Origin: an uncultured Candidatus Saccharibacteria bacterium
GTDB taxonomy: Bacteria; Patescibacteriota; Saccharimonadia; Saccharimonadales; Saccharimonadaceae
Direction: 5' to 3'
DNA length: 62,656 nucleotides
NCBI GenBank assembly: GCA_964442535.1
Contig: CAYTZL010000001.1
Location: 1 to 62,656, forward strand
Part shown: positions 1-62,656 of the stretch, one piece after another
Position numbering within the stretch: the first letter of the stretch is position 1
Layout of the letters: each line of letters begins with the position of its first letter
Position numbers and translations under genes: made by a program
The notes under the pieces: model-generated
Databases searched by the model: none
Seen by the model: the letters and a program-made list of their open reading frames with translations, nothing else
What the model was told of the DNA's origin: nothing

Positions 1-20
1 CCGCCCCGCACAAAGAATAA
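1..20 (-). repeat. Variable FISUMP/CLec cassette 1, 5' constant end only (runs off window start)
   Basis: Reverse complement is TTATTCTTTGTGCGGGGCGG, the invariant 5' end of the other cassettes. Confidence 0.8.
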
Positions 21-41
21 AAGTTGTGCTATAATAATCTT

Positions 42-137
42 GGGTGAGCGGCGACGTTGACTTTTCTTATATACTGGCGTAAAATGGGTGTATAAGAATA
101 TTTGAGTTAGCGTTTCTTGATAGAGACGCTAATTTTT
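42..137 (+). ncRNA. Candidate antisense sRNA overlapping the 3' end of the small-peptide gene
   Basis: TGcTATAAT at 27-35; hairpin TTAGCGTTTC-TTGATA-GAGACGCTAA followed by a T-run at ~107-137. Confidence 0.35.
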
Positions 138-190
138 ACTGTGCGTTCTAGACGTAAACGTCCGAGACATATAGCTACAACTATCGTCAT
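107..190 (-). CDS. 27-aa small peptide MTIVVAICLGRLRLERTVKISVSIKKR (candidate type I toxin-like)
   Basis: ATG at 190 with GGAGG at 195-199; hydrophobic N-terminus and basic C-terminus; a homologous copy starts at 14875. Confidence 0.45.
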   Translation of the reverse strand: MTIVVAICLGRLRLERTVKISVSIKKR

Positions 191-347
191 ACAGCCTCCA
201 TTTCTCCCACTCCCGATAAACTGATTAGATCAAGAGGTCGTCGCCCACCTACTCCCAGTAGTAGCACAAAATAAAAATTTTTAGCAAGCGCTAGCACGAT
301 GTTTTGACAAAAAAGGTTTTTATGGGAAAATATATAGATGCGTACCT

Positions 348-578
348 CTTATTCTTTGTGCGGGGCGGCCGCATAGATCCCAGCAATCAGCAGCTCAACC
401 TCGCTGGCTTGTACGGCTACTATTGGGCCTCCCGAGCCCACTCTAATATTAACAGTACCTATATCCTCAATTTCAATACCGGTGTCAATCCTTCCCTCTA
501 CGGCGGTCGTTTCAGTGGTTTTTCCCTTCGCTGCCTAATCCCTACCTCCTAGTCCTAAGCTAGGGAGGAAGGAGAGAA
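348..578 (+). repeat. Variable FISUMP/CLec cassette 2 (5'-truncated, DGR VR-like)
   Basis: Encodes LFFVRGG..YYWASRA..SLRCLIPTS* (stop 550-552) plus tail TCCTAAGCTAGGGAGGAAGGAGAGAA. Confidence 0.9.
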
Positions 579-619
579 AAACCGGCCAAAACAAACCGCC
601 CCGCCCGGCAAGCAGAACG

Positions 620-779
620 TGATTCGGAGCTAGAATTTCCTAGATTGGTGACTTTCTCCAACAAAACCCGGAATTCGAGAATAGAATTGAACTAGTTTGC
701 ATTCTAGTGAGGGAAGCGCGCCTATTGGGCGAGCGACCGAAACTAGAACTTGCAAAATAGCCAATTCTAACTCGAATTC
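620..779. repeat. Palindromic element family D
   Basis: Core GAGGGAAGCGCGCCTATTGGGCGAGC with inverted arms; near-copy at 25338-25517, fragment at ~13460-13492. Confidence 0.7.
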
Positions 780-1157
780 CTACTCCACCCGCAGTTTCTC
801 TGCCATACTCTCCATCTCCTCCGGCGTCATCTTCAGCGTCCTCTCCCCCGCCCAATTCTCATTCACCGGCAAAAGGTGCACATGCACATGCGGCACATCC
901 GTCCCCACCACCTTAATCATCGTCCTCTCCCCCAGCACCTCATCAAAATGCCTCGCCAGCATCTTCACCGTCGCCATCACCGCATTGTAATACTCATCAT
1001 CCAAATCATAAATCTTATCCACCTCCACCTTTGGCACCACCAACGTATGCCCCGGCGCCTCCGGCTCAATGTCAAGAAACGCAAACGTCTTCTCATCCTC
1101 ATAGATCTTATAGCACGGCAATTCCCCGTTAATTATCTTCATAAACACTGTACTCAT
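780..1157 (-). CDS. HIT family (histidine triad) hydrolase
   Basis: STVFMKII..GELPCYKIYED start, GHTLVVPK, HVHVH triad. Confidence 0.9.
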   Translation of the reverse strand: MSTVFMKIINGELPCYKIYEDEKTFAFLDIEPEAPGHTLVVPKVEVDKIYDLDDEYYNAVMATVKMLARHFDEVLGERTMIKVVGTDVPHVHVHLLPVNENWAGERTLKMTPEEMESMAEKLRVE

Positions 1158-1297
1158 CTTAACTCCTCATTTCTTCATGAACAGTCCAACCCCTATTGAC
1201 TCTTTTCATGAACACTTTACTACTTTTAACTCCCCACACTACTTTTCCCAATTATACCACAAAAATACCCCATATTAAAACCCGCGAAGGGGCTTTC

Positions 1298-1475
1298 TAT
1301 GGATGTGTATTCGTATATCTGACTGTATGAGGGTACTTTGCCTCTTTTCGCAGGGGGTGCGGAGTTACGACGAGCATTAGCGCCACGACCCTGTAACGAC
1401 AGGCGTCGTGGACGCGCCCCAAGAAAAGAGGTAAAGTCCCTCCATACAGACACATAACCACAAATACACACCCAT
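1298..1475. repeat. Palindromic element family B, copy 1
   Basis: Core GCAGGGGGTGCGGAG..GAGCATTAGCGCCACGACCCTGTAACGACAGGCGTCGTGGACGCGCCCC with long inverted arms. Confidence 0.8.
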
Positions 1476-1477
1476 AG

Positions 1478-1505
1478 AAAAGCCCCCGCTTTCGCGGGGG
1501 CTTAA
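1478..1505 (-). terminator. Intrinsic terminator after the SLH gene
   Basis: AAGCCCCCGC-TTTC-GCGGGGGCTT with an A-run on + (U-run on -). Confidence 0.7.
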
Positions 1506-1520
1506 TATCGCCAACTTTAA

Positions 1521-4500
1521 TTAGTTAGCAATAGACAGGAGGTTCTGGAAGATCTGCGCAACCTCAGCCCGAGTGGCCTGACCCTTAGGAGCCAGAGTCG
1601 TACTCGTACGACCCTTAATCACGCCGTTCTCCACTGCCCAACGCATAGCGTTAGTAGCATAGGAACTAACTTCCGTAGCATCAGTGTATCCGTTCAGGTC
1701 CATACCAGCACCCGGCTCACCAACATATCTCCACAGCATAGTAACCAGCTGTTCACGAGAAATGTCTGCAGTCGGATTAGAACCATCGCTCACGCCCTTA
1801 GACATCGCCCATTCGATGCCCTTGGCATACCAGGTGGAACCACCGTTGGTATCCACACCGTCATATCTCGCCAACACCGTCACTACCATCGCCCGAGTCA
1901 TCGGAGCGTTCGGAGAGAATGTAGTAGCGCTTGTACCATTAAACAGATCTCTTGCTGTCGCGAAAGCTACCGCGTTGGTCGCCCAGTGATTAGTCATATC
2001 GGCAAAACTCATACCTCTATCGACCAACTTCACCGTAGCACCATTCGCCACCGTCGCTACAACAGTATTACCTGCCACGATCGAATCCTTCATTACACTA
2101 TAAGTGCCATCCGGATTCTTAACCATCGCTACAGTACCCGCGGTCGCACCGCTAGCCGGAATCGCCACAGTTACGTTGTTTCCGTTCTCTGTCTTCACAG
2201 TCACGGTCTCAGCAGAGCTCTCGCTCTTCGTCACCGCTACCGTGTTCATCGACAGTTTCACGGGATCACCAGCCGCCGCTTCGACCGTTGTCGTCTTCAG
2301 CTCGACCGTTGTCTCGGTCTTGCCGTTCGCGTCAGTATTCACGGTGGTCTTTGTGCCGTCCTTCTGGGTAATTGTCACCACGGAAGAACCGTCAGGATTC
2401 TTTGTCGTCACGGTCACAGCCCCAGTGTTCGGGTCTGTAGTTGTAGTCGTATCAGGCTTCTGCGTCGGAGTACCAGAGTTACCGGAAGATCCGCTATGGC
2501 TACCGCCACCGCCGGTCTTCGTACCAGCCGCCCCACAAATCGGGCAAGTAGCACTGGTCAGAATATCAGCATGGTTGCCGCCATTCTTATCGCAGTCACT
2601 CTGGAACTTTGCCAGCGTGTAATCACAATCAGTGTGCCTACAATCGCCGTTGGTGTCAAAGCTATTCTTGTCATGCGCCGCGAAAGTGTTATTGTGGCCA
2701 GTGCCAACAAATCCGCACTCCTCGCACTTCTGAGTCGTCAGCAGGTTCGCATGCGTCGCAACCAGCGGGCAGCTCTCCTGGAACTGAGTCAGGGTGTAAT
2801 GACAAGTGTCATGCTTGCAGGAACCATCCTCGTTAAAGCTACCCAGATTATGCGCATCGCGCACCTCGGTATGCTTCTCACCCGGCAGTCCGCAAGTCGG
2901 ACAACTATGGGTAGTCAGGATATTCGCATGGTTAGCTGCATCGGGGCAGCCCGGGCAATTCGGATTGCCGCAGACGCCATTGTTCCAATCATGAACATGT
3001 GTTTCCACCATCACGAAAGTCGTCAGGTGGTCAACACCAAACGTAGCGTTACCATTCTCGTCCACCAGCACAATACCGCCGATGCTCTTCAGGGACTTAT
3101 CAGTGTCATCGACATAGTAGACCTTCACACCTTTAGCCCCGTCAGGAGCCTTCATGGTGATCAGAATCTCATTGTCCAGACCAGTAATAGTCGCCTCGGT
3201 ATTACCCTTGCTCAGAGTCACATCGAGCGCCACTGCGTTGTCGACATCGACAACAGCACCCTGGTCGTCCTTGTAAACGTCCTGTCCGCCTTCCTGAGTA
3301 GCAGTCAGCTGATCCTTCAGGTCGGAACTAGTCACATTAGCCAGATCCACTACCACGCTAGCAGTAGTATCACTATCCTGTGCCATCGTTACCGCTTCAA
3401 TCGGCAGTGCCACCGCACCAGCCGTGTTCATCACAACCAGCGTCACCGGCGCACTCACAGAAGTCGTCTGACCTTCGCTGTCTTCAACTTCCACGGTCTG
3501 AGCATCAACCAAAGCCTTCACGGTCGCCGCTGCCAGGGTCAATGTTGCCGCACCGACATCACCAGTAGAATCGGCCATATCAACAACCAAATTCACCGGA
3601 GCCACCGGGCTCACATCATCCCCAGTCCGCGCGTCAGTAATCGCACTTGCTACATCAGTACTCACAGGCTCCGCCTTCACAGTACCATTGTCAACAGATT
3701 TCTCTACTTCCAAAGGCACCGTCACCGGAGCAACATAGGTACCAACCAGACCACACTCGGGGCACTTCTCACCCTTCAGAATAGTCGCATGACTATCACT
3801 CAGGGAACAACCCGGGCAGGTGCCCGCGCCGTCGCACACGCCGTCAGTCCAATGATGAACGTGCTTCGTCCCCACGAAACCACAGGTCTCGCAAGTTTCG
3901 CCAGCTACAATGCTGCTATGATTGCTCGTATTCGGGCAAGCGATACCACAAACCTCGCACACGCCGGACTTATCCTCAGCCCAAGTATGCGGAGTATGCA
4001 GTCTCTGATACTCAACCATCGTAATGGTCACATCGCAACCATCAGCCTTACAGGTCGGCACGCCATTCACCAACTCAAAGTCAGCAAACACATGCGTATA
4101 ACCAGCCGGATGTGCCGGAGTCACAACCTGCGTAGTAGTAACTTCTACCACCTGATACTTAGCGGCGTTACCGTCGCCAGTTTTCAGAACAATTTTACAG
4201 GTATTATTTGTCACCGGCAGCCACAACATTAAGTTGTCCGCAGCAACGTTCCACTCGGGATGCGTAGCATCATCGTAGCCATACTGGCCACCCTGATTGT
4301 CGGCACCTGTCACCAACTTCCAATCAGCAGTCGTCAGACCAGTGATAGGAATAGTCAGGTGATAATTCGGCGTACCAGTCGGCTGACCATCCTGAGGATC
4401 GCCACCGATTGTCTTACCAGGCTCAGAAGTCAGCGTTACCGCCACCTTCACCACGTCGCCTTCGGTTGTCACCACCACCGCGCCAGTACCGTTCTTCACG

Positions 4501-5903
4501 GTGTCTGCTCTCACAGCAGCAGTCCCGACCACAGTCAGCCCGTTATCGAGCTCAACCGGAGCCTTGTAGCCGCACTTCGAGCAAGCATTACCAGTGCCAT
4601 CAGTGTCACACTTTTCCTTCTCAGCCACAACCTTACCGCAGGTATCACAAACGATCTTGTGATATCCAGCGTTGTCAGCCAGAGCAGTCGCAGTCGTATC
4701 GGCATGCGTACAGGCCATTCCGCAATTCTTGCAGACGCCAGTCGTCGCATCCCACTCGGCATGGCTACACTTCATCTTACAAGTTGCGCACACACCGTCC
4801 TTCGCAGTCCAGTCATGCGCACCATAGGCGTTCTTCTGAGCATTGTCGGTTACATCACAACCGTCAGCGGTGCACTCGTGCCAATGATGAGTATCATTAT
4901 TAGCCCAAGCAGCCGTCCAAGTATGCTCATGTTTGTAACCACACACCGAGCAAGCGCCGTTGTCGCCGTTCTTGTCGTGCGCGGCATAGCCGTCCTTATC
5001 CTTATCGGCCAAGTTGCACTCGGTTTTATTACCCTTGCACTCATGCCAATGATGAGTTGCACTTATGGACCAATCAGTGTTCCAATCATGCACATGCCCA
5101 GCGGCCGCAACAGTCAAACCGCAGATGTTGCACGTACCAGGATTCTGAGCTGTCGGATGATTTGCCGTATTGGAGCAAGCCGCTCCGCAAGCAACGCAGA
5201 CGCCATCCTTCGCAGTCCAATCGTGTGTCTCATGCAACGCCTGATATGCCTCCGCAGTGATCTCCTCACCGCAAAGCTTACAGGTGATCTTGCCAGTTTC
5301 GCTATCCTTCTGATAGTCGCTGAACACATGGTCATAACCAGCATAATGCGCAGCATGCTTCGTGGTAACCTGTACCACCTGATACACAGCAGGATTGCTA
5401 TCGGCCTGCTGCAGAACAACCTTACAGCTATTCTCTGCCACCGGCAGCCACAGCATCAGGTTGTCCGCATCGACATTCCAATCCTTGTTGTTCGTATCAT
5501 CGTAGCCATACTGGCCACCCTGATCGCCGCCGGTCACGAGCTCCCACCCAGCAGTCGTCAGACCCGTAATAGGAATAGTCAGGTGATAGTTCGGCGTACC
5601 AGTCGGCTGGCCATCCTGAGGATCGCCACCGATTGTCTCGCCTTCGTTCGGCGTCAGCGTCACAGCCACATTGACCACTTTGTCGTCACCTACCGTTACG
5701 GTAGCACTTCCTGTTCCGCCTTTTACGGTATCAGCCCTGACAGTCGCAGTGCCAACAGCCGTCAGCCCATTGCCGAGATCCGTCGAGGTAGCATTACTGC
5801 CATCATTCCCCGCCGCGAACGCCGGCCCGACAGTGCTCATCATCAGAACGAACACCATCAGAAAAGCCATCAGTTTCCGCAAGTTTCTCTTCGATACGTC
5901 CAT
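1521..5903 (-). CDS. 1460-aa secreted surface protein with duplicated N-terminal domain, Cys/His-rich CxxC repeats and C-terminal S-layer homology (SLH) domains
   Basis: Signal peptide ending AFA; domain L(G/D)NGLT..NLMLWLPV present twice; many CxxCG/HHWHEC motifs; SLH motifs FADMTNHWA..FSPNAPMTRA, ISREQL, LAPKGQATRAE. Confidence 0.85.
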   Translation of the reverse strand: MDVSKRNLRKLMAFLMVFVLMMSTVGPAFAAGNDGSNATSTDLGNGLTAVGTATVRADTVKGGTGSATVTVGDDKVVNVAVTLTPNEGETIGGDPQDGQPTGTPNYHLTIPITGLTTAGWELVTGGDQGGQYGYDDTNNKDWNVDADNLMLWLPVAENSCKVVLQQADSNPAVYQVVQVTTKHAAHYAGYDHVFSDYQKDSETGKITCKLCGEEITAEAYQALHETHDWTAKDGVCVACGAACSNTANHPTAQNPGTCNICGLTVAAAGHVHDWNTDWSISATHHWHECKGNKTECNLADKDKDGYAAHDKNGDNGACSVCGYKHEHTWTAAWANNDTHHWHECTADGCDVTDNAQKNAYGAHDWTAKDGVCATCKMKCSHAEWDATTGVCKNCGMACTHADTTATALADNAGYHKIVCDTCGKVVAEKEKCDTDGTGNACSKCGYKAPVELDNGLTVVGTAAVRADTVKNGTGAVVVTTEGDVVKVAVTLTSEPGKTIGGDPQDGQPTGTPNYHLTIPITGLTTADWKLVTGADNQGGQYGYDDATHPEWNVAADNLMLWLPVTNNTCKIVLKTGDGNAAKYQVVEVTTTQVVTPAHPAGYTHVFADFELVNGVPTCKADGCDVTITMVEYQRLHTPHTWAEDKSGVCEVCGIACPNTSNHSSIVAGETCETCGFVGTKHVHHWTDGVCDGAGTCPGCSLSDSHATILKGEKCPECGLVGTYVAPVTVPLEVEKSVDNGTVKAEPVSTDVASAITDARTGDDVSPVAPVNLVVDMADSTGDVGAATLTLAAATVKALVDAQTVEVEDSEGQTTSVSAPVTLVVMNTAGAVALPIEAVTMAQDSDTTASVVVDLANVTSSDLKDQLTATQEGGQDVYKDDQGAVVDVDNAVALDVTLSKGNTEATITGLDNEILITMKAPDGAKGVKVYYVDDTDKSLKSIGGIVLVDENGNATFGVDHLTTFVMVETHVHDWNNGVCGNPNCPGCPDAANHANILTTHSCPTCGLPGEKHTEVRDAHNLGSFNEDGSCKHDTCHYTLTQFQESCPLVATHANLLTTQKCEECGFVGTGHNNTFAAHDKNSFDTNGDCRHTDCDYTLAKFQSDCDKNGGNHADILTSATCPICGAAGTKTGGGGSHSGSSGNSGTPTQKPDTTTTTDPNTGAVTVTTKNPDGSSVVTITQKDGTKTTVNTDANGKTETTVELKTTTVEAAAGDPVKLSMNTVAVTKSESSAETVTVKTENGNNVTVAIPASGATAGTVAMVKNPDGTYSVMKDSIVAGNTVVATVANGATVKLVDRGMSFADMTNHWATNAVAFATARDLFNGTSATTFSPNAPMTRAMVVTVLARYDGVDTNGGSTWYAKGIEWAMSKGVSDGSNPTADISREQLVTMLWRYVGEPGAGMDLNGYTDATEVSSYATNAMRWAVENGVIKGRTSTTLAPKGQATRAEVAQIFQNLLSIAN

Positions 5904-6190
5904 TTAGAATCACTCCTTTTAAAATTTGTGTTCAAACGGCCCGTTCGAGTTGTCTAACGGTCTTTCACGTACAATAACCTCCTTCTTTTTAAAGTACATT
6001 CACAACTCGATTACAAAGTCGTCCGAACAAGCCCTCCCAAGGGCAAAAATATATATCAAGGGCATAATCTTACGCCCAAGATAACATAGTAATCTATCGC
6101 ATTTTACTACAACTTTCCCATTTTGACAACCCCCTTTTTCCATTTTCCAAAAAAACATCATTATATTTTATATATACGAACTCCTTGCTA

Positions 6191-6340
6191 AACTTAATCA
6201 ACAGTGTAAGGGGAACCTAATTACTTTTTGAAGAGGGTACGGAGCTACGGCGAGTATTAGCGCGCGGCACCCGCGACGGCGGGCTGACGCGACGCGCCTC
6301 GAAAAGAGTAATTAGGTTCCCCTTACACTATTTGTTAAGT
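6191..6340. repeat. Palindromic element family B, copy 2
   Basis: Diverged core (GAGTATTAGCGCGCGGCACCCGCGACGGCGGGCTG) between arms AGTGTAAGGGGAACCTAATTACT / AGTAATTAGGTTCCCCTTACACT. Confidence 0.75.
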
Positions 6341-6389
6341 AAAAAAATGGCCACCCATCCGGATGACCATATATAAATATAAACGTTGA

Positions 6390-7535
6390 TTACGTCTGAT
6401 TCCTAGCCGCTTCCGCCGCCGTCCGCACATTAATCGTTACCTTTGTCTTCCCCGCACAAACCGGACAGCCAGCGCCTCGCGTCCGCGAGTAAATCACCGC
6501 CTTCCAGCTATGCCCTTCCGGACACAGCCACCAAACCTTCCGCCGGCTCCCCGACGTCACGTCCTCCGGCGTCAATTTCCCGTTCAGCGTCGGATGCCAC
6601 TGTTCCGCCAGCCGCGGCTCCAGCGTCGCCAGATCGTTAAACCCCAGCCACACCTTTCGCCCCGCACAGTACGGACAGCCCGAACCACTATTCGTCCGCG
6701 CGCCAACCGCCGCCTGATAATCATGCCCCTCCGGACACAACCACCAAACCTTCCGATTACTCGACGGCGACACCGCATCCGGCCGCAGCTGCCCATTTTT
6801 CGTCGGATGCCACTCGGCCGCAATCTCCGGAAAATGACTCTTCAAATCATTCTCCTCTGCAACCACCGCCCGACTCGCACAGACCGGACAACCAGCACCT
6901 CGCGCCCGCGAAGCCACCGCCGACCGCCATTGATGGCCTTTCTCACAACACCACCAAACTCTACGGCGCGACCCCACCGTCACCTCAGTCGGCAGAATGT
7001 CATTTCTCTCTCTGACCCACTCCGCCGCCAGCTCCGGTCTCTTCGTCGCTAAATCGTTCACTCCCGGAACTACCACCCGATTTGCACAAACCGGACAGCC
7101 AGCCCCACCCACACGCGTCTTTATCATTGCCTGCCATTCGTGACCCTTCGCACAACGCCACCACATTCTCCGATGGCTCCCCACCGTCACCTGTGCCGGC
7201 GTCACCGCTCCGTTCTTCGTCGGGTGCCACTCAGCCGCAATCTCCGGCTTCAGCGTCGCCAGGTCATTCTCCCCCGGCCACACCTTTCGCCCCGAGCAGT
7301 ACGGACAACCGCTTCCACTCGTCCGCGAATATACCAGCGCCTTCCACGAATGACCCCTTTCGCAAATCCACCAAAACTTCTGATGCGCCCCAAACGACAC
7401 ATCCTGCGGCCGCCAATTCTTGTTCTTCTCCGTATCCCACGACCTCAGAATTTCCTCTTTCCCGTTCTCCATACAAAATTCATACAAACTCTGCTTCATC
7501 ATACACACTCCTTCAAAATCTCTAGCTTCCGCCAT
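6390..7535 (-). CDS. Zinc-ribbon repeat protein (DUF4379-like); true start probably near 7502 (MMKQSL)
   Basis: Five repeats of (EW)..P..V..GS.R.VWW.C..GH.W.A....R..G.GCP.C. Confidence 0.8.
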   Translation of the reverse strand: MAEARDFEGVCMMKQSLYEFCMENGKEEILRSWDTEKNKNWRPQDVSFGAHQKFWWICERGHSWKALVYSRTSGSGCPYCSGRKVWPGENDLATLKPEIAAEWHPTKNGAVTPAQVTVGSHRRMWWRCAKGHEWQAMIKTRVGGAGCPVCANRVVVPGVNDLATKRPELAAEWVRERNDILPTEVTVGSRRRVWWCCEKGHQWRSAVASRARGAGCPVCASRAVVAEENDLKSHFPEIAAEWHPTKNGQLRPDAVSPSSNRKVWWLCPEGHDYQAAVGARTNSGSGCPYCAGRKVWLGFNDLATLEPRLAEQWHPTLNGKLTPEDVTSGSRRKVWWLCPEGHSWKAVIYSRTRGAGCPVCAGKTKVTINVRTAAEAARNQT

Positions 7536-7834
7536 TTTAGCTTCTCCACTGCTTGATTCTCGACTTCGACCATTTCAATCTCTCCAATTCTTGAAACTTA
7601 CCGAAACTCGTCGACAATCAAGGCTTTCAGCCCGGACACCAATCTTCAAACCGTATCAACGAACTTTTAAAGAACCACCAAAAACCTCCCAACGGAAGTC
7701 CTTTGGCTAGCCCCCATACCCCCATTGTATCACACTTCCCCACTTTTGTCAATATCACACCACAACTCAACCTCCAAGCGCAACATAACCGGCCTCAATT
7801 TCATCCCAATTCCCACCTCAAAATATAAAATCCC

Positions 7835-7938
7835 TTGACATTCCCTTAAAGATTTACTATTATAAAACTACCGAGGGCAGTAATTCTACCCTCAACCTCA
7901 GAGACGCAATCGCACCTAACGCGGCAGCGTCTCTTTTT
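7835..7938 (+). ncRNA. Promoter + ~70-nt hairpin sRNA + terminator, copy 1
   Basis: TTGACA(7835)-17-TATTAT; hairpin GAGGGCAG-TAATT-CTACCCTC; terminator AGAGACGC..GCGTCTCT-TTTT. Confidence 0.55.
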
Positions 7939-7959
7939 CATATTCCCTCACAAAATCCC

Positions 7960-8057
7960 TTGACATTCCCTTAAACATTTACTATCATAAAACTACCGAG
8001 GATAGAAATTCTACCCTCAACCTAGAGAGCGTTACTTCGGGACCGCTCTCATTTTTT
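7960..8057 (+). ncRNA. Promoter + hairpin sRNA + terminator, copy 2 (overlaps the NYN stop codon)
   Basis: TTGACA(7960)-17-TATCAT; tandem near-duplicate of the copy 1 5' part; terminator GAGAGCG..CGCTCTC-ATTTTTT. Confidence 0.55.
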
Positions 8058-8699
8058 ATCTTCCGCCGCAACTAGGTCAATTATGTCACGTATATCTATC
8101 AAATGATACCGAGGCAACTCCCCACGCATAATTCGCAGCCTCACCGACAACGTATTCCTCGCAAAATCCCTCACCGCCGGCGTCGCCAACACCGATACCG
8201 TCACATTCTCGTTCGTCAGCGCATTCTTAATCATCTCCGCATAGTCCCCGTCACAAGATACTAAAATTATATGCGTCGGTTTCTCCACCCTATGCGCCAC
8301 CGCCAACAATTCCGTCGCCAAATACACATCCACATTCGACTTCATTGCCCTCCGCTCTCGCGCAAACTCCGCCACCCACTCATTTCCACACCTCGGACAC
8401 TTCATACCCCTCTTCTCCACCCCAACCGAACTATACGCCTTCCTCTCTAGCGCACAAACTACATACCCTTTCCCCTCCAAAAACTCAAACATCCGCCTTT
8501 TCTTCTCATCCCCCTTCGCAATCCCTTCATAATACCGCACTTCCCTCAAATTCACATACTTTCCCCGCAAATACTCCAACAACCTTACAAAGTCAATCCT
8601 CTTTCCCAAAGTCTTCCCACACGCCAACCGAATATTACTCACATCAATATAAACATACGTCTCCCGCTCCTTCAGCGCCATCGTCCTTGTTTTCATCAT
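8049..8699 (-). CDS. NYN/LabA-DUF88 (PIN-like) ribonuclease-domain protein with inserted CPRC knuckle
   Basis: YVYIDVSNI, KSNVDVYLA, ILVSCDGDY acidic motifs. Confidence 0.8.
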   Translation of the reverse strand: MMKTRTMALKERETYVYIDVSNIRLACGKTLGKRIDFVRLLEYLRGKYVNLREVRYYEGIAKGDEKKRRMFEFLEGKGYVVCALERKAYSSVGVEKRGMKCPRCGNEWVAEFARERRAMKSNVDVYLATELLAVAHRVEKPTHIILVSCDGDYAEMIKNALTNENVTVSVLATPAVRDFARNTLSVRLRIMRGELPRYHLIDIRDIIDLVAAEDKK

Positions 8700-8878
8700 T
8701 CTCCTTCCAAGCCCACCAATTAGTCAACTAAGCTACCGCAACATCTCAACATCCGCCACTCCCCCAGCATAACAAAATTTCTCCCAAAATAACAAGCACA
8801 GGCACAATGTTTTTACAAAAAAGTCCCCCTCAAAATCACATCATTTCTCAAAAACCGCAAACAAACATTTTTCAATCC

Positions 8879-8928
8879 AACTTGTAAACGCTTTACAAGT
8901 TCAACCTCATTTTAACAGAGGTCAAAAA
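8879..8928. promoter_or_regulatory. Palindromic box AACTTGTAAA-CGC-TTTACAAGTT plus ACCTC..GAGGT hairpin (copy 1 of 5)
   Basis: Also at 15064, 23455, 30091 and 31988, always downstream of a FISUMP stop codon. Confidence 0.7.
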
Positions 8929-8981
8929 CACTAAAATTTCCTTTAATTAAACACTTTCGCCCCATTTTTCTGTCTTTCTCG

Positions 8982-9240
8982 CTCTTCCGTCCACCAGACT
9001 AGTCACTCTTCTCCTTCCTCCCTAGCTTAGGACTAGGTGGTAGGGATTAGGCAGCGAAGGGGATAGCCGATGTAGCGAGAGTTGCTATAGGACGGATCGA
9101 CGCTAGTATAGAAGCGGAGGTAGTAGGCGTCGTAAGTATTAGAGCCGGCTCGGGACGACCAGTAGAGGCCCCACTGACCAACGCTCTGCAACGGGCTAGA
9201 ATCGTTAGAGACGACGTTGCCGCCCCGCACAAAGAATAAG
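8982..9240 (-). repeat. Variable FISUMP/CLec cassette 3 with extended tail
   Basis: LFFVRGGNVV..LYWSSRA..PLRCLIPTT* (stop 9033-9035) plus tail ..GAGTGACTAGTCTGGTGGACGGAAGAG. Confidence 0.9.
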
Positions 9241-9272
9241 TATCCTCCCTATTCTATGCTATAATATATACT

Positions 9273-12221
9273 ATGAGTTTCACAAAGAGCTACGAACCGG
9301 GAGATTTCGAGCCACGCATCTACGCCGAATGGGAGCGTACCGGCGCTTTCCAGCCTAAAAAACCGCTAATCGATTCCAGCGAATCCGACAGCAATAACTG
9401 TTTTTCCATTGTCATGCCGCCCCCGAACGCTAACGGTAATCTCCACATCGGCCACGGCCTCACTATCGCCCTCGAAGATTCCCTTACTCGCTACTACCGT
9501 CTCCGCGGCAACTCCGCCTGGTATATCCCCGGCGCCGACCACGCCGGCTTCGAAACTTGGGTCGTCTACGAACGCGCCCTCGAAAAAGACGGCCACTCCC
9601 GCTTCGAATTCTCCCGCGACGAACTTTACTCCCGCGTCTGGAACTTCGTCGAAGAACAACGCGGCAACATGGAGCTCCAAGTCCGCGCCCTCGGCGCCTC
9701 TTGTGCTTGGCCCGATTTAACCTTCACTCTCGACGAAAACGTCGTCTCCCGCGTCTACAAAACCTTCGAAAAAATGTGGAACGACGGCATGATTTACCGC
9801 GGCGAAAAACTCGTCAACTTCTGTCCTAAGCATCAAACCGCCTTCGCCGACATCGAAGTCGAACACGAAGACGAAACCGGCCACCTCTGGGACATCGCCT
9901 ACGAAATCGTCTCCACCCCCGAAACGGGAGTAATAGATGACGATTCGAAAGGCAGTAGTCAGAATAACTCTGATAGTTCTCGTCGAGCGACTAAAAGCGC
10001 GTCAAAGCTTGACGCGCAGAATGAGAGCCCCGTAAAGACGGGCGCTCGAATGGGTCGCTCGCGAGAATCTATCGGAGTTGATTCTGACAAACTTCCTTCC
10101 GAAATCATCATCTCTACCACCCGACCCGAAACCCTCTTCGGCGACGTTGCTATTGCCGTTAACCCTTCTGACTCCCGCTACACCGACCTTATCGGCGGCC
10201 TCGTCAAACTCCCCCTCACCGACCGCCTCATCCCGATCATCGCCGACGAACACGCCGACCCCGCTTACGGCACCGGCGCCGTTAAAATTACCCCCGCCCA
10301 CGATTTCGACGACTTCGAAGTCGGCGAACGCCATAACCTCGAGCGCATCCAAGTCATCGGCGAAAACGACAAAATGCTCGCCACCGCCGGCCCCGACTAC
10401 GAAGACCTCACTACCGCCGAATGTCGCGAAAAAGTCCTCCACGACCTCGAGGAACAAGGTCTCCTCCGCGGCGAAAAAGAAATCGTTCACTCCGTCGCTC
10501 ACTGTTACAAATGCGGCACCGTCATCGAACCCACCCTCAAAAGCCAATGGTTCATCGACGTCAAACGCCTCGCCGCCATGGCCATCGAACACCTCGAAGC
10601 CGGCGAAATCAAGTTCCACCCCGCCAACAAGAAAAAGGTCTTAATTAACTACCTTCAGGGCCTCAAAGATTGGAACATCTCCCGCCAAATCCCTTGGGGC
10701 ATCGCTATCCCCATGTTCCACCAAACCGAAACCGACAAAGCCCCCGAATGGATCTTCGACACCCGCACAAACCTCACTAAAATCGAAGTCGGCGGCGTCA
10801 ACTACTACCGCGACGAAGACACCTTCGATACCTGGTTCTCCAGTTCCCACTGGCCCATCGTCTGCACCGACTGGCTCGAAGGCACCGACAATCCTTATTA
10901 CCCCCTCAGCGTCATGGAAACCGGCGCCGACATCCTCTTCGCTTGGGTCGCCCGTATGATCATGATGGGTGTTTATGTAACGGGTGAAGTTCCTTTTAAA
11001 GAAGTCTATCTTCATGGTCTAGTACTTGACGCACATGGGAAGAAAATGTCTAAATCCAAGGGCAACGTCATCAACCCCATCGACCTCGTCACCAAATACG
11101 GCTCCGACGCCTTCCGCCTCGGCATCCTCCGCGGCCGCTCCGCCGGCATGAACCAAGCCTTCTCCGAAAACTCCGTCATCTCCGGCCGCAACCTCTGCAA
11201 CAAACTCTGGAACGTCGCCCGCTTCATCCAGTCCATCGTCGATGACTCTTCTAAAACCACTTCTGGCAAATCTCAGTCTTCGCCCGTTGATGAGCATCTA
11301 GTCGGAGCCGATTCATACGCAATCGCCTCCCCGGCATCGTCCCGGGAGCGCGAAGCTCGCGCGACAGAACGAGACACCCGTAAAGACGGGCTGTCGAGTG
11401 GGATGCCGAGAGGCGCATTGCGTGATGAATTGACTCACGAATATACTACCAACAACATGGGCGAAGACTGGATTTGCCGTGAATTAACTGCTTGCAAAGA
11501 AGAAATCGAAGACGATTTCAAGTGTTACCGTTTCTCCGAAGCCGTCGAAACTCTCTATACTACCATCTGGGACAAATACGCCGACTGGTTCATCGAAAGC
11601 CAAAAAATCTACAAAAACATCCCTCTCCTAAAAACTACCCTTGAGATGATCCTCAAAATGCTTCACCCCTTTGCTCCTTTCGTCACCGAAGCCATCTGGC
11701 AAAGCCTTAGCTGGACCGATGGCCTCCTTATCACCTCAAAATGGCCCTCCAGGCTTCAATACGACCCCATTTCCGCCCAGCAATTCGAAACCCTTATGTC
11801 TATCGTGACCGAAATTCGAGCCACCGTACAGGCCCTCCCAGCGCCCTCTAACGGCCAAAAATGGACCCTGCTTTACGGCAAAGACGCCATTGTTGACGAC
11901 AACCAGCTTCTCACCGCTAAATTATCCGGTGTCGCCTCTGTTATTAGTTGCGAAGGTCAGCCTCGCGGCCTCCGCCTCGCCCTCGCAAACCACGAGCTCT
12001 ATCTCGACGTCCCCGCCGACATCGTCGCCAAGCACCGCCACAACCTCGAAGAGCGCATCCTCGCTGTCGGTCGCGAGCTCGACACTCTTAACGCCCGCAT
12101 GCTAAACCCCAGCTACGTCGACAAAGCCCCCGCCCACCTTGTCGAACAAACCCGCAACGCCATTTCCGAAAAATCCGCCCTCATCGACCGCCTCAAACGC
12201 GAACTCGAAGTCATCCAGTAA
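9273..12221 (+). CDS. valS: Valine--tRNA ligase with two in-frame palindromic insertions
   Basis: PPPNANGNLHIGH (HIGH), TTRPET, GTGAVKITPAHD, DWNISRQIPWG, KMSKS, C-terminal coiled coil. Confidence 0.95.
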   Translation: MSFTKSYEPGDFEPRIYAEWERTGAFQPKKPLIDSSESDSNNCFSIVMPPPNANGNLHIGHGLTIALEDSLTRYYRLRGNSAWYIPGADHAGFETWVVYERALEKDGHSRFEFSRDELYSRVWNFVEEQRGNMELQVRALGASCAWPDLTFTLDENVVSRVYKTFEKMWNDGMIYRGEKLVNFCPKHQTAFADIEVEHEDETGHLWDIAYEIVSTPETGVIDDDSKGSSQNNSDSSRRATKSASKLDAQNESPVKTGARMGRSRESIGVDSDKLPSEIIISTTRPETLFGDVAIAVNPSDSRYTDLIGGLVKLPLTDRLIPIIADEHADPAYGTGAVKITPAHDFDDFEVGERHNLERIQVIGENDKMLATAGPDYEDLTTAECREKVLHDLEEQGLLRGEKEIVHSVAHCYKCGTVIEPTLKSQWFIDVKRLAAMAIEHLEAGEIKFHPANKKKVLINYLQGLKDWNISRQIPWGIAIPMFHQTETDKAPEWIFDTRTNLTKIEVGGVNYYRDEDTFDTWFSSSHWPIVCTDWLEGTDNPYYPLSVMETGADILFAWVARMIMMGVYVTGEVPFKEVYLHGLVLDAHGKKMSKSKGNVINPIDLVTKYGSDAFRLGILRGRSAGMNQAFSENSVISGRNLCNKLWNVARFIQSIVDDSSKTTSGKSQSSPVDEHLVGADSYAIASPASSREREARATERDTRKDGLSSGMPRGALRDELTHEYTTNNMGEDWICRELTACKEEIEDDFKCYRFSEAVETLYTTIWDKYADWFIESQKIYKNIPLLKTTLEMILKMLHPFAPFVTEAIWQSLSWTDGLLITSKWPSRLQYDPISAQQFETLMSIVTEIRATVQALPAPSNGQKWTLLYGKDAIVDDNQLLTAKLSGVASVISCEGQPRGLRLALANHELYLDVPADIVAKHRHNLEERILAVGRELDTLNARMLNPSYVDKAPAHLVEQTRNAISEKSALIDRLKRELEVIQ
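9958..10088. repeat. Palindromic element family A inside valS (insertion 1)
   Basis: Arms GTCAGAATAACTCTGATAG / CTATCGGAGTTGATTCTGAC; core GCGCGTCAAAGCTTGACGCGC..CCCGTAAAGACGGG. Confidence 0.85.
11305..11436. repeat. Palindromic element family A inside valS (insertion 2)
   Basis: Arms ATTCATACGCAATCGCCTC / GAGGCGCATTGCGTGATGAAT; core GACACCCGTAAAGACGGGCTGTCGAG. Confidence 0.8.
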
Positions 12222-12556
12222 CCACTTCGCCACCCTCTTCTTCTCCCCCGATCTCCCTCTCACGTCCCGGATGACTAGCATTCTGTTTCCCTTCCCTCAT
12301 CTCGCCGCCACAGTCTCAAACAGGACGGAAGAGAAGAGAGGGAGAAGGAAAAACCACCTGCCTCGTCCCCTTCATCCGGCAGGTCTACACCGACCCATTC
12401 ACTGCCAACCACGAGAAGAGAGCAACTCACTGCCCTCTCCTCATCTTCCTTTTCCATTTCTTTCTTTTTTATTTCTTTTGTTCGCCCCGCCCTCTTCTCT
12501 CCAATTCTCCTTTGTTCCCCCTTTCTCTTCGCCCCACCCCCCCGCCGTATCCTAGC

Positions 12557-13089
12557 CTCTTCTCTCTTCTCTTCCGTCCACCAGACTAGTCACTCTTCTC
12601 TCCTTCCTCCCTAGCTTAGGACTAGGGGGTAGGGATTAGGCAGCGAAGGGAATAGCCGCGGTAGCGATAGACGTAGTTGTAGCCGTAGGACGGCCTAACG
12701 GCGCTACTATCGAAGTAGAGGTAGTAGGCGCCGCTTGCGCCAGAGCTGGCTCGCGATGACCAGTAGTCGCCGCGCTGGCCAACGTTCTGTAACGGGTTAG
12801 AACTGTTAGGGTCGACGATGCCGCCCCGCACAAAGAATAAGGGACTTAGGACAATGTTGTAAGTATTACTATTAACGCTACTCGTACCAGACAGACTACT
12901 CGCTACACCATACTGGGTCAGCATATACCCGAACGTACCCTTCGTAGTATTATTCCCAGAACTCGGCAATTTCCAGTTCTTGGGACAGATGCTCCCACTC
13001 GCATTAGCATTCGTGATACTTCCTCCAGTCCCCGCCGTCGCCGCATTCCATTGGTAGTAATTCCCAGCAAGGTAGTGCTTAATACACAC
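12557..13089 (-). repeat. Variable FISUMP/CLec cassette 4, long form (from HYLAGNYYQWNAATAG)
   Basis: 155-codon open frame 12622-13089 with SICPKNWKLP and variable end ..LRCLIPTP*, plus extended tail. Confidence 0.9.
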
Positions 13090-13622
13090 AAACCTCTTTC
13101 TAAGATACGGCTTAATTACCGAGTTTTACCATAAGCGGAATAGAGACGCCAACGGAGTCCTTCCCTGGAAATCCCTTCTCTATACCTCTATTCTACCCCA
13201 AAACGCCCTCTCTTACAACCTCTAACTTTCAAAACAAAACCGCCTCTCATCCCCCCTCCAAACCGCTTCAAACCCTTCATTTTTAACCCCTCCAAAACCC
13301 CAAATTCCCCTCTAGCCCCTCTAATTCCGCCCACACGCCGTCAAAAACCACAACCGCAATCACCCACCTCCGACCCCAAACAGCCCTTAAACCGCTTCAA
13401 AATAGCCTTAAACGCTAAAATACGCCCACCATCCCCAAAGTTCCCCGCCCACCGCCTCCAACTTGCAAAATAGCCAATTCTAGCCCGAATCACCATCTTA
13501 AACTTGCAATTTCCCCCAAAACCCCGTCTTAAATGTTTGACTAAAAAGCTATTCCATGATAATATATTATCTAGATCATCCGATCTTAGTACCTTTCGTT
13601 AGCGACAAAAAGGAGTGATATT

Positions 13623-14333
13623 ATGCGTACATTCGACCCTATTCACCTGCCCAATTCCCTTCTCAGCCCTTCGCTCAACAATCTCACCATCCGCCCCGCG
13701 CGTCCCTATGACAACACCGACGAAATCGCCCGCCTCATCTATCTCACTGACCCCCTCATCTACCCCGGCTGGTTCCGCGGCTGCGACGAATCCGAACCCT
13801 CCGCAACCCTCACCCGCCTCATCATGAGCCCCGGCAGTATTTTTTACTGGGGTCACCTCACCCTCGCCACTGTCCGCCCCACCCCCGACTCCAACAAAGA
13901 ACAAATAGTTACCCTCCTCAACACCCTCGAATCCCCCACCAGCCGCCACGACTACGACTACAAACGCTTCAAAGACCAAAGCCCAATTTTCCGCGACATC
14001 ATCGAGCACTATGTCGAGCCCCTCCACCTCCAAGCCCGCACCTCCCCCGACGGCACCATCATCGGCGTCAACCTCTGCACCCACCCCGACTACCTCCACC
14101 TCGGCATCGCCCGCCACCTCCTCCGCACCTTCATCGAACTCGCCCACGCCCAGGGCTACAGCACAATCGAAGCGGAATGCCCCTGCAACAACGATACCGC
14201 CCTCAGCCTCTATCACAGTTTCAACTTCTATGTCACCAGCCACTTAATCGGCTACGCCGCCCCCGGCGAAACCCCGCCCGATATCTTCAACCTCCGCCTC
14301 GATCTTAATAACCGACATCTACTAATGCTCTAA
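13623..14333 (+). CDS. GNAT family N-acetyltransferase
   Basis: IRPARPYD, NLCTHPDYLHLGIARHLL (motif A), NDTALSLYHSFNF; SD AGGAG. Confidence 0.8.
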   Translation: MRTFDPIHLPNSLLSPSLNNLTIRPARPYDNTDEIARLIYLTDPLIYPGWFRGCDESEPSATLTRLIMSPGSIFYWGHLTLATVRPTPDSNKEQIVTLLNTLESPTSRHDYDYKRFKDQSPIFRDIIEHYVEPLHLQARTSPDGTIIGVNLCTHPDYLHLGIARHLLRTFIELAHAQGYSTIEAECPCNNDTALSLYHSFNFYVTSHLIGYAAPGETPPDIFNLRLDLNNRHLLML

Positions 14334-14400
14334 AGCCAACCTCGCTAACCTCCCCCTAGCCCCGCTAGGGGGATTTTCTTCCCTCTTAATTACTTTTACG

Positions 14401-14545
14401 CCATCACCTCACCAGCTCATGCCGCATTATCTCATCACCCCACCGCCTCACCACCTCACACCGCATTGTCTCATCGCCTTATCCCCTCACCATCTCATCA
14501 CCCCATCACTCCATCGCCTCATCATATCGCCCTCCCATCACCCCA
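14401..14545. repeat. Degenerate short tandem repeat (CATCAC/CTCATC-type units)
   Basis: Visible low-complexity periodicity, non-coding. Confidence 0.5.
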
Positions 14546-14643
14546 ATTCCCCACCCCTTTCACTCCATTTCCTCAACCGCTCATCCATTACCCTCTAATA
14601 AGCAGCACTAAACTAAAACAAAAACTAATTAGCCAAAACAGGC

Positions 14644-14995
14644 GAGCGGCAACGTTGACTTAATAAGGATGTTGATGTAAACTGGGGTTATATCCATTAG
14701 AAGAGTTAGCGTTTCTTCATAGAGACGCTAATTTTCTTAACAGAAATTTCTGCGTTCATTCGGAATAGTAAAACCTCGAGCAAGCTCGAGTTTTTTCTCT
14801 TCTCTCATGAACTTGAAGTTTTACTGTGCGCTTCAGGCGTAAACGCCCGAGACGTATAGCTACAACTATAGTCATACAACCTCCAATCTCCCGACCCGAC
14901 AAAAGTTAGTAAAATCAAGAGGTCACCGCCCACCTACTCCCAGAGTAGCACAATTTGAAAAATTTTAGCAAGCACTAGTATGATGTTTTTACAAA
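14644..14995 (-). pseudogene. Second copy of the 45-310 small-peptide module, disrupted by an 83-bp palindromic insertion (14736-14818)
   Basis: Colinear similarity to 45-310; ATG at 14875 gives MTIVVAIRLGRLRLKRTVK, then diverges at the insertion. Confidence 0.6.
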
Positions 14996-15063
14996 AAAGT
15001 CCCCTCACCCCTCAAAATCGCTCCTTCCCCCAAAAAGATCCCCAAACAAACATTTTTCAATCC

Positions 15064-15113
15064 AACTTGTAAATGCTTTACAAGTTCAACCTCATTTTAA
15101 CAGAGGTCAAAAA
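15064..15113. promoter_or_regulatory. Palindromic box copy 2
   Basis: AACTTGTAAA-TGC-TTTACAAGTT CAACCTCATTTTAACAGAGGT. Confidence 0.7.
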
Positions 15114-15169
15114 GTCCAATTTTTTGCTTAATTAACCATTTTTACGCTATTTCCCGCCTCACCCACCTC

Positions 15170-15442
15170 TCCTCTCTTCTCTTCCGTCCACCAAACTAGT
15201 CACTCTCCTTCCTCGAAGCCTTAGGACTAGGTGGTAGGGATTAGACAGCGAAGGAAATTGCCGTTGTAGCGATAGTCGCTGCCGGACGGATTGACGTAGC
15301 TATCAAAGTAGAAGTAGTAAGCGTAGGCAGTGCTAGAGGAGGCTCGCGAGGACCAGTAGCTGCCCCACTGGCCAGCGTTCCTGAATGGCGCGCTAGAGTT
15401 GCCTGGAGTGACATACCCGCCCCGCACAAAGAATAATTCCAT
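15170..15442 (-). repeat. Variable FISUMP/CLec cassette 5 (tandem with cassette 6)
   Basis: MELFFVRGGYV..FLRCLIPTT* 15227-15442; tail slightly altered. Confidence 0.9.
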
Positions 15443-15448
15443 TGCCTC

Positions 15449-15690
15449 TTCTCTCCTTCCTCCCTAGCTTAGGACTAGGTGGTAGGGATTAGACAGCGAA
15501 GGGAACGGCCGTAGTAGCGGCTGACGTAGTAGTTGCTGGACGGACTGACGTAGCTACTATCGAAGGTGAGGCTGTAGGCGAAGCTAGAGCTAGAGTCGGC
15601 TCGCGACGACCAGTAGCGGCCCTCCTGGCCAGCGTACCACAACTGCTGACTGTTCGAATTGATGTTACCGCCCCGCACAAAGAATAATTC
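15449..15690 (-). repeat. Variable FISUMP/CLec cassette 6
   Basis: ELFFVRGGNI..SLRCLIPTT* (stop 15475-15477) plus standard tail. Confidence 0.9.
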
Positions 15691-16116
15691 CCTCCTCTCC
15701 AACCAAAACCCACCCCTTGACAACCCGCCAAAACACTTCCTAATTACCGAACAACCCCCACAACATACACTCTTCCCAACCTTTCCGCATTTCCAAATTC
15801 CGCCGCCCACCTCAATCCTTCCCCACCGCCAATTTTCCCTCCTTCGTTCCCTTTTCCCCGATTTCCCACCGTCAATTCCCCGCTCCTTCCCTCTCCCCCT
15901 CTCTTATATCTCCCCCAAAATACCCCTTCAACTCGCTCACTCATCTAAATTCACCGTAAAACCATCACCACACATTTCCCACCTTTTTCAAGCACTACCA
16001 AAATCCGCCCCTCCTCCAAAAATGTTGTACTTTTTACAACAAACCACCAACTTTCCCTTCCCTGAAAAAACATTCCCACCCCTATAATTTTGCGCAAAAT
16101 CCTCCCATCAAAACTC

Positions 16117-16145
16117 TTGACATATCATCACGCTCGCGCTAAAAT
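16117..16145 (+). promoter_or_regulatory. Near-consensus sigma70 promoter with no long ORF behind it
   Basis: TTGACA-17 bp-TAAAAT. Confidence 0.6.
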
Positions 16146-16609
16146 AAAAGCAACGGATCAATTCATTGTGGGCATGGTGGTTCGGACAAGCACAAACGAT
16201 ATTTTACCCAAAATCGTAAAAATCCATTCGGTTTTTACAACCTTTATTTTTGGTTACGTCAATTTATTTCACGCTTCGTTATGGGCATAGTTTTTAATGC
16301 GCACTCTCCACCAAAAGAGAGTATTTTTGCTACCACAACACCAAACAGGGAACATCACCCTCAAGCACCCCCATTAGCTCAAGCCCTAACAAAAAATCAC
16401 CTCAGCACTACCATCAACTCAAAGCTCAGAACAGATAACGTCGCTCTCAACACCGCATCTCAGCCCAACCCCACATCACCCTCACCCAACACCCTCATCA
16501 CACGTAACAGGGAACTAAAAAATCCCCGCCACTCAACGGGGAACTAACAATCATAACTTAACAGGGAACTACTAACAAAACATCCACTCAATAACTACAC
16601 ACGGCAATC

Positions 16610-17019
16610 GCTAACGCCAGCAGTTCCATCTGTCCCAAGAATTGGAAGTTGCCGAGCTCCGGGGATAATACTACTAAGGGAACCTTTGGGTATATGTTGA
16701 ACCAGTATGGTGTAGCGAGTAGTTTGTCTGGTACGAGTAACGTTAATAGTAATACCTACAACATCGCCCAGAGTCCCTTATTCTTTGTGCGGGGCGGCTA
16801 CGTCAATCTATACTACCCTAGTGAGCCCTTCAGGTGGGCTGGGTCTGATGGCTATTACTGGTCCTCTCGAGCCTATTCTGATACTAGCTACGCCTACTAC
16901 CTCTACTTCGATAATAGCATCGTCGCTCCGTCCTACGGCAACGTCGCTCGCTACCTCGGCTTTTCCCTTCGCTGCCTAATCCCTACCACCTAGTCTTAAG
17001 CTAGGGAGGAAGGAGAGAA
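16610..17019 (+). repeat. Variable FISUMP/CLec cassette 7, long form
   Basis: ANASSSICPKNWKLP..SLRCLIPTT* (stop 16991-16993) plus tail; 16637-17019 identical to 21229-21611. Confidence 0.9.
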
Positions 17020-17026
17020 GGGAAGC

Positions 17027-17154
17027 ATAGGAGTGTAGCTTTAGGGATTTATGAGAGACTAAAAGAGTGACCAAGCTGGTCACTCAGAACGACGACCCTG
17101 TGAAGACAGGCGTCGGAGTGGGTCTCGAGAAAATCCCTAAAGCTACACTCCTAT
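17027..17154. repeat. Palindromic element family A, intergenic
   Basis: 24-bp perfect arms ATAGGAGTGTAGCTTTAGGGATTT; core GAGTGACCAAGCTGGTCACTC..GACCCTGTGAAGACAGGCGTCGG. Confidence 0.85.
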
Positions 17155-17159
17155 CTTGG

Positions 17160-18188
17160 CTACTCTACCTTCCTCACCCTCCTATTCACCTCCCTCAACA
17201 CCTTATAAACCCCATGCCTCACCTTCCTCACCGCCAAATCCCACGTCCCCAAATAATCCACCTCTCTCCCCCCAAACGACTTCTTGTATTGTGTAAACCC
17301 ATACCACGGATGCCCCGGATCATCCGACGTCGTAATCCCCCAAAAATCAAACACCTTCGCCCCCCGCTCCTGCGCATCCACAATCGTCTGCACCAGCAGA
17401 ATCGCCCCCGGCTCCAACCGCCGATACTCCTCATCCGCCGCCGCATGCATATAATATCGCACCCCATCATAATCATGCACCAACGCCGCCGCAATCGCTT
17501 TCCCCTCCAACTCCATCACATACAGCGTTGCAAACCCCATCTTCATCTGATTCTTCAAATGCGCCTCACTCTGCGGATTAAAATGATTCCTCTCCCCCAC
17601 CTTCTCGAGCAGGGAACTAAGCGCCGAAATCTCCTCCGGATCCTGCGTCACCTTTATCTTCATCCCCTTATTCGCATAATTCCGCCAACACCGCGTCTTA
17701 TTCTTCGTCATCCCCGCCAGCAAATCATCCCGCGTTTTCGTCAAATCCAGCACCCACGTATGCGCCGGGTTCAAATCCCTCGACTTCACAAACCCCATTT
17801 TCTCCAAATCCGCCGCCCTAAGAACATCCTTCTCACCCCTGTCACCACCATCATTCCTATCATCCCCCTCATCTCTCTCACCGCCTTCAAACACATCCCC
17901 CTCTCGCCTCGGCTCCACCCGCACAAAAATCGCCTTCTGCTCCTTCGCCAGCCCGAGCAGGGAATTAACCGCCCTTCGAAACCCCTCCTTACTCTCCACC
18001 ACCGGTCCATACGGACAATACAAGTAACTCCCCACCGGCGTCTTCTCCTTCACTGCTAACGCCACAAACCCCTCCCCCTCCAGCCAAAACGTCTCGCGCC
18101 CCTCTCCCCGCTCGTACCGCTCCCAAATCTTCGACTGCAAAATAATCCCCCTCGCCCCCTTCTTCTCCTCACTCATCTTTTTCTCCAC
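17160..18188 (-). CDS. FemABX-family peptidoglycan bridge aminoacyltransferase
   Basis: LQS..W, YLYCPYGPV, FVRVEP, TWVLDL, FDFWGI, GFTQYKKSFGG. Confidence 0.85.
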   Translation of the reverse strand: MEKKMSEEKKGARGIILQSKIWERYERGEGRETFWLEGEGFVALAVKEKTPVGSYLYCPYGPVVESKEGFRRAVNSLLGLAKEQKAIFVRVEPRREGDVFEGGERDEGDDRNDGGDRGEKDVLRAADLEKMGFVKSRDLNPAHTWVLDLTKTRDDLLAGMTKNKTRCWRNYANKGMKIKVTQDPEEISALSSLLEKVGERNHFNPQSEAHLKNQMKMGFATLYVMELEGKAIAAALVHDYDGVRYYMHAAADEEYRRLEPGAILLVQTIVDAQERGAKVFDFWGITTSDDPGHPWYGFTQYKKSFGGREVDYLGTWDLAVRKVRHGVYKVLREVNRRVRKVE

Positions 18189-18994
18189 AAACTCCCCTTT
18201 TCTCCATTATACCACGTTTCACCCCACAAAAAATCCCCGATTCACTCGAGGCTACACAAAGGAGGAGCCCCCGCCGAAGCGGGGGCTATTTTCAGAAGAA
18301 AAAAGAAACATTCCAATTTCGCGTGTCCCTTATAAGAAGCTTTAGCTTTTGCTACTACTTCACTGGTAAGATGAAAAGGTTGCAGAGGCAACGCCTCTAC
18401 TAATAGGATTTACCAGCTCATAAACGTTGAAGCGACAAACCGCTTCCGCCCATGAACATATACTTCAGAGGGAGGATATCATACCGAACGCGATACAACT
18501 GCTAATTGCCCATCGGATTCACTTCCTTTCTTCTAACGTACTCCATCAACAGGCGCCACACTGATTCTCCTCCAGGAAATCTCATCTCAACACTCACGAG
18601 CACCACCACAGAGAGCGTTATAGATGCCTAATATTCCAGATTCGCGATCAACCGCTTAGCCACTCCAGGCTTACCAACCCTCCTGGGTCGATTATTCGAG
18701 CTAGCTAATCACAGCACCTCTTGACAGGTCCAACTTCAATAAAACCTCCAGCACACACAATAAAGAAACTTCCGAGCAAAATCCTTCACCGGTTATAATT
18801 AGCCTATAGCCTGACTTTTAGCTCTCGTGCATTCAGTTTTATTAAAGTACTTTCCCATAATAACACACCATTTTCCTAAAGTCAACCCTAATTTCGCCCT
18901 ATTTTTCACAAAATCGCAACTTTTCCTCCAAAAAAAATCCCATCATATCAACTTCGCCATTGCATAAAACCTCAAAATATCGTACAATAGCCCC

Positions 18995-20389
18995 ATGAAA
19001 ATCCTCGCTATCGAAACCTCTTGTGACGAAACCGCTGCCGCCGTCATCGAAAACGGTACCAAAATTCTCAGCAACGTCGTCGTCTCCCAGATCGACATTT
19101 TCGCTGCCTACGGCGGGGTCATCCCTGAAGTCGCCGCCCGCTCCCACCTCGAAGCCATCCTCCCTGTCATCCACCAAGCCCTCCTCGAAGCCGGCATCAC
19201 CAAATACAGCTCCGCCTACCTCTCCAAAAACCCCAATTTACAACATAAATTCCCTAAAACTACAACTTCCGACGATATTAACTCTGCCACCCCCGAATCC
19301 ACCGCCGCCGACATCGACGCCATCGCCGTCACCCACACCCCCGGCCTCGTCGGCTCCCTCCTCATCGGCACCCTCACCGCCCGCACCCTCGCCATCCTCT
19401 GGCACAAGCCCCTCTACGCCGTCCACCACCTCAAATCCCACATCTACGCCAACTGGCTAAGCCCTGCAACAACCACCGACGGGCTAGTAAGGGGAAAGAC
19501 GAAAAATCAACCATGTTCTAACAAAAACTGCTTCCAAGAGAGCTATAAGGAGAAAGACAGTGCGGATCATCGGTGTTGTTCTAGCGAACCTTTTTCTCGA
19601 GAGAAGAAAAGAGCGTCCGAGCTGGACGCTCAGAACGACGACCCCGCAAAGGCGGGCGTCGGAGTGATTCTTTCGAAAAAAGCGTTCGCTAGAACAACAT
19701 CCGATAGCATACCGTCTTTCCCCTTACTAGCCCTCGTCATCTCTGGCGGCCACACCCAAATCCTCTACATGCCCAAACACAACCATTTCGAAATCATCGG
19801 CACCACCCGCGACGACGCCATCGGCGAATGTTTCGACAAAGTCGCCAAAATCCTCGGCCTCCCCTACCCCGGCGGCCCCTCTATCGCTAAATGCGCCCTC
19901 GATGGCGACCCTAATAAGTACCGCCTCCCTCACCCCAAGGTCGACGGCCTCGATTTTTCCTTCTCCGGCCTCAAAACCGCCGTCCTCCGCGCCGTCCAAT
20001 CCGCCTGCCACCTCCCTATCACCACCCCCTCCTTCGAGCTCAAAAACCACCTCCCCCCTGAGCAGAAAGCCGATTTCGCCGCCTCTTTCCAAGCTACCGC
20101 CTGCGACATCCTCCTCGAAAAGCTCAAAATTGCCCTCCAGACGCATCCAGACGTCGTCTCCGTCGTTTTTGCCGGCGGAGTGAGTGCGAACCAGGTCCTG
20201 CGCGACAAGGCCCTCCACGGCCCTCTAAATGCCCTTAAAACCCAAATTTTCTTCCCCGAACCCCGCTTCACCGGCGACAACGCCGCCATGGTCGGTGCCG
20301 CCGCTTACTACGAAATCCTCTCCGGCATCGCCCCGACCGACCCCTATTCTCTCAGCATCGCTCCCCGCCGCCCACTCACCCAATCATAA
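18995..20389 (+). CDS. tsaD: tRNA N6-adenosine threonylcarbamoyltransferase with in-frame palindromic insertion
   Basis: ILAIETSCDETAAA, GGVIPEVAARSH, LVISGGHT, DDAIGECFDKVA, GGVSAN, DNAAMV. Confidence 0.95.
   Translation: MKILAIETSCDETAAAVIENGTKILSNVVVSQIDIFAAYGGVIPEVAARSHLEAILPVIHQALLEAGITKYSSAYLSKNPNLQHKFPKTTTSDDINSATPESTAADIDAIAVTHTPGLVGSLLIGTLTARTLAILWHKPLYAVHHLKSHIYANWLSPATTTDGLVRGKTKNQPCSNKNCFQESYKEKDSADHRCCSSEPFSREKKRASELDAQNDDPAKAGVGVILSKKAFARTTSDSIPSFPLLALVISGGHTQILYMPKHNHFEIIGTTRDDAIGECFDKVAKILGLPYPGGPSIAKCALDGDPNKYRLPHPKVDGLDFSFSGLKTAVLRAVQSACHLPITTPSFELKNHLPPEQKADFAASFQATACDILLEKLKIALQTHPDVVSVVFAGGVSANQVLRDKALHGPLNALKTQIFFPEPRFTGDNAAMVGAAAYYEILSGIAPTDPYSLSIAPRRPLTQS
19569..19705. 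repeat. Palindromic element family A inside tsaD
   Basis: Arms ATCGGTGTTGTTCTAGCGAAC / GTTCGCTAGAACAACATCCGAT; core GAGCGTCCGAGCTGGACGCTC..GACCCCGCAAAGGCGGGCGTCGG. Confidence 0.85.
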
Positions 20390-20513
20390 ACCATCTTTCC
20401 CTAAATCCGCCAAATCAACATTTTTCCTTCATTTTTCCTTCAAACCCCTTGATTTTCCCCATAAATCATCTATACTAAAATCAATGATAATATTTCCCAA
20501 CTAAGGAGACTGT

Positions 20514-21032
20514 ATGGAACAAAACAACCCCACCCCAACCAACAACGTCATGGCCCCGACCGGCGTCAAATCTTCCGTCGCCGCCGGCCTTCTCGGCATC
20601 TTCCTCGGCGCTTTCGGCGCACATAACTGGTATCTTAATCAAAAAACCAAAGGTATCATCCACCTCTGCCTCACTTGCGGCGGCTTCATCGTCATGATGC
20701 TCGGCTCCGTCCTCCTTGGCCTCAGCGCTAGCTCACGCTTGCCATTCTTCGCCATTCTCGGCGGCCTCCTCGCCTTTGTCGCTTACATCGCCATGCTCGG
20801 TAGTGGCATCTGGGGTCTCGTCGAAGGCATCATCCTTCTCGCCCAAGGCGACGCCGGCCTCGCCGCCAAAGGCTACACCGTTGCCGCCCCGATGACCTAC
20901 GCTCAACCTACTCAGCCCGTCCAGCCCGCTCAACCAGCCACCCCAGCCGCAACCGCCGAAACTTCCGAACCAAAATCCTCCGAAAAATCCGAAGCCAAAC
21001 AACCAACCAAGACTTCCGAGAAAAAAGACTAA
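20514..21032 (+). CDS. TM2-domain membrane protein
   Basis: KSSVAAGLLGIFLGAFGAHNWYL..KGIIHL motif, IWGLVEGIILL; SD AAGGAG; terminator 21049-21073. Confidence 0.8.
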   Translation: MEQNNPTPTNNVMAPTGVKSSVAAGLLGIFLGAFGAHNWYLNQKTKGIIHLCLTCGGFIVMMLGSVLLGLSASSRLPFFAILGGLLAFVAYIAMLGSGIWGLVEGIILLAQGDAGLAAKGYTVAAPMTYAQPTQPVQPAQPATPAATAETSEPKSSEKSEAKQPTKTSEKKD

Positions 21033-21154
21033 CTAACAGCTTTACTCAAGCCCCCGACCTTCGGGGGCTTTTTCATCTCCGCCCCATTTCCAATCTTTAC
21101 CACTCCAACTCCATTTTCCAACCCCTCACCCCTCCAGCTCTCCCGCCCGCCCTC

Positions 21155-21611
21155 ACCAATGGAATGCGGCGACGGCCGGGACTGGTGGAACGATTACGAA
21201 TGTTAATGCCAGTGGGAGTATCTGTCCGAAGAATTGGAAGTTGCCGAGCTCCGGGGATAATACTACTAAGGGAACCTTTGGGTATATGTTGAACCAGTAT
21301 GGTGTAGCGAGTAGTTTGTCTGGTACGAGTAACGTTAATAGTAATACCTACAACATCGCCCAGAGTCCCTTATTCTTTGTGCGGGGCGGCTACGTCAATC
21401 TATACTACCCTAGTGAGCCCTTCAGGTGGGCTGGGTCTGATGGCTATTACTGGTCCTCTCGAGCCTATTCTGATACTAGCTACGCCTACTACCTCTACTT
21501 CGATAATAGCATCGTCGCTCCGTCCTACGGCAACGTCGCTCGCTACCTCGGCTTTTCCCTTCGCTGCCTAATCCCTACCACCTAGTCTTAAGCTAGGGAG
21601 GAAGGAGAGAA
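21155..21611 (+). repeat. Variable FISUMP/CLec cassette 8, long form (from QWNAATAGTGG)
   Basis: Open frame to stop 21583-21585 plus tail; 383 bp identical to cassette 7. Confidence 0.9.
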
Positions 21612-21641
21612 CTATACAACCAGTAAACAAGCTCGAGTACG

Positions 21642-21773
21642 CCCAGGTCTATCTAGATTGCTATTTTCGAAGGATGGGGAACTCCGCTGAGGCTGAACTA
21701 ATTAAAATCACGGCCGAAGGCTCGATTTTAATTGGTTCACCTCCCTGAGAAAAAGCAAGCTAGATGGACCTGG
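21642..21773. repeat. Singleton nested palindrome overlapping the murE stop
   Basis: Arms CCAGGTCTATCTAG / CTAGATGGACCTGG; inner TGAACTAATTAAAATC / GATTTTAATTGGTTCA. Confidence 0.6.
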
Positions 21774-23397
21774 CGCCACTCAAACTTGCAATCTCCTCCC
21801 TCACCACCTTCCCATCCTCAAACTCATGCGCCCCATCCCCCCGCAAAATCGTCTTCTCATGCCCCTTCCCCAAAACCAGCACCAAATCCCCCTTCCGCGC
21901 CATCCCCACCGCCTTCCGAATCGCCTCCCGCCGATCCAGCTCCACAAACAGCGTCTCCCCCTTCATTTTTCCCGCCTTCTCCGCCCCCTCGACAAACTGC
22001 GCTGCAATCTTCGCCGGATCCTCATCACGCGAATCATCCTCCGTAATAATCACGATATCGCTCTCGCGCCCCAAAATCTCCCCCCGCTCCGCTCGCGTCG
22101 ATTCATCTCGCCTCCCCGCCCCACCATGCACCGAAATTATCCGTTCCACATCCGCCGCATCTCGCCCCACCGACGCAAACACCTTCTCCAGCGCATCCGG
22201 CGTATGCGCATAATCCACAATCACCTCAAAATCCTGCCCCGCCTCAATCCGATTCATCCGCCCCTCCACCGAATCCAGCGCATAAATCCCCTCCACAATC
22301 TCTTTTTCTGTTAATCCCACCATTTTCCCCACACAAACCGCCGCCAGGGAATTATAAACATTAAACCTCCCAGGAATACGCGTCTTTACCTTCATATCAC
22401 CACACAAATATTCAACCCCATCAGTCCTCAGCTCCACCTCTGTCGCTATCACCTGCCCCTTCTCAATTCCGTACGTCAATATATCACCACACGCATTTTT
22501 ACCACTACCATTTATATCACCAGGCGCATTTACCGAAGACTGAGTGCATAAAGAGTCGGAGTTCGATTTGTCCTCCTGAGATGAAGTGCAAGAAAGATTT
22601 GAAGCACGCAAAGGAGACGTATTTGGCATACGTCGACTGCGTACTGGAGAATCTGACGCCGCAATTCGCTCAGGAGACAAATCCCCCCGGCTGCATACGG
22701 AAAACTCACTGCAAATAGCCCGAGCGAACTCCACCGCACTCGCATCATCCGCATTCACAACCCCCCTCTTCGCCTTCTTAAACAACTTCAACTTCGCCTT
22801 CCGATAGTTCTCAAACGTCTTATGGTAATCCAAATGCTCATGCGTCAAATTCGTAAACACCGCAATCTCAATCGGCACCCCCAAAATCCGAAACTGCATC
22901 AGCGCATGCGACGTCACCTCCAGCACCAAAAACTCCGCCCCCGCATCCGCAATCGCCCGCATCCGCTCATTCAACACCCCCACCCGCTCCGTCGTCATAT
23001 GCTCCATCTGCTGATGCAACTTACGCGCATCCATCTCCGAGCCTTGTTCAGAATGGGTAAAGTTCGAGGAAACAGGAGTAGCGGAACGAGCCGTACTAGA
23101 AGTACGGTGAGTGAGCAACGCATCTGTTGACGAAGAAATTTGCCCATTATCAACAAGACCGACCCCACCCCATCCCACTGTAGTCAACAATCCTGCTTTA
23201 TGCCCACTCTCATTCAACATCCTCCAAATCATAAATGCCGTCGTCGTCTTCCCATTCGTCCCCGTCACCCCAATCACCCGCAATTTCTTCGCCGGCCAAC
23301 CATATTTCATCCCCGCCCGCACCGCCTGCAAAAAATGCACCGGCCGCACCAGGGAATTATACCCCGGCAATTTCTCCATTTCACTCTTCAAACTCAT
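21760..23397 (-). CDS. murE: UDP-N-acetylmuramoyl-tripeptide synthetase (MurE) with two in-frame palindromic insertions
   Basis: IGVTGTNGKTT, LEVTSH, TNLTHEHLDYH, GRFNVYN, VDYAHTPDAL, GKGHE. Confidence 0.9.
   Translation of the reverse strand: MSLKSEMEKLPGYNSLVRPVHFLQAVRAGMKYGWPAKKLRVIGVTGTNGKTTTAFMIWRMLNESGHKAGLLTTVGWGGVGLVDNGQISSSTDALLTHRTSSTARSATPVSSNFTHSEQGSEMDARKLHQQMEHMTTERVGVLNERMRAIADAGAEFLVLEVTSHALMQFRILGVPIEIAVFTNLTHEHLDYHKTFENYRKAKLKLFKKAKRGVVNADDASAVEFARAICSEFSVCSRGDLSPERIAASDSPVRSRRMPNTSPLRASNLSCTSSQEDKSNSDSLCTQSSVNAPGDINGSGKNACGDILTYGIEKGQVIATEVELRTDGVEYLCGDMKVKTRIPGRFNVYNSLAAVCVGKMVGLTEKEIVEGIYALDSVEGRMNRIEAGQDFEVIVDYAHTPDALEKVFASVGRDAADVERIISVHGGAGRRDESTRAERGEILGRESDIVIITEDDSRDEDPAKIAAQFVEGAEKAGKMKGETLFVELDRREAIRKAVGMARKGDLVLVLGKGHEKTILRGDGAHEFEDGKVVREEIASLSGARSI
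22565..22683. repeat. Palindromic insertion in murE (family C2)
   Basis: Arms GATTTGTCCTCCTGAG / CTCAGGAGACAAATC; core GATGAAGTGCAAG..ACGCAAAGG..CTGCGTA resembles 33433-33498. Confidence 0.7.
23043..23157. repeat. Palindromic insertion in murE (family C1)
   Basis: Arms CTTGTTCAGAATGGGTAAA / TTTGCCCATTATCAACAAG; core CGAGCCGTACT..AGTACGGTGAG..ACGAAGAAATT also at 33530-33612. Confidence 0.75.
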
Positions 23398-23454
23398 ACC
23401 CCAATTATACTACAAACTCCCGCATCCCCCTAAAAATGCTCATCGCCCCGCCCC

Positions 23455-23500
23455 AACTTGTAAACGCTTTACAAGTTCAACCTCATTTTAACAGGGGTCA
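23455..23500. promoter_or_regulatory. Palindromic box copy 3
   Basis: AACTTGTAAACGCTTTACAAGTT CAACCTCATTTTAACAGGGGT. Confidence 0.7.
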
Positions 23501-23582
23501 GAAAGACCAAAATTTCCGTTAATTAACCAATTTTATCCATTTTTCCGCCTCTTCTTGACTCCCTGCCACCGCGTCTTCTTCC

Positions 23583-23869
23583 TTCCGTTCACCAGACTAG
23601 TTACTCTTCTCTCCTTCCTCCCTAGCTTAGGACTAGGTGGTAGGGATTAGGCAGCGAAGGGAAAAGCCGTTGTAACGATAATTCTCGCGGGCGAAAGATG
23701 GAATGATGCTGGCATCGAAGACGAGGCCGTAGGCGATGAGTGTATCCGAGAGGGTTCGTGAAGACCAGTAATAGCCAATCTCGCCAGCGTTGTAGAAATG
23801 ATTGGGGTCGCCAGGTAGAATACCGCCAGGAAACACCCCACCGCCCCGCACAAAGAATAAGGGACTCTG
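23583..23869 (-). repeat. Variable FISUMP/CLec cassette 9
   Basis: QSPLFFVRGGGVF..SLRCLIPTT* (stop 23633-23635) plus extended tail. Confidence 0.9.
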
Positions 23870-23898
23870 AGTAACCCAAAAAAGACACAACATCAGAA

Positions 23899-24300
23899 TC
23901 AGGCTAATTTCGCCGTCCCATTCTCCTTCGCCAACGCCTTATCAAACGTCCACAACGGCTCCGCCTTATTCATCGTCGCCTCAATCGCCAAATAACAATC
24001 CGTAAAAGACAACTTCGGATGATGTAAGTACATCCAAAACAACTCAAACCCCATCAAATCGCTAGCCCTCACATTCGGCCTAGAAATAATCCTCATCAAC
24101 GCTCCAACTATCGTCTCTCGATCCACCTCCATCCGCGTCAGCACAAAAACCACCTCCGACAGCATCGCATCCGACAACAAATACACCACATCATCCCGCT
24201 CCAGCAACTTTATCGCCCGCTCATACTGCTCCGGGATATCCTCCCACAGAAGCCTCAGAATTATATTAGTATCCAGCGACTCATACTTAACGGACCCCAT
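23899..24300 (-). CDS. PIN-domain (VapC-like) toxin
   Basis: LDTNIILR, EVVFVL, LSFTDC, TFDKAL; overlaps the upstream antitoxin gene. Confidence 0.85.
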   Translation of the reverse strand: MGSVKYESLDTNIILRLLWEDIPEQYERAIKLLERDDVVYLLSDAMLSEVVFVLTRMEVDRETIVGALMRIISRPNVRASDLMGFELFWMYLHHPKLSFTDCYLAIEATMNKAEPLWTFDKALAKENGTAKLA

Positions 24301-24658
24301 ATTTTTCCTTCATCCCCGCAACATTCTCCGGCAAATTATCGAAATAATCATGGTACTGCTTCAACGTCCACCCCGCCGTTTTACCAACCATCTCCTTAGT
24401 CTTCGGGGAAAGCGATTTTCGCCACTCTGTCATCTCCTCACGCAAACTCCGCTGTTTAGCTATCTCAAAGTACCCCTTCCGAGGCATAAACATCAATACG
24501 TCCCCAGGCTTCCATTCCAACTCCTCCCGCAACTCCTTCGGAATTGTCACCTGCCCATTGGCCGATATCTTTAAACGATATGGCTTTTTCTGCTCACCAA
24601 AATCACCAGCTCTCGCCACCCGCGCCATCGGCACCCGTTCAGCCACATCCGCTCCCAT
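24287..24658 (-). CDS. AbrB/MazE/SpoVT-family antitoxin
   Basis: KISANGQVTIPKELREELEWKPGD. Confidence 0.85.
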   Translation of the reverse strand: MGADVAERVPMARVARAGDFGEQKKPYRLKISANGQVTIPKELREELEWKPGDVLMFMPRKGYFEIAKQRSLREEMTEWRKSLSPKTKEMVGKTAGWTLKQYHDYFDNLPENVAGMKEKYGVR

Positions 24659-24830
24659 TTACGCTCCCTCCATTATTATAAATACCTATCACTTTTAAAA
24701 CCTTACGATCTTCTTTAATTTTACCATATCATTTTTAATTTTTCAACACAATTTTAACTATCATACCATTTTAAAAATCCTCCTCACAAACTAAACCACC
24801 ACCATACGAAAACCCTCACTCCTCTTTTTC

Positions 24831-25072
24831 TTCTCTCCTTCCTCCCTAGCTTAGGACTAGGGGGTAGGGATTAGGCAGCGAAGGAATTGGCCAAGGTAGC
24901 GATTGAGGTTGTTGGACGGGCTGACGCCGCTATTCCAGAAGTTGAGCCTGTAGGCGTTACTAGTATTAGAGTAGGCTCGGGCGGACCAGTAATAGCCGCT
25001 CAGGCCAGCGTCCTGTAATGGGCTAGAACCGATAGAGTTGACGAAGCCGCCCCGCACAAAGAATAAGGGACT
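24831..25072 (-). repeat. Variable FISUMP/CLec cassette 10 (tandem with cassette 11)
   Basis: SPLFFVRGGFV..FLRCLIPTP* (stop 24857-24859) plus tail. Confidence 0.9.
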
Positions 25073-25074
25073 TT

Positions 25075-25320
25075 TTCTCTCCTTCCTCCCTAGCTTAGGA
25101 CTAGGTGGTAGGGACTAGGCAGCGAATGGAACGGCCGCCGTAGCGAAGGGCGTCGTTAGACGGATTGACGTAGCTATCATTGAAGTAGAGGTAGTAGGTG
25201 TAGGTAGAGCTAGAGTAGGCTCGAGAGGACCAGTAGGAGCCGAGCTGGCCAGCGAGCTGGAAGGGCGTAGATGTGCCGTTAGAGTACACCCCACCGCCCC
25301 GCACAAAGAATAAGGGACTC
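25075..25320 (-). repeat. Variable FISUMP/CLec cassette 11
   Basis: SPLFFVRGGGV..SIRCLVPTT* (stop 25101-25103); its tail abuts cassette 10. Confidence 0.9.
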
Positions 25321-25337
25321 ACCCAACGAGCAAAACA

Positions 25338-25517
25338 TGATTCGGAGCTAGAATTTCCTAGATTAGTGATTTCTCCGACCAACGCGCACCTACCAGGCGA
25401 ACAGAACGTGATTCGGAGCTAGAATTGAGCTAGTTTGCATTCTAATGAGGGAAGCGCGCCTATTGGGCGAGCAACCGAAACTAGAACTTGCAAAATAGCC
25501 AATTCTAGCCCGAATCA
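25338..25517. repeat. Palindromic element family D, copy 2
   Basis: GATTCGGAGCTAGAATT twice; arms TGATTCGGAGCTAGAATTG / CAATTCTAGCCCGAATCA; same core as 620-779. Confidence 0.7.
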
Positions 25518-25522
25518 ACAAA

Positions 25523-25930
25523 TCACCCTATTAGCTCTGCACTTTTCGCCTGCTTAGCTAGCTTCCGATCAAACGTCCGTAGCGGTTCCGCCTGATTCAA
25601 CTCCGCATAGGCCGCCAAACAACAATCATTAAACGATAATTTTGGATGCTTCAAATACATCGGAAACGCCCGTTCAAACAAAGCCTTATTATAGTTCAAC
25701 GAAAAATCCTCCAACGTCGCCGTCAAAGCATCCACAATCCCCGGCCTCGTCCAGTGATAAATCGTCTGCAAAACATATGCCGCCTCCGTCACCGCCAAGT
25801 CCGCAACTTCATAAGTCACCCCCTGCCGCATAAACATATCCTGTATCTTCAACCCCAGTTCCGGAATATCCTTCAAAATTATCCGTAAAATCACACTAGT
25901 GTCTAACGATTCACGAGTCTTAAACGCCAT
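25523..25930 (-). CDS. PIN-domain (VapC-like) toxin, paralog of 23899-24300
   Basis: ESLDTSVILR, MYLKHPKLSFNDC, TFDRKLAK. Confidence 0.85.
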   Translation of the reverse strand: MAFKTRESLDTSVILRIILKDIPELGLKIQDMFMRQGVTYEVADLAVTEAAYVLQTIYHWTRPGIVDALTATLEDFSLNYNKALFERAFPMYLKHPKLSFNDCCLAAYAELNQAEPLRTFDRKLAKQAKSAELIG

Positions 25931-26252
25931 ACTTCTCCTTCAAATACGCCTTCGTCTCCGGCAAATTATCAATATATTCATGGTACTGACTCATCGTCCA
26001 TCCCGCCGTCTTCTTCGCAAACTCCCTCTGCTCTGGCGTCATCCGCGCCTCTTGCTCCGCACGAATCTCAGCCAACTTCGCAAAAGTCCGCTTAATTTTC
26101 TCCTCCCGCGTCTCTGCCTTCTCCACCGTCACCACCGCCTTATCCGTATCAAACACCACCTTATCCCCCGGTTTCAAATTCAACCTACTCCGCAGCAAAC
26201 TCGGCGCCGTAAACTGATATCCCGCCGACAACGTCGCTTCCACTCTTGGCAT
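25920..26252 (-). CDS. AbrB/MazE-family antitoxin, paralog of 24287-24658
   Basis: ATLSAGYQFTAP..LRSRLNLKPGD; shared C-terminus KTAGWT..QYH.Y.DNLPE..KEKYGV. Confidence 0.8.
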   Translation of the reverse strand: MPRVEATLSAGYQFTAPSLLRSRLNLKPGDKVVFDTDKAVVTVEKAETREEKIKRTFAKLAEIRAEQEARMTPEQREFAKKTAGWTMSQYHEYIDNLPETKAYLKEKYGV

Positions 26253-26438
26253 AATATTATTCCTTTGATTAGTTCTCCTTCTTTGATTCTATCATATCAC
26301 TTTGAACTTTACAAGCCCAAAGTCCCACAAAAACACTTTCTATCCTAAAACCTCAAAGTCCCAAAAAAGTCCTTTGAACCCCAAAGCTTCAAAGCCCAAC
26401 CCTCAAAAAGTCCCCCAACAGGGGGACTTTCCACTAAA

Positions 26439-27536
26439 CTACCTTTCCGGAAATTGCCCATGCCTATCGTAATACTCCAACATCCACACTAATCCACTCG
26501 GCCCCTCATCCATCATATCCCAAATCTGCGCATAATCCCGATGCTGTACAAAATACTCCAAATCCTCTGCCGTCATCATCCGCGGCAAGTCAATCTCAAT
26601 CGCATCTTCACGCACGCCGTCCGGCCTATCGTACCTCACTAGAATATGCTTATCATCCCCACCATATCCAATTACCGTGCCTATGCTAGGACTAAGTTCC
26701 CAAGCCCCCAAACCATACCCCTTAAACGGATACCGCAAGTTCTGGCAGAATTCATTATCAGATTCGCCATGCACAAAATACACTCGCGCTCCCAGCGCAA
26801 AATCTTTCACCTTCCGACATGGCCTAAACACCGGCTTCACTTCCGCTCGCTCAATCAAGCTCTCCAAACACTCAATCCTCCGTCGCACCCCCTCATAACA
26901 TTCCTCATAAACCTGATACTTCTTCCGCAATCTCCCCCGAATTCTCTCCAACTTTGACTCATCGCCATGCGTCAAAATACACGGAAAGTTAAAATCACGC
27001 TCATAACACGACATCCACTCCACGTCAAGGAACCCGCAGCTCGGCCGAAACACTCTCTGTCCACCAACTCTCCTATCCTGATACGGAAAAGTCTCCCCCA
27101 GCGCATGCTCACACCAACCGCAAATATTCAGCGTTGTCGAGCCCGCCTCTCGTTCTAAAGACTCCGGATCCTTCGGATCCAAAATCCGCTGGTCTCCACA
27201 ACTCAAGTAGAAATTCTTCACCGTTACATACTCCGGACAGTCATACTGCTCCGCCATTTTCCGCAAATCCGCCACCGTCTTTCCTTCGAGCAGCTTATAC
27301 CGCTTGCGCAGCTGTTCCCACAAAGGCTTAGCCTCCGCCAGCACTGGCCGCCAACAATCTCTCAGATAAGTCAAATTACCTTTCCCGATAAACAGCAGTT
27401 GCTCAAAGCTCATCGCCGAAAAACCGCCCAGCTTACCAATCAGCAACTCATGCGGCGCCAGCCCAAAGTCCTTCACTTCCATCGCTTGCTCAGTTTCAAT
27501 CGACTTCGACGCAACTGTCTTCTCTACTTTCAACAT
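26439..27536 (-). CDS. Hypothetical protein (Cys-containing, own SD and terminator)
   Basis: 365-codon ORF, SD GGAGG, hairpin at 26408-26430; family not recognised. Confidence 0.7.
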   Translation of the reverse strand: MLKVEKTVASKSIETEQAMEVKDFGLAPHELLIGKLGGFSAMSFEQLLFIGKGNLTYLRDCWRPVLAEAKPLWEQLRKRYKLLEGKTVADLRKMAEQYDCPEYVTVKNFYLSCGDQRILDPKDPESLEREAGSTTLNICGWCEHALGETFPYQDRRVGGQRVFRPSCGFLDVEWMSCYERDFNFPCILTHGDESKLERIRGRLRKKYQVYEECYEGVRRRIECLESLIERAEVKPVFRPCRKVKDFALGARVYFVHGESDNEFCQNLRYPFKGYGLGAWELSPSIGTVIGYGGDDKHILVRYDRPDGVREDAIEIDLPRMMTAEDLEYFVQHRDYAQIWDMMDEGPSGLVWMLEYYDRHGQFPER

Positions 27537-27730
27537 GACGATACCTCCTAGTAGTCTAGTTTTTTAAAGTCCGAGAGATCAAATCTCGTTTATCATTTTA
27601 ATACAAAATACCAATAATGTCAATTCCACCACTTTCTGGCACTCAGGTATTGAACTGACGAGGATAGCGAGTAAAAAGAAAACGCAGTTTTCTTTTTCGA
27701 GCGACGCAGGCAGACAAGTTTTGAGTGCTT

Positions 27731-27773
27731 TTGGCACTCAAAACTTGACAGTGCCAAGCAACTGCGCTAATAT
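27731..27773 (+). promoter_or_regulatory. CIRCE-like operator overlapping the groESL promoter
   Basis: TTGGCACTC-N9-CAGTGCCAA (CIRCE consensus TTAGCACTC-N9-GAGTGCTAA); TTGACA(27745)-17-TAATAT. Confidence 0.65.
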
Positions 27774-27794
27774 AGAGGTACGAAAGGAGTTATT

Positions 27795-28049
27795 ATGCAA
27801 CTAAAACCACTATCCGACCGCATCGTCGCTTTGAAAGAGCAGCCTATGGAAACTACTAAATCCGGCATTCTGCTCGGCGAGGCTAAGGAAGCTCCCGCTT
27901 ACGCCGTTGTCGAAAGCGTCGGCCCCGATGTAAAATCCGTCAAAAAGGGCGACAAGATCGTTTACAAAAACTATTCCACGACCGATGTTAAACTCGAGGA
28001 CAAAGATTACATCATCGTCAAAGAAGAAGACGTCCTCGCCACTTTATAA
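27795..28049 (+). CDS. groES: Co-chaperonin GroES
   Basis: LKPLSDRI, TKSGILL, VKKGDKI, EEDVLA. Confidence 0.95.
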   Translation: MQLKPLSDRIVALKEQPMETTKSGILLGEAKEAPAYAVVESVGPDVKSVKKGDKIVYKNYSTTDVKLEDKDYIIVKEEDVLATL

Positions 28050-28206
28050 CATATAATCTATATTAACAACCAATCTCGAGACAACGTTTTGCCCCTGCCG
28101 AAACCGACCTTGACGGCGCCACGTCATCACTACCGCCGCTAAGGACTATTCTAACAGATCGGGTAAAACATTTCTCGACAAAATAATTTTTAACATCCGA
28201 TATAGC

Positions 28207-28320
28207 AGTTTCATGCTTCAAGTTTAAGAGAATAAAAGCGAGTCAAAGCTTGACTCGCAGAGTGAGACACCCGTAAAGACGGGCTGTCGAGCGGTTCTCT
28301 CAAACTTAAAGCATGGAACT
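28207..28320. repeat. Palindromic element family A between groES and groEL
   Basis: Core GCGAGTCAAAGCTTGACTCGC..GACACCCGTAAAGACGGGCTGTCGAG; arms AGTTTCATGCTT / AAGCATGGAACT. Confidence 0.8.
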
Positions 28321-28349
28321 AACTCATATCGAGATTTGAAAGGATTACT

Positions 28350-29966
28350 ATGGCAAAGAAAATCTTTTACGCCGACCAAGCCCGCGACAAAGTCCTCGCT
28401 GGCGCAAAACAATTATACGACGCCGTCAAGGTCACTTTCGGCCCTAAGGGTCAAAACGTCGTCATCGAAAAATCCTACGGCGCTCCGACCATTACCCATG
28501 ACGGCGTCACCGTCGCCGAAGCCGTCGACTTAGGCAGCACCGACGAGAACCTCGGCGAACAAATCGGCGCGAAGCTCATCAAATCCGCCGCCCAAAAACT
28601 CAACAAAGTCGCTGGCGACGGCACTACAACAGTTACCGTTTTGACTTACAACATCCTCAGCGAAGCCAACAAGCTCATCGCCGCTGGCGTTAACCCGATG
28701 GAACTCCGCAAGGGAATCGAAGCCGCAGGCAGCACGATCGTCAAAGGTATCGAAAAATCCGCCGAACAAATCGAAGGCCACGACTCTAAAGTTGCCGAAG
28801 TCGCCTCCATCTCCGCCGGCGACCGCGAAATCGGCCAGCTCATCGCCGACGTCATCAGTAAAATCGGCAAAGACGGCGTCGTCACCGTCGAGCAGGGCCA
28901 AGGCCTCGAAATGGAACAAGAAATCGTCGAAGGCTTCACCTACGACAAAGGCTTCTCCTCTCCGTTCTTCATCACCGACACCAACCGCCAAGAAGCCGTC
29001 TTCGACAAGCCTCTTATCCTTATCACCGACAAGAAAATCTCCAGCGCTAACGAGCTCATCCCGCTCCTCGAGCAATGCGCTCAGGCCGGCAGGAAAGACC
29101 TCGTCATCATCGCCGAAGAAGTCGAAGGCGAAGCTCTCTCTGTTCTCGTTCTAAACAAGCTCAAAGGCGTCTTCAACACCCTCGTCCTCAAAGCCCCATC
29201 TTTCGGCGACCGCCGCAAAGAAATCATGGAAGACATCGCTATCTTGACCGACGCCACCGTCGTCTCTAGCGACAAGGGAATGAAACTCGAAGAAGTCGGC
29301 CTCGAAGTCCTCGGCTCCTGCGGCAAGGTTATCGCCACCAAGGACGAAACCACCATCATCAAGGGCGCCGGCGATCAAAAATCCGTCGCCAGCCGCATTG
29401 AGCTCATCAACAGCCAAGCAAAACTCGCTAAATCCGACTACGAACGCGAAGAGCTCGAGAAGCGCGCTGCCGCCCTCCTCGGCAAAGTCGCCGTTATTAA
29501 AGTCGGCGGCGCTTCCGAAACCGAAATCGACGAAAAGAAATTCCGCGTCGACGACGCTGTCGCCGCAACGAAGGCCGCTCTCGCCGAAGGTATCGTTACC
29601 GGCGGTGGCGTCACTCTCGTCAACCTCGCCAGCAGCCTCAAGAGCGACGACGACGGCGCCAAAATCGTCAAACGCGCCCTCCGCGCTCCCTTCGTCCACA
29701 TCATGGAGAACGCCGGCCTCAACAGCCAAGCCCTCCTCGCCGAAGTCGAAAAAGCGAAGCCAGGGCAGGGAATTAACGTCATGGAACCCGAAAAAGGCCT
29801 CATCGACCTCAAAAAAGCCGGTATCATCGACCCCGCTAAGGTCACCAAGGAAGCCGTCATCATGGCCACCAGCATCGCCGCTACCGCCATCACCATGGGC
29901 GCCCTCATCGTCGATGTCCCCGAAAAACAAGCCCCTGCCGCTCCCGACATGGGCGGGATGTACTAA
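28350..29966 (+). CDS. groEL: Chaperonin GroEL
   Basis: VKVTFGPKG, AGDGTTT, KAPSFGDRRK, GGMY end. Confidence 0.97.
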   Translation: MAKKIFYADQARDKVLAGAKQLYDAVKVTFGPKGQNVVIEKSYGAPTITHDGVTVAEAVDLGSTDENLGEQIGAKLIKSAAQKLNKVAGDGTTTVTVLTYNILSEANKLIAAGVNPMELRKGIEAAGSTIVKGIEKSAEQIEGHDSKVAEVASISAGDREIGQLIADVISKIGKDGVVTVEQGQGLEMEQEIVEGFTYDKGFSSPFFITDTNRQEAVFDKPLILITDKKISSANELIPLLEQCAQAGRKDLVIIAEEVEGEALSVLVLNKLKGVFNTLVLKAPSFGDRRKEIMEDIAILTDATVVSSDKGMKLEEVGLEVLGSCGKVIATKDETTIIKGAGDQKSVASRIELINSQAKLAKSDYEREELEKRAAALLGKVAVIKVGGASETEIDEKKFRVDDAVAATKAALAEGIVTGGGVTLVNLASSLKSDDDGAKIVKRALRAPFVHIMENAGLNSQALLAEVEKAKPGQGINVMEPEKGLIDLKKAGIIDPAKVTKEAVIMATSIAATAITMGALIVDVPEKQAPAAPDMGGMY

Positions 29967-30086
29967 AGTACAAGACTCTTTAATCTAGATTAAACTAGCT
30001 TAAGACAATCTAAAGTAACTCAAGTACGTAACACAACCAAATGTTGGCGAACCCCTCCGGCTCGCCAATATTTTCCCCAATTTCGA

Positions 30087-30135
30087 GTTGAACTTGTAAA
30101 CGCTTTACAAGTTCAACCTCACTTTAGCAGAGGTA
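30087..30135. promoter_or_regulatory. Palindromic box copy 4 (14-bp arms)
   Basis: GTTGAACTTGTAAA-CGC-TTTACAAGTTCAAC, ~60 bp past the stop of the full-length FISUMP gene. Confidence 0.7.
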
Positions 30136-30172
30136 AAAAAGGCGCAATTCGCCATTAATTAACCACTTATTA

Positions 30173-31750
30173 CTAAAAAGTCGGTACTAAGCAGCGAAGA
30201 GAATGACCAATATAGCGATAGTTACTAAAGCTAGACGGGTTAATACTAGTATAAATGCTGAGGTAGTACGCTTGACTAGTTCTAGAAGCCGCTCGTGACG
30301 ACCAGTAATCACCTAAGCCACCAGCTACCCAAAATTTAGTACTACTATGAGGAAGAACATTCCCGCCCCGCACAAAAAACAATGGTGATAAAGCAATATT
30401 ATAAGTGTTCTCATCAGTAGAACCAGTCCCTATAAGACTTCCTTTGTCCCATGCTGACGCTAGCCCATACTGTTGCAATAAGTAAGCATAAGTTCCTTCT
30501 GTAACGGTGTCTATGTCCGTTGCACTGCTCGGCAATTTCCAGTTCTTTGGACAGATACTTCCACTTGCATCAGCATCTACAATCGCTTTGCCCGTCCCTG
30601 CCGCCGCTGTGTTCCAAGCATAGTGATTTCCAACGAGGTAATGGGCGTCATACTCAACGTCCGTATACGTCGCTCCGTTGTTCTTAAAAAAATTAGGATC
30701 AGTGCTCGGGGTTCGACTACCAATCACGGTAAATTGATCAGGACAAACGCTTGGGCCCATATTGTTATTCGAACATCCTGTTGTTGTGGTCGGATTAATA
30801 ATAACGTAATCCCCCATATCCCATGAATATGTACTCGCATAATTATTGTATCCGTACCCTAAGGTAGTCGCATTTATCGTCGTTACCGTCGTTTGCGGCG
30901 GATAGCTAGAGCTCGAAGCCCAGTCACTCTTCACGTCCGACGTCGCCGTAGTGACATTGGACGTCGAGATATTAAAGTCTAGGTTCTGGCTCATCCAGCA
31001 ATTCCCATCCAACATTTTCGTCACCCAATATTTCTTCCCATCTCGCACATCCGCTAAAAACGCTGTATCATTTACATTTGCTGCCTTGCATATTGCCGGA
31101 GTTAATTGCTGCATCTGCGTAATTCCGCCAAAAGTCGCTACAGTACTAGTAACCGTCCTCGGCTGCGCAACTACGCTAAGCGTTACGGTATTCCCGTAAA
31201 AGTCCTCCGCTGCAGAATTGTTTACCCTCGCTCCATAGAATAGCGTTAATTTCTTCGTAACACTACTACTGGTTGCTCCTCCAGTCCCGACACTCTGTTG
31301 ACTAGTAGTCATCGCTTTAAAACTCGTACTAGGATTGTAACTTGCTTCGCTATCTCCTAATACTCCATAATATCCCCACTCATTACTCATACTACCGAGG
31401 GTTTTAGATGAAGTAATGCTGGGGATCTTATGATTAGTGTTATTTCTTCCAGTTAGATTAGTATTACCGGAAACATACACAGTATATCCATCAGTATTAC
31501 CTACGGTAATTGTAGCAGTTTGTGATAATACCTTACCTGCTTCGTCTGGATTGGTCGAAGCATTAGCGGCGTCGAGGTCGGTTTGGATGGTGCCGGAACT
31601 GAGAGACAAAGAAACCGAAGAGCTAGTTTGAGAAGTTGTCGTCGTAGTCGTATTCAGCGGTATCTCCCACCCATTCGCCGCGCTAACTTCCTCCGCCCAA
31701 GCCAAAGCCGCTACTACTCCCATTATTACCCCTACTATCCTTTTCCGCAT
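30173..31750 (-). CDS. Full-length secreted protein with C-terminal FISUMP (Fib_succ_major)/C-type-lectin-like domain
   Basis: ATG 31750 with GGAGG; signal peptide; DVRDGKKYWV..GNCWMSQNL, GNHYAW, ICPKNWKLP, DYWSS, SLRCL. Confidence 0.85.
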   Translation of the reverse strand: MRKRIVGVIMGVVAALAWAEEVSAANGWEIPLNTTTTTTSQTSSSVSLSLSSGTIQTDLDAANASTNPDEAGKVLSQTATITVGNTDGYTVYVSGNTNLTGRNNTNHKIPSITSSKTLGSMSNEWGYYGVLGDSEASYNPSTSFKAMTTSQQSVGTGGATSSSVTKKLTLFYGARVNNSAAEDFYGNTVTLSVVAQPRTVTSTVATFGGITQMQQLTPAICKAANVNDTAFLADVRDGKKYWVTKMLDGNCWMSQNLDFNISTSNVTTATSDVKSDWASSSSYPPQTTVTTINATTLGYGYNNYASTYSWDMGDYVIINPTTTTGCSNNNMGPSVCPDQFTVIGSRTPSTDPNFFKNNGATYTDVEYDAHYLVGNHYAWNTAAAGTGKAIVDADASGSICPKNWKLPSSATDIDTVTEGTYAYLLQQYGLASAWDKGSLIGTGSTDENTYNIALSPLFFVRGGNVLPHSSTKFWVAGGLGDYWSSRAASRTSQAYYLSIYTSINPSSFSNYRYIGHSLRCLVPTF

Positions 31751-31798
31751 AAGCCCTCCTTTGGTTGTTATCAACCCTGACGGAGCGCCACCCCCAAA

Positions 31799-31942
31799 CA
31801 AAAAAGCGACACCGCAAGGTGTTCTACTCCCATTCGTAACTACAGCTTAACGCCAGCTACTTATGCGATGTCGCTTAAGTTGGCGTTAAGAACTATTGTA
31901 GTCAAACTGTAATCACATTGAGAGTAGAACATCCTCATTATA
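31799..31942 (-). promoter_or_regulatory. Extended -10 promoter and highly structured 5' leader of the FISUMP gene
   Basis: TGaTATAAT at 31937-31945; pairings TGTTCTACTC/GAGTAGAACA, CTTAACGCCA/TGGCGTTAAG, and alternative AGCGACA/TGTCGCT followed by a U-run. Confidence 0.55.
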
Positions 31943-31987
31943 TCACGAAATCAAGGCATTTTTAGATTTTTTCTCACCACAAAATCC

Positions 31988-32035
31988 AACTTGTAAACGC
32001 TTTACAAGTTCAACCCCATTTTAACAGAAGTCAAA
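31988..32035. promoter_or_regulatory. Palindromic box copy 5
   Basis: AACTTGTAAACGCTTTACAAGTT. Confidence 0.7.
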
Positions 32036-32097
32036 AAGTCCAAATTTTTGCTTAATTAACCGTTTTTGCCCACTTTTTTCTTGCTTTCGCCTCCAAA

Positions 32098-32341
32098 AAC
32101 TAGTCACTGTTCTCTCCTTCCTCCCTAGCTTAGGACTAGGTGGTAGGGATTAGGCAGCGAAGGGAATGGCCACGGTAGCGACTGAAGTAGTAGGACGGAT
32201 CGACGCCGGCAGTAAAGTAGAAGTAGTAGGCGTAGGTAGTATCAGAGTAGGCCCGAGAGGACCAGTAGTAGCCAGTACGGCCAGCGCTCTGGAACGGCGA
32301 TGAACCACCGGAGTAAATGAAGCCGCCCCGCACAAAGAATA
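32098..32341 (-). repeat. Variable FISUMP/CLec cassette 12
   Basis: LFFVRGGFIY..HSLRCLIPTT* (stop 32136-32138) plus tail. Confidence 0.9.
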
Positions 32342-32371
32342 GACCTCCTTTTTTAATGTAACAGAAACGAC

Positions 32372-32500
32372 TCGCTCAATTAGCCTAGCGACAAAGCATG
32401 GAGCTTGACTCCTTGAGGCTGACGCGGGTCGCGACCAGCGAGCGATTAGCGAGTCGGTCCGAGAGCGTCACCTCGCTGCGTCACTAGGCTGATTGAGCGA
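32372..32500. repeat. Singleton nested palindrome
   Basis: Arms TCGCTCAATTAGCCTAGCGAC / GTCACTAGGCTGATTGAGCGA. Confidence 0.6.
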
Positions 32501-32611
32501 CAAACCCCGCCCTCTTTTTTGCATTCCCCGTCAACACAACACCGCCACCCCCCTCGAAAACGCCCCCAAAAAATCCCCCTCCACGGGGGATTTTCCAGCG
32601 GAACAGAATAT

Positions 32612-33262
32612 CTATTTCTCCGTCTTAAAGCTTTCCGGAACCTTAAACTCTTCGCTGTCTTTATCCGGACCTTCGACCGCAACATAGTAAACCTTATCGC
32701 CCGACTCAACTACATAAGCCTTCAGCCAGCGATCATACGCCTTATAGAACCCACTCACAACATGCGCCTCCCCAACATTCCCGAGCTTCTCCTTACCGGT
32801 CTTCATATCCTCAGCATTACCCTGTTGCAGAATTGCCTCCACCCCCTTCGCCCAATCCTCAGCATTCAGCTCCGAAGCATCCTCAACCAAGATCGAAACA
32901 TAGTACCCATCCTCACTATTGCCATATTGGAATCCTTCCTGCGCCTCAATCTTCTCCCAATCCTCCGGCACTACAAGATACCCATATTCCTCATCCCCAA
33001 CCGTCTTCGTACCTTTCTTCTCAGCGTTCTCGCTCGTCGTCGCATCAGTACCAGCATCATCACCCTTACCAGAGCTCACCGCCGCCACAATCGCAATCAC
33101 CGCCGCAATCACCACAATCACCGCAACAACGATACCGACAATCAACCCCGTATTCTTACTCTTCTTCGCCGACGCCGCACCCTTCGCCGCCTGAGTCTTC
33201 ACAGTCTTCGTTGGCTTTGCAACCTTCTCAGCTTTGTCAGTTTTTGTAACTTTCTGCTCCAT
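32612..33262 (-). CDS. Single-pass membrane protein with extracellular domain (start likely MEQKV at 33262)
   Basis: Lys-rich N-terminus, one hydrophobic helix, acidic ectodomain. Confidence 0.7.
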   Translation of the reverse strand: MEQKVTKTDKAEKVAKPTKTVKTQAAKGAASAKKSKNTGLIVGIVVAVIVVIAAVIAIVAAVSSGKGDDAGTDATTSENAEKKGTKTVGDEEYGYLVVPEDWEKIEAQEGFQYGNSEDGYYVSILVEDASELNAEDWAKGVEAILQQGNAEDMKTGKEKLGNVGEAHVVSGFYKAYDRWLKAYVVESGDKVYYVAVEGPDKDSEEFKVPESFKTEK

Positions 33263-33372
33263 ATTTATCCCTAAATTAACTTTTATTACCCCTATTTTAC
33301 CACACTTCCACCATATAATACACATCAAAAAAGACGCCCCACCGCGTCTCTTTTCCGCCCCCACTTTATCTA

Positions 33373-33631
33373 TTATACTAGACGAGATTCTTTTCGATGA
33401 AGTTCTAACGGACGCTAGAGTGCCTTAGCGTGGATGCAGTGCAAGGCAAGCCAGAGGAACGCAAAGGGGCTGGGCTTATCGCCCTGCCCCTGCGTATACT
33501 GATTATGCTAGACGAGATTCTTTTCGATGAAGTTCGAGGCAACATCGCGCAACGGACCGAGCCGTACTTCAAGTACGGTGAGGGAGTAGCACAGATGTTA
33601 ACGAAGAAATTCGCGAAAAGAAGCCGTCTAG
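33373..33631. repeat. Composite family C palindromic elements (direct repeat CTAGACGAGATTCTTTTCGATGAAGTTC twice)
   Basis: Cores match both murE insertions; right arm CGAAAAGAAGCCGTCTAG overlaps the stop of the 33628 gene. Confidence 0.65.
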
Positions 33632-34086
33632 AGGCTCATCTCATCGATGCTGTTAATTAGATATAGCAACGAATCCGCCCTCACCTTATCATCACGAATC
33701 TGCCGTGCCGCCTCATACGCTGGCGCAATCACCGCCTTATCCCGCATCGTTGTCAACATTTCCTGATACAAGAGGAACCGCTTCTCTGGCTCAACCTCAA
33801 CCCGATCCATAATCGGGAACAGCTCCTTCAAAGCCGCTTCCTTAACCTTAGAAATATCCGCACCATACCCCATCGAGCGACCATACCCAGCCGACATCGG
33901 CGGCATAGTCGGCATCGCAGGCGCCGCCGGTTGCGCCGGCTTCGCCGTTGGCTGCCCCATCGGCGGCATCATATTAACTGGCGGCTGCCCAGCAGGAGCA
34001 GCAGGCTTCGCCCCAGCCCCACCTTTTTGCGTGATCTCATCAATCGCACGCTGTAAATCGTTGTCTTTATTACGGTTTTGGTTCAT
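33628..34086 (-). CDS. Hypothetical protein (Pro-rich linker, helical C-terminus)
   Basis: 152-codon ORF with SD-like GGGAG; codon bias matches neighbouring minus-strand genes. Confidence 0.7.
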   Translation of the reverse strand: MNQNRNKDNDLQRAIDEITQKGGAGAKPAAPAGQPPVNMMPPMGQPTAKPAQPAAPAMPTMPPMSAGYGRSMGYGADISKVKEAALKELFPIMDRVEVEPEKRFLLYQEMLTTMRDKAVIAPAYEAARQIRDDKVRADSLLYLINSIDEMSL

Positions 34087-34145
34087 TTTCTACTCTCCCA
34101 CCTTTATTATAAAATATAGCATATAATCCCATTATAACACAAAAA

Positions 34146-34793
34146 TCAAATTCGCAAGAACTTTATTAGCCGATCCAGAAAATCCAATTTCACCTCCTCC
34201 ATCGGCAACCTCGCCCCGAACGCATCCACAATCTTCTCCCCCTGCGCCTGAGGGAAGAACACCGTCAACCGCGGAGAAAACCGCTTCCTCGGCGTCAGCA
34301 CAATCGCAAAATTACTCCCCTCCTGCAAAATCCCAAACGCCTTAAAGTTCGCATACTGGTACAAATGGTCACCCTCCCGCACCCCAGTCCTCGTCAATCC
34401 ATAACTCAACATCCTCGGCGGCCGCATCGCATATATAATCAGCGCCACCACACTCAAAATCACCACCACCAAAAACGTCCACCACTGTAGCCATACCGCT
34501 ATCCCCGCCAAAACCAGCCCCACCGCCACTAGTCCAACATACCAACCCGCCGTCTTATCGCGCACGATATACTCCTGCGCCTCCCAGCTAATCAAATCCG
34601 GCTCCGCTCCGCTCCCCGCAGCTTCGCCATTACCATCACTTCGTGTATCCCCAGTCTCAATCTCAACCGCCTCAACAACCTCAACCTCACCAGAACCAGC
34701 CCCGCCATCCATGCGCTCCCCCTCAACTACCCGCACTTCCTTAGCCTCATCAACCCCCTCTTGCCTCACCCTAGACTTCGCCTCTTTTTCCAT
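34146..34793 (-). CDS. Conserved membrane protein (two TM helices; DUF5673-like)
   Basis: ISWEAQEY..K...WY motif then TM helices; leaderless start. Confidence 0.7.
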   Translation of the reverse strand: MEKEAKSRVRQEGVDEAKEVRVVEGERMDGGAGSGEVEVVEAVEIETGDTRSDGNGEAAGSGAEPDLISWEAQEYIVRDKTAGWYVGLVAVGLVLAGIAVWLQWWTFLVVVILSVVALIIYAMRPPRMLSYGLTRTGVREGDHLYQYANFKAFGILQEGSNFAIVLTPRKRFSPRLTVFFPQAQGEKIVDAFGARLPMEEVKLDFLDRLIKFLRI

Positions 34794-34982
34794 ACCCTTA
34801 TTTTACCACACAATCCAAAAATATACCAATTCACTTCAAAAAACCTCAATAGTTCGAAAGGACTTGATTTTGCGAGAAATCTTTTCGAACTTTTATTTTA
34901 ACAATGAAAAAATCGTCACTTTCTCTGCTAAAGAGCCTTTTGCAAGCCTCTTAAACGTGAAAACTGACGATATAATTTCTCC

Positions 34983-35075
34983 TGGCGGAGGGTGGGAGAT
35001 TCGAACTCCCGCTCCAGGTCTCCCCAGACTAACGATTTAGCAAACCGTCCCCTTCAGCCACTTGGGTAACCCTCC
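34983..35075 (-). tRNA. tRNA-Ser(GCT)
   Basis: GGAGGGT acceptor stem, anticodon loop TTGCTAA, long variable arm, GTTCGAATC, encoded CCA. Confidence 0.95.
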
Positions 35076-35229
35076 GTATAGATACATTGTAGCACATCTT
35101 TGCTACAATGCAAACCGTTCCTAGGCCTTGCCCCCACCTCCCCCACCTGTTATAATATAAAAACTGGCTTTTAGCTAGCGTATCTTAACAGGTACTTAGA
35201 TTTTCGATTTGAAAAGGAGTGTATTTTTT

Positions 35230-36354
35230 ATGTCTCTAATCGTCCTAACTAGACTTCCGTCTCGCCCCTATCAAGTTTATCAAGACGGTACCACAACCGA
35301 AATCCGTCTTATGCCCTTCGTCGGCGCTAAACTCTCCGACGTCCCGAACGACTTTACCACTTCCGAACTTTACGACGAACCCGAACAACGCGTCACCGAA
35401 TTCGGCTGCGGCCTCTTCAACGACGATTACGTCTATCTCTGGGGCAACGCTGACTCGCAAGATCTATTCACCTCTTGGCGCGCCATGCACATCCTCAGCC
35501 ACCTACACACCTTCGAAAGCTCCACTCTCCAAAAAGTCTATTCCATCAGCAAACGCGTTCTCGCCAACCACAGCTTCTCAACCCTCCGCGCACTCTCCGC
35601 CGACCTCCCCAACATCTCCGAAATCCGCCGCGAAATTTTACAATCCCACCTCCCTGCCTCCGAACTCGACCACATGCTCAGCATCTGCAACAGCCCCGAC
35701 AACCCGATCGACCTCGGCATCATCCCGTTCCACACCGAACTCTCCGAAGGCACCATTGAACGCACCGAAGAAGTCGACCGCACCCTCTCCCTCCACGCCG
35801 AAGCCATTCACGAAAGGGAACTACTCGTCCGCTCTTGCCAGCATCCTCTCCTCGAAGAGGAAAGTCTCCGCGCCTTCTTCCGCCAAGTCGGTATCCATCA
35901 CCCCTGTACCCCTCCCGCCACCGATTCTTGGTCATTCTATGACAAAGACCGCCTCGACGAAGTCATCCTCACTAACAGCCTACTCCACAAAATCCCCACC
36001 GAGCTCTACTGCACCGAAAAGCCCCACAACTTCCGCTTTTGCGGACACCCAATTATCAGCCTCATCGACAATAGCCGCCTCATCCTCCTTCGCGCTCGCT
36101 ACTTTGAACACGGAGGCATGCTCCTAGCGACCATCGACATTGGCCGAAAACCCGCCATAGTCACCCACGAATCACTCACGCCACACGAAATCGCCCGCCG
36201 CACCAAAGTTCATAAACTCGGTCATCTCATCCCCGCCTCACCCCACTTCGCCGGCATCGCCACCTACGAAACCACCTCTCGCCGCGACCTCGTCATCAAT
36301 TACCGCCACACCCTCTACTGGCGCGAGCGCCTCAACGCCCTCCTCGGAATCTAA
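35230..36354 (+). CDS. Hypothetical protein (own promoter, SD AGGAG, terminator 36362-36389)
   Basis: Long ORF with + strand codon bias; family not recognised. Confidence 0.7.
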   Translation: MSLIVLTRLPSRPYQVYQDGTTTEIRLMPFVGAKLSDVPNDFTTSELYDEPEQRVTEFGCGLFNDDYVYLWGNADSQDLFTSWRAMHILSHLHTFESSTLQKVYSISKRVLANHSFSTLRALSADLPNISEIRREILQSHLPASELDHMLSICNSPDNPIDLGIIPFHTELSEGTIERTEEVDRTLSLHAEAIHERELLVRSCQHPLLEEESLRAFFRQVGIHHPCTPPATDSWSFYDKDRLDEVILTNSLLHKIPTELYCTEKPHNFRFCGHPIISLIDNSRLILLRARYFEHGGMLLATIDIGRKPAIVTHESLTPHEIARRTKVHKLGHLIPASPHFAGIATYETTSRRDLVINYRHTLYWRERLNALLGI

Positions 36355-36453
36355 GCCTATCCAATCCCTCAGCCCTGCTGAGGGATTTTGCTCTACTATA
36401 GCACTTTTCCATGACCTTATTACATAGGTCTTATTACATAATTCAATAATCGA

Positions 36454-36583
36454 CCACGCAGGGATATTTCCACCTCTTTTCGCAGGGGGTGCGGACTTAC
36501 GAGGAGCATTAGCGCCACGACCCTGTAACGACAGGCGTCGTGGACGCGCCCCAAGAAAAGATGGTGAAGTATCCCTGCGTGAT
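36454..36583. repeat. Palindromic element family B, copy 3
   Basis: Core nearly identical to 1345-1430; different arms CACGCAGGGATATTTC / GAAGTATCCCTGCGTG. Confidence 0.85.
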
Positions 36584-36688
36584 CAAGTGGCTGTATAATT
36601 ATGTAGCCCACTACCTCGGGCAACTCTTCTCAATCACCCCCAAGTGTGCTATAATACAACCAAATCTATCATTAACTGCGAGAACGAA

Positions 36689-37111
36689 ATGAAGAAATTT
36701 GGAAAACACCTCTTACAATTCATCACCAGCATCGGCGTCGCCACATCGCTTTGCGCCGGTAAAGCCATGGCCCTCACGATCCAAGAAGGCGCCGAAGCTG
36801 CCCGCGCCGACGGCATGCCCGCCGACCTCGTCGGTGCCGACGGCGTCATTAACCAATTCACTAACATCGTCCTCTATATTGTCGGTTTCATCTCCGTCGT
36901 CATGCTGATTTGGGGCGGTATCCGCTACATCCTCTCCGGCGGCGACAATAAGAAAATTACCGACGCGAAAAACACTATCCTCTACGCCCTCCTTGGCCTC
37001 GTTATCGCTTTCTTCGCCTACGCGATCGTCAACTTCGTTCTTAACGCTATCGGCGCTAACGTCAATCCCGACTCCGACAGCGCCCTCCTCTTCCTCCAAT
37101 TTCTCGCTTAG
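36689..37111 (+). CDS. TrbC/VirB2-like pilin
   Basis: Signal peptide, IWGGIRYILSGGD....AKNTILYALLGLVI. Confidence 0.8.
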   Translation: MKKFGKHLLQFITSIGVATSLCAGKAMALTIQEGAEAARADGMPADLVGADGVINQFTNIVLYIVGFISVVMLIWGGIRYILSGGDNKKITDAKNTILYALLGLVIAFFAYAIVNFVLNAIGANVNPDSDSALLFLQFLA

Positions 37112-37138
37112 CTACACAACCGAACGCCTTAGTTAATA

Positions 37139-38038
37139 TCATTTCGCCTCATTTTTGACGCCCAACTCGTCCTTATCCCTCCCCACCTCCACCACTACCG
37201 CACAAATCTTTTTCGCCCCTCCCTCCACCATCACTTTCGCCGCCGACATCATACTCGACCCTGTCGTCCACACGTCATCTAACAGCACATACGTCATCAC
37301 CTCATCGATCACCCCACAAACTTCATACGCCCTCGCCGCCTGCTCTTGCCGTTCCTTCATCTTCGCCCCCACTTGCACCGTATCATTTTTCCTCCCCAAA
37401 ATCCGCTCACACCTCCACCCTCGCCTCCTCGCCAATTTCTTCGCCAATTGCCAAGTATGATCCACTCCTCTATCTCGCACATGTCTCCCAATCGTCGGCA
37501 AGGGAACTACCACCACCTTCCGCCTCCCCAGATCTCCCACACCCTCAGCCGGAACTCCCGAAGTTCCACTCGAAACTTCTAAGACATCCTCCGAAACCTC
37601 CAAAGCCCCCTCCGGAATCACCGCATCCAATAACCCCGCCAACACCTCCCCACACGCTCGCACCGACTTGTATTTATACTCCGACACCAATTTCGATAAC
37701 GCCCCCTCTCTCCACCCTACCGCCCAAATCCCCTCAAACACTGACTCGCACCCCACACACCCCTCCATACCTTCCGCCTGTTCATTATTATCACCACCAA
37801 AATCACCCTTAGCACCACTCCCCTCAACCCCCGCCTCATCGTCTCCGTTTTCAACATTTTTATCCTTTTCTGCAACCTCCCGCTTACAGATAGGACAAAT
37901 TTCTCTTCGTTGTTCTAACATGTATTTTTTACAACATTCGCAAAATACGCTCCCCAGTTTACCGCAACCCCTACAGGTATGCGGACAAACCCAGTCCAGC
38001 GGACTCCACTTTGTTGTATTTTTTACAACAAAACCCAT
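37139..38038 (-). CDS. ComF-family protein (double Zn ribbon + phosphoribosyltransferase)
   Basis: CRGC..CECC..CPIC, VVPLPT..RG, LLDDVWTTGSS. Confidence 0.85.
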   Translation of the reverse strand: MGFVVKNTTKWSPLDWVCPHTCRGCGKLGSVFCECCKKYMLEQRREICPICKREVAEKDKNVENGDDEAGVEGSGAKGDFGGDNNEQAEGMEGCVGCESVFEGIWAVGWREGALSKLVSEYKYKSVRACGEVLAGLLDAVIPEGALEVSEDVLEVSSGTSGVPAEGVGDLGRRKVVVVPLPTIGRHVRDRGVDHTWQLAKKLARRRGWRCERILGRKNDTVQVGAKMKERQEQAARAYEVCGVIDEVMTYVLLDDVWTTGSSMMSAAKVMVEGGAKKICAVVVEVGRDKDELGVKNEAK

Positions 38039-38109
38039 ATTTACTATTGCCTTTCTAGGAGAATACCATTATAATAAAGCATAACAATATAACGGAGGTA
38101 AATCAAGCA

Positions 38110-38607
38110 ATGGCTCGTACAAATGATGCCGATATGCTGATGGAAGACGACATAGCTCGTTTCTTCGATGAAGCTGAACCAGCTCCAGCCATCGATCGTA
38201 ACGAAAAAGCTATCCTCAACGTTGATGAACCATCAGATCCGGGGGCGAATGATGGGTGGGATGATACTGACGATTTTCCTGGACAGCTCGCTGTAGATGT
38301 CTATGAAACCGCCGATAAACTAGTAGTAAAAGCGCGTACCGCTGGCATTTCTAAGTCCGACTTAAATGTCACCATTTCCGACAACATCCTCACGATCTCC
38401 GGTATCCTTAGCGGCGGCGAAGACGAAAACACCACCGCTTGGCACATTCAGGAATGTTATTGGGGCGAATTCTCTCGCACGATCGCCCTCCCCGTCCCCG
38501 TTAAGGAAGAGGAGGGAACCGTAAAAGCCGAGCTCAAAGACGGCGTCCTGACTATCATGTTCGAAAAGGAACAACAGGATCAGCCTAAGAAAATCGCTAT
38601 CCAATAG
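38110..38607 (+). CDS. Hsp20/alpha-crystallin small heat-shock protein
   Basis: LAVDVYET, ECYWGEFSRTIALP, AELKDGVLTI. Confidence 0.9.
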   Translation: MARTNDADMLMEDDIARFFDEAEPAPAIDRNEKAILNVDEPSDPGANDGWDDTDDFPGQLAVDVYETADKLVVKARTAGISKSDLNVTISDNILTISGILSGGEDENTTAWHIQECYWGEFSRTIALPVPVKEEEGTVKAELKDGVLTIMFEKEQQDQPKKIAIQ

Positions 38608-39200
38608 CCTTTTCGCACCTTACCGATACTTTATCGACTATCCTATCGCTGTTCATCACCCTAAATCCTTAGCTACACTTCCTAGACGCTCAGAAACACC
38701 TCACTTCGCCACAGTCGACAATCTATCGACGCAACGTTCCCGTCAACCTACCGATTATTAGACTAGACATCAGAAATCAGGCAAACGAGAACACCCGGTC
38801 GTCGTTCGACCTTCACACACCAAAACCGTTCCGCCCCGCGGAGCGTTTTTGGCATCAGCCTCAACATTCGCAACTACTAACTACAACACCTACAAGCCGC
38901 GAGACTCTCTAAACTAGTGTCCAAAAAAAATACGCCATAACCGTCCCCACACCAACCATTCACCATTAAGTACACCCCCGTCCGACTTCAGCAGTTTCGC
39001 CCAATATGATTTTGAGGAGAACGCCATATTAGGCTTCACTACTTCCGTCTTTTACCGAGCCAATCGGCAACAATCACGTCTAATTATCACCTACTACCAG
39101 CCTATCACAAATCTTTCAAAACTTGCAAACACTAGCACGATATTTTCGCAAAAATCTTTTCTCCTAGAAAATAGACGTGTATCATAGGAACCGTTACTGG

Positions 39201-39352
39201 GCTGTTTTGGTCGCTCGCAGAGACATTTGCTATCTCTTCGCAGAGGGTGCGGAGTCACGACGAGCATTAGCGCCACGACCCCGCGACGGCGGGCGTCGTG
39301 GACGCGCCTCAAGAAGAGGTAGCAAATGTCTCTGCGCTCAGCTACAAACGGC
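39201..39352. repeat. Palindromic element family B, copy 4
   Basis: Core with compensatory changes (CCCGCGACGGCGGG); arms CGCAGAGACATTTGCTA / TAGCAAATGTCTCTGCG. Confidence 0.85.
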
Positions 39353-39407
39353 GCCTATGACAAAAGCCCTCCAGCTCCCGCCAGAGGGTCTCCGTCAAGC
39401 GTATCGA

Positions 39408-39809
39408 CTACCCCTTCGTCCCGAACACTCCCGACAGTACGAAGTTCACAATCATAAATGCCAGCAGCGCAATCACTAACCCAACCACGCCATACAACAC
39501 CGTATTCTTGCCCCTCGTCACCTTCGCAGCATCACCTTGCGACGTAATAAAGCTAATACCACCGATAATAATCATGATCACCGCAACAACCCCCACCACA
39601 CCGAGAATCACGTTAATAATCGTCGTAATTGTCTCCATCAAACTACCAGTATCATTCGCTGGGTCAATATTACACTCCGCAATCGAGTTCGCACTCGGCC
39701 GCAACGAACCTTCCGGACACGTCACCGCCATCACCTTCTCCGGCAAAGCCATTCCTAGCACCCCCGCCATCGTCACCACCCCCGCTAGTAGTAAACCTTT
39801 CAATTTCAT
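39408..39809 (-). CDS. TrbC/VirB2-like pilin
   Basis: IIIGGISFITSQGDAAKV..GKNTVLYGVVGL. Confidence 0.8.
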   Translation of the reverse strand: MKLKGLLLAGVVTMAGVLGMALPEKVMAVTCPEGSLRPSANSIAECNIDPANDTGSLMETITTIINVILGVVGVVAVIMIIIGGISFITSQGDAAKVTRGKNTVLYGVVGLVIALLAFMIVNFVLSGVFGTKG

Positions 39810-39826
39810 AGTAACCTACTCAGCCC

Positions 39827-40231
39827 TTAGCTAGCAAACACATTCGACAGTACGAAGTTCACAATCGCAAACGCCAGAATCGCCACGACCAGACCGACAA
39901 CACCGTAAAGAATCGTATTCCGCGCCTTCGCCACTTTCGATGTATCGCCTTGCGAGGTTACGAAGCTAATACCACCAATAATGATCATCACTACCGCGAC
40001 AAACCCGACCACACCGAGAATCACGTTAATAATCACGCTCAACGTGCTCATCAAGCTATTCTCGTTATTACCGCCTTGAATCCCCTCACACTGGCTCAAA
40101 TCACCACTCGGAGCCGCCTGACCATTCGGACAATAGACCGTCGCCGCATACGCCGGAGACATCATCGCCACCCCGCCTAGACCAAACACAGTCAAGGCCA
40201 CAGCAGCCAAACTCAAAGCTAATTTCTTCAT
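39827..40231 (-). CDS. TrbC/VirB2-like pilin
   Basis: IIIGGISFVTSQGDTSKVAKARNTILYGVVGL. Confidence 0.8.
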   Translation of the reverse strand: MKKLALSLAAVALTVFGLGGVAMMSPAYAATVYCPNGQAAPSGDLSQCEGIQGGNNENSLMSTLSVIINVILGVVGFVAVVMIIIGGISFVTSQGDTSKVAKARNTILYGVVGLVVAILAFAIVNFVLSNVFAS

Positions 40232-40319
40232 AACTTCTCCCTATTAACTAAATTACTCTTTACACCTATCATATAACACCACGCCGAACTTGTCTAGCTT
40301 TTTCTGACCTAATTTTACA

Positions 40320-40691
40320 CTATCCCGACACCCCCTGACTTACAAACGTCACAATCGCGAACGCCAACAGCGCCACAATCAACCCCACCAATCCATACAG
40401 AATCACATCCCGCGCCCGCTTCGCTTTCGCCGCATCTCCCGAACTCGTCATATACAACACACCCCCATAAATCATCACCCCCACCGCAATCACCCCCACC
40501 ATCGAAAGCACTACCGTGATCACCGTATTCGCCGCGCCCCCGATCGTCTCCGTCGTATTGCATCCCGCCGCCTCCAGAAGCTCCGGGTCCCCCTGTAAGT
40601 CATCACAAATCGACGCCGCCCCCGCACTTCCTCCCCCGAGCCCTAACACCAACATCGCCATTACAACTACCACCGCTAAAAACCTCTTCAT
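40320..40691 (-). CDS. TrbC/VirB2-like pilin
   Basis: IYGGVLYMTSSGDAAKAKRARDVILYGLVGL. Confidence 0.8.
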   Translation of the reverse strand: MKRFLAVVVVMAMLVLGLGGGSAGAASICDDLQGDPELLEAAGCNTTETIGGAANTVITVVLSMVGVIAVGVMIYGGVLYMTSSGDAAKAKRARDVILYGLVGLIVALLAFAIVTFVSQGVSG

Positions 40692-41378
40692 CTACAACGC
40701 TCCTCCTACCGAATTAATTATCCATCCCGTCAGCAGCGACGCAAATATTACTATCACTAACCCCGCCAATGCATACGTTAAGCTCCGCTTTGCCTTCTGA
40801 ATCTTTCCCGGATCCCCCTGTGCAATCATAAACTCCACCCCCGCCTTTATAATAAACACTACCGCTACCAACCCCGCCATCGAATACGCCCAACTAAAGA
40901 TATCCTGCAACCGCTCCGGCGTAAACTTCTGTTCCACCCCCGCCGCCTGATCGATTCCTAGTACAATCATCAACGTATTCACAATCACTGTCGCCCCCAT
41001 CGCTATCACCACCCCTATCACCGCTGAAGTCAGTGTCTTTTTCCCCCGCGCCGCCTTTCCCGGATCCCCCTGCGCCATAATATAAAGATAACCACCATAA
41101 ATCACCATCACTAGCGCAATATACCCCACCGCCAACATCAAATCAAACACAATATTCAGCACAATCACCCAAATATACCGCGACAACGCATCCGTATCAT
41201 CCTTCGCCGGCGACTGAATCTCCCCATTCTGGCAAATCAAACCAGCCTTACTGTAATACCACGGCCGAAACCCTAACGGAGTGCTATTACAATTATCCGC
41301 CGCCATTACCGGCGCCGGCGCCAAACTCGCCATCCCCACTATCAACATCCCCAAAAATCCCATAATTCTACGTTTCAT
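40692..41378 (-). CDS. Double-domain VirB2-like pilin (start likely MKRR at 41378)
   Basis: Two copies of G..Y/F..AQGDPGK...K..L..A..G. Confidence 0.75.
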   Translation of the reverse strand: MKRRIMGFLGMLIVGMASLAPAPVMAADNCNSTPLGFRPWYYSKAGLICQNGEIQSPAKDDTDALSRYIWVIVLNIVFDLMLAVGYIALVMVIYGGYLYIMAQGDPGKAARGKKTLTSAVIGVVIAMGATVIVNTLMIVLGIDQAAGVEQKFTPERLQDIFSWAYSMAGLVAVVFIIKAGVEFMIAQGDPGKIQKAKRSLTYALAGLVIVIFASLLTGWIINSVGGAL

Positions 41379-41497
41379 ACTCACATCTTACCATTATTCC
41401 TTCAAAAAACCAAGAACCTCCATCAAACATCCATAAAAGTATTGACTAAAACGGTTATGTGTGATATAATGAAAGTATACCCTGTTACAGGGCTTAA

Positions 41498-44400
41498 TTG
41501 AGAGGATTTATGAACAAATTAATTGCCCGAATTTCTGCCAGATTTTTGCTCGTCTTCGGTCTCCTTTTTGGTGGAGCCTTTCTTCTCAATAACTTCACTT
41601 CTCCAGTTTCCGCTGTTGACACACCTTCTACGGTCGTTACCGACGACGACCCCGTCGTGAATCGCCCCGACGAAGAGGGAACTACCGACTCTAACAACCC
41701 TAACACTTCTGACGATTCCGCTAACACCGACTCTTCCGAAAATTCCGAATCCCCCGAGGAATCCGACACAGCCTCGACTGCCGACGACTCCCACAACGCC
41801 TGTCAAGAACAAACCGGCTCGCTCTCTTGGCTCGTCTGCCCTGGTAGCGGCGTTATCGCGAACGCTATCGACGCCCTCTATACCGCTATCGGCGACATGC
41901 TCGAAATCTCTCCCGTCTCTATGGACGACTCCTCCCCGATTTACATCGTCTGGCAATACGCCCGCAACATCACTAACACCATCTTCGTCATCTTCCTCCT
42001 TATCGTCATCTATTCTCAGCTCACCGGCTTCGGCATCAACAATTACGGCATCAAGCGCGTCCTCCCTCGCCTCATCATCGCCGTCCTCCTTGTCAACCTA
42101 AGCTTCATCATCTGTTCTCTCGCCGTCGACGTCAGCAACATCATCGGCAACAGCCTCCGCAGCTTCTTCGCCACAATCCAGGAAAACGTCGTTACCTCCG
42201 GCGAAGCCTCCGAAGTAATCTCTAACTTCTCTCTCTCCTCCTTCCTCGCCACCGTTATCAGCGGCGGCGCGATTGGTGGCGTAGTCATTAGCGCCGTCGG
42301 CGGCGGTGGCTACCTCTTCTTCATGCTCCTCATCGTCCTCGTTAGCGCCATCATCGCCGTCGTTACCGGCCTTATCACTATCTCCGCCCGCCAGGCCCTC
42401 GTCGCCCTCCTCATCATGATCGCCCCTCTCGCCTTCGTCGCCTACCTCCTCCCGAACACCGAAAAATGGTTCACCCGCTGGAAAGACCTCCTCTTCCGCA
42501 TGCTCATCTTCTACCCTATGTTCAGCTTCCTCTTCGGTGCCTCACAGCTCGTCGGCTACACTATCATCATCTCCGCTAACAGCGGCTTCGGCATTATCCT
42601 CGGCATCGCCGTCCAATTTTTCCCGCTCTTCTTCTCCTGGTCGCTCATGAAAATGTCCGGCACCGTCCTCAACAACCTCAATTCCGGCCTCCGCCGTATC
42701 GCCAGCCCCGTTCAAAAAGGCCTTGCCGGCTGGTCTCTCAGCAAAGCCGACCAACAGCGCCAGCATCACCTCGCCAACTCTAACATGAGCGGTGCCCGCC
42801 TCCGCCGTTATCTCGACAAGCGCCGCGTCCTCCGCGAAGTTGACACCGAAAACTCCGCCAACATCCGCAAAAACCGCGCCACCGAAGGCGCCTACAAGAT
42901 CGCCTCCTCCAGCCTTGGCCGCGACGCCGAGGGGAATCTCATTTGGGAAAAACGCGCCAACCGCTACACCGTCAATGCTAAGCGCGCCAAACTCTCCGAA
43001 ACTCGCGCCACCACCGCCCAATCCCTCTATCAGAACACTCTCAGTGGCTATAGCGACTTCTTTACGGATCATACCGACGAAAGCCGCCGTATCGCCACCG
43101 CCCACGGCGAAGCTTTCCAAGACGCTATGGCACAGCAATTTCTTTCCAAGAATCTCGCTCAGGCCGACCAAGATTGGCTACTTGCTAAGTATTTTGAAGC
43201 TGGAAACGAACTCACTGCCGGCAACTCTTATCAGTACAACCGTCTTGTTAAAAGCGCTAACGGTACACTCCGAAATCAACTCGGCGAAGTCTCCGTCCTC
43301 GGTCAAGTTATTGCCGAAAGTGCCGCCATCGAAAAACGTCGCCGCACCGAAGCTCGCATTGTTATTACTAAATTCCCATACAGCAAAGCCGAATTTCGCG
43401 CTATGGCCTTCGACCTTGCTGGCATTAGCGACGAAGGCCTCGCTATGAATAGCAAAGGCGAAGTTATCGAAGACAAGTTCGGTAATCTCCTCCCCGGCAA
43501 AAAATACGAGCCATATCAAAAATACTTTGGCGTCCATAAAGAGACCGGTCAGGAAATCCCCAAAGAAGAATATGACAAACTCTCACCAGATGAACAAGCT
43601 GAATACAATCGGGTCCGTTATATGGATATTCCCGATGATAATGGTAATCACCGCCAGCGCGTCACAAGCGAAGATGCTGGCTATATGAAGGAAATGCTCG
43701 TCGACAACATCTTAATTGCCGACCCCATCAACCGCAACCGTTACGCCACCTCCATCGGCGCTGCCCGCAACGGGCAAGAAGCGGGCGTCCTTCGTCGCTA
43801 CCAAAGCACTATTGTCGGTGCCCTACTAGACGGCAAATACAAAGAGCATAACGCCGCCTTTTCCTCCATGCTTCTTTCTCAGCTCACTCAGGGTCTTATT
43901 CACACCCCTGGCCAGCTCTTAATCGCCGAGCTCCAAAGCCTTAACGTTGCCGCAAAAAACGGTCCCATCCTCATTAACGACAGTTACGCTCTCAACAACT
44001 GGGGTGCCGTCATCAAACACCTCAACAATGACGAGGAGTTTTCCAAATATATTACCGATGAAGATATTAGAACCTATGAAAACGTCAACACTGAGCAACT
44101 CGACGGCTTTATCGAAACAAAGAACAAGGACGGAGAAAGCACCTGGAAAAAATACACTCCAAAAGAACTCCTTGCAAAAAAGCAAAAAGGAGAACTTACC
44201 GATGAAGGCATATTTACGGCTAAGAAAAACTACCTCAAACATCAAATTATCGCCAAACTCGCCAATCGCCTCTTTACCGCTATGAACCGCGAACTTTCTC
44301 CGAGCGTTCTTAATGACCAAAAAACTTCCACCCTAGAAGCCCTTGTTGACCTAATTGACACCGTAAACAAAGCCGGCCTTCAAAACCTAGACCCCGAAGT

Positions 44401-44998
44401 CCCCTTCGATCAAAAAATTCGCGGCGATGATCCTGGTTACGTCTTGTCTAGCCCCGACCCCAGCATACTCCGCGAAAAAGCAGCCACCGCACAATACCTC
44501 CAAGAGCTTTTGCAAGAAGCCGCTAACCAGGGGATTAACGTTGGCTTTAAACCCGACCTAAGCATCGAAGAACTTCAGCAATATATTACTAACCTCTTAA
44601 CTCAGAAATTAGCCACAAAATCTTCTGATCCGGAACAATCTGCCAATGAAACTACTAAACGATTCCTCGACAAACTCAAGCACCACGAAAAACTCAAACA
44701 ATTCTTCGATAACCGCAATAATCCCAACACCATCCGCCAAACTATCAAAGACTACGCCAAATTTAACTCAACGGTCGACGGCTTCACAGCTAACCTCCTG
44801 AGCTACTTTGAAGAGAACGACACTCTTAACCCTCTTAGCGACGAACTCCAATTCCTCATTAATGAAGATATCCGCACCAGCGGCGTCACTTCTCCTGAGG
44901 AAGTAATCGCTCGAACCGCCGGTACCGACAACAACCAAGAAGAACGTATTGATGCTCTCCGTGACCAAATCATTGACCTTATCGACAAACGAACTTAA
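41498..44998 (+). CDS. Large polytopic membrane protein with VirB6/TrbL-like N-terminal half
   Basis: W...RNITN, IKRVLPRLIIA, ARQALV..IAPLAFVAYLLPNTEKWF; lies in the pilin/PrgI/VirB4 cluster. Confidence 0.7.
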   Translation: MRGFMNKLIARISARFLLVFGLLFGGAFLLNNFTSPVSAVDTPSTVVTDDDPVVNRPDEEGTTDSNNPNTSDDSANTDSSENSESPEESDTASTADDSHNACQEQTGSLSWLVCPGSGVIANAIDALYTAIGDMLEISPVSMDDSSPIYIVWQYARNITNTIFVIFLLIVIYSQLTGFGINNYGIKRVLPRLIIAVLLVNLSFIICSLAVDVSNIIGNSLRSFFATIQENVVTSGEASEVISNFSLSSFLATVISGGAIGGVVISAVGGGGYLFFMLLIVLVSAIIAVVTGLITISARQALVALLIMIAPLAFVAYLLPNTEKWFTRWKDLLFRMLIFYPMFSFLFGASQLVGYTIIISANSGFGIILGIAVQFFPLFFSWSLMKMSGTVLNNLNSGLRRIASPVQKGLAGWSLSKADQQRQHHLANSNMSGARLRRYLDKRRVLREVDTENSANIRKNRATEGAYKIASSSLGRDAEGNLIWEKRANRYTVNAKRAKLSETRATTAQSLYQNTLSGYSDFFTDHTDESRRIATAHGEAFQDAMAQQFLSKNLAQADQDWLLAKYFEAGNELTAGNSYQYNRLVKSANGTLRNQLGEVSVLGQVIAESAAIEKRRRTEARIVITKFPYSKAEFRAMAFDLAGISDEGLAMNSKGEVIEDKFGNLLPGKKYEPYQKYFGVHKETGQEIPKEEYDKLSPDEQAEYNRVRYMDIPDDNGNHRQRVTSEDAGYMKEMLVDNILIADPINRNRYATSIGAARNGQEAGVLRRYQSTIVGALLDGKYKEHNAAFSSMLLSQLTQGLIHTPGQLLIAELQSLNVAAKNGPILINDSYALNNWGAVIKHLNNDEEFSKYITDEDIRTYENVNTEQLDGFIETKNKDGESTWKKYTPKELLAKKQKGELTDEGIFTAKKNYLKHQIIAKLANRLFTAMNRELSPSVLNDQKTSTLEALVDLIDTVNKAGLQNLDPEVPFDQKIRGDDPGYVLSSPDPSILREKAATAQYLQELLQEAANQGINVGFKPDLSIEELQQYITNLLTQKLATKSSDPEQSANETTKRFLDKLKHHEKLKQFFDNRNNPNTIRQTIKDYAKFNSTVDGFTANLLSYFEENDTLNPLSDELQFLINEDIRTSGVTSPEEVIARTAGTDNNQEERIDALRDQIIDLIDKRT

Positions 44999-45040
44999 AC
45001 GACTTCACACAACACTCGCCATCCATGCTATAATATATAC

Positions 45041-45904
45041 ATGGCAACCTACAAAGTTCCGCAAGACGTTGAGGCGGACGATAAGTTACTTGGGCCGTTT
45101 ACCTTTAGACAATTCGTCTATCTGATGATTGTCTTTGGGCTAGTTATGGTCGCCGTTGGCTTGTTCCAAATTTTCCCGCTTCTCGCCATTATCCCGCTTC
45201 CTTTTATCTTCTTTTTTGCTATCCTTGCCCTCCCCATTAAAAAGGACCAACCTATGGAAACCTATCTCGCCGCCCTTTTCTCCTTCTACACGAAGCCTAA
45301 TAAACGTTATTGGATCCCCGGTCAAAGCGAATCGACCATCCTTATTACCGCCCCGAAAAAGGTCGAAGCTCCCCGCGCCCGCAATATTACTCAAGACGAA
45401 GCTAGCCACCGCCTCTCTTTCCTCGCCGACATTGTCGACTCCGAAGGTCGCGCTATTAAGAGTACCGGCACCGCCATGCGCGACGACCTCTACGCCGAAG
45501 CGAACAACGCTACCGATATTTTCGATTTCGACAACACCGAAAGTTACAACCTCAACCAAATGATCACTCAGCAACAAATCGAACATCGCGCCGCCGTCGT
45601 CAACCAAATGCGCGACGCTATCCAGCGCCTCGGCTACAGCGCCATGTCCGCCGATCAGTCTAGACCCTCCACCCATATCACCGGCCAGCGCGTAATCCAA
45701 CCCCTCAATCACACCCCCACACCACAACCAGCCCAACCTCAACCTACACAAACACAACCTCAACAACCTGCTCCCGTCACTCCGCCCCAGCCCACACCAA
45801 CAGTCCAACAACCCACTCCGCAACCTACTCAGTCCACCCCTACAAACACACCCCCTCAGCCCTCCTCCACCAACAACCAAGAAATTTATATTTCACTACA
45901 CTAA
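45041..45904 (+). CDS. PrgI-family protein
   Basis: YKVPQDVEADDKLLGPFTFRQF followed by two TM helices. Confidence 0.85.
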   Translation: MATYKVPQDVEADDKLLGPFTFRQFVYLMIVFGLVMVAVGLFQIFPLLAIIPLPFIFFFAILALPIKKDQPMETYLAALFSFYTKPNKRYWIPGQSESTILITAPKKVEAPRARNITQDEASHRLSFLADIVDSEGRAIKSTGTAMRDDLYAEANNATDIFDFDNTESYNLNQMITQQQIEHRAAVVNQMRDAIQRLGYSAMSADQSRPSTHITGQRVIQPLNHTPTPQPAQPQPTQTQPQQPAPVTPPQPTPTVQQPTPQPTQSTPTNTPPQPSSTNNQEIYISLH

Positions 45905-45913
45905 GGAGCATTA

Positions 45914-46903
45914 ATGAATCCACAATATCAACCTACTCAACCAACCCCAGCCCAACCCGCACCGGGCAGTTTTCCCACCCCGCAGCCTGCACAACCTTTA
46001 CAGTCGACTACTCCGTCATCTCCACAACTTCAGCAACCTCAACAATTCCCACAACCTCAGTCTCAGCCTACCGCCTACCCGCCTCAATACGCCACCCCTA
46101 ATACTGCTCCTCAATACCCTCAACAGCCCCAGCCGACTCAGCCCTACCCCGCTCAAAACGCCACCCCTCAACAACCAACCCAGCCCGCTGCTCCCACTCC
46201 TAAAGTCGTCGAAAATCCTATCTCCACTCAATCCACCCTCCTCATCTCTGAGCTTCGCGACAACCTTGTTATTATGAAAGATGGCTCCTTCCGCGCCGTC
46301 GTCGCTTGCCAATCTATTAACTTCGACCTCATGTCCGAAACCGAGCGCGAAGGCGTCGAATACAGTTACCAAAACTTCCTCAACTCCCTTAACTTTACCG
46401 TCCAAATCCTCGTCCGCTCGCAGCGCGTCGACATCGGCCCCTACATCGAGCGTCTTAATACTCTCCGCCGCAACAACGAAAACATGCTACTTGGCGTCCT
46501 TATGGATGACTATATTAACTTCATCGACGTCCTCTCTCAAGAAGCAAACATTATGGATAAATCTTTCTTCGTAGTTATCCCGTATTACAGTTCCGCCGAC
46601 GCCGAACGCCTGGTTAATCAAACTAAAAATCTCTTCCGCGGTTTTAGTAGAAAAACCCCCGACGTCACCCGCATTAACCGCGATACTTACAATAAGGCCG
46701 TCGACGAGCTTAGTAATCGTGTCGAATCTGTCGTTTCCGGCCTCTTCCAAATCGGTATCCACGCCGTCCGCCTCCGCACTCGCGAACTCAGTGAGCTATA
46801 TTACAATTTCAATAACCCCGATACTGCCGTCCGCGAACCATTAGTCGATTTCAGTAAACTTGCTACTACTTATGTTCGGAAAGGAGAAAAACAAAATGGC
46901 TAG
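45914..46903 (+). CDS. T4SS-associated protein (TraC/VirB4 N-terminal-like) with Pro/Gln-rich N-terminus
   Basis: STQSTLLISELRD, SINFDLMS..E, YQNFLNSL.F.VQI. Confidence 0.7.
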   Translation: MNPQYQPTQPTPAQPAPGSFPTPQPAQPLQSTTPSSPQLQQPQQFPQPQSQPTAYPPQYATPNTAPQYPQQPQPTQPYPAQNATPQQPTQPAAPTPKVVENPISTQSTLLISELRDNLVIMKDGSFRAVVACQSINFDLMSETEREGVEYSYQNFLNSLNFTVQILVRSQRVDIGPYIERLNTLRRNNENMLLGVLMDDYINFIDVLSQEANIMDKSFFVVIPYYSSADAERLVNQTKNLFRGFSRKTPDVTRINRDTYNKAVDELSNRVESVVSGLFQIGIHAVRLRTRELSELYYNFNNPDTAVREPLVDFSKLATTYVRKGEKQNG

Positions 46904-48719
46904 AAATAGAAAACAACTCAGCGCCGCCGAAATCGCCCAGCAGTCCCAAGCCGCCGAGGAAGCCGAAGTTCAGAAAGCCTTCGAGCAGGGAATTACCACC
47001 CTCCGCGACCTCATCTCCCCAAGCAGTATCGAAATCCACGCCGCCTATTTCCGCCTCGGCACGAAATATGGCCGCACTATCTATGTCTACGGCTATCCTC
47101 GTACCCTCTACACCGGCTGGATCTCCGGCCTTATCAACATCGACGAAGTCCTTGATGTATCTATGTATATATACCCCGTCGAAACCACCGTCGTCATGAA
47201 AAACCTCCGCAAGAAGGTCACTCAACTCGAAGCCAGCTACAACGTCAATGCCGAAAAAGGCAAAATCCGCGACCCTGAGCTCGAAGCCGCTATCCAAGAC
47301 GCCGAAGAACTCCGCGACAAACTCCAAGTTGGCGCCGAAAAATTCTTCCGCTTTGGCCTCTATATTACCCTTTGGGCCGACTCCCTCGACGAACTAAACT
47401 TCGTCCAGCACAAAGTCGAAACCCTCCTCGGCCAACAAATGGTCTTCTCAAAAGTTGCCAGCTCCCAACAAGAACAGGGAATGAACAGCACTATGCCACA
47501 ATGTACCGACCAGCTTCAAATCCGCCGCAACATGAACACTGGCGCTATTTCCACCTGTTTCCCGTTCACTTCCGCCGACCTCACCCAAGAAAAAGGCATC
47601 CTCTACGGCATCAACATGCACAACAACGGCCTTGTTATTTTCGACCGTTTTAGCCTCGAAAATGCCAATCTCGTCGTTTTCGCTAAATCCGGTGCTGGTA
47701 AATCTTTCGCTGTTAAACTTGAAGCTCTTCGCTCGATGATGATCGGCTCGGAAATTCTTATTATCGACCCCGAGAACGAATACCAAAAACTCTGCGACGC
47801 CGTCGGCGGCAGTTATATCCGCCTCTCTCTAAACTCCGATGTCCGCATCAATCCTTTCGACCTTCCTAAAGTTATCGACAGCGAAGACGCCAACGACGCC
47901 CTCCGCGCCAATCTCGTTACCCTACACGGACTTTTCCGTCTCATGCTCGGCGGTAATCAGATCGGCCCGAACGGTCAAGTCGTCCCCGCCCTCACCGCTA
48001 ACGAAGAGGCCGACCTCGACCAAGCCCTCATTGACACTTACGCCCGCGCCGGTATCACTAGCGATCCTCTAACACATCAAAGCACCCCCCCGACCATCAT
48101 CAACCTCTACGACACCCTCCTCCACATGGGCGGCACTGGCCCACAACTCGCCCAACGCCTCCGCAAGTACACTACTGGTACTTTCGCCGGCATTTTCTCC
48201 CAGCAATCCAATGTCGACATCAATAACCCCATGGTTGTATTTAATATCCGCGACCTCGAGGACGAGCTCCGCCCCGTCGCTATGTATATTATCTTGTCCC
48301 ACATCTGGAACGTCGTCCGCGCCGAACAAAAACGTCGCCTCCTCATTGTCGACGAAGCTTGGCAACTCATGAAATACGACGACTCCGCCAACTTCCTCTT
48401 TAGTCTCGCTAAACGCGCTCGTAAATACTACCTCGGCCTCACTACCATCACCCAAGACGTCGAAGACTTCATGAGTAGTAAAATGGGTCGCGCCATCGTC
48501 GCTAACTCCTCTATGCAGCTACTCCTCAAACAAAGCGCTTCCGCCGTCGATGTCCTCTCTGACGTCTTTAAACTCACCGAGGAAGAAAAGAAGCGCCTCG
48601 CCAACTTCCCAGTCGGTCAAGGTCTCTTCTTCGCCGGCCAAAACCACGTCCACATCCAAATCATCGCTTCCGAAACCGAAGAAGCGCTCATCACTACTAA
48701 ACCCGGAGGAGGTCGGTAG
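46896..48719 (+). CDS. VirB4-like conjugation/secretion ATPase
   Basis: Walker A AKSGAGKS, IIDPENEY, INPFD, Walker B LLIVDEAW, KRARKY..ITQ. Confidence 0.9.
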   Translation: MARNRKQLSAAEIAQQSQAAEEAEVQKAFEQGITTLRDLISPSSIEIHAAYFRLGTKYGRTIYVYGYPRTLYTGWISGLINIDEVLDVSMYIYPVETTVVMKNLRKKVTQLEASYNVNAEKGKIRDPELEAAIQDAEELRDKLQVGAEKFFRFGLYITLWADSLDELNFVQHKVETLLGQQMVFSKVASSQQEQGMNSTMPQCTDQLQIRRNMNTGAISTCFPFTSADLTQEKGILYGINMHNNGLVIFDRFSLENANLVVFAKSGAGKSFAVKLEALRSMMIGSEILIIDPENEYQKLCDAVGGSYIRLSLNSDVRINPFDLPKVIDSEDANDALRANLVTLHGLFRLMLGGNQIGPNGQVVPALTANEEADLDQALIDTYARAGITSDPLTHQSTPPTIINLYDTLLHMGGTGPQLAQRLRKYTTGTFAGIFSQQSNVDINNPMVVFNIRDLEDELRPVAMYIILSHIWNVVRAEQKRRLLIVDEAWQLMKYDDSANFLFSLAKRARKYYLGLTTITQDVEDFMSSKMGRAIVANSSMQLLLKQSASAVDVLSDVFKLTEEEKKRLANFPVGQGLFFAGQNHVHIQIIASETEEALITTKPGGGR

Positions 48720-48721
48720 TC

Positions 48722-51478
48722 ATGGCTACCGCTGTCGCCACCCTTAAAAACGCCGAGCTCGGCGCCATTCGTGGTGTCCGCTCCTTCTATACCGGCAGTG
48801 GTAAATCCAGCGAAGATAAACAACCCATAAAAACCACCAGTAAACTTAAACGCCGCGGCGCCGTTATTACGATTCTGCTTCTCTTCTTCGGTGGCGCCGC
48901 CTTCCTCGCCAGCTCAAACTCTCTCATTATTGGCGCCATCAACAACCGCTTCGCCGAAGTTACCGACGTCCAACACGCCAGCGCTCAAGCTCGTTCCATG
49001 CGTCTCTTTAACTATTACCTCAACAACACCGGCGCCACCGCCAAAACTTGGACCGGCGCAAGACGCTACACTCATATGTCAAAATCCTTCCAAGACCGCC
49101 TCGCTAAGCAGGGAATCACCATCGAAGGCAGCGGCAGTAACAAAACCCTCACTTATACTCGCACCACTCCTAGTGGCGGCACCATGGTAGTTTCCAATAT
49201 CACCGCCAACGATTTTAACAAAGTTTATCACGAAAACGTCTACTTCCGCGACGCCTATAATAACGCAAGATACAACCGTGCCGGCCTATACTACGACGAC
49301 GCCGCCAGCAAAGTCTTCTCTAAACTTGGCGTCACCCGCAACCTCTTCAAAGATTACAAACAAACCAACGACGCCGAAACCAACCACACAAACTACAACG
49401 ACACTATGAGCAAAAAATTCAACGGCGACACTACCAACCTCAAAACCTCAGGTTATGTCGAAAAAGAAATCAAAGATGAAGACGGCAATGTTATTGGCAC
49501 CGAACCAGAAAAAGTCACCAGTAACACCGATGCTAGCACAAACGGCGCAGACATGGATACTGCAAAACGCAATGCTTCCGAAATGCTTAAAGAAATTGGC
49601 GAAGGCACCACCTCCAAAATGTCGGTTGCTGGCTCTACCGTCTCCACCGCCTGTATGCTCCTCCGTATCGGGAACATGATCTCTATCACCGTTGCCGCTA
49701 ACGAAATCTATCAATCCATCAATTATTTCACAGGCATGACCGAAAATGTTAGCAAAACCATTGCTGGTTACGGTAGTAGTTCAGCCATCAACGAAGTCCT
49801 TAACTTCCTTTCCACGTCCGATACTACCGAAATCGTCGACCTCGATAATGTTCAAGTTAGTGGCTCTGGCGATAATATTAGTGCCACTAGCGGCACACTT
49901 ACACAAACTGGATCGCCACTCCAATCTAACGGTATGCAAATGGTCCTCGCCAATTCTCAAGGCAACCCACAAACAACCAAAAATTACTCCCTTGAACGTA
50001 TCTCTAATTCTGTCGGTACCGCACTTGTATCCCAGGGTGCCACTATGGCCGCCTGCGCCGCTGCCGACATTGGTGCTAGCATCCTCTCCATCGGCGTCGA
50101 GCTTATGTCTGGCGGACTTACAAAAATTGCCTCCGGAATCGCCGGACGCATCCTTATCGGTACCCTCCTCGCCGGCTCCGTCACCGCCTTCTTCAGTTTT
50201 CTCGTCCCCACTATCGCCGAATCTCTCTTTACTAACGCCTTCGAAACCGCCACCGGCATCCCTGCCGGAGAAATGTTCGCTAAAGGCGCCTACGCCTCTA
50301 ATAGTCGCCTCGGTCGTCAAGGAAGCGGGCAATCCATATCATCAAAATCCGCCGCCTTAGCCTACAACTCAACCAATAACCAAATCCTCGCCCTCGATGC
50401 CGAAGTTGACCGCGCCAACCTTAGCCCCTTCGACATCAGCAACCCAAATACCTTCTTTGGCAGTATTGCCTATAGTCTGCTCCCCGCTACTACTTCTGGC
50501 AACATTTCCACTATCTCCTCACTCATGAAGTCCACCGCTTCCTCCCTTAGCTCCCTTATGAGTAGTGTCAATGCTAGCGGGGAAAACTCCTCTTATACGA
50601 CCACCTTTGGCGATTGCCCCAATCTTGGGTCCATCGGAGTTGTCGGAGATATTTATTGTAACCCCATTATCACTACCGATGTCAGCACTATCGACCTCGA
50701 CCCCACCGACGAAACCTACCAAGAAGTTATCCATGACGCCATGGTCAAAGATAGTTGCGACGACGAAGGTAACGGTTGCAAAATCGACGGAAATTCCGAA
50801 CTTGCTAGATATATTACTTTCTGCGATGGTCGTGATTCGCCTTTTGGTGTCGCCGACCAAAACATCCTCAGCGAGCTGAACCCCCTCAGCGGAGCAAGCA
50901 CTACTCTTTACAACGCTCTCCAAGCTCTACCATTCGTCGGCGACCTTATGACGCTCGCCGAAAGTAGCTATGATCTTAGGAACCTCGACTGGGCCACCGG
51001 CGAAAAATGCGGCAACACCGAGCAAAATCGCGAATGGTGGGAGGCAAAAGGCAAATATTACCAACGCTACATCGAGGATATGCGCCTTCTCGAAAACATG
51101 GGCGCCTTCGAATCTGACACCCAATCCGCCTCTTCCCAAAACCCCGTCACCGCCTATGAAGAAGCCTACGAAGCCGCTCACCCTACCGACAGCTCTTATG
51201 TCAGCTACCTCTCCCGCATTTCCGGTCTCACCCCCGAAAACACCGAAACCATGCTCGCCTACATCGATTATTTCCAATACCTTAACGAATACGACCCCTC
51301 TTCTCGCATCGCCCTCGCCACTAACTCCGCCCTCCACGACGACAGCCACACCGCCCTCGCCCAGTTCGAACAATCATCCCTTAAATTCACCGAATCCGAC
51401 CCCGCAGCACCCCTCGTCGCTCTCGCCCCTAAATATATCACCTACGCCGACGTCCGCAACCGCACCCAAACTGCCTGA
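48722..51478 (+). CDS. Large membrane-anchored hypothetical protein in the T4SS-like operon
   Basis: 918-codon ORF coupled to virB4; N-terminal TM plus internal hydrophobic segments. Confidence 0.75.
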   Translation: MATAVATLKNAELGAIRGVRSFYTGSGKSSEDKQPIKTTSKLKRRGAVITILLLFFGGAAFLASSNSLIIGAINNRFAEVTDVQHASAQARSMRLFNYYLNNTGATAKTWTGARRYTHMSKSFQDRLAKQGITIEGSGSNKTLTYTRTTPSGGTMVVSNITANDFNKVYHENVYFRDAYNNARYNRAGLYYDDAASKVFSKLGVTRNLFKDYKQTNDAETNHTNYNDTMSKKFNGDTTNLKTSGYVEKEIKDEDGNVIGTEPEKVTSNTDASTNGADMDTAKRNASEMLKEIGEGTTSKMSVAGSTVSTACMLLRIGNMISITVAANEIYQSINYFTGMTENVSKTIAGYGSSSAINEVLNFLSTSDTTEIVDLDNVQVSGSGDNISATSGTLTQTGSPLQSNGMQMVLANSQGNPQTTKNYSLERISNSVGTALVSQGATMAACAAADIGASILSIGVELMSGGLTKIASGIAGRILIGTLLAGSVTAFFSFLVPTIAESLFTNAFETATGIPAGEMFAKGAYASNSRLGRQGSGQSISSKSAALAYNSTNNQILALDAEVDRANLSPFDISNPNTFFGSIAYSLLPATTSGNISTISSLMKSTASSLSSLMSSVNASGENSSYTTTFGDCPNLGSIGVVGDIYCNPIITTDVSTIDLDPTDETYQEVIHDAMVKDSCDDEGNGCKIDGNSELARYITFCDGRDSPFGVADQNILSELNPLSGASTTLYNALQALPFVGDLMTLAESSYDLRNLDWATGEKCGNTEQNREWWEAKGKYYQRYIEDMRLLENMGAFESDTQSASSQNPVTAYEEAYEAAHPTDSSYVSYLSRISGLTPENTETMLAYIDYFQYLNEYDPSSRIALATNSALHDDSHTALAQFEQSSLKFTESDPAAPLVALAPKYITYADVRNRTQTA

Positions 51479-51484
51479 CTATTA

Positions 51485-52510
51485 TCATTTTCTTTTTAGA
51501 ACGACGCAGTCAGCCAGATTGTTATTGCTTCCCACGGAAGTAATAACAATCTGATTATCCTGAAAATTCCGCACTAAGCACTTCTGCCTTGTCGCATCCA
51601 ATTCCGAAAACACGTCATCCAACAACACCACCGGCCTTTTTCCTAGCTCCCGCATTATCATTTCCGCCTCTATAAATTTCAACGCCAGCACGCTCGACCG
51701 CACCTCCCCCCGGCTCGCCGATCCGTCCGCCTTCACCTGATTAAACACAAAATCATAACTATCATGATGCACCCCAAACCCCGTATGCCCAAGCAGGGAA
51801 TCACGCTGAAAATCACTACTTAGCCGCGCCATAAACTCACTCTCCGTCCCCACCCCGCTCTTATATCTTAGCTCTACCTCATCCTCATTCTCCGCAATCG
51901 ACCTATACACATCCGTCAAGTCCTTATTTATTCTCTCCACAAACCGCCTCCTCTCCTCCGCCAGCTCCACCCCATACTTCACCAACAGCACATCCCAAGA
52001 AAACAAACTTTCCGGCTGCACAAACTCATCCTTTAATAATTCGTTCCTCTGCCGGAGCGCCTTACCATACCGCGCAAGCGCCATCGCATATTTCTCCGAC
52101 AATTGTCCAAACACTCGATCAAAATAATTTCTCCTACTCACCGGACTCGACCCCACTAAATGCAAATCGTCCGGCTCAAACAATACTATCGGATATTTCG
52201 ATTTTTTCGGCAGCCTTCGTGACTTCTTATCTTCCGCTAAAAATTCTTTCTTCACCCCATCAAAAACCACCACCACCTTCCGCCCATCTTCATATTCCAG
52301 CTCCACTCGATAAAACTCCGCCCCTCTCCGCACGATCTCCTTGTCCGTCGCCCGAAAACTTTTCCCCCGCATCGCCTCATAAATCGCCTCTAGAATCGAA
52401 GTTTTTCCACAACCATTCTCCCCCACAATCGTCGTAGTCATCGGGCTACAGTCTAGCACATAGCCCTCATGACTCCGAAAATTCGTCAATTTTACTCGCC
52501 TAATCACCAT
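51485..52510 (-). CDS. recF: DNA replication/repair protein RecF
   Basis: LTNFRS, GENGCGKTSILEAI, ASRGE, LLDDVFSELD; follows dnaN. Confidence 0.9.
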   Translation of the reverse strand: MVIRRVKLTNFRSHEGYVLDCSPMTTTIVGENGCGKTSILEAIYEAMRGKSFRATDKEIVRRGAEFYRVELEYEDGRKVVVVFDGVKKEFLAEDKKSRRLPKKSKYPIVLFEPDDLHLVGSSPVSRRNYFDRVFGQLSEKYAMALARYGKALRQRNELLKDEFVQPESLFSWDVLLVKYGVELAEERRRFVERINKDLTDVYRSIAENEDEVELRYKSGVGTESEFMARLSSDFQRDSLLGHTGFGVHHDSYDFVFNQVKADGSASRGEVRSSVLALKFIEAEMIMRELGKRPVVLLDDVFSELDATRQKCLVRNFQDNQIVITSVGSNNNLADCVVLKRK

Positions 52511-52513
52511 GAT

Positions 52514-53617
52514 CTATGACTTTAACGGCATAATAATATGCGTATAATCCGGATTCTCCCCGTTCACCAATACCGGATCCAACTTATTCGAAAACCCAAA
52601 CTTCACCTTTTTCCCATCTAACGCATTCAACGCATCCAGCAAAAACCTCGAGTTTAGCGTCACCTTACCGTCTACCTCTACCTCTGTTTTTATCTCCGAC
52701 TTATTCTCACCCAACTCATTCGCCACCGACGCCAAAGTAAAAACCTTTTCCTCCGCATTCGTCCCGCAGACAATCGATCCTCCCACTTCTCGCGCAAACA
52801 ACGCCGCCAGTTTTGTCACCCGCACTAGCTCATCCTTCGCCAACTCCACACTTATCTCCGTCTCCTTCGGAATTAGCTGTCGATAATCAGGGAACGAACC
52901 ATCCACCAACTTTGACGTTACTTCTATATCTCCCAACCTAAACCTCACCTGCGCCTCATCAAACAATATCTCCACTTCCTCCATCTCATCATTCAGTAGC
53001 CCTAGCACTCCTCTCAATGATGCCGCCGGTATAATTGCTGTCACTTCCGCCCCCACTTTATCCACCACCTTTCGTTCCGTCAACCTATACCCATCCGTCG
53101 CCGCTAAATACAGCGCATCCTCAAACGTATTAAAATACACTCCCGTCAGCGCTGGCCGCGTCGTATCATTACTCACCGCCACCATTACCTGTGTCAACCC
53201 CGCCTTAAACTCCTCCGCCCCCACCGAAATCTTCACCATCTTCTCTTCATCCACCCCCGGCAACTCTGGAAAATCATCCGCCAACGCCCCATTTATACTC
53301 GATTTGTACCCACCCGACTTAATTAGTACTTTTTCATCTTCCGCCGTTATCTCCACCACCTCCCCCCTCGGTAAATTACTCACAAACTCCGCCATCAGTT
53401 TCGCCGGCACCGTAATCACCCCGTTCTTACTCCCCGTCGACGGCAAATAATTCACTATTGCCATATCTAGATTCGTCGTCGTCAGCGACACCTTATTATC
53501 ATCCACTCTTATTAAAACGTTATTCAGTATCGGTAACGTCGCTCTCGATCCCGCTGCAATCTTACTAACATTATTTAACGCTTTCGCTAATTTTTCCTGT
53601 AAAATCTTAATCTCCAT
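52514..53617 (-). CDS. dnaN: DNA polymerase III beta sliding clamp
   Basis: LPILNNVL, RPALTGV, ATDGYRL, GSFPDY, IMPLK. Confidence 0.95.
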   Translation of the reverse strand: MEIKILQEKLAKALNNVSKIAAGSRATLPILNNVLIRVDDNKVSLTTTNLDMAIVNYLPSTGSKNGVITVPAKLMAEFVSNLPRGEVVEITAEDEKVLIKSGGYKSSINGALADDFPELPGVDEEKMVKISVGAEEFKAGLTQVMVAVSNDTTRPALTGVYFNTFEDALYLAATDGYRLTERKVVDKVGAEVTAIIPAASLRGVLGLLNDEMEEVEILFDEAQVRFRLGDIEVTSKLVDGSFPDYRQLIPKETEISVELAKDELVRVTKLAALFAREVGGSIVCGTNAEEKVFTLASVANELGENKSEIKTEVEVDGKVTLNSRFLLDALNALDGKKVKFGFSNKLDPVLVNGENPDYTHIIMPLKS

Positions 53618-53692
53618 CTTTATAAACTCCCTTTAAAAGTCTGCTCGGTTTTTCGCAAATTCCCATTTATTCCACATCAGCCTAAAATCCTT

Positions 53693-54065
53693 CCTTATAT
53701 AATAATAGTAGTTATAGTAGGCCCTGTGGAAAATGTGTAAAACTCCCCTCCAACAGAGGTCAAAACCTGTGCAAAACCCTAGTAAAACTTTTCCACCACT
53801 ACGTGGAAAACTCGCCAAATGCCCAACTTTTATGTGTAAAACTTTCTTTTCCACAACCTCCCGAAACTTTTTCCACACATTTCCCACAATTTTCCCCACA
53901 AACTTTCCCACAAGTTTTCCACAGAAAATACCCGAACACCCACTAAAACCCGAACACATATTACGACATAAAACCGCATTTTTGTATTCCCGAACATTAC
54001 AAAAAACCGAACATAAAATCGCACCCGAACAAACCTCAAAACCCGAACAATAATTCCCGAACACT
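53693..54065. other. Putative replication origin oriC (dnaA-dnaN intergenic)
   Basis: On - strand: TTTTACACA/TTTTCCACA boxes, GGGCC, then TACTATAACTACTATTATTAT (DnaA-trio/DUE layout as in B. subtilis); about nine TTTTCCACA-like boxes; seven CCGAACA direct repeats. Confidence 0.8.
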
Positions 54066-54173
54066 AAGCCACTCGAAGTCCCGTACGCCGAGAAACCCGA
54101 TCTAGAGCCGAGCTCAGTGGCGTATCGTCGATTCACCTCGCCACCAGCGCATCCATACCAGTAAACCTCCGCC

Positions 54174-55535
54174 CTACCCATAAATCTTCTCCTTAATATC
54201 CGCAATTTGATCCCGTAGCGTAAAATTCAGCTTCAGATCCGCCTCAATCTTCTTCACTCCGTGCATTACCGTCGTATGGTCTTTCACCCCCACCTCCAGC
54301 GCAATCTTCGGCGTACTCATACTCAAATCCTTCGACAATATATACATCGCCACTTGTCGTGCATTCTTGATATGCGCCACTCGACTTTTACTACACATCT
54401 CCTTCGGCGTCATCTGATAATACTTCGCCACTTTTTCAATCACTTGTTTCGGCGACACCGTCTTCGTCCGCTGCGTACTCGCCGTATTCACATATCCTTC
54501 ATTTATCACTTCGAGCGGCGTCATGTTCTTAAAGTCCGCCACCGCCAAGATATGCTCCAGCTCCCCCTCCAGCGCCCGAATATTTGTCTTTATATGCTCC
54601 GCAATATACTCGATCGCCGCATCCTCTATATCAACCCCCTTATACTCCGCCTTCGATTTCAAAATCGCGCATCGATCCTCAAACTGCGGCAGCTGTAAAT
54701 CATACGCCCCCGCCCACGTCAACCGCGACGCCAGCCGCTCATCCACCGATTTAATCTGACTCGGTAGCCGATCTGAGGTCACAATGATATGCTTATTCGC
54801 CTGATAAAGCTCGTTAAAAATATCGAAAAACTCCACCTGCGACGCATCTTTATTCATAATCATCTGAAAATCATCAATAATTAGCATGTCCAGCTTCTTA
54901 AACTTCTGCCGAAACTCGTCACCCTTCTTATTCTGCAGTGACTTAATAAAATCCGAATAAAAGCTCGAAATCGGCGTGTAGAGAATCTTAATCTTCGGAT
55001 TTTTCGCCAGCAACGCATTCCCGATCGCTTGCACGAGGTGAGTTTTTCCCAGCCCCGGCCCACCATACAAGAAAAACGGATTATAACTAACCCCCGGATT
55101 ATCCACGATATTTCTCGCCACGCTCACCGCCAGATCATTATTCGACCCAATCACAAAATTATCCAACGTATATCGCGGGTTCAATCCCGTCTGCAGCGAC
55201 CCATTTACCGGCGGGGAACTACGAAAATTCCGCGTCGTCGCTGCTGCCACCTGTGTACTCGAAGCTATCTCGACATTCCTCCGCTGTGGCCGCTCCTTAC
55301 TAATTACTGTATATTCCAAGTTTTTGACGTCAACATTATTATGCGCAAAAGCCTCGCGCAATATGCTCGAATATTTTGCCTGAATCTGGGTCCGCTTAAA
55401 CACATTCGGAACCCCAATCACTACCACCCCACCTTCAGCCGAGACCAGCTCCGTCCCCGTAAACCAGGTCGAAAACTGTTCACTCGGAATGGTCTGTTCG
55501 ACTTCAGCTAACACATTTTTCCACACGTCAAACAT
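54174..55535 (-). CDS. dnaA: Chromosomal replication initiator DnaA
   Basis: YNPFFLYGGPGLGKTHL, IIDDFQ, RLASRL, NIRALEG, ARQVAMY, KDHTTVMH. Confidence 0.97.
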   Translation of the reverse strand: MFDVWKNVLAEVEQTIPSEQFSTWFTGTELVSAEGGVVVIGVPNVFKRTQIQAKYSSILREAFAHNNVDVKNLEYTVISKERPQRRNVEIASSTQVAAATTRNFRSSPPVNGSLQTGLNPRYTLDNFVIGSNNDLAVSVARNIVDNPGVSYNPFFLYGGPGLGKTHLVQAIGNALLAKNPKIKILYTPISSFYSDFIKSLQNKKGDEFRQKFKKLDMLIIDDFQMIMNKDASQVEFFDIFNELYQANKHIIVTSDRLPSQIKSVDERLASRLTWAGAYDLQLPQFEDRCAILKSKAEYKGVDIEDAAIEYIAEHIKTNIRALEGELEHILAVADFKNMTPLEVINEGYVNTASTQRTKTVSPKQVIEKVAKYYQMTPKEMCSKSRVAHIKNARQVAMYILSKDLSMSTPKIALEVGVKDHTTVMHGVKKIEADLKLNFTLRDQIADIKEKIYG

Positions 55536-55586
55536 GGACCCCTTCTGACCTCCTTACTACCTCCATTATAACAAACCCCACCCGAC

Positions 55587-55717
55587 TTTTCCACAGTTTT
55601 ATCCCTATTCCGCACACATTGTATAATATTACCCACTACCAACAGGGGAGAAGTTTTCCACAGCCCCTCTGAAACCCTTGAACGATATGTGGAAAACTTC
55701 TTGAAAAATGTGGAAAA
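55587..55717. promoter_or_regulatory. DnaA-box cluster upstream of dnaA
   Basis: TTTTCCACA at 55587 and 55654; TGTGGAAAA at 55688 and 55709. Confidence 0.7.
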
Positions 55718-55772
55718 CTAGTGTATACTAAAACAAGTATTCGAATATTATTAAAGCAAAAGGATAATTATC

Positions 55773-55910
55773 ATGCCTAAACGAACTTACCAGCCCCACA
55801 AACGCCAGCGCAAAGTCGAGCATGGCTTCATGAAGCGCAACAACAGCAAAACCGGCCAAAAAGTCCTCAAACGCCGCCGCATTAAGGGTCGCGCTCGCCT
55901 TACCGCCTAA
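55773..55910 (+). CDS. rpmH: 50S ribosomal protein L34 (not in ORF track)
   Basis: Translates to [45 protein letters not shown]. Confidence 0.95.
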
Positions 55911-56004
55911 ATAATATTTTCAAACTGCCTCTCACGGGGCAGTTTTTACACGCCAAAACACGCCTTAATTTGCTTTTTACGTCTTTTTCTGATAAAATAA
56001 AAAC

Positions 56005-56358
56005 ATGTTATCTCAGAAATACCGATTTCATTCACGCGGCGGCGTCAATTACACCTACCAGAAGGGAAGGGCCTTGCGCACGCAGAGCCTCACCCTTATC
56101 CATAACCCTAACTCCCGCGGCTATCGCCGTTTCGCCGTCGTCGTCTCGAAAAAGGTCCTCAAATCCGCCGTCGGCCGCAATCGTATCCGTCGCCGCGTCT
56201 ACGAAGCCATCCGCCTCGAGAACCCACGCACCCTACCTCCGACCGATTACATCTTTGTTGTCCATAACCAAAATTACGTCAATCTCCCATTCTCCGAAAT
56301 CCGCGCCTCTGTCCATAATCTTATTGCTCGCAGTATTCCTAGAAAGCATTCTAAATAA
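56005..56358 (+). CDS. rnpA: Ribonuclease P protein component
   Basis: RFAVVVSKKV.KSAVGRNRIRRR motif; synteny with rpmH and yidC. Confidence 0.92.
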   Translation: MLSQKYRFHSRGGVNYTYQKGRALRTQSLTLIHNPNSRGYRRFAVVVSKKVLKSAVGRNRIRRRVYEAIRLENPRTLPPTDYIFVVHNQNYVNLPFSEIRASVHNLIARSIPRKHSK

Positions 56359-56370
56359 TGTTAGTATCGC

Positions 56371-56506
56371 CTAACTATACAGGAGTGCTTTCGCCTCTTT
56401 TGCAGGGGGTGCGGACTCACGAGGAGCATTAGCGCGCCGACCCCGTAACGACGGGCGTCGGCGACGCGCCCCAAGAAAAGAGGCGAAAATATTCCTGTCT
56501 AGCTAG
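56371..56506. repeat. Palindromic element family B, copy 5
   Basis: Same core with compensatory changes; arms ACAGGAGTGCTTTCGCCTCTTTT / AAAAGAGGCGAAAATATTCCTGT. Confidence 0.85.
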
Positions 56507-56548
56507 ACGACTCTTCCATCTCGCCCCGAGCTATGCTATAATAATAGT

Positions 56549-57640
56549 ATGTTTGGGTTAATTGACATGATTATCGTGCGGCCGATCACGAACATCCTCT
56601 TTGTGATCTACGGTTTTGTGGGCGATTTTGGCCTTGCGATTATCCTATTCACGATTCTAGTAAAATTCTGTATGTGGCCGCTCATGAAGCGCCAGCTCCA
56701 TCAGACCCGTCTCATGCGCAAGATCCAGCCCGAGCTCGCCGAGATCAAGAAAAATTGCAACGGTAACCGCCAGCTCGAATCTCTCCAGATGATGGACCTT
56801 TACAAGCGCAATAATATTAAGCCTTTCCGCTCCTTCCTAACACTCTTGATCCAGCTCCCGATTTTTATCGCCCTCTTTACCGCGGTTAATGTTATGGTTC
56901 GCCCGAAGGCTGACGATAATCTCGACCTCCGCGCTTACCCTTTCGTCCGCCAGATTGACAACATCGACCAGGTCATCACTACTCAGCAGTCCTACCTTTC
57001 TCAGCTCGAGACCTACAACAAGGAAAAATCCGAGCATCCTGACAACTCCGATCTCACCCCTCCCGTCTACGACTTCCACCCGAAGCTTTTCGGCGCAATT
57101 AACCTCGATGTAACCGTTATTCAGGGTATCGGCACCTTCAGCGGCACAATTATCCTCCTCTTCGCCCTCGGCTGTTCCTTTACCCAGCTTTGGATCTCTC
57201 GCCAACAACTCCCCTCTAAGAAGAGCAAAAAATCCCGCACCTTCCGCCAAATCCTCAAAGAAGCCGCCGATGGCAAGGAGCCTGATCAGACCGAGCTTAA
57301 CCAAATCATGACCAGCCAAATGTCCTACATGATGCCGATTATGATGTTTATCATTATGATCAATCTCCCTGGTGCTCTCGTCTTTTACTACTTAGTTAAC
57401 AACGTCTTTACCGGCATTCTCCAGAAGTTCGTCCTTAGTAAAAACGTCGAAGAAATGAAAGAAGTCGCCGACAAAAAGCTCATCAAAGAACTCAAAAGTA
57501 TCCAGGAAGGCCAAGTCGTCGACGCCCCTTCCGATCGCTGGATGAAAAACAAACATTCCGATAAAGCCGACGATTCCAGCAAACCCGGCGTTAAGATTAC
57601 GCGCATATCCGCCAAAAGTCGCAAAAAGAAAAGGAGATAA
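56549..57640 (+). CDS. yidC: Membrane protein insertase YidC/Oxa1
   Basis: FGLAIILFTILVK, KIQPEL, LIQLPIFIALF, LPGALVFYY. Confidence 0.92.
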   Translation: MFGLIDMIIVRPITNILFVIYGFVGDFGLAIILFTILVKFCMWPLMKRQLHQTRLMRKIQPELAEIKKNCNGNRQLESLQMMDLYKRNNIKPFRSFLTLLIQLPIFIALFTAVNVMVRPKADDNLDLRAYPFVRQIDNIDQVITTQQSYLSQLETYNKEKSEHPDNSDLTPPVYDFHPKLFGAINLDVTVIQGIGTFSGTIILLFALGCSFTQLWISRQQLPSKKSKKSRTFRQILKEAADGKEPDQTELNQIMTSQMSYMMPIMMFIIMINLPGALVFYYLVNNVFTGILQKFVLSKNVEEMKEVADKKLIKELKSIQEGQVVDAPSDRWMKNKHSDKADDSSKPGVKITRISAKSRKKKRR

Positions 57641-57642
57641 TT

Positions 57643-58098
57643 ATGAATCGAGATGAATCAATTCGTTTTGCTACTAAATACCTAGAAGATTTACTATCGT
57701 TCTTCGGAATCAATGTCGCAATTAACTCGACTATCGACGACGAAGTTATCCAGCTTGCTATCCCGTCGACCTCTATGAACTCTCTCCTCATCGGTAAAGA
57801 AGCCAACAATCTCCGCGCTCTCCAGCATGTCGTTTCTATGGCTCTCACGAACCGCGAAGCCGAAATCACCCGCGTTAACGTCGATGTCGCCGACTACAAG
57901 CGCCAGCGCGCCGAGAAAATCGCCGAACAAGCCGAGGGCTGGATCCGCGAAGTCCGCGCCACTGGTCATCCTAAGCGCCTCGATCTTAACGCCGCCGATC
58001 GCCGCGTTGTCCACAAAGTCGCCCAAGATTATTCCGACATCACTACGCATTCCGAAGGCGAAGGTCGCGAACGCCAGCTCATTATCGAGAAAATCTAG
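57643..58098 (+). CDS. Jag/KhpB-type KH-R3H RNA-binding protein
   Basis: LIGK....LRALQ, VDVADYK, DRRVVH..SEGEG; follows yidC. Confidence 0.85.
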   Translation: MNRDESIRFATKYLEDLLSFFGINVAINSTIDDEVIQLAIPSTSMNSLLIGKEANNLRALQHVVSMALTNREAEITRVNVDVADYKRQRAEKIAEQAEGWIREVRATGHPKRLDLNAADRRVVHKVAQDYSDITTHSEGEGRERQLIIEKI

Positions 58099-58216
58099 CT
58101 AGAATTTCTAACATTCTCTAGCCCGAGACGCTGCCACGCAGCCGTCTCGGGCCCTTCAAAAACCTTCAAACTCCTCGAAACGTCATGCTCACCAGTACGC
58201 TCTCTCGTTGCCCCCC

Positions 58217-59974
58217 CTACAACGCCCCCACCTGCTCGGATACCCCTACAACAACTATAAAATCTACATCACCTTGTAGTCCAACCGGCACCTCGTCGCT
58301 CACCACCCCATATTTCTCCGTCAACGCCGCCCTTGTCGCCGGTTTGTCATTTACTGCATATACGCAGTACTCGCTCGTACAAATCCCCGCCGGCGCATCC
58401 GCCACCGCTACCACATTAAACCCATCCGTCGTCAACTTATCCCGCTCCGCGCTCGCCACCCCGTAGCTACCAGTCGCATTATACACCGCCACTGTCGCAC
58501 CCTCACGCTGCATCGGGTCGTTACTCAACATCTTATCGATATAATCCTGAATCTGGCTAAAGTTACCCACCCCAGCCGAGGGAACGACGTAAGAAATCTC
58601 ATTAATCGTCGACGTCGTCACATAATATGTATTCGTATTATAATCCGCTAGCGAAATATTCCGAATCTGCCCTAAATCAAACCCCGACGCCAGTTGTACC
58701 CCAGATTTAATATTCTCCGCCGAAAAATTCGTCCGTAGATTATCGCCCAAAATATTCAATAGCCCAATCGCCTCCCCCGCCCCCACGCCATTTTTCACAA
58801 TCTTCTCCAAAATCCCCGCCACAATCTTCTGTTGCGTATTCCCGCGCGTAAAGTCGCCACCTTGCGTCCCGTGCCGCGCCCTCGCTAGCCCCAGCGCCTG
58901 CTCACCATTCACCTCTATCGGCACCCCCGCTTGCGCCACCGCCCCCGTAAAGGCGTAATCATTAATATCCTCATCCAACGTCACCGTCACTCCGCCAATC
59001 GTATCTATAATCTGCACCAGCGAAGCCCAGTTCACATGCGCATAATACTGAAAATCCAGCCCCAGAACATCCCCAATCTGCTCCATTAGCGCCTCCGCAC
59101 CAGCCCGCTCATCCGTCCCATTCTGATTATTACAAGAGAAAACCTCATTAATTTTCCCGGCCATACACGCCATCGGCACCTTCAAATCCCGCGGCAAACT
59201 TATCAGCGCCACGTCCTTCGTCTCCTGATTAAAGCTCGCCACCATGATCGAATCCGTCAGCTGCGCCCCGTCATGCACGCCGTCCCCCGAGGTCCCGTTC
59301 ATATCGTACCCCTCAGTCCCAAAAATCAGCACATTCGTCCGCCCATTCTCATCCGTCTCGAACGGCACCGCATCAGAAACCATCGCCGAAAGCGTGCTCC
59401 AAAGCCCCGAATTCCCGCCCGTCAGCTTAGAAATCAAACTATCTCCCCACAAATACAGCGCTCCACCCCCCAGCACCAACAGTCCCACCACCGCCAGCGC
59501 CACCCGCCGCTTCGTCAGTCGTTTTTTCTTCGCCCCGGGTTGTTTCGGCTGCTTTTTCGACTCTTTTTTTCGCTCCGCCGGCTCCTCTTCCGTCTCGTCC
59601 GCCAACGCGTCCGCTAGCCCCTCCGCCCAATTATCCAGCTCACTAAACTCATCCCGCTCATCCTCGCCCGCCTCGCTCAACAAGCTCGACCAGTCGTCCT
59701 CCTCTTCTTTCTCCGTAAACTCAGTCTCATCCCCACCATAAGGGAAGCTCTTCACCGGATCGAGAAACCCCGAATCCTTCACCTCTTCCGCCAACATCGA
59801 CAACTCCGCCGTATCATCCACCTCATCTATCACATCAGGCAACATTTTCTCCGCGCTCACCGGCTTTTTCCGCGGCGCGGTAATATCAAACGTGCTCCCA
59901 GGCTTCGTGGAACGCACAACCGACCGCTGCTTTGGCGATCGCACTGCTAAACCATCAATCGTTGTTTTTCCCAT
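58217..59974 (-). CDS. LCP (LytR-CpsA-Psr) family protein with LytR_C domain (start likely MGKTT at 59974)
   Basis: NVLIFG, TDSIMV, ISLPRDL, KIN, ARARH..GDFTR, VAVYNATG. Confidence 0.9.
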   Translation of the reverse strand: MGKTTIDGLAVRSPKQRSVVRSTKPGSTFDITAPRKKPVSAEKMLPDVIDEVDDTAELSMLAEEVKDSGFLDPVKSFPYGGDETEFTEKEEEDDWSSLLSEAGEDERDEFSELDNWAEGLADALADETEEEPAERKKESKKQPKQPGAKKKRLTKRRVALAVVGLLVLGGGALYLWGDSLISKLTGGNSGLWSTLSAMVSDAVPFETDENGRTNVLIFGTEGYDMNGTSGDGVHDGAQLTDSIMVASFNQETKDVALISLPRDLKVPMACMAGKINEVFSCNNQNGTDERAGAEALMEQIGDVLGLDFQYYAHVNWASLVQIIDTIGGVTVTLDEDINDYAFTGAVAQAGVPIEVNGEQALGLARARHGTQGGDFTRGNTQQKIVAGILEKIVKNGVGAGEAIGLLNILGDNLRTNFSAENIKSGVQLASGFDLGQIRNISLADYNTNTYYVTTSTINEISYVVPSAGVGNFSQIQDYIDKMLSNDPMQREGATVAVYNATGSYGVASAERDKLTTDGFNVVAVADAPAGICTSEYCVYAVNDKPATRAALTEKYGVVSDEVPVGLQGDVDFIVVVGVSEQVGAL

Positions 59975-60095
59975 TTGACCTATTACTTCCCGTATTCTAT
60001 AATCATTATAACATCCATACGACAAAAACGTAATCATTTTACGCAAAATCGTGCGGATTTACCAATTAACTTAAAATACTATATTATTATAACAT

Positions 60096-60440
60096 ATGAA
60101 AAAGAAATTGACCAAAAAACAAGCGCTTATTATCGACTTTATTAGCGAATTCACCACTCGCGAAGGGGAATCCCCCTCTTATCGCGAAATTATGGCCGCT
60201 CTCGGCCTCTCTTCCGTCTCGGCCGTCGCTGAGCATATCGATAATCTTGTTAAAAAAGGCGCCCTTAAGCGCGTTCCTGGTGCCGCTCGCTCTCTTGAGG
60301 TCGTCGACCTTACTCACCCCGAGACCGTCGCCCTCTTTCGCCAACAATTAGCGATTTCTAACGCTGAAGAAACTGCTATCCTTCGTCAGGCTGCCGAAAT
60401 CCTTGATCTCGATCTCGAAGACGATGAAACTTCCGCCTAA
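60096..60440 (+). CDS. LexA-like winged-HTH protein lacking the peptidase domain
   Basis: LTKKQ..I.DFI......GESPSYREI...LGLSS...V..H...L..KG.L.R..G.ARS; only 114 aa. Confidence 0.8.
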   Translation: MKKKLTKKQALIIDFISEFTTREGESPSYREIMAALGLSSVSAVAEHIDNLVKKGALKRVPGAARSLEVVDLTHPETVALFRQQLAISNAEETAILRQAAEILDLDLEDDETSA

Positions 60441-60605
60441 AACACCCTAAATCACCAGTTTCGCCTCTGTGCATCACACAAAACCCCCTGTGCTTCTCAG
60501 CCCGCAGGACTGGCACCTATATCCTCATTGTAGCACACATTCTAATTTTTGTCAACTGCCTTGTCTTTTCCCGGATCTTTGCTATAATTGCCCCAGGAGA
60601 ACGTC

Positions 60606-61202
60606 ATGTCAAACAAAAACAACAATAGCTCTTCGAGCAATGACCTGCATCGGGTCCCGTTTTATCGGCGCCCACCCTTTCTGATTGCCGGAGTAATCAT
60701 CCTCGTAGTTATCGTTATAATCCTTATCGTCATCCTTAGCAGGAAGCCCGAAACGGACAACCTTCAAGAAACCCCTTCAACCAGTTTCGATCAGCCGAAC
60801 AAACCGGCTACCTCCGACGATTCTAGCGACTCCGACTCCGATTCCGACCAGCCCGACGAGCCCGAAGGTGTCTTACAATACGAAGGCAAAGACCCGAATA
60901 AGCTCGACGAGCTAACCGGTTCGATCGCCTATCGTGGCGTTGATCAGGGGGCAGGCATCCTTACCGTTACCGCTAGTATCGACCAGTACCTCCAGTCTGC
61001 CGGCGAGTGTAAGCTGCGCCTCACTAGCGACGGTAGGGAATTATACAGCGAAACCTTACCCGCTACCGCCGACGTTGCGACCTCTGTTTGTGGCCCTTTC
61101 GAAGCCCCGCTCTCGGAGCTTGGATCCGGCACTATCAACATAGAAATCACCATTACTGCTGACAACAAATCCGGCACCATTACCGACGAAGTGCAAATTT
61201 AA
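60606..61202 (+). CDS. Single-pass membrane protein with Ig-like-looking C-terminus
   Basis: SD AGGAG before ATG 60606; one TM helix; acidic linker. Confidence 0.7.
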   Translation: MSNKNNNSSSSNDLHRVPFYRRPPFLIAGVIILVVIVIILIVILSRKPETDNLQETPSTSFDQPNKPATSDDSSDSDSDSDQPDEPEGVLQYEGKDPNKLDELTGSIAYRGVDQGAGILTVTASIDQYLQSAGECKLRLTSDGRELYSETLPATADVATSVCGPFEAPLSELGSGTINIEITITADNKSGTITDEVQI

Positions 61203-61232
61203 TCAACCATAATACAAGGAGATTTAATTCGT

Positions 61233-62656
61233 ATGACTCAGAGAATCATCAACATTAAGAAACTAGCGCACCGCATCTGTTTTGTTTTGCTCGCTGTTTG
61301 TGCCATTATTGCTTGCGTTTCGGCCTTTTGTCTTGTTTCGCGCACCGAGTCCGCTTCCGCCGCCTCCACGTCCGGCTTCAAAGCAGGGAATATCATCAGC
61401 GACGCCGTCATGTCTAACTACGACTCTATGTCCATTGACGACATCCAGAACTTCCTCACTAAGAAAAACCCCTGCAACAACACCAACTACAGCCTTTACG
61501 TCGAACAGTCCAATCGTTATCCGAACACTAAATGGCACTGGGATAATGGTCATTTTGTTTGCTTATCGCAAGAGCGCTTCGGCGATGGCACAACTATTGG
61601 CAGTGGCCAAACCGCCGCCGAGATTATCTACGCCGCTGCCCAGGCGAACCGCATTAACCCTCAAGTCCTCATCGTTCTTCTCGAGAAGGAACAAGGCCTC
61701 ATTACTGATACCTACCCCCATAGCGGCCAATACCGCGCCGCTACCGGCTATGGTTGCCCGGACACTGCCGCTTGCAACTCGAAATACTATGGTTTTAAAA
61801 ACCAAGTCTACCGCGCCGCCGAACTTTTCCGCTATACTCTAGATCACGGCTATTCTGTTTATCCAGAAAAGAAAAACGGCGTTTACATTCGTTATAATCC
61901 CTCCGCCAGCTGTGGCAGCAGCGCAGTTTATATAGAAAATCGCGCCACCGCCGCTCTCTATCGCTATACCCCGTACCAGCCTAATTCTGCCGCTCTCGCC
62001 GCCGGTTATGGCTTAGGTAACGCTTGCTCCGCCTATGGCAACCGTAACTTCTACCTCTATTTTACCGACTGGTTTGGTAGCACACAGATCGCATCTTCAC
62101 CGAGCCCTGATACCTCCGCCCCTTCTCGCCCTATCACTGACGGCACTTACGTCATCAACTCTTCCGCTAACCCCAAAAAAGTCCTCGACGTTGCTGATGG
62201 TAGAGACCAAAACGGTACCAACATCCAACTCTGGTCCAACAACGGCTCTGTTGCTCAACAATGGCGCATCACCTACAATTCAGCCACTAACGATTACGAC
62301 ATCCGCAACGTCATGTCTGGTCGCGCCCTTGACCTCACTGACGCCAGCGCCCACACTGGTGCTAACGTCCAGCTTTACGCCTACAACAGCAGTTGTGCTC
62401 AGCGCTGGAAATTCCTCTCTTCCTCGAACGGTGCCTATGTCATTGCCTCCTCTTGCAACAACGGCTACGTCCTTGACATCTCTAATGGTGTAGTCGAAGA
62501 TAGAACCAACATCCAAGTCTGGCCCAAGAACGGCACTTACGCTCAAGGGTGGAAGCTGACCACAGTCTCCAACCAAAACCAGAATCAGAACCAAAACCAA
62601 AATACCTCCGCCCCTTCTCGCCCTATCACTGACGGCACTTACGTCATCAACTCTTC
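61233..62656 (+). CDS. Secreted cell-wall-hydrolase-like protein with ricin-B lectin repeats (partial; not in ORF track)
   Basis: SD AAGGAG; signal peptide; FKAGNIISD, INPQVLIVLLEKEQGL, GYGCPD; ricin motifs VLDV..NGTNIQLW..AQQW; 62110-62164 repeated at 62602-62656. Confidence 0.8.
   Translation, partial: MTQRIINIKKLAHRICFVLLAVCAIIACVSAFCLVSRTESASAASTSGFKAGNIISDAVMSNYDSMSIDDIQNFLTKKNPCNNTNYSLYVEQSNRYPNTKWHWDNGHFVCLSQERFGDGTTIGSGQTAAEIIYAAAQANRINPQVLIVLLEKEQGLITDTYPHSGQYRAATGYGCPDTAACNSKYYGFKNQVYRAAELFRYTLDHGYSVYPEKKNGVYIRYNPSASCGSSAVYIENRATAALYRYTPYQPNSAALAAGYGLGNACSAYGNRNFYLYFTDWFGSTQIASSPSPDTSAPSRPITDGTYVINSSANPKKVLDVADGRDQNGTNIQLWSNNGSVAQQWRITYNSATNDYDIRNVMSGRALDLTDASAHTGANVQLYAYNSSCAQRWKFLSSSNGAYVIASSCNNGYVLDISNGVVEDRTNIQVWPKNGTYAQGWKLTTVSNQNQNQNQNQNTSAPSRPITDGTYVINS

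Follow-up and report, generated by a model that had tools for sequence, protein, structure and literature searches.

The window, that is, the whole stretch of DNA analysed, comprises 62,656 nt at the start of one contig of a Saccharibacteria gut genome (1.0 Mb, 91% complete; a short-read MAG of 67 contigs), and its first 32,341 nt contain twelve short cassettes and one full-length FISUMP paralog (Table 1). A conserved 5' 19-mer matched perfectly at 12 places in the window (0.04 expected by chance), with one further occurrence, carrying two mismatches, in the full-length paralog, and a 3' 20-mer occurred 11 times (0 expected). The twelve cassettes and their near-invariant ends, as described in the sequence-only reading, were thereby confirmed, as was its observation that the complete units are stop-free and differ in length by whole codons (11 of 11, with VRs of 186-210 nt, every length divisible by three). 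Adenine changes in AAC, AAT, TAC and CAG codons cannot produce stops. Indels of 3 nt beside AAC runs are given as a DGR trait in a DGR survey (PMC5758913), and for these two reasons the open frames and whole-codon indels constitute weak evidence of selection. Upstream of the motif, 8 of the 11 complete units retained at most 15 nt, and a constant region of 151-238 nt was kept only at 12839, 16779 and 21371. The contig end that cuts the twelfth unit shares just 22 nt with other places, compared with 55 nt common to 26 contig ends, and probably reflects a branching continuation.

Table 1. Features in the first part of the window.
Positions	Strand	Feature	Basis
1..21	-	5' conserved motif of the twelfth unit; contig ends at first variable base	19-mer match
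348..578	+	Minimal cassette: 5' motif, VR (62 codons), IMH, stop, purine-rich tail	motif matches
8982..9240	-	Minimal cassette, extended tail, directly upstream of valS	
12569..13077	-	Long cassette: 238 nt constant region, VR, extended tail	
15180..15436	-	Minimal cassette, variant tail; second in tandem pair	
15446..15687	-	Minimal cassette; first in tandem pair with 15180..15436	
16628..17019	+	Cassette, 151 nt constant region; VR as in unit 21371	
21155..21611	+	Cassette, 216 nt constant region; VR as in unit 16779, 3' flank different	
23582..23874	-	Minimal cassette, long VR (70 codons), extended tail	
24829..25074	-	Minimal cassette abutting the next unit's tail	
25075..25320	-	Minimal cassette; first in second tandem pair	
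30173..31750	-	Full-length paralog, 525 aa	FISUMP profile match
31798..31931	-	Structured 5' leader of the full-length paralog	
32099..32341	-	Minimal cassette upstream of the paralog's promoter, same strand; VR twin on C28 with other flanks	

Across the genome, 78 units of VR, IMH and tail were counted (the window's 12 included), more than had been claimed, of which 77 were 5'-truncated and the remaining one was a full gene. An open frame without a stop was present in 76 of the 78; one decayed cassette had a stop, another carried an unrelated hairpin repeat in place of its middle, and contig C17 held a solitary tail without a cassette. Upstream homology was shorter than 10 nt in 48 of 75 tail units, with 5' ends falling on the 5' boundary of the template. 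Placement relative to genes was non-random: a same-strand cassette lay within 700 nt upstream of 26 of 43 genes and an opposite-strand one upstream of a single gene, while 5000 strand shuffles gave a mean of 13.7 and a maximum of 23 for the same-strand count. The intergenic DNA is a mosaic of several repeat families, so that passive spread of cassettes is possible. Target-site duplications were not in excess at 57 cassettes (mean 3.49, against 3.37 ± 0.13 by chance; units with a constant region or short tails were excluded), and no Y1 transposase was found in the 91%-complete genome. Two tyrosine recombinases are encoded; one of them, on contig C5, has a cassette about 700 nt away. Searches for the exact motif in collections of genomes and metagenomes gave no matches, and the cassette DNA produced a weak match in 1 of 40 relatives.

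About 45 FISUMP paralogs, occupying about 75 kb, were found in the genome. The full-length paralog reported earlier in the window was verified by a TIGR02145 score of 43.6 bits (cut-off 41.65; 50.1 bits for a gene on C14), and Atlas comparison gave 0.96-0.98 to Saccharimonadota clusters, with PF09603 on 34-84% of cluster members. Its product has a hydrophobic N-terminus and a FISUMP domain that ends in an aged VR, and the tail is absent. Residues 35-205 are predicted by structural modelling to form a pilin-like beta-sandwich, which the fold search matched only moderately well (best hit to the CfaE/CfaB pilins, with Z 7.4 and an rmsd of 3.1 over 122 aligned residues), and the model of residues 373-525 had a pLDDT below 50. 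A profile search of PDB sequences with the paralog family returned no match; tentative assignment of the C-terminal domain to the C-type lectins (category d, CLec2) follows PMC5758913. The leader, common to the gene family, has a long hairpin and an alternative terminator-like pairing, with no Rfam match up to E 1. A VR forms the 3' end of an intact gene in the full-length paralogs and in none of the 77 cassettes, which thus differ from ordinary DGR target genes.

A DGR reverse transcriptase (RT) of 397 aa with a YVDD motif was located at C23:10296-11489 by tblastn with the RTs of relatives, and its best PDB match was 8ub7 (E 4.5e-23), which we take to be the Bordetella DGR RT. Searching the genome with PF00078 recovered a single, Abi-like RT, on C32, and missed the DGR RT. 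An ortholog in genome G014, 70% identical, lies beside a TR/VR pair that differs at adenines in 20 of 20 sites. The 305-aa gene next to the RT overlaps its start and is conserved in relatives; as an accessory candidate it had no Pfam or NCBIfam Avd match, and the Atlas lead was bAvd at 0.77. AAC-rich template repeats, homologous to the VR but with a different 3' end, were found as three complete copies (C3, C26 and C28) and two cut ones (at the ends of C5 and C6). The template and RT that had been anticipated were thus both present, but the templates were remote, and neither a template nor a fresh target adjoined the RT on C23; DGR surveys limited to the RT neighbourhood would consequently miss such systems. 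The cassette tail folds into an imperfect stem (about -6 kcal/mol), unlike the BPP-1 hairpin with its 8-bp GC stem and GRNA loop (PMC3240598). At three loci of relatives (L117, L125 and L130), like purine-rich tails follow live targets beside the RT. Live targets fell at contig breaks in 3 of 14 loci of relatives, so a tail-bearing expression site may be unassembled in the present genome. When the tail-bearing gene of relative G258 was followed by synteny, the corresponding site in the Saccharibacteria genome was empty.

The cassettes carry the adenine-biased mutations of a DGR. At codon positions 1-2, mismatches to the best template affected 1,433 of 3,236 adenines (0.44), against 0.14 for C, 0.13 for G and 0.11 for T, and the mismatch rate was higher at A than at non-A positions in 73 of 74 cassettes (11 of 11 within the window). 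The cleanest case was C6:38317, a cassette with its own ATG and a fresh VR, which differed from the C3 template at 21 of 51 A and 3 of 140 non-A positions. Non-A differences from the assembled templates amounted to 16%, suggesting that most cassettes derive from other or older templates. The RT, the accessory candidate beside it, the remote templates and the bias towards adenines together supported the proposed DGR origin of the cassettes.

Protein-level constraint on the cassette VRs is supported by the sequence comparison: at positions common to all three templates, transitions numbered 200 of 1,996 synonymous versus 32 of 2,072 non-synonymous, compared with 33 of 903 versus 16 of 682 in 28 template copies from four relatives. 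Next to a near-pristine non-coding tail (1.0% mismatch), the frame was kept even in aged VRs that had accumulated as many as 13 synonymous transitions, and tail mismatches were 6 of 437 in the 20 most T-rich (aged) cassettes versus 4 of 391 in the 20 least T-rich. The T-rich VRs have a codon usage like that of aged gene VRs; the tails next to them are fresh, and their flanks were duplicated recently. In the full genes, third-position T ranged from 0.26 to 0.82, that is, from template-like to aged, with values of at most 0.38 in 10 of 32. Among the 12 freshest of 35 genes and gene fragments, 8 matched the cassette end to a depth of 18-35 nt, of which the template supplies 13 nt; some aged genes likewise matched far into the 3' end (over 28-29 nt, 4-6 of them mismatched), so this last-codon signal may partly reflect common ancestry.

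Several comparisons bear on exchange between loci. Units 16779 and 21371 are identical over 142 nt upstream and over the 241 nt from motif to tail end, the one pair that had been excepted from otherwise differing middles; that statement held for this pair but was incomplete, as unit C1:32341 also has an identical twin, C28:10673, with 200 nt identical from the motif on and 0 nt upstream. Conversely, C16:12749 and C25:1367 share 203+19 nt and diverge at the first variable base, and in six flank families (24 cassettes) the VR difference in A columns was 0.545 within and 0.565 between families. Identical VRs in differing flanks, identical flanks with unrelated VRs, and aged, constrained VRs on pristine tails together support VR exchange between loci, apparently with breakpoints in the conserved ends, as the sequence-only reading requires. 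Its companion proposal, recombination into an expressed adhesin, fared less well. Its support is indirect, and no single recipient was found whose constant region and tail are both identical to those of the cassettes: long cassettes reached just 80-93% upstream identity to any full gene, none of the assembled full genes had a complete tail (the C14 gene has 21 nt of it), and none of 2,368 pairs of cassette and full-gene VR cores (32 genes, a single snapshot) shared 40 nt, the maximum being 30. These patterns suggest that the recipients are the members of a gene family, about 45 paralogs, and not one site. Local donation to the adjacent gene was unsupported, as cassettes were no closer to their own downstream gene than to other genes (mean rank 23.1 against 19.5 expected, 22 pairs). 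Circle excision and reintegration involving a gene and the cassette upstream of it was likewise rejected; it predicted full-tail genes and truncated units with gene-specific ends, and both were nearly absent.

We regard as modestly probable a two-tier system: alleles would be written by the DGR, then stored through gene conversion and redistributed among many paralogs, not one expression site. The units would be promoter-side-truncated copies of the end of a chromosomal DGR target (VR, IMH and downstream tail), each with the anatomy of a minimal target, given that the BPP-1 target can do without upstream sequence (PMC3240598). One or a few tail-bearing sites would be rewritten by retrohoming at any time. 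VR bodies, to judge by the sequence pattern, would move letter for letter, with breakpoints in the 19-nt 5' motif and the IMH/tail, through gene conversion of the RecA/RuvB type (RecA and RuvB are both encoded). The cassettes would likely serve as a stored allele library for about 45 full-length surface-protein genes, recombination between conserved ends likely shuffling VRs among cassettes and, more rarely, into paralogs; that conversion would reach the paralogs is suggested by those with template-like codons, which carry cassette-type sequence beyond the template homology. Candidate further steps are silent cassettes, a leader that chooses the expressed paralog, and a ligand on a host bacterium, a phage or a mucosal antibody; selection on the variable tip may be antigenic (immune) or may concern host-cell or phage recognition, with equal standing.

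The units might instead be a non-functional spill-over of the DGR (mis-resolved retrohoming intermediates or decapitated targets), spread with the dispersed intergenic repeats, the constraint predating copying and stemming from the source gene. Their 5' ends on the template boundary, the template copies that relatives multiply with like truncation, the decayed units and the missing donor-recipient pair all fit such an origin, which we nevertheless hold to be rather unlikely in view of the aged VRs that retain frame and near-pristine tail, the 76 of 78 units intact in a 1-Mb genome and the same-strand placement beyond the shuffle maximum. An archive that runs one way, expressed and selected alleles being copied out of full-length genes and seldom or never returned, would explain the gene-like codon usage of T-rich VRs on fresh tails and duplicated flanks, and the non-nested ends of identical pairs, which suggest a longer common source. 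It is improbable nonetheless: the 10 most aged cassettes found their best matches mostly in other cassettes, at 57-79%, and an archive that is never read would seem to lack an evident selective basis.

Rewriting of each cassette in place, with a role at the nucleic-acid level (titrating retrohoming, a small RNA or a short peptide) and no transfer to genes, would accord with the minimal-target anatomy, with unrelated VRs within identical flanks, with the break of the window's first unit at its first variable base and with the start codon and fresh VR of C6:38317. Independent mutagenic events cannot, however, yield identical VRs at different sites, and many cassettes carry aged synonymous changes. 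Moreover, four other studies contributed one run each, and all four runs contained the VR at 9040-9240 with 0-1 differences, so that this cassette, the single allele followed, is not often rewritten; rewriting in place is accordingly, in our judgement, more improbable still. A short-read MAG of 67 contigs, often broken at family sequences, could lead one to suspect that all the units stem from a single locus whose variants were placed in different contigs during assembly. The sequence-only reading had named misassembly as grounds for abandoning its proposal, and this was largely refuted, as unitigs of one same-study run (not an independent strain) joined cassettes to unique flanks at 9039-9569 and 15482-16666 with 0 differences, and cassette boundaries lay at the same sites in strains from other studies; we consider an assembly artefact extremely improbable.

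The proposed two-tier system combines traits of two known kinds. With known DGRs (Bordetella BPP-1, the chromosomal multi-target DGRs of Treponema and Legionella, and those with category 'd'/CLec2 VRs) it shares an RT with a putative accessory gene upstream, an AAC-rich template, adenine-biased changes, a C-terminal VR in a Fib_succ_major-type domain, an IMH that differs from the template end and remote targets, besides a downstream tail that may form a hairpin. It differs from them in a template that lies apart from the RT in 3-5 copies unlike one another, in the number of truncated VR units (77) and of paralogs (about 45), and in VRs that are also copied unchanged between loci; target genes numbered at most eight local and seven non-adjacent in a survey of 372 DGRs (PMC5758913). 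Canonical DGRs of the same genus (G014 and others) have RTs 63-77% identical, related template and target motifs and a purine-rich target tail, but there the template adjoins the RT; in a sister group (G258, G094, G045 and G052; RT 74-77%) it is the template that is multiplied, with 12, 7, 5 and 7 copies in the loci examined. The small genome of Anaplasma phagocytophilum carries some 100 truncated msp2/p44 donor copies, hypervariable in the middle and conserved at both ends (PMC4534519). The present cassettes resemble that system, as well as Borrelia vls and Neisseria pilS, in the 77 truncated copies, conserved ends, variable in-frame middle and movement from locus to locus, the breakpoints lying in those ends, and depart from all three in that a DGR writes the diversity, that about 45 paralogs stand in place of a single expression site among the assembled genes, and that donor-recipient identity was not observed in one snapshot of 32 genes. 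The organism, unlike Anaplasma, is no vertebrate pathogen but a Saccharibacterium, a member of an epibiont group.

To our knowledge, known DGRs overwrite the target and leave no record of earlier variants, and known silent-cassette systems keep such a record without a dedicated mutator; the coupling of DGR writing to cassette storage and conversion was not found in the literature compared, which excludes Paul et al. 2017 on CPR DGRs. Tentatively, and as somewhat short of probable, we propose a repertoire with memory, in which a DGR with several partly pre-mutated templates would make alleles, and selected ones would be banked as dozens of minimal cassettes, shared among strains as units and brought back, through gene conversion, into a family of about 45 pilin-like adhesins with a switchable RNA leader apiece. 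If writing and storage are so coupled, a 1-Mb bacterium gives about 75 kb of paralogs and 77 cassettes to a heritable, recallable binding repertoire, which, if true, would bear on host tracking by Saccharibacteria and on the birth of DGR targets and templates.

The genome carrying the window (G000) comprises 1.01 Mb in 67 contigs and is 90.7% complete, with the window at the start of contig C1; its relatives by reverse transcriptase (RT) are Ca. Saccharibacteria, and the window DNA was present in rat-gut and feces runs. The twelve dispersed copies with near-invariant ends described by the sequence-only reading were recovered, the 5' conserved end occurring 12 times in the window (0.04 by chance) and the 3' conserved end 11 times (0 by chance), and all 11 complete units were stop-free as claimed, translating as FFVRGG...W...RCL over 62-70 codons, although the absence of stops is largely a built-in property of cassette codons. 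Across G000, 78 units carried the 5' motif, IMH and purine-rich tail at the DNA level, only one of which (on C14) was a full gene; 76 were in frame and stop-free, one had a stop, and in one an unrelated hairpin repeat stood in place of the middle. Of the 112 units that a protein-motif scan gave, 75 had the shared tail, three were templates and the other 34 were mostly full-length genes. In 48 of the 75 tail units, gene-like sequence upstream of the motif covered less than 10 nt, and in most of the 75 the tail ended 37-44 nt past the last conserved codon. Family genes or fragments numbered 53, with the N-terminus present in 45, and 27 complete genes were 35-81% identical to each other. A 1.1-Mb relative, G204, had 84 FISUMP profile matches, versus 1-16 in four others. 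A Y1 transposase was looked for in G000 and none was found. Feature coordinates are collected in the table.

Coordinates of features in the window and on other contigs of G000
Feature	Position	Strand	Remarks
Middle-replaced cassette	C6:39069-39270		Replacing hairpin repeat also upstream of window 32341; both ends kept, spacing nearly normal
Truncated unit of C6:38317	C6:38100-38930	-	267 codons, own ATG, possible ribosome-binding site
Leader	window 31798-31931	-	Also present before at least 30 family genes; alternative terminator-like pairing is conserved; nothing matching in Rfam
Dispersed palindromic intergenic repeats	window 1319-1431, 6224-6308, 8850-8967, 9985-10065, 17053-17133 and others		Several families (D6, D8, D9, D12, D13)
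Two PIN-toxin/AbrB-type antitoxin pairs	window 23899-26252		Interspersed with three cassettes
Five T4SS-pilin genes	window 36644-51478		Near dnaA; clustered with PrgI and a TraG-type ATPase
Second RT	C32:2470-3993		Unrelated, Abi/defence type, 502-507 aa

The proposed origin in a diversity-generating retroelement (DGR) was supported by an RT on C23, by AAC-rich templates and by an adenine bias in 73 of 74 cassettes. The RT (best PDB match 8ub7) follows a tRNA-like sequence and a putative accessory gene of 305 aa, the latter a weak Avd lead. Adjacency of RT and template, also anticipated, did not hold: no template was found beside the C23 RT, and the three complete templates lie on C3, C26 and C28, with two further ones cut by contig ends. 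All templates part from variable repeat (VR) sequence at one common 3' point, and the complete ones start at the cassettes' own 5' motif. Entropy across cassettes was 1.4-1.5 bits at columns with adenine in any template and 0.3-0.4 at other first and second positions, and mismatch to the template was 0.11-0.14 at C, G and T against 0.44 at A. The unit at C6:38317 is the cleanest product of the C3 template: of 51 template adenines 21 were changed, and of the 140 other bases 3. According to excerpts of PMC3240598, BPP-1 can do without the sequence upstream of the VR and needs a hairpin downstream; each cassette is therefore built like a minimal target. The hairpin of the cassettes is weak.

RT orthologues (E 1e-100 or better) occurred in 56 of 301 genus genomes. 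In the relative G014, RT, template and target adjoin as in a canonical DGR, with template/target differences at adenines in 20 of 20 sites, whereas in G000 the template is away from the RT. Live targets in G014 and two other relatives stop at contig breaks, with purine-rich tails resembling those of cassettes after them (3 of 14 loci). In a sister group (G258, G094, G045 and G052; RT 74-77% identical) the template is multiplied instead, with 12, 7, 5 and 7 partly mutated copies, respectively, in the loci examined, often in tandem and with few VR genes. In four loci of this group (L048-L051, on G094:C63, G258:C4 and C14, and G045:C31), unlike template repeats followed one another in tandem at a spacing of ~430-480 nt; some of their adenines were mutated, and ~9 nt directly before the fixed 3' end were variable.

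A same-strand cassette lay at most 700 nt upstream of the start in 26 of 43 family genes, more than in any of 5000 strand shuffles. Of 18 cassette pairs lying close together, 10 faced away from each other. The conserved leader of the family genes, which in G258 and G045 also precedes target genes, contains a long gene-specific hairpin (median z -7.6; z < -2 in all 29 leaders folded). In the full-length protein the N-terminus is hydrophobic, and there is a FISUMP domain; residues 35-205 were confidently predicted as a beta-sandwich, with chaperone-usher pilins as best fold matches (middling Z, 7.4). It is a putative adhesin because of this pilin-like predicted fold, the FISUMP domain and the grouping of Fib_succ_major VRs with CLec2 DGR targets by Wu et al. 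(excerpts of PMC5758913). The left end of the window (1-21) halts at the first variable base with a 22-nt overlap, the commonest end overlap in the assembly being 55 nt, and C56 (1-60) starts at a VR end with a 23-nt overlap; these two ends may flank a polymorphic live unit.

That the cassettes are assembly errors is very unlikely, because two of them lie with their unique flanks on single unitigs of a same-study run (0 differences) and cassette boundaries recur at identical sites in strains of other studies. Exchange between loci, as had been suggested, was supported by identical VRs in unlike flanks and by like flanks with unlike VRs. Identical VR cores were found in two cassette pairs; one identical-VR pair agreed from the first motif base into the IMH with unrelated sequence upstream, and another pair had 203 nt of flank and the motif in common and diverged from the first variable base. 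Within six flank families, VRs were as unlike as between families. For one cassette, the allele at 9040-9240 was stable: runs from four other studies differed from it at 0, 0, 0 and 1 positions; the neighbouring valS had 6/310, 9/342 and 6/275 differences in three of the four, and in runs X5 and X13 the valS-side match ended at 9251. At this cassette alleles probably move as units, and the evidence argues against frequent rewriting of the site. Its contig depth of 1.6-2.2 times the flanks, which is not a copy number, gives a hint of a second copy.

At positions common to the three templates, cassettes had synonymous transitions at a rate of 10.0% and non-synonymous ones at 1.5% (0 to 13 per cassette), and the non-coding tail had 1.0% mismatches. 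This excess is not readily put down to template drift, since template copies of four relatives showed 3.7% synonymous and 2.3% non-synonymous changes, at most 3 per copy; unassembled templates of G000 may be an alternative source. Aged VRs, moreover, sit on pristine tails, which together with the synonymous excess suggests that these VRs were selected at the protein level once they had left the template, whether as donors or within a gene prior to copying, and either route would imply traffic with expressed genes. Full genes showed the reverse gradient, with template-like codons in 10 of 32, and 8 of the 12 freshest genes or fragments matched a cassette end past the template-supplied part. The anticipated full-length recipient with identical constant region and tail did not appear among assembled genes: none carried a full tail, and constant parts of long cassettes matched any gene at 93% at best. 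Nor was the adjacent gene favoured as a cassette's preferred match. The system is not classed with classical antigenic variation because the donor-recipient match was tested in G000, and 0 of 2368 cassette/gene pairs matched over 40 nt.

In the DGR literature covered, mostly as title listings and abstract openings and with few subscription papers, neither silent cassettes derived from a DGR nor multiple templates were described for Saccharibacteria; the largest target counts in a 372-DGR survey were eight local plus seven non-adjacent genes (excerpts of PMC5758913), and Anaplasma phagocytophilum msp2 has ~100 donor pseudogenes (excerpts of PMC4534519). Judged from its sequence, the cassette system is real and DGR-derived, with signs of exchange between loci, and its way of working would be that of a DGR linked with a library of the msp2 type. 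We lean, with modest confidence, towards the units being truncated DGR target ends that probably serve as an allele library, recombined among cassettes and more rarely into the ~45 full-length paralogs.

Follow-up and report, generated by a model that had tools for sequence, protein, structure and literature searches.

What wrote the variable copies that are repeated along this DNA, and why do most of them lie outside any gene? The window (the whole stretch of 62,656 nucleotides analysed, from an uncultured Candidatus Saccharibacteria bacterium) contains 13 exact copies of a 5′ anchor, of which 12 begin whole copies (348-32342) and one is cut by the contig start, and there is no gene at 11 of the 12. 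The original prediction attributed the variation to adenine-specific mutagenesis from an unseen template rich in AAC and AAT codons. This is supported, as template repeats (TRs) are found on other contigs of the same genome (G000).

Three whole Asn-rich TRs lie on contigs C3, C26, and C28, all outside the window, and two further TR ends occur at contig breaks, so that the guess of more than one template was right. AAY codons number 14-17 in the whole TRs and 0-9 in the remaining copies. The C28 TR comes with a -10 box of its own, a conserved leader, and a 3′ spacer; the leader carries motifs common to relatives, and one of its segments is complementary to the spacer. The C26 copy is without leader. 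The variable copies (VRs) and the TRs part directly after the LRC codons. TRs are stand-alone, multicopy units, and some of them look as if they were themselves adenine-rewritten, the TR-to-TR adenine bias in G268 being nonsignificant (26/265 vs 40/635, p = 0.07). No Rfam family is matched by the TR RNA, and 0 matches came from scans of metagenomes and viruses for the TR leader and tail, in which close records may be missing. The variable stretch 5′ of the TRs of G286 and G268 was considered as a set of guide spacers and rejected, as it belongs to a homologous RNA leader.

The variation follows the adenines of these templates. In 10 window copies, compared at codons where all three TRs agree and after exclusion of an identical duplicate and a mis-cut copy, variable columns are enriched at TR adenines (103/240) over other bases (59/570). 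Throughout the genome, 72 gene-less copies differ at 805 of 1723 TR adenines vs 423 of 4097 other bases (47% vs 10%). Fisher p values for these counts assume independence of sites and overstate the significance. When the first two codon positions are changed, the third base is kept as C in 42 of 49 AAC codons and as T in 18 of 23 AAT codons of the window (304/361 and 134/168 genome-wide). AAC yields Tyr in 115 of 431 codons and AAT yields Asp or Gly in 75 of 216, and the two codons differ in the change of the first A to T or to G (p = 3e-12). This codon-context bias matches that of the Bordetella reverse transcriptase (RT), bRT, for which the same AAC/AAT substitution spectrum is reported in section 7 of PMC12875486.

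The codon lists first quoted after CGA-GCC/ACC and after CGC-TAC/TAT are found in the window as given; the L-x-F list is read only off the sequences of the copies. The template inferred backwards from the copies was partly correct. Of 41 residues, its peptide shares 32, 35, and 35 with the three TR translations, but its TCA TCA at Ser-Ser and its Asn at two positions occur in no assembled TR; the Ser-Ser columns and these two Asn columns still vary as adenines would. The mention of a few non-A changes was an understatement, as 17% of non-A third positions are changed, mostly synonymously. Most window copies have 14-28 non-A differences from their best TR and were therefore not made directly from the present TRs; owing to such divergence, most single copies would fail a filter of 75% of differences at A. 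Also left out was that most copies are gene-less and belong to a genome-wide family with an older, selected divergence that is more than the present TRs could have produced by themselves.

The substantial synonymous non-A drift and the breaks of the MAG assembly at VR and TR repeats could suggest that no retroelement is involved and that the pattern came from an artefact of assembly or from ordinary selection acting on loops rich in Asn. This is hardly credible. It is largely refuted by clean TR-VR pairs, one with 21 adenine and 2 non-A differences in G000 (21/23 at A) and one with 20 adenine and 0 non-A differences in G014 (20/20). In addition, there are TRs that carry a leader and a spacer, the third base retained and the residues produced are not the same for AAC as for AAT, and the same architecture is present in other assemblies and species.

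A motif scan located an RT of the diversity-generating retroelement (DGR) type (397 aa, C23:10296-11489), in which the catalytic motifs are intact (GNLTSQ and YVDD). Among solved structures, its closest relative is the Bordetella DGR RT (8ub7_A, E = 4.5e-23; next 8.4e-6). The only PF00078 match in the genome, a Drt4-like RT on C32, was rejected as the DGR RT. No TR adjoins the RT gene on C23, which is preceded by a candidate accessory gene of 305 aa that overlaps its start. Avd profile searches were without match (NF033474, 0 hits). The weak model of the accessory protein (pLDDT 49) suggests a four-helix bundle, for which Avd (Z 11-12) is one match beside many unrelated bundles, and bAvd is its top hit in Atlas (0.77), a lead only.

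At the contig start, only the 5′ anchor of a cassette remains (1..20, minus strand). The gene-less VR cassette at 348..576 (plus strand) consists of a TR-homologous core, a stop at 552, and the shared tail, with 7 nt of gene-like sequence upstream. The gene-less cassette at 9009..9240 (minus strand) has the shared tail and 7 nt of upstream homology, and the sequence left of 9251 is not the same in contigs of three other runs. Tandem pairs are formed on the minus strand by the gene-less cassettes at 15451..15688 (first) and 15203..15437 (second, with a variant tail) and by those at 25077..25320 (first) and 24833..25074 (second). The gene-less cassette at 23609..23874 (minus strand) has a 207-nt core with in-frame insertions, and contigs from four other runs agree on the position of its 5′ end. 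The one at 32112..32342 (minus strand) shares an identical core with cassette G000:C28:10678, from which it differs in the 5′ junction and one tail base. The 5′-truncated gene ends lie at 12598..13077 (minus strand), where 243 nt of FISUMP coding sequence precede the VR and the shared tail, at 16628..17017 (plus strand, 156 nt upstream), and at 21155..21609 (plus strand, 221 nt upstream); the VRs of the latter two, at 16784 and 21376, are identical. The copy at 30173..31750 (minus strand) is a full-length family member of 525 aa with its VR at 30173-30376; it has no shared tail, and no other window copy is as far from the TRs. Between strains, one window site varies and two sites are common to strains from four studies.

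The genome as a whole has ~116 VR-like copies, two thirds of them without a gene. The ~77 gene-less VR copies have no upstream ORF, are nearly all different, and occupy 1.8% of the 1-Mb genome. The 5′ start lies ≤23 nt from the first VR codon, where TR homology begins, in 62 of the 79 copies classed as gene-less, and one tail is common to 75 of them. No significant orientation bias relative to GC skew is seen (42/70, p = 0.12; leading strand not assignable). The genome is also rich in other REP/MITE-like repeats, and some copies have upstream repeats in common.

The same organization recurs in the genus, where 17 of 369 genomes contain at least 40 such ends. All 17 have the same RT clade, among whose genomes the copy number ranges from 0 to 196. 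In G014, G274, and G356, the 5′ ends lie at the TR border of the respective species, and each species has its own tail; tails are wholly different between species and follow the target gene of each. G274 possesses a full-length gene bearing the cassette tail, and the cassettes of G010 do not fit the anchors of the two TRs seen there. A first candidate count had pointed to G000 as unique, which was overturned by these species-specific patterns.

A fixed 3′ end and a weak tail hairpin (-6.0 kcal/mol) would also suit a mobile element of the MITE or REP kind that had taken up a VR and owed its spread to a transposase, the presence of the DGR being coincidental; the repeats described above fit such an element. 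However, neither terminal inverted repeats, nor target-site duplications, nor an empty site were found in the genome, the Y1 transposase search (Y1 family only) gave 0 hits in the 91%-complete genome, the cores are nearly all different, and the tails are species-specific and track the target gene. This origin is therefore very improbable. The variant tail breaks the stem of the hairpin, and no hairpin common to the tails of other species was seen by eye. Empty sites and target duplications proposed from paralogous flanks (21 candidates) were all neighbouring cassettes and were rejected.

Judging from their sequences, the gene-less copies show protein-level purifying selection. Core length is a multiple of three in 78 of 79, and a stop or frameshift is present in only 2; in a crude simulation of 10-18% neutral drift, a stop alone is expected in 37-52% of copies. 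Across 72 gene-less copies, TR codons free of A have synonymous changes at 137/744 and nonsynonymous ones at 48/1848, a ratio (dN/dS) of 0.14. Six adenine positions of the tail are unchanged across 72 copies, and tail mismatch is ~1% vs an interior non-A divergence of 18% in G000 and 35% in G014, the two being uncorrelated. Third positions are changed in 10/432 cases at the borders vs 81/576 inside the copies. The kept frame, the dN/dS of 0.14, and the invariant tail adenines make raw cDNA insertions unlikely. Cores that are identical or differ by one base occur at unrelated sites (2 pairs in G000, 2 in G014, and 1 in G274) and, on sequence grounds, show copying at the DNA level, which could run either way. 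Retro-copying of the target mRNA including its tail was rejected, as the tail adenines are unchanged and identical pairs exist.

These data bear on whether the gene-less copies could be one-way by-products of a real DGR, that is, dead snapshots or ectopic retrohoming insertions with fast turnover that are never read back. The 5′ ends at the TR border, the fixed 3′ ends, the near-absent tail decay as in recent insertions, the range of copy number within one RT clade, and the strain-variable window site are in line with this, and all selection could predate export. On the other hand, if export from a single gene were recent, that gene would have had to hold dozens of alleles with 18-35% divergence at non-A sites, beyond what present TRs can write; raw cDNA origin conflicts with the dN/dS, the invariant tail adenines, and the identical pairs; and 1.8% of the genome is taken up, with two sites common to strains of four studies. 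By-products are thus unlikely, although they deserve serious consideration.

Alternatively, each copy could be a DGR target in its own right, or what is left of a decayed paralogue, re-diversified in place via a kept 3′ targeting signal. According to PMC3240598, nothing upstream of the VR is required in BPP-1 targets, which is in favour of this reading, as are the ~39 full-length FISUMP/C-type-lectin paralogues of G000, the 17 of 79 copies that retain 32-243 nt of gene, and the continuum of 0 to 50 non-A differences to the TR in G014. Conversely, of the 34 copies that have a long ORF upstream, 32 are without the tail; the 5′ borders are sharply defined, and in tandem arrangements the further copy begins directly behind the preceding tail. 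If untranslated DNA were rewritten where it lies, a dN/dS of 0.14, in-frame-only indels, or identical distant pairs would not result. In-place diversification is accordingly quite improbable.

The full-length family matches TIGR02145 over the cut-off, and the copy at 30173..31750 combines a signal-peptide-like N-terminus, read from sequence, with a FISUMP domain. The top structural matches of the target model (pLDDT 92) are FGE/CLec folds, among them TvpA (Z 7.5, rmsd 3.8, 159 aligned), TaqVP, and Mtd, each with Z under 8; a sequence search of solved structures and Foldseek gave no match. The FISUMP domain is predicted to be a C-type lectin fold, and, from this fold and the signal peptide, the protein would be a surface ligand-binder for host attachment or phage evasion. 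No intact-tailed full-length gene is assembled in G000, and the best-matching VR (C6) is itself 5′-truncated. No tract of at least 40 nt is shared between a gene-less copy and a full gene, and two proteins of other assemblies terminate in a similar peptide. No gene-less core is >85% identical to a VR of the assembled full genes and no protein of other assemblies matched the gene-less VRs above 68%, so that import into the expressed gene is a presumed step.

The explanation to which we assign slightly better than even chances is that the window copies are VRs written by a DGR with its templates and RT on other contigs. Most of them are gene-less; under this explanation, such copies probably left an expressed lectin-fold gene in the form of DNA and probably serve again as an archive of silent cassettes. 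The gene-less copies are likely a stored library of binding variants of the predicted surface lectin tip. The RT and the accessory protein would act in trans on TR RNAs, and new alleles would be written and selected in one or few full-length tailed genes. A DNA-level step, possibly the capture of the old VR strand displaced in retrohoming, would drop allele and tail into an intergenic site, and the constant borders could serve as handles for conversion among cassettes, expressed gene, and TRs. Counted against the archive are the lack of a tailed full-length gene, of an empty site, and of a target-site duplication in G000, the anchor mismatch in G010, and the non-A divergence from TRs. Anchors of ~20 nt are short for RecA. 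Tentatively, in a rodent-gut Saccharibacteria clade, a DGR may have been joined to a silent-cassette system, in which retrohoming would write new lectin tips, and displaced alleles that had passed selection would be stored around the chromosome in 40-240 cassettes without a gene. Recombination would return these to the expressed gene and to the template RNA genes, and the templates would themselves diversify.

Silent-cassette antigenic variation is known from the msp2 pseudogenes of Anaplasma and pilS of Neisseria. It is also described for Borrelia vlsE/vls (PMC2632889). As in these systems, frame-keeping variable cores lie between constant borders, are putatively silent, and are kin to a surface-protein gene family. 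In contrast, diversity here would first be written by a mutagenic RT, and conversion into an expression site, none of which is assembled in G000, is presumed. With the prototype of Bordetella phage BPP-1 (brt/avd/TR/mtd) and the Legionella DGR, the present system shares a DGR-type RT, A-to-N changes from an AAY-rich TR, an upstream candidate accessory gene with a modelled four-helix bundle, and paired 5′ and 3′ RNA flanks, whereas its TR lies away from the RT in several stand-alone copies. The C-terminal VR in a Fib_succ_major domain of predicted C-type lectin fold resembles the CLec2 class (DUF1566/DUF823/Fib_succ_major targets), exemplified by the Legionella DGR (PMC5758913). That source gives at most eight targets, seven of them non-adjacent, and PMC11661182 gives six per MAG, unlike the VR-like copies counted here. 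Remote targets, trans activity (here presumed), and MITE-like repeats near DGR parts are shared with Thiohalocapsa PB-PSB1, a multi-locus trans-acting DGR with 9 loci and 15 targets (PMC10907252), and with Trichodesmium, with 18 loci of TR/VR homology (PMC8867640). As these two sources describe them, the loci at a distance are either genes targeted by the DGR or DGR loci that have degenerated, whereas the present genome has one DGR RT with ~77 start-less VR tips and one shared tail. No description of a DGR feeding a silent-cassette archive was found in the literature searched.

In the usual picture of DGRs, one invariant template rewrites one to few genes and old alleles go unrecorded. Here, one RT is accompanied by several free-standing templates, with signs of template rewriting at adenines, and by ~100 VR copies in a 1-Mb genome. 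DGR finders that require a TR near the RT, or a VR within a gene, would miss such systems. On one side the junctions of the gene-less copies fall at the TR border, on the other at a fixed 3′ point. They may be a trace of the two ends of the integration intermediate, which is the least understood step of retrohoming, and so provide many natural footprints for testing. If the archive is read back, a host-dependent bacterium would have antigenic variation fed by a DGR. The union of DGR and silent cassettes, if true, would let the lineage inherit a memory of earlier binding specificities and would add a second level of mutagenesis, which extends to non-adenine sites.

The window carries the unit FVRGG...YWSSRA...SLRC 13 times, 12 of them whole and one cut, and the codons quoted by the original prediction are found there. 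A profile search of the genome (1.01 Mb, 67 contigs, 90.7% complete) yields 123 matches to this unit; both borders are present in 116, and the other 7 were skipped. These 116 comprise 3 copies of template-repeat (TR) type, 34 with an upstream ORF of at least 150 residues, and 79 without one. Among the 79, one is a gene with a frameshift and another a gene divided by a contig break, so the gene-less total is about 77. Strains near this genome are present in rat-gut and other gut runs. Contigs C37, C40, C47, C53, C57-C60, C63-C65, and C67 have 25-32% GC against about 50% elsewhere and are probably bin contamination.

An unseen AAC/AAT-rich template had been proposed. No TR lies in the window, and Asn-rich TRs, each with its own 3′ end, are found at C3:42, C26:12279, and C28:11180; two further TR-type ends lie at contig breaks. 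For the C28 copy, a -10 box was identified along with a leader whose motifs are also present in relatives' TRs; one segment of the leader is complementary to the TR's 3′ spacer. The last 41 nt of this leader recur at C3, and the C26 copy is without a leader. The region just downstream of four TR copies, and of several target genes, holds a MITE-like element flanked by terminal inverted repeats, seen at C3:272-356, C26:11842-12015, C28:11410-11490, and on six or more further contigs.

Adenine-specific change, the other part of the prediction, was scored at the 27 inner codons where all three TRs agree, excluding duplicates of identical sequence and three copies that had been wrongly classed or cut. 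Ten window copies change at 43% of TR adenines versus 10% of other bases, and 72 gene-less copies at 47% versus 10%. About 80-85% of the altered codons retain the third base (C in AAC, T in AAT); AAC gives mainly Tyr, and AAT gives Ser, Asp, and Gly. The same codon-context bias is reported for the Bordetella DGR reverse transcriptase (RT) in section 7 of PMC12875486. In the window alone the bias has the same direction and is nonsignificant (p 0.33). The cleanest pair in this genome, the C3 TR and C6:38314, differs at 21 adenines and 2 other bases; the cleanest pair of a TR and a variable region (VR) in the related genome G014 differs at 20 adenines and no other base. Against this, several columns vary as adenines would though non-A in every assembled TR, and most copies show 14-30 non-A differences from their best TR; earlier or unassembled TRs are therefore needed.

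The DGR RT lies at C23:10296-11489; it was found by a motif scan and missed by a Pfam genome search. Its nearest relatives are from Candidatus Saccharibacteria, with one farther relative in Ca. Nanosyncoccus, and the Bordetella DGR RT is its best solved relative. A 305-aa gene overlaps the start of the RT gene, and its product may plausibly resemble the accessory protein Avd. Contig C23 carries one gene-less VR and no TR, unlike G014, G016, G010, and G023, where the TR is directly downstream of the RT. The stretch L005 (7642-8333 and 9045-9116) holds a DUF3800 gene accompanied by a DUF3800-IX RNA, as well as a tRNA that immediately precedes the accessory-RT operon. A second RT of this genome (L002:2485-3993, on C32) is Drt4-like (E 6.5e-101, under the curated cut-off) and is probably anti-phage, with no relation to the cassettes.

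About 39 full-length family genes are present, encoding proteins of about 510 aa whose N-terminus resembles a signal peptide and which contain a FISUMP domain. For the window member, a confidently predicted structure matches FGE/C-type-lectin folds, three DGR variable proteins among them; each match has Z <8, but almost all 50 rows are C-type-lectin folds. One paralogue shares 97% identity with a protein of another assembly, in body and VR alike, and some paralogues are therefore static. A 59%-identical member with a typical VR (P0018) is labeled Ruminiclostridium in its source record, through misbinning or transfer. The window also encodes a Cys/His-rich protein of 1460 aa (1521-5903, minus strand), which contains an internal repeat, ends in SLH domains and, in our judgment, looks Firmicutes-like though on a Saccharibacteria contig, and a protein with five DUF4379 treble-clef repeats (6390-7535, minus strand).

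The gene-less copies, or cassettes, make up 1.8% of the genome and overlap no ORF of at least 200 residues. Upstream gene sequence is at most 23 nt in 62 of the 79 copies without a long ORF, and at most 8 nt, the point where TR homology begins, in 29 of these; the other 17 retain 32-243 nt. One tail of about 45 nt is common to 75 of the 79 and absent from 32 of the 34 long-ORF copies. The cores are almost all distinct (median pairwise identity 59%; 2 identical pairs among 6670). They are constrained at the protein level, with a dN/dS of 0.14 at A-free codons, core lengths in frame in 78 of 79, and two broken copies. Third positions are changed at 10/432 in the borders versus 81/576 inside, partly through search bias. 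The tail, which lies outside the search patterns, diverges by about 1%, without correlation with core divergence, and none of its adenines is changed; it is therefore not a product of the mutagenic RT. The cores diverged under selection, either before they reached their current sites or independently of them. Identical cores have different junctions at window 32336 and C28:10678, and in two pairs in G014, which requires DNA-level copying. At window 23845 and 24858, contigs of four studies show cassettes ending as they do in this genome; three contigs depart from it left of 9251. REP-like palindromic repeat families lie between genes (window 1319-1431, 6224-6308, 9985-10065, 11365-11401, 17053-17133, 19599-19679, 28226-28306, 36451-36563, 39209-39321, and 56371-56483), one also sitting behind the C23 RT. 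Two PIN/AbrB-type toxin-antitoxin pairs and an NYN gene lie between or beside cassettes (23899-24658, 25523-26252; 8049-8699), and at least eight cassettes across the genome share a promoter-like upstream repeat; cassettes may therefore double as recombination points for accessory genes.

A VR-end pattern, biased toward this clade's VR end and applied to kin genomes that are not independent, occurs at least 40 times in 17 of the 369 genomes of the genus (maximum 196) and at least 20 times in 29; the reversed pattern gives 0-1. In all 17, the RT shares at least 64% identity with that on C23. By our own count, an RT of at least 60% identity is present in 54 genomes, so the RT alone is insufficient. 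Species-specific patterns match 84 times in G014, 64 in G016, 237 in G356, and 107 in G274. Almost all copies in the stretches sampled from G014 (46 copies), G274, G356, G369, and G010 are gene-less and have a species-specific tail. L149 (G369:C20:400-860) has two cassettes with the anchors and tail of the genome studied here, on a contig also bearing that species' own type; this case, unique among 293 other genomes, reflects transfer or mis-assembly. On L096 (G356:C16), a gene-less VR starts 3 nt after the RT stop, about the place of the TR unit in relatives. In G014 (L035, L087), the VR next to the RT has a long tail containing a hairpin and an inverted repeat of long range, and the spacer motif found 3′ of the TR recurs about 145 nt downstream; the whole arrangement is retained in one remote copy.

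Where the RT is most similar to that on C23 (genomes G286, G268, and G271), the TR is multiplied instead of cassettes. Stand-alone TR RNA units (promoter, leader, TR, and 3′ spacer) form arrays far from the single DGR RT, on G286 C4/C8/C14 (L102, L103, L105; at least 12 units), on G268 C63 (L101), and in G279 and G271; these arrays are a template library. Among 12 aligned leader-bearing units of G286, variation is 16% at majority-A sites versus 8% at others; in G268 such A-biased variation is not significant. On L115, the TR beside the RT carries six A-to-N changes within about 20 nt (L115:4580-4606) relative to the corresponding TRs of L116 and L124. At C28, the TR reads GCC and CGG at codons for which its two best VRs indicate AAC and CAG. 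It thus appears that templates are themselves rewritten, assembly chimeras being the alternative. Other TRs (L121 and L055) have VR-like 5′ halves.

In the papers considered, the maximum DGR counts are 8 targets per cassette (PMC5758913), 15 targets at 9 loci (PMC10907252), and 18 loci (PMC8867640); the others are PMC8144416, PMC3240598, PMC11661182, PMC6182149, PMC12875486, and bioRxiv 10.1101/2024.11.15.621889. In PMC11661182, genomes with at least two TRs were left out of the cassette analysis. The literature searched yielded no account of swarms of gene-less VRs or of arrayed TRs, though the 2017 CPR survey or paper supplements may list such cases, nor any paper joining Nanosyncoccus with diversity-generating elements.

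The analysis demonstrates the A-to-N signature, the component parts, the cassette borders, the protein-level constraint, and copying at the DNA level; the steps that link them are inferred. The RT would act in trans on remote templates and targets. New alleles would be written and selected in a tailed full-length gene, which is seen in G274 and absent from the present assembly, and exported as cassettes whose borders would be fixed by an integration step. Read-back by conversion, as the cassettes would require, is the weakest step of this proposal: no gene-less core closely matching an expressed VR was found. The DGR signature of this organism is real; its architecture is a variant one, and the archive is unexplained.
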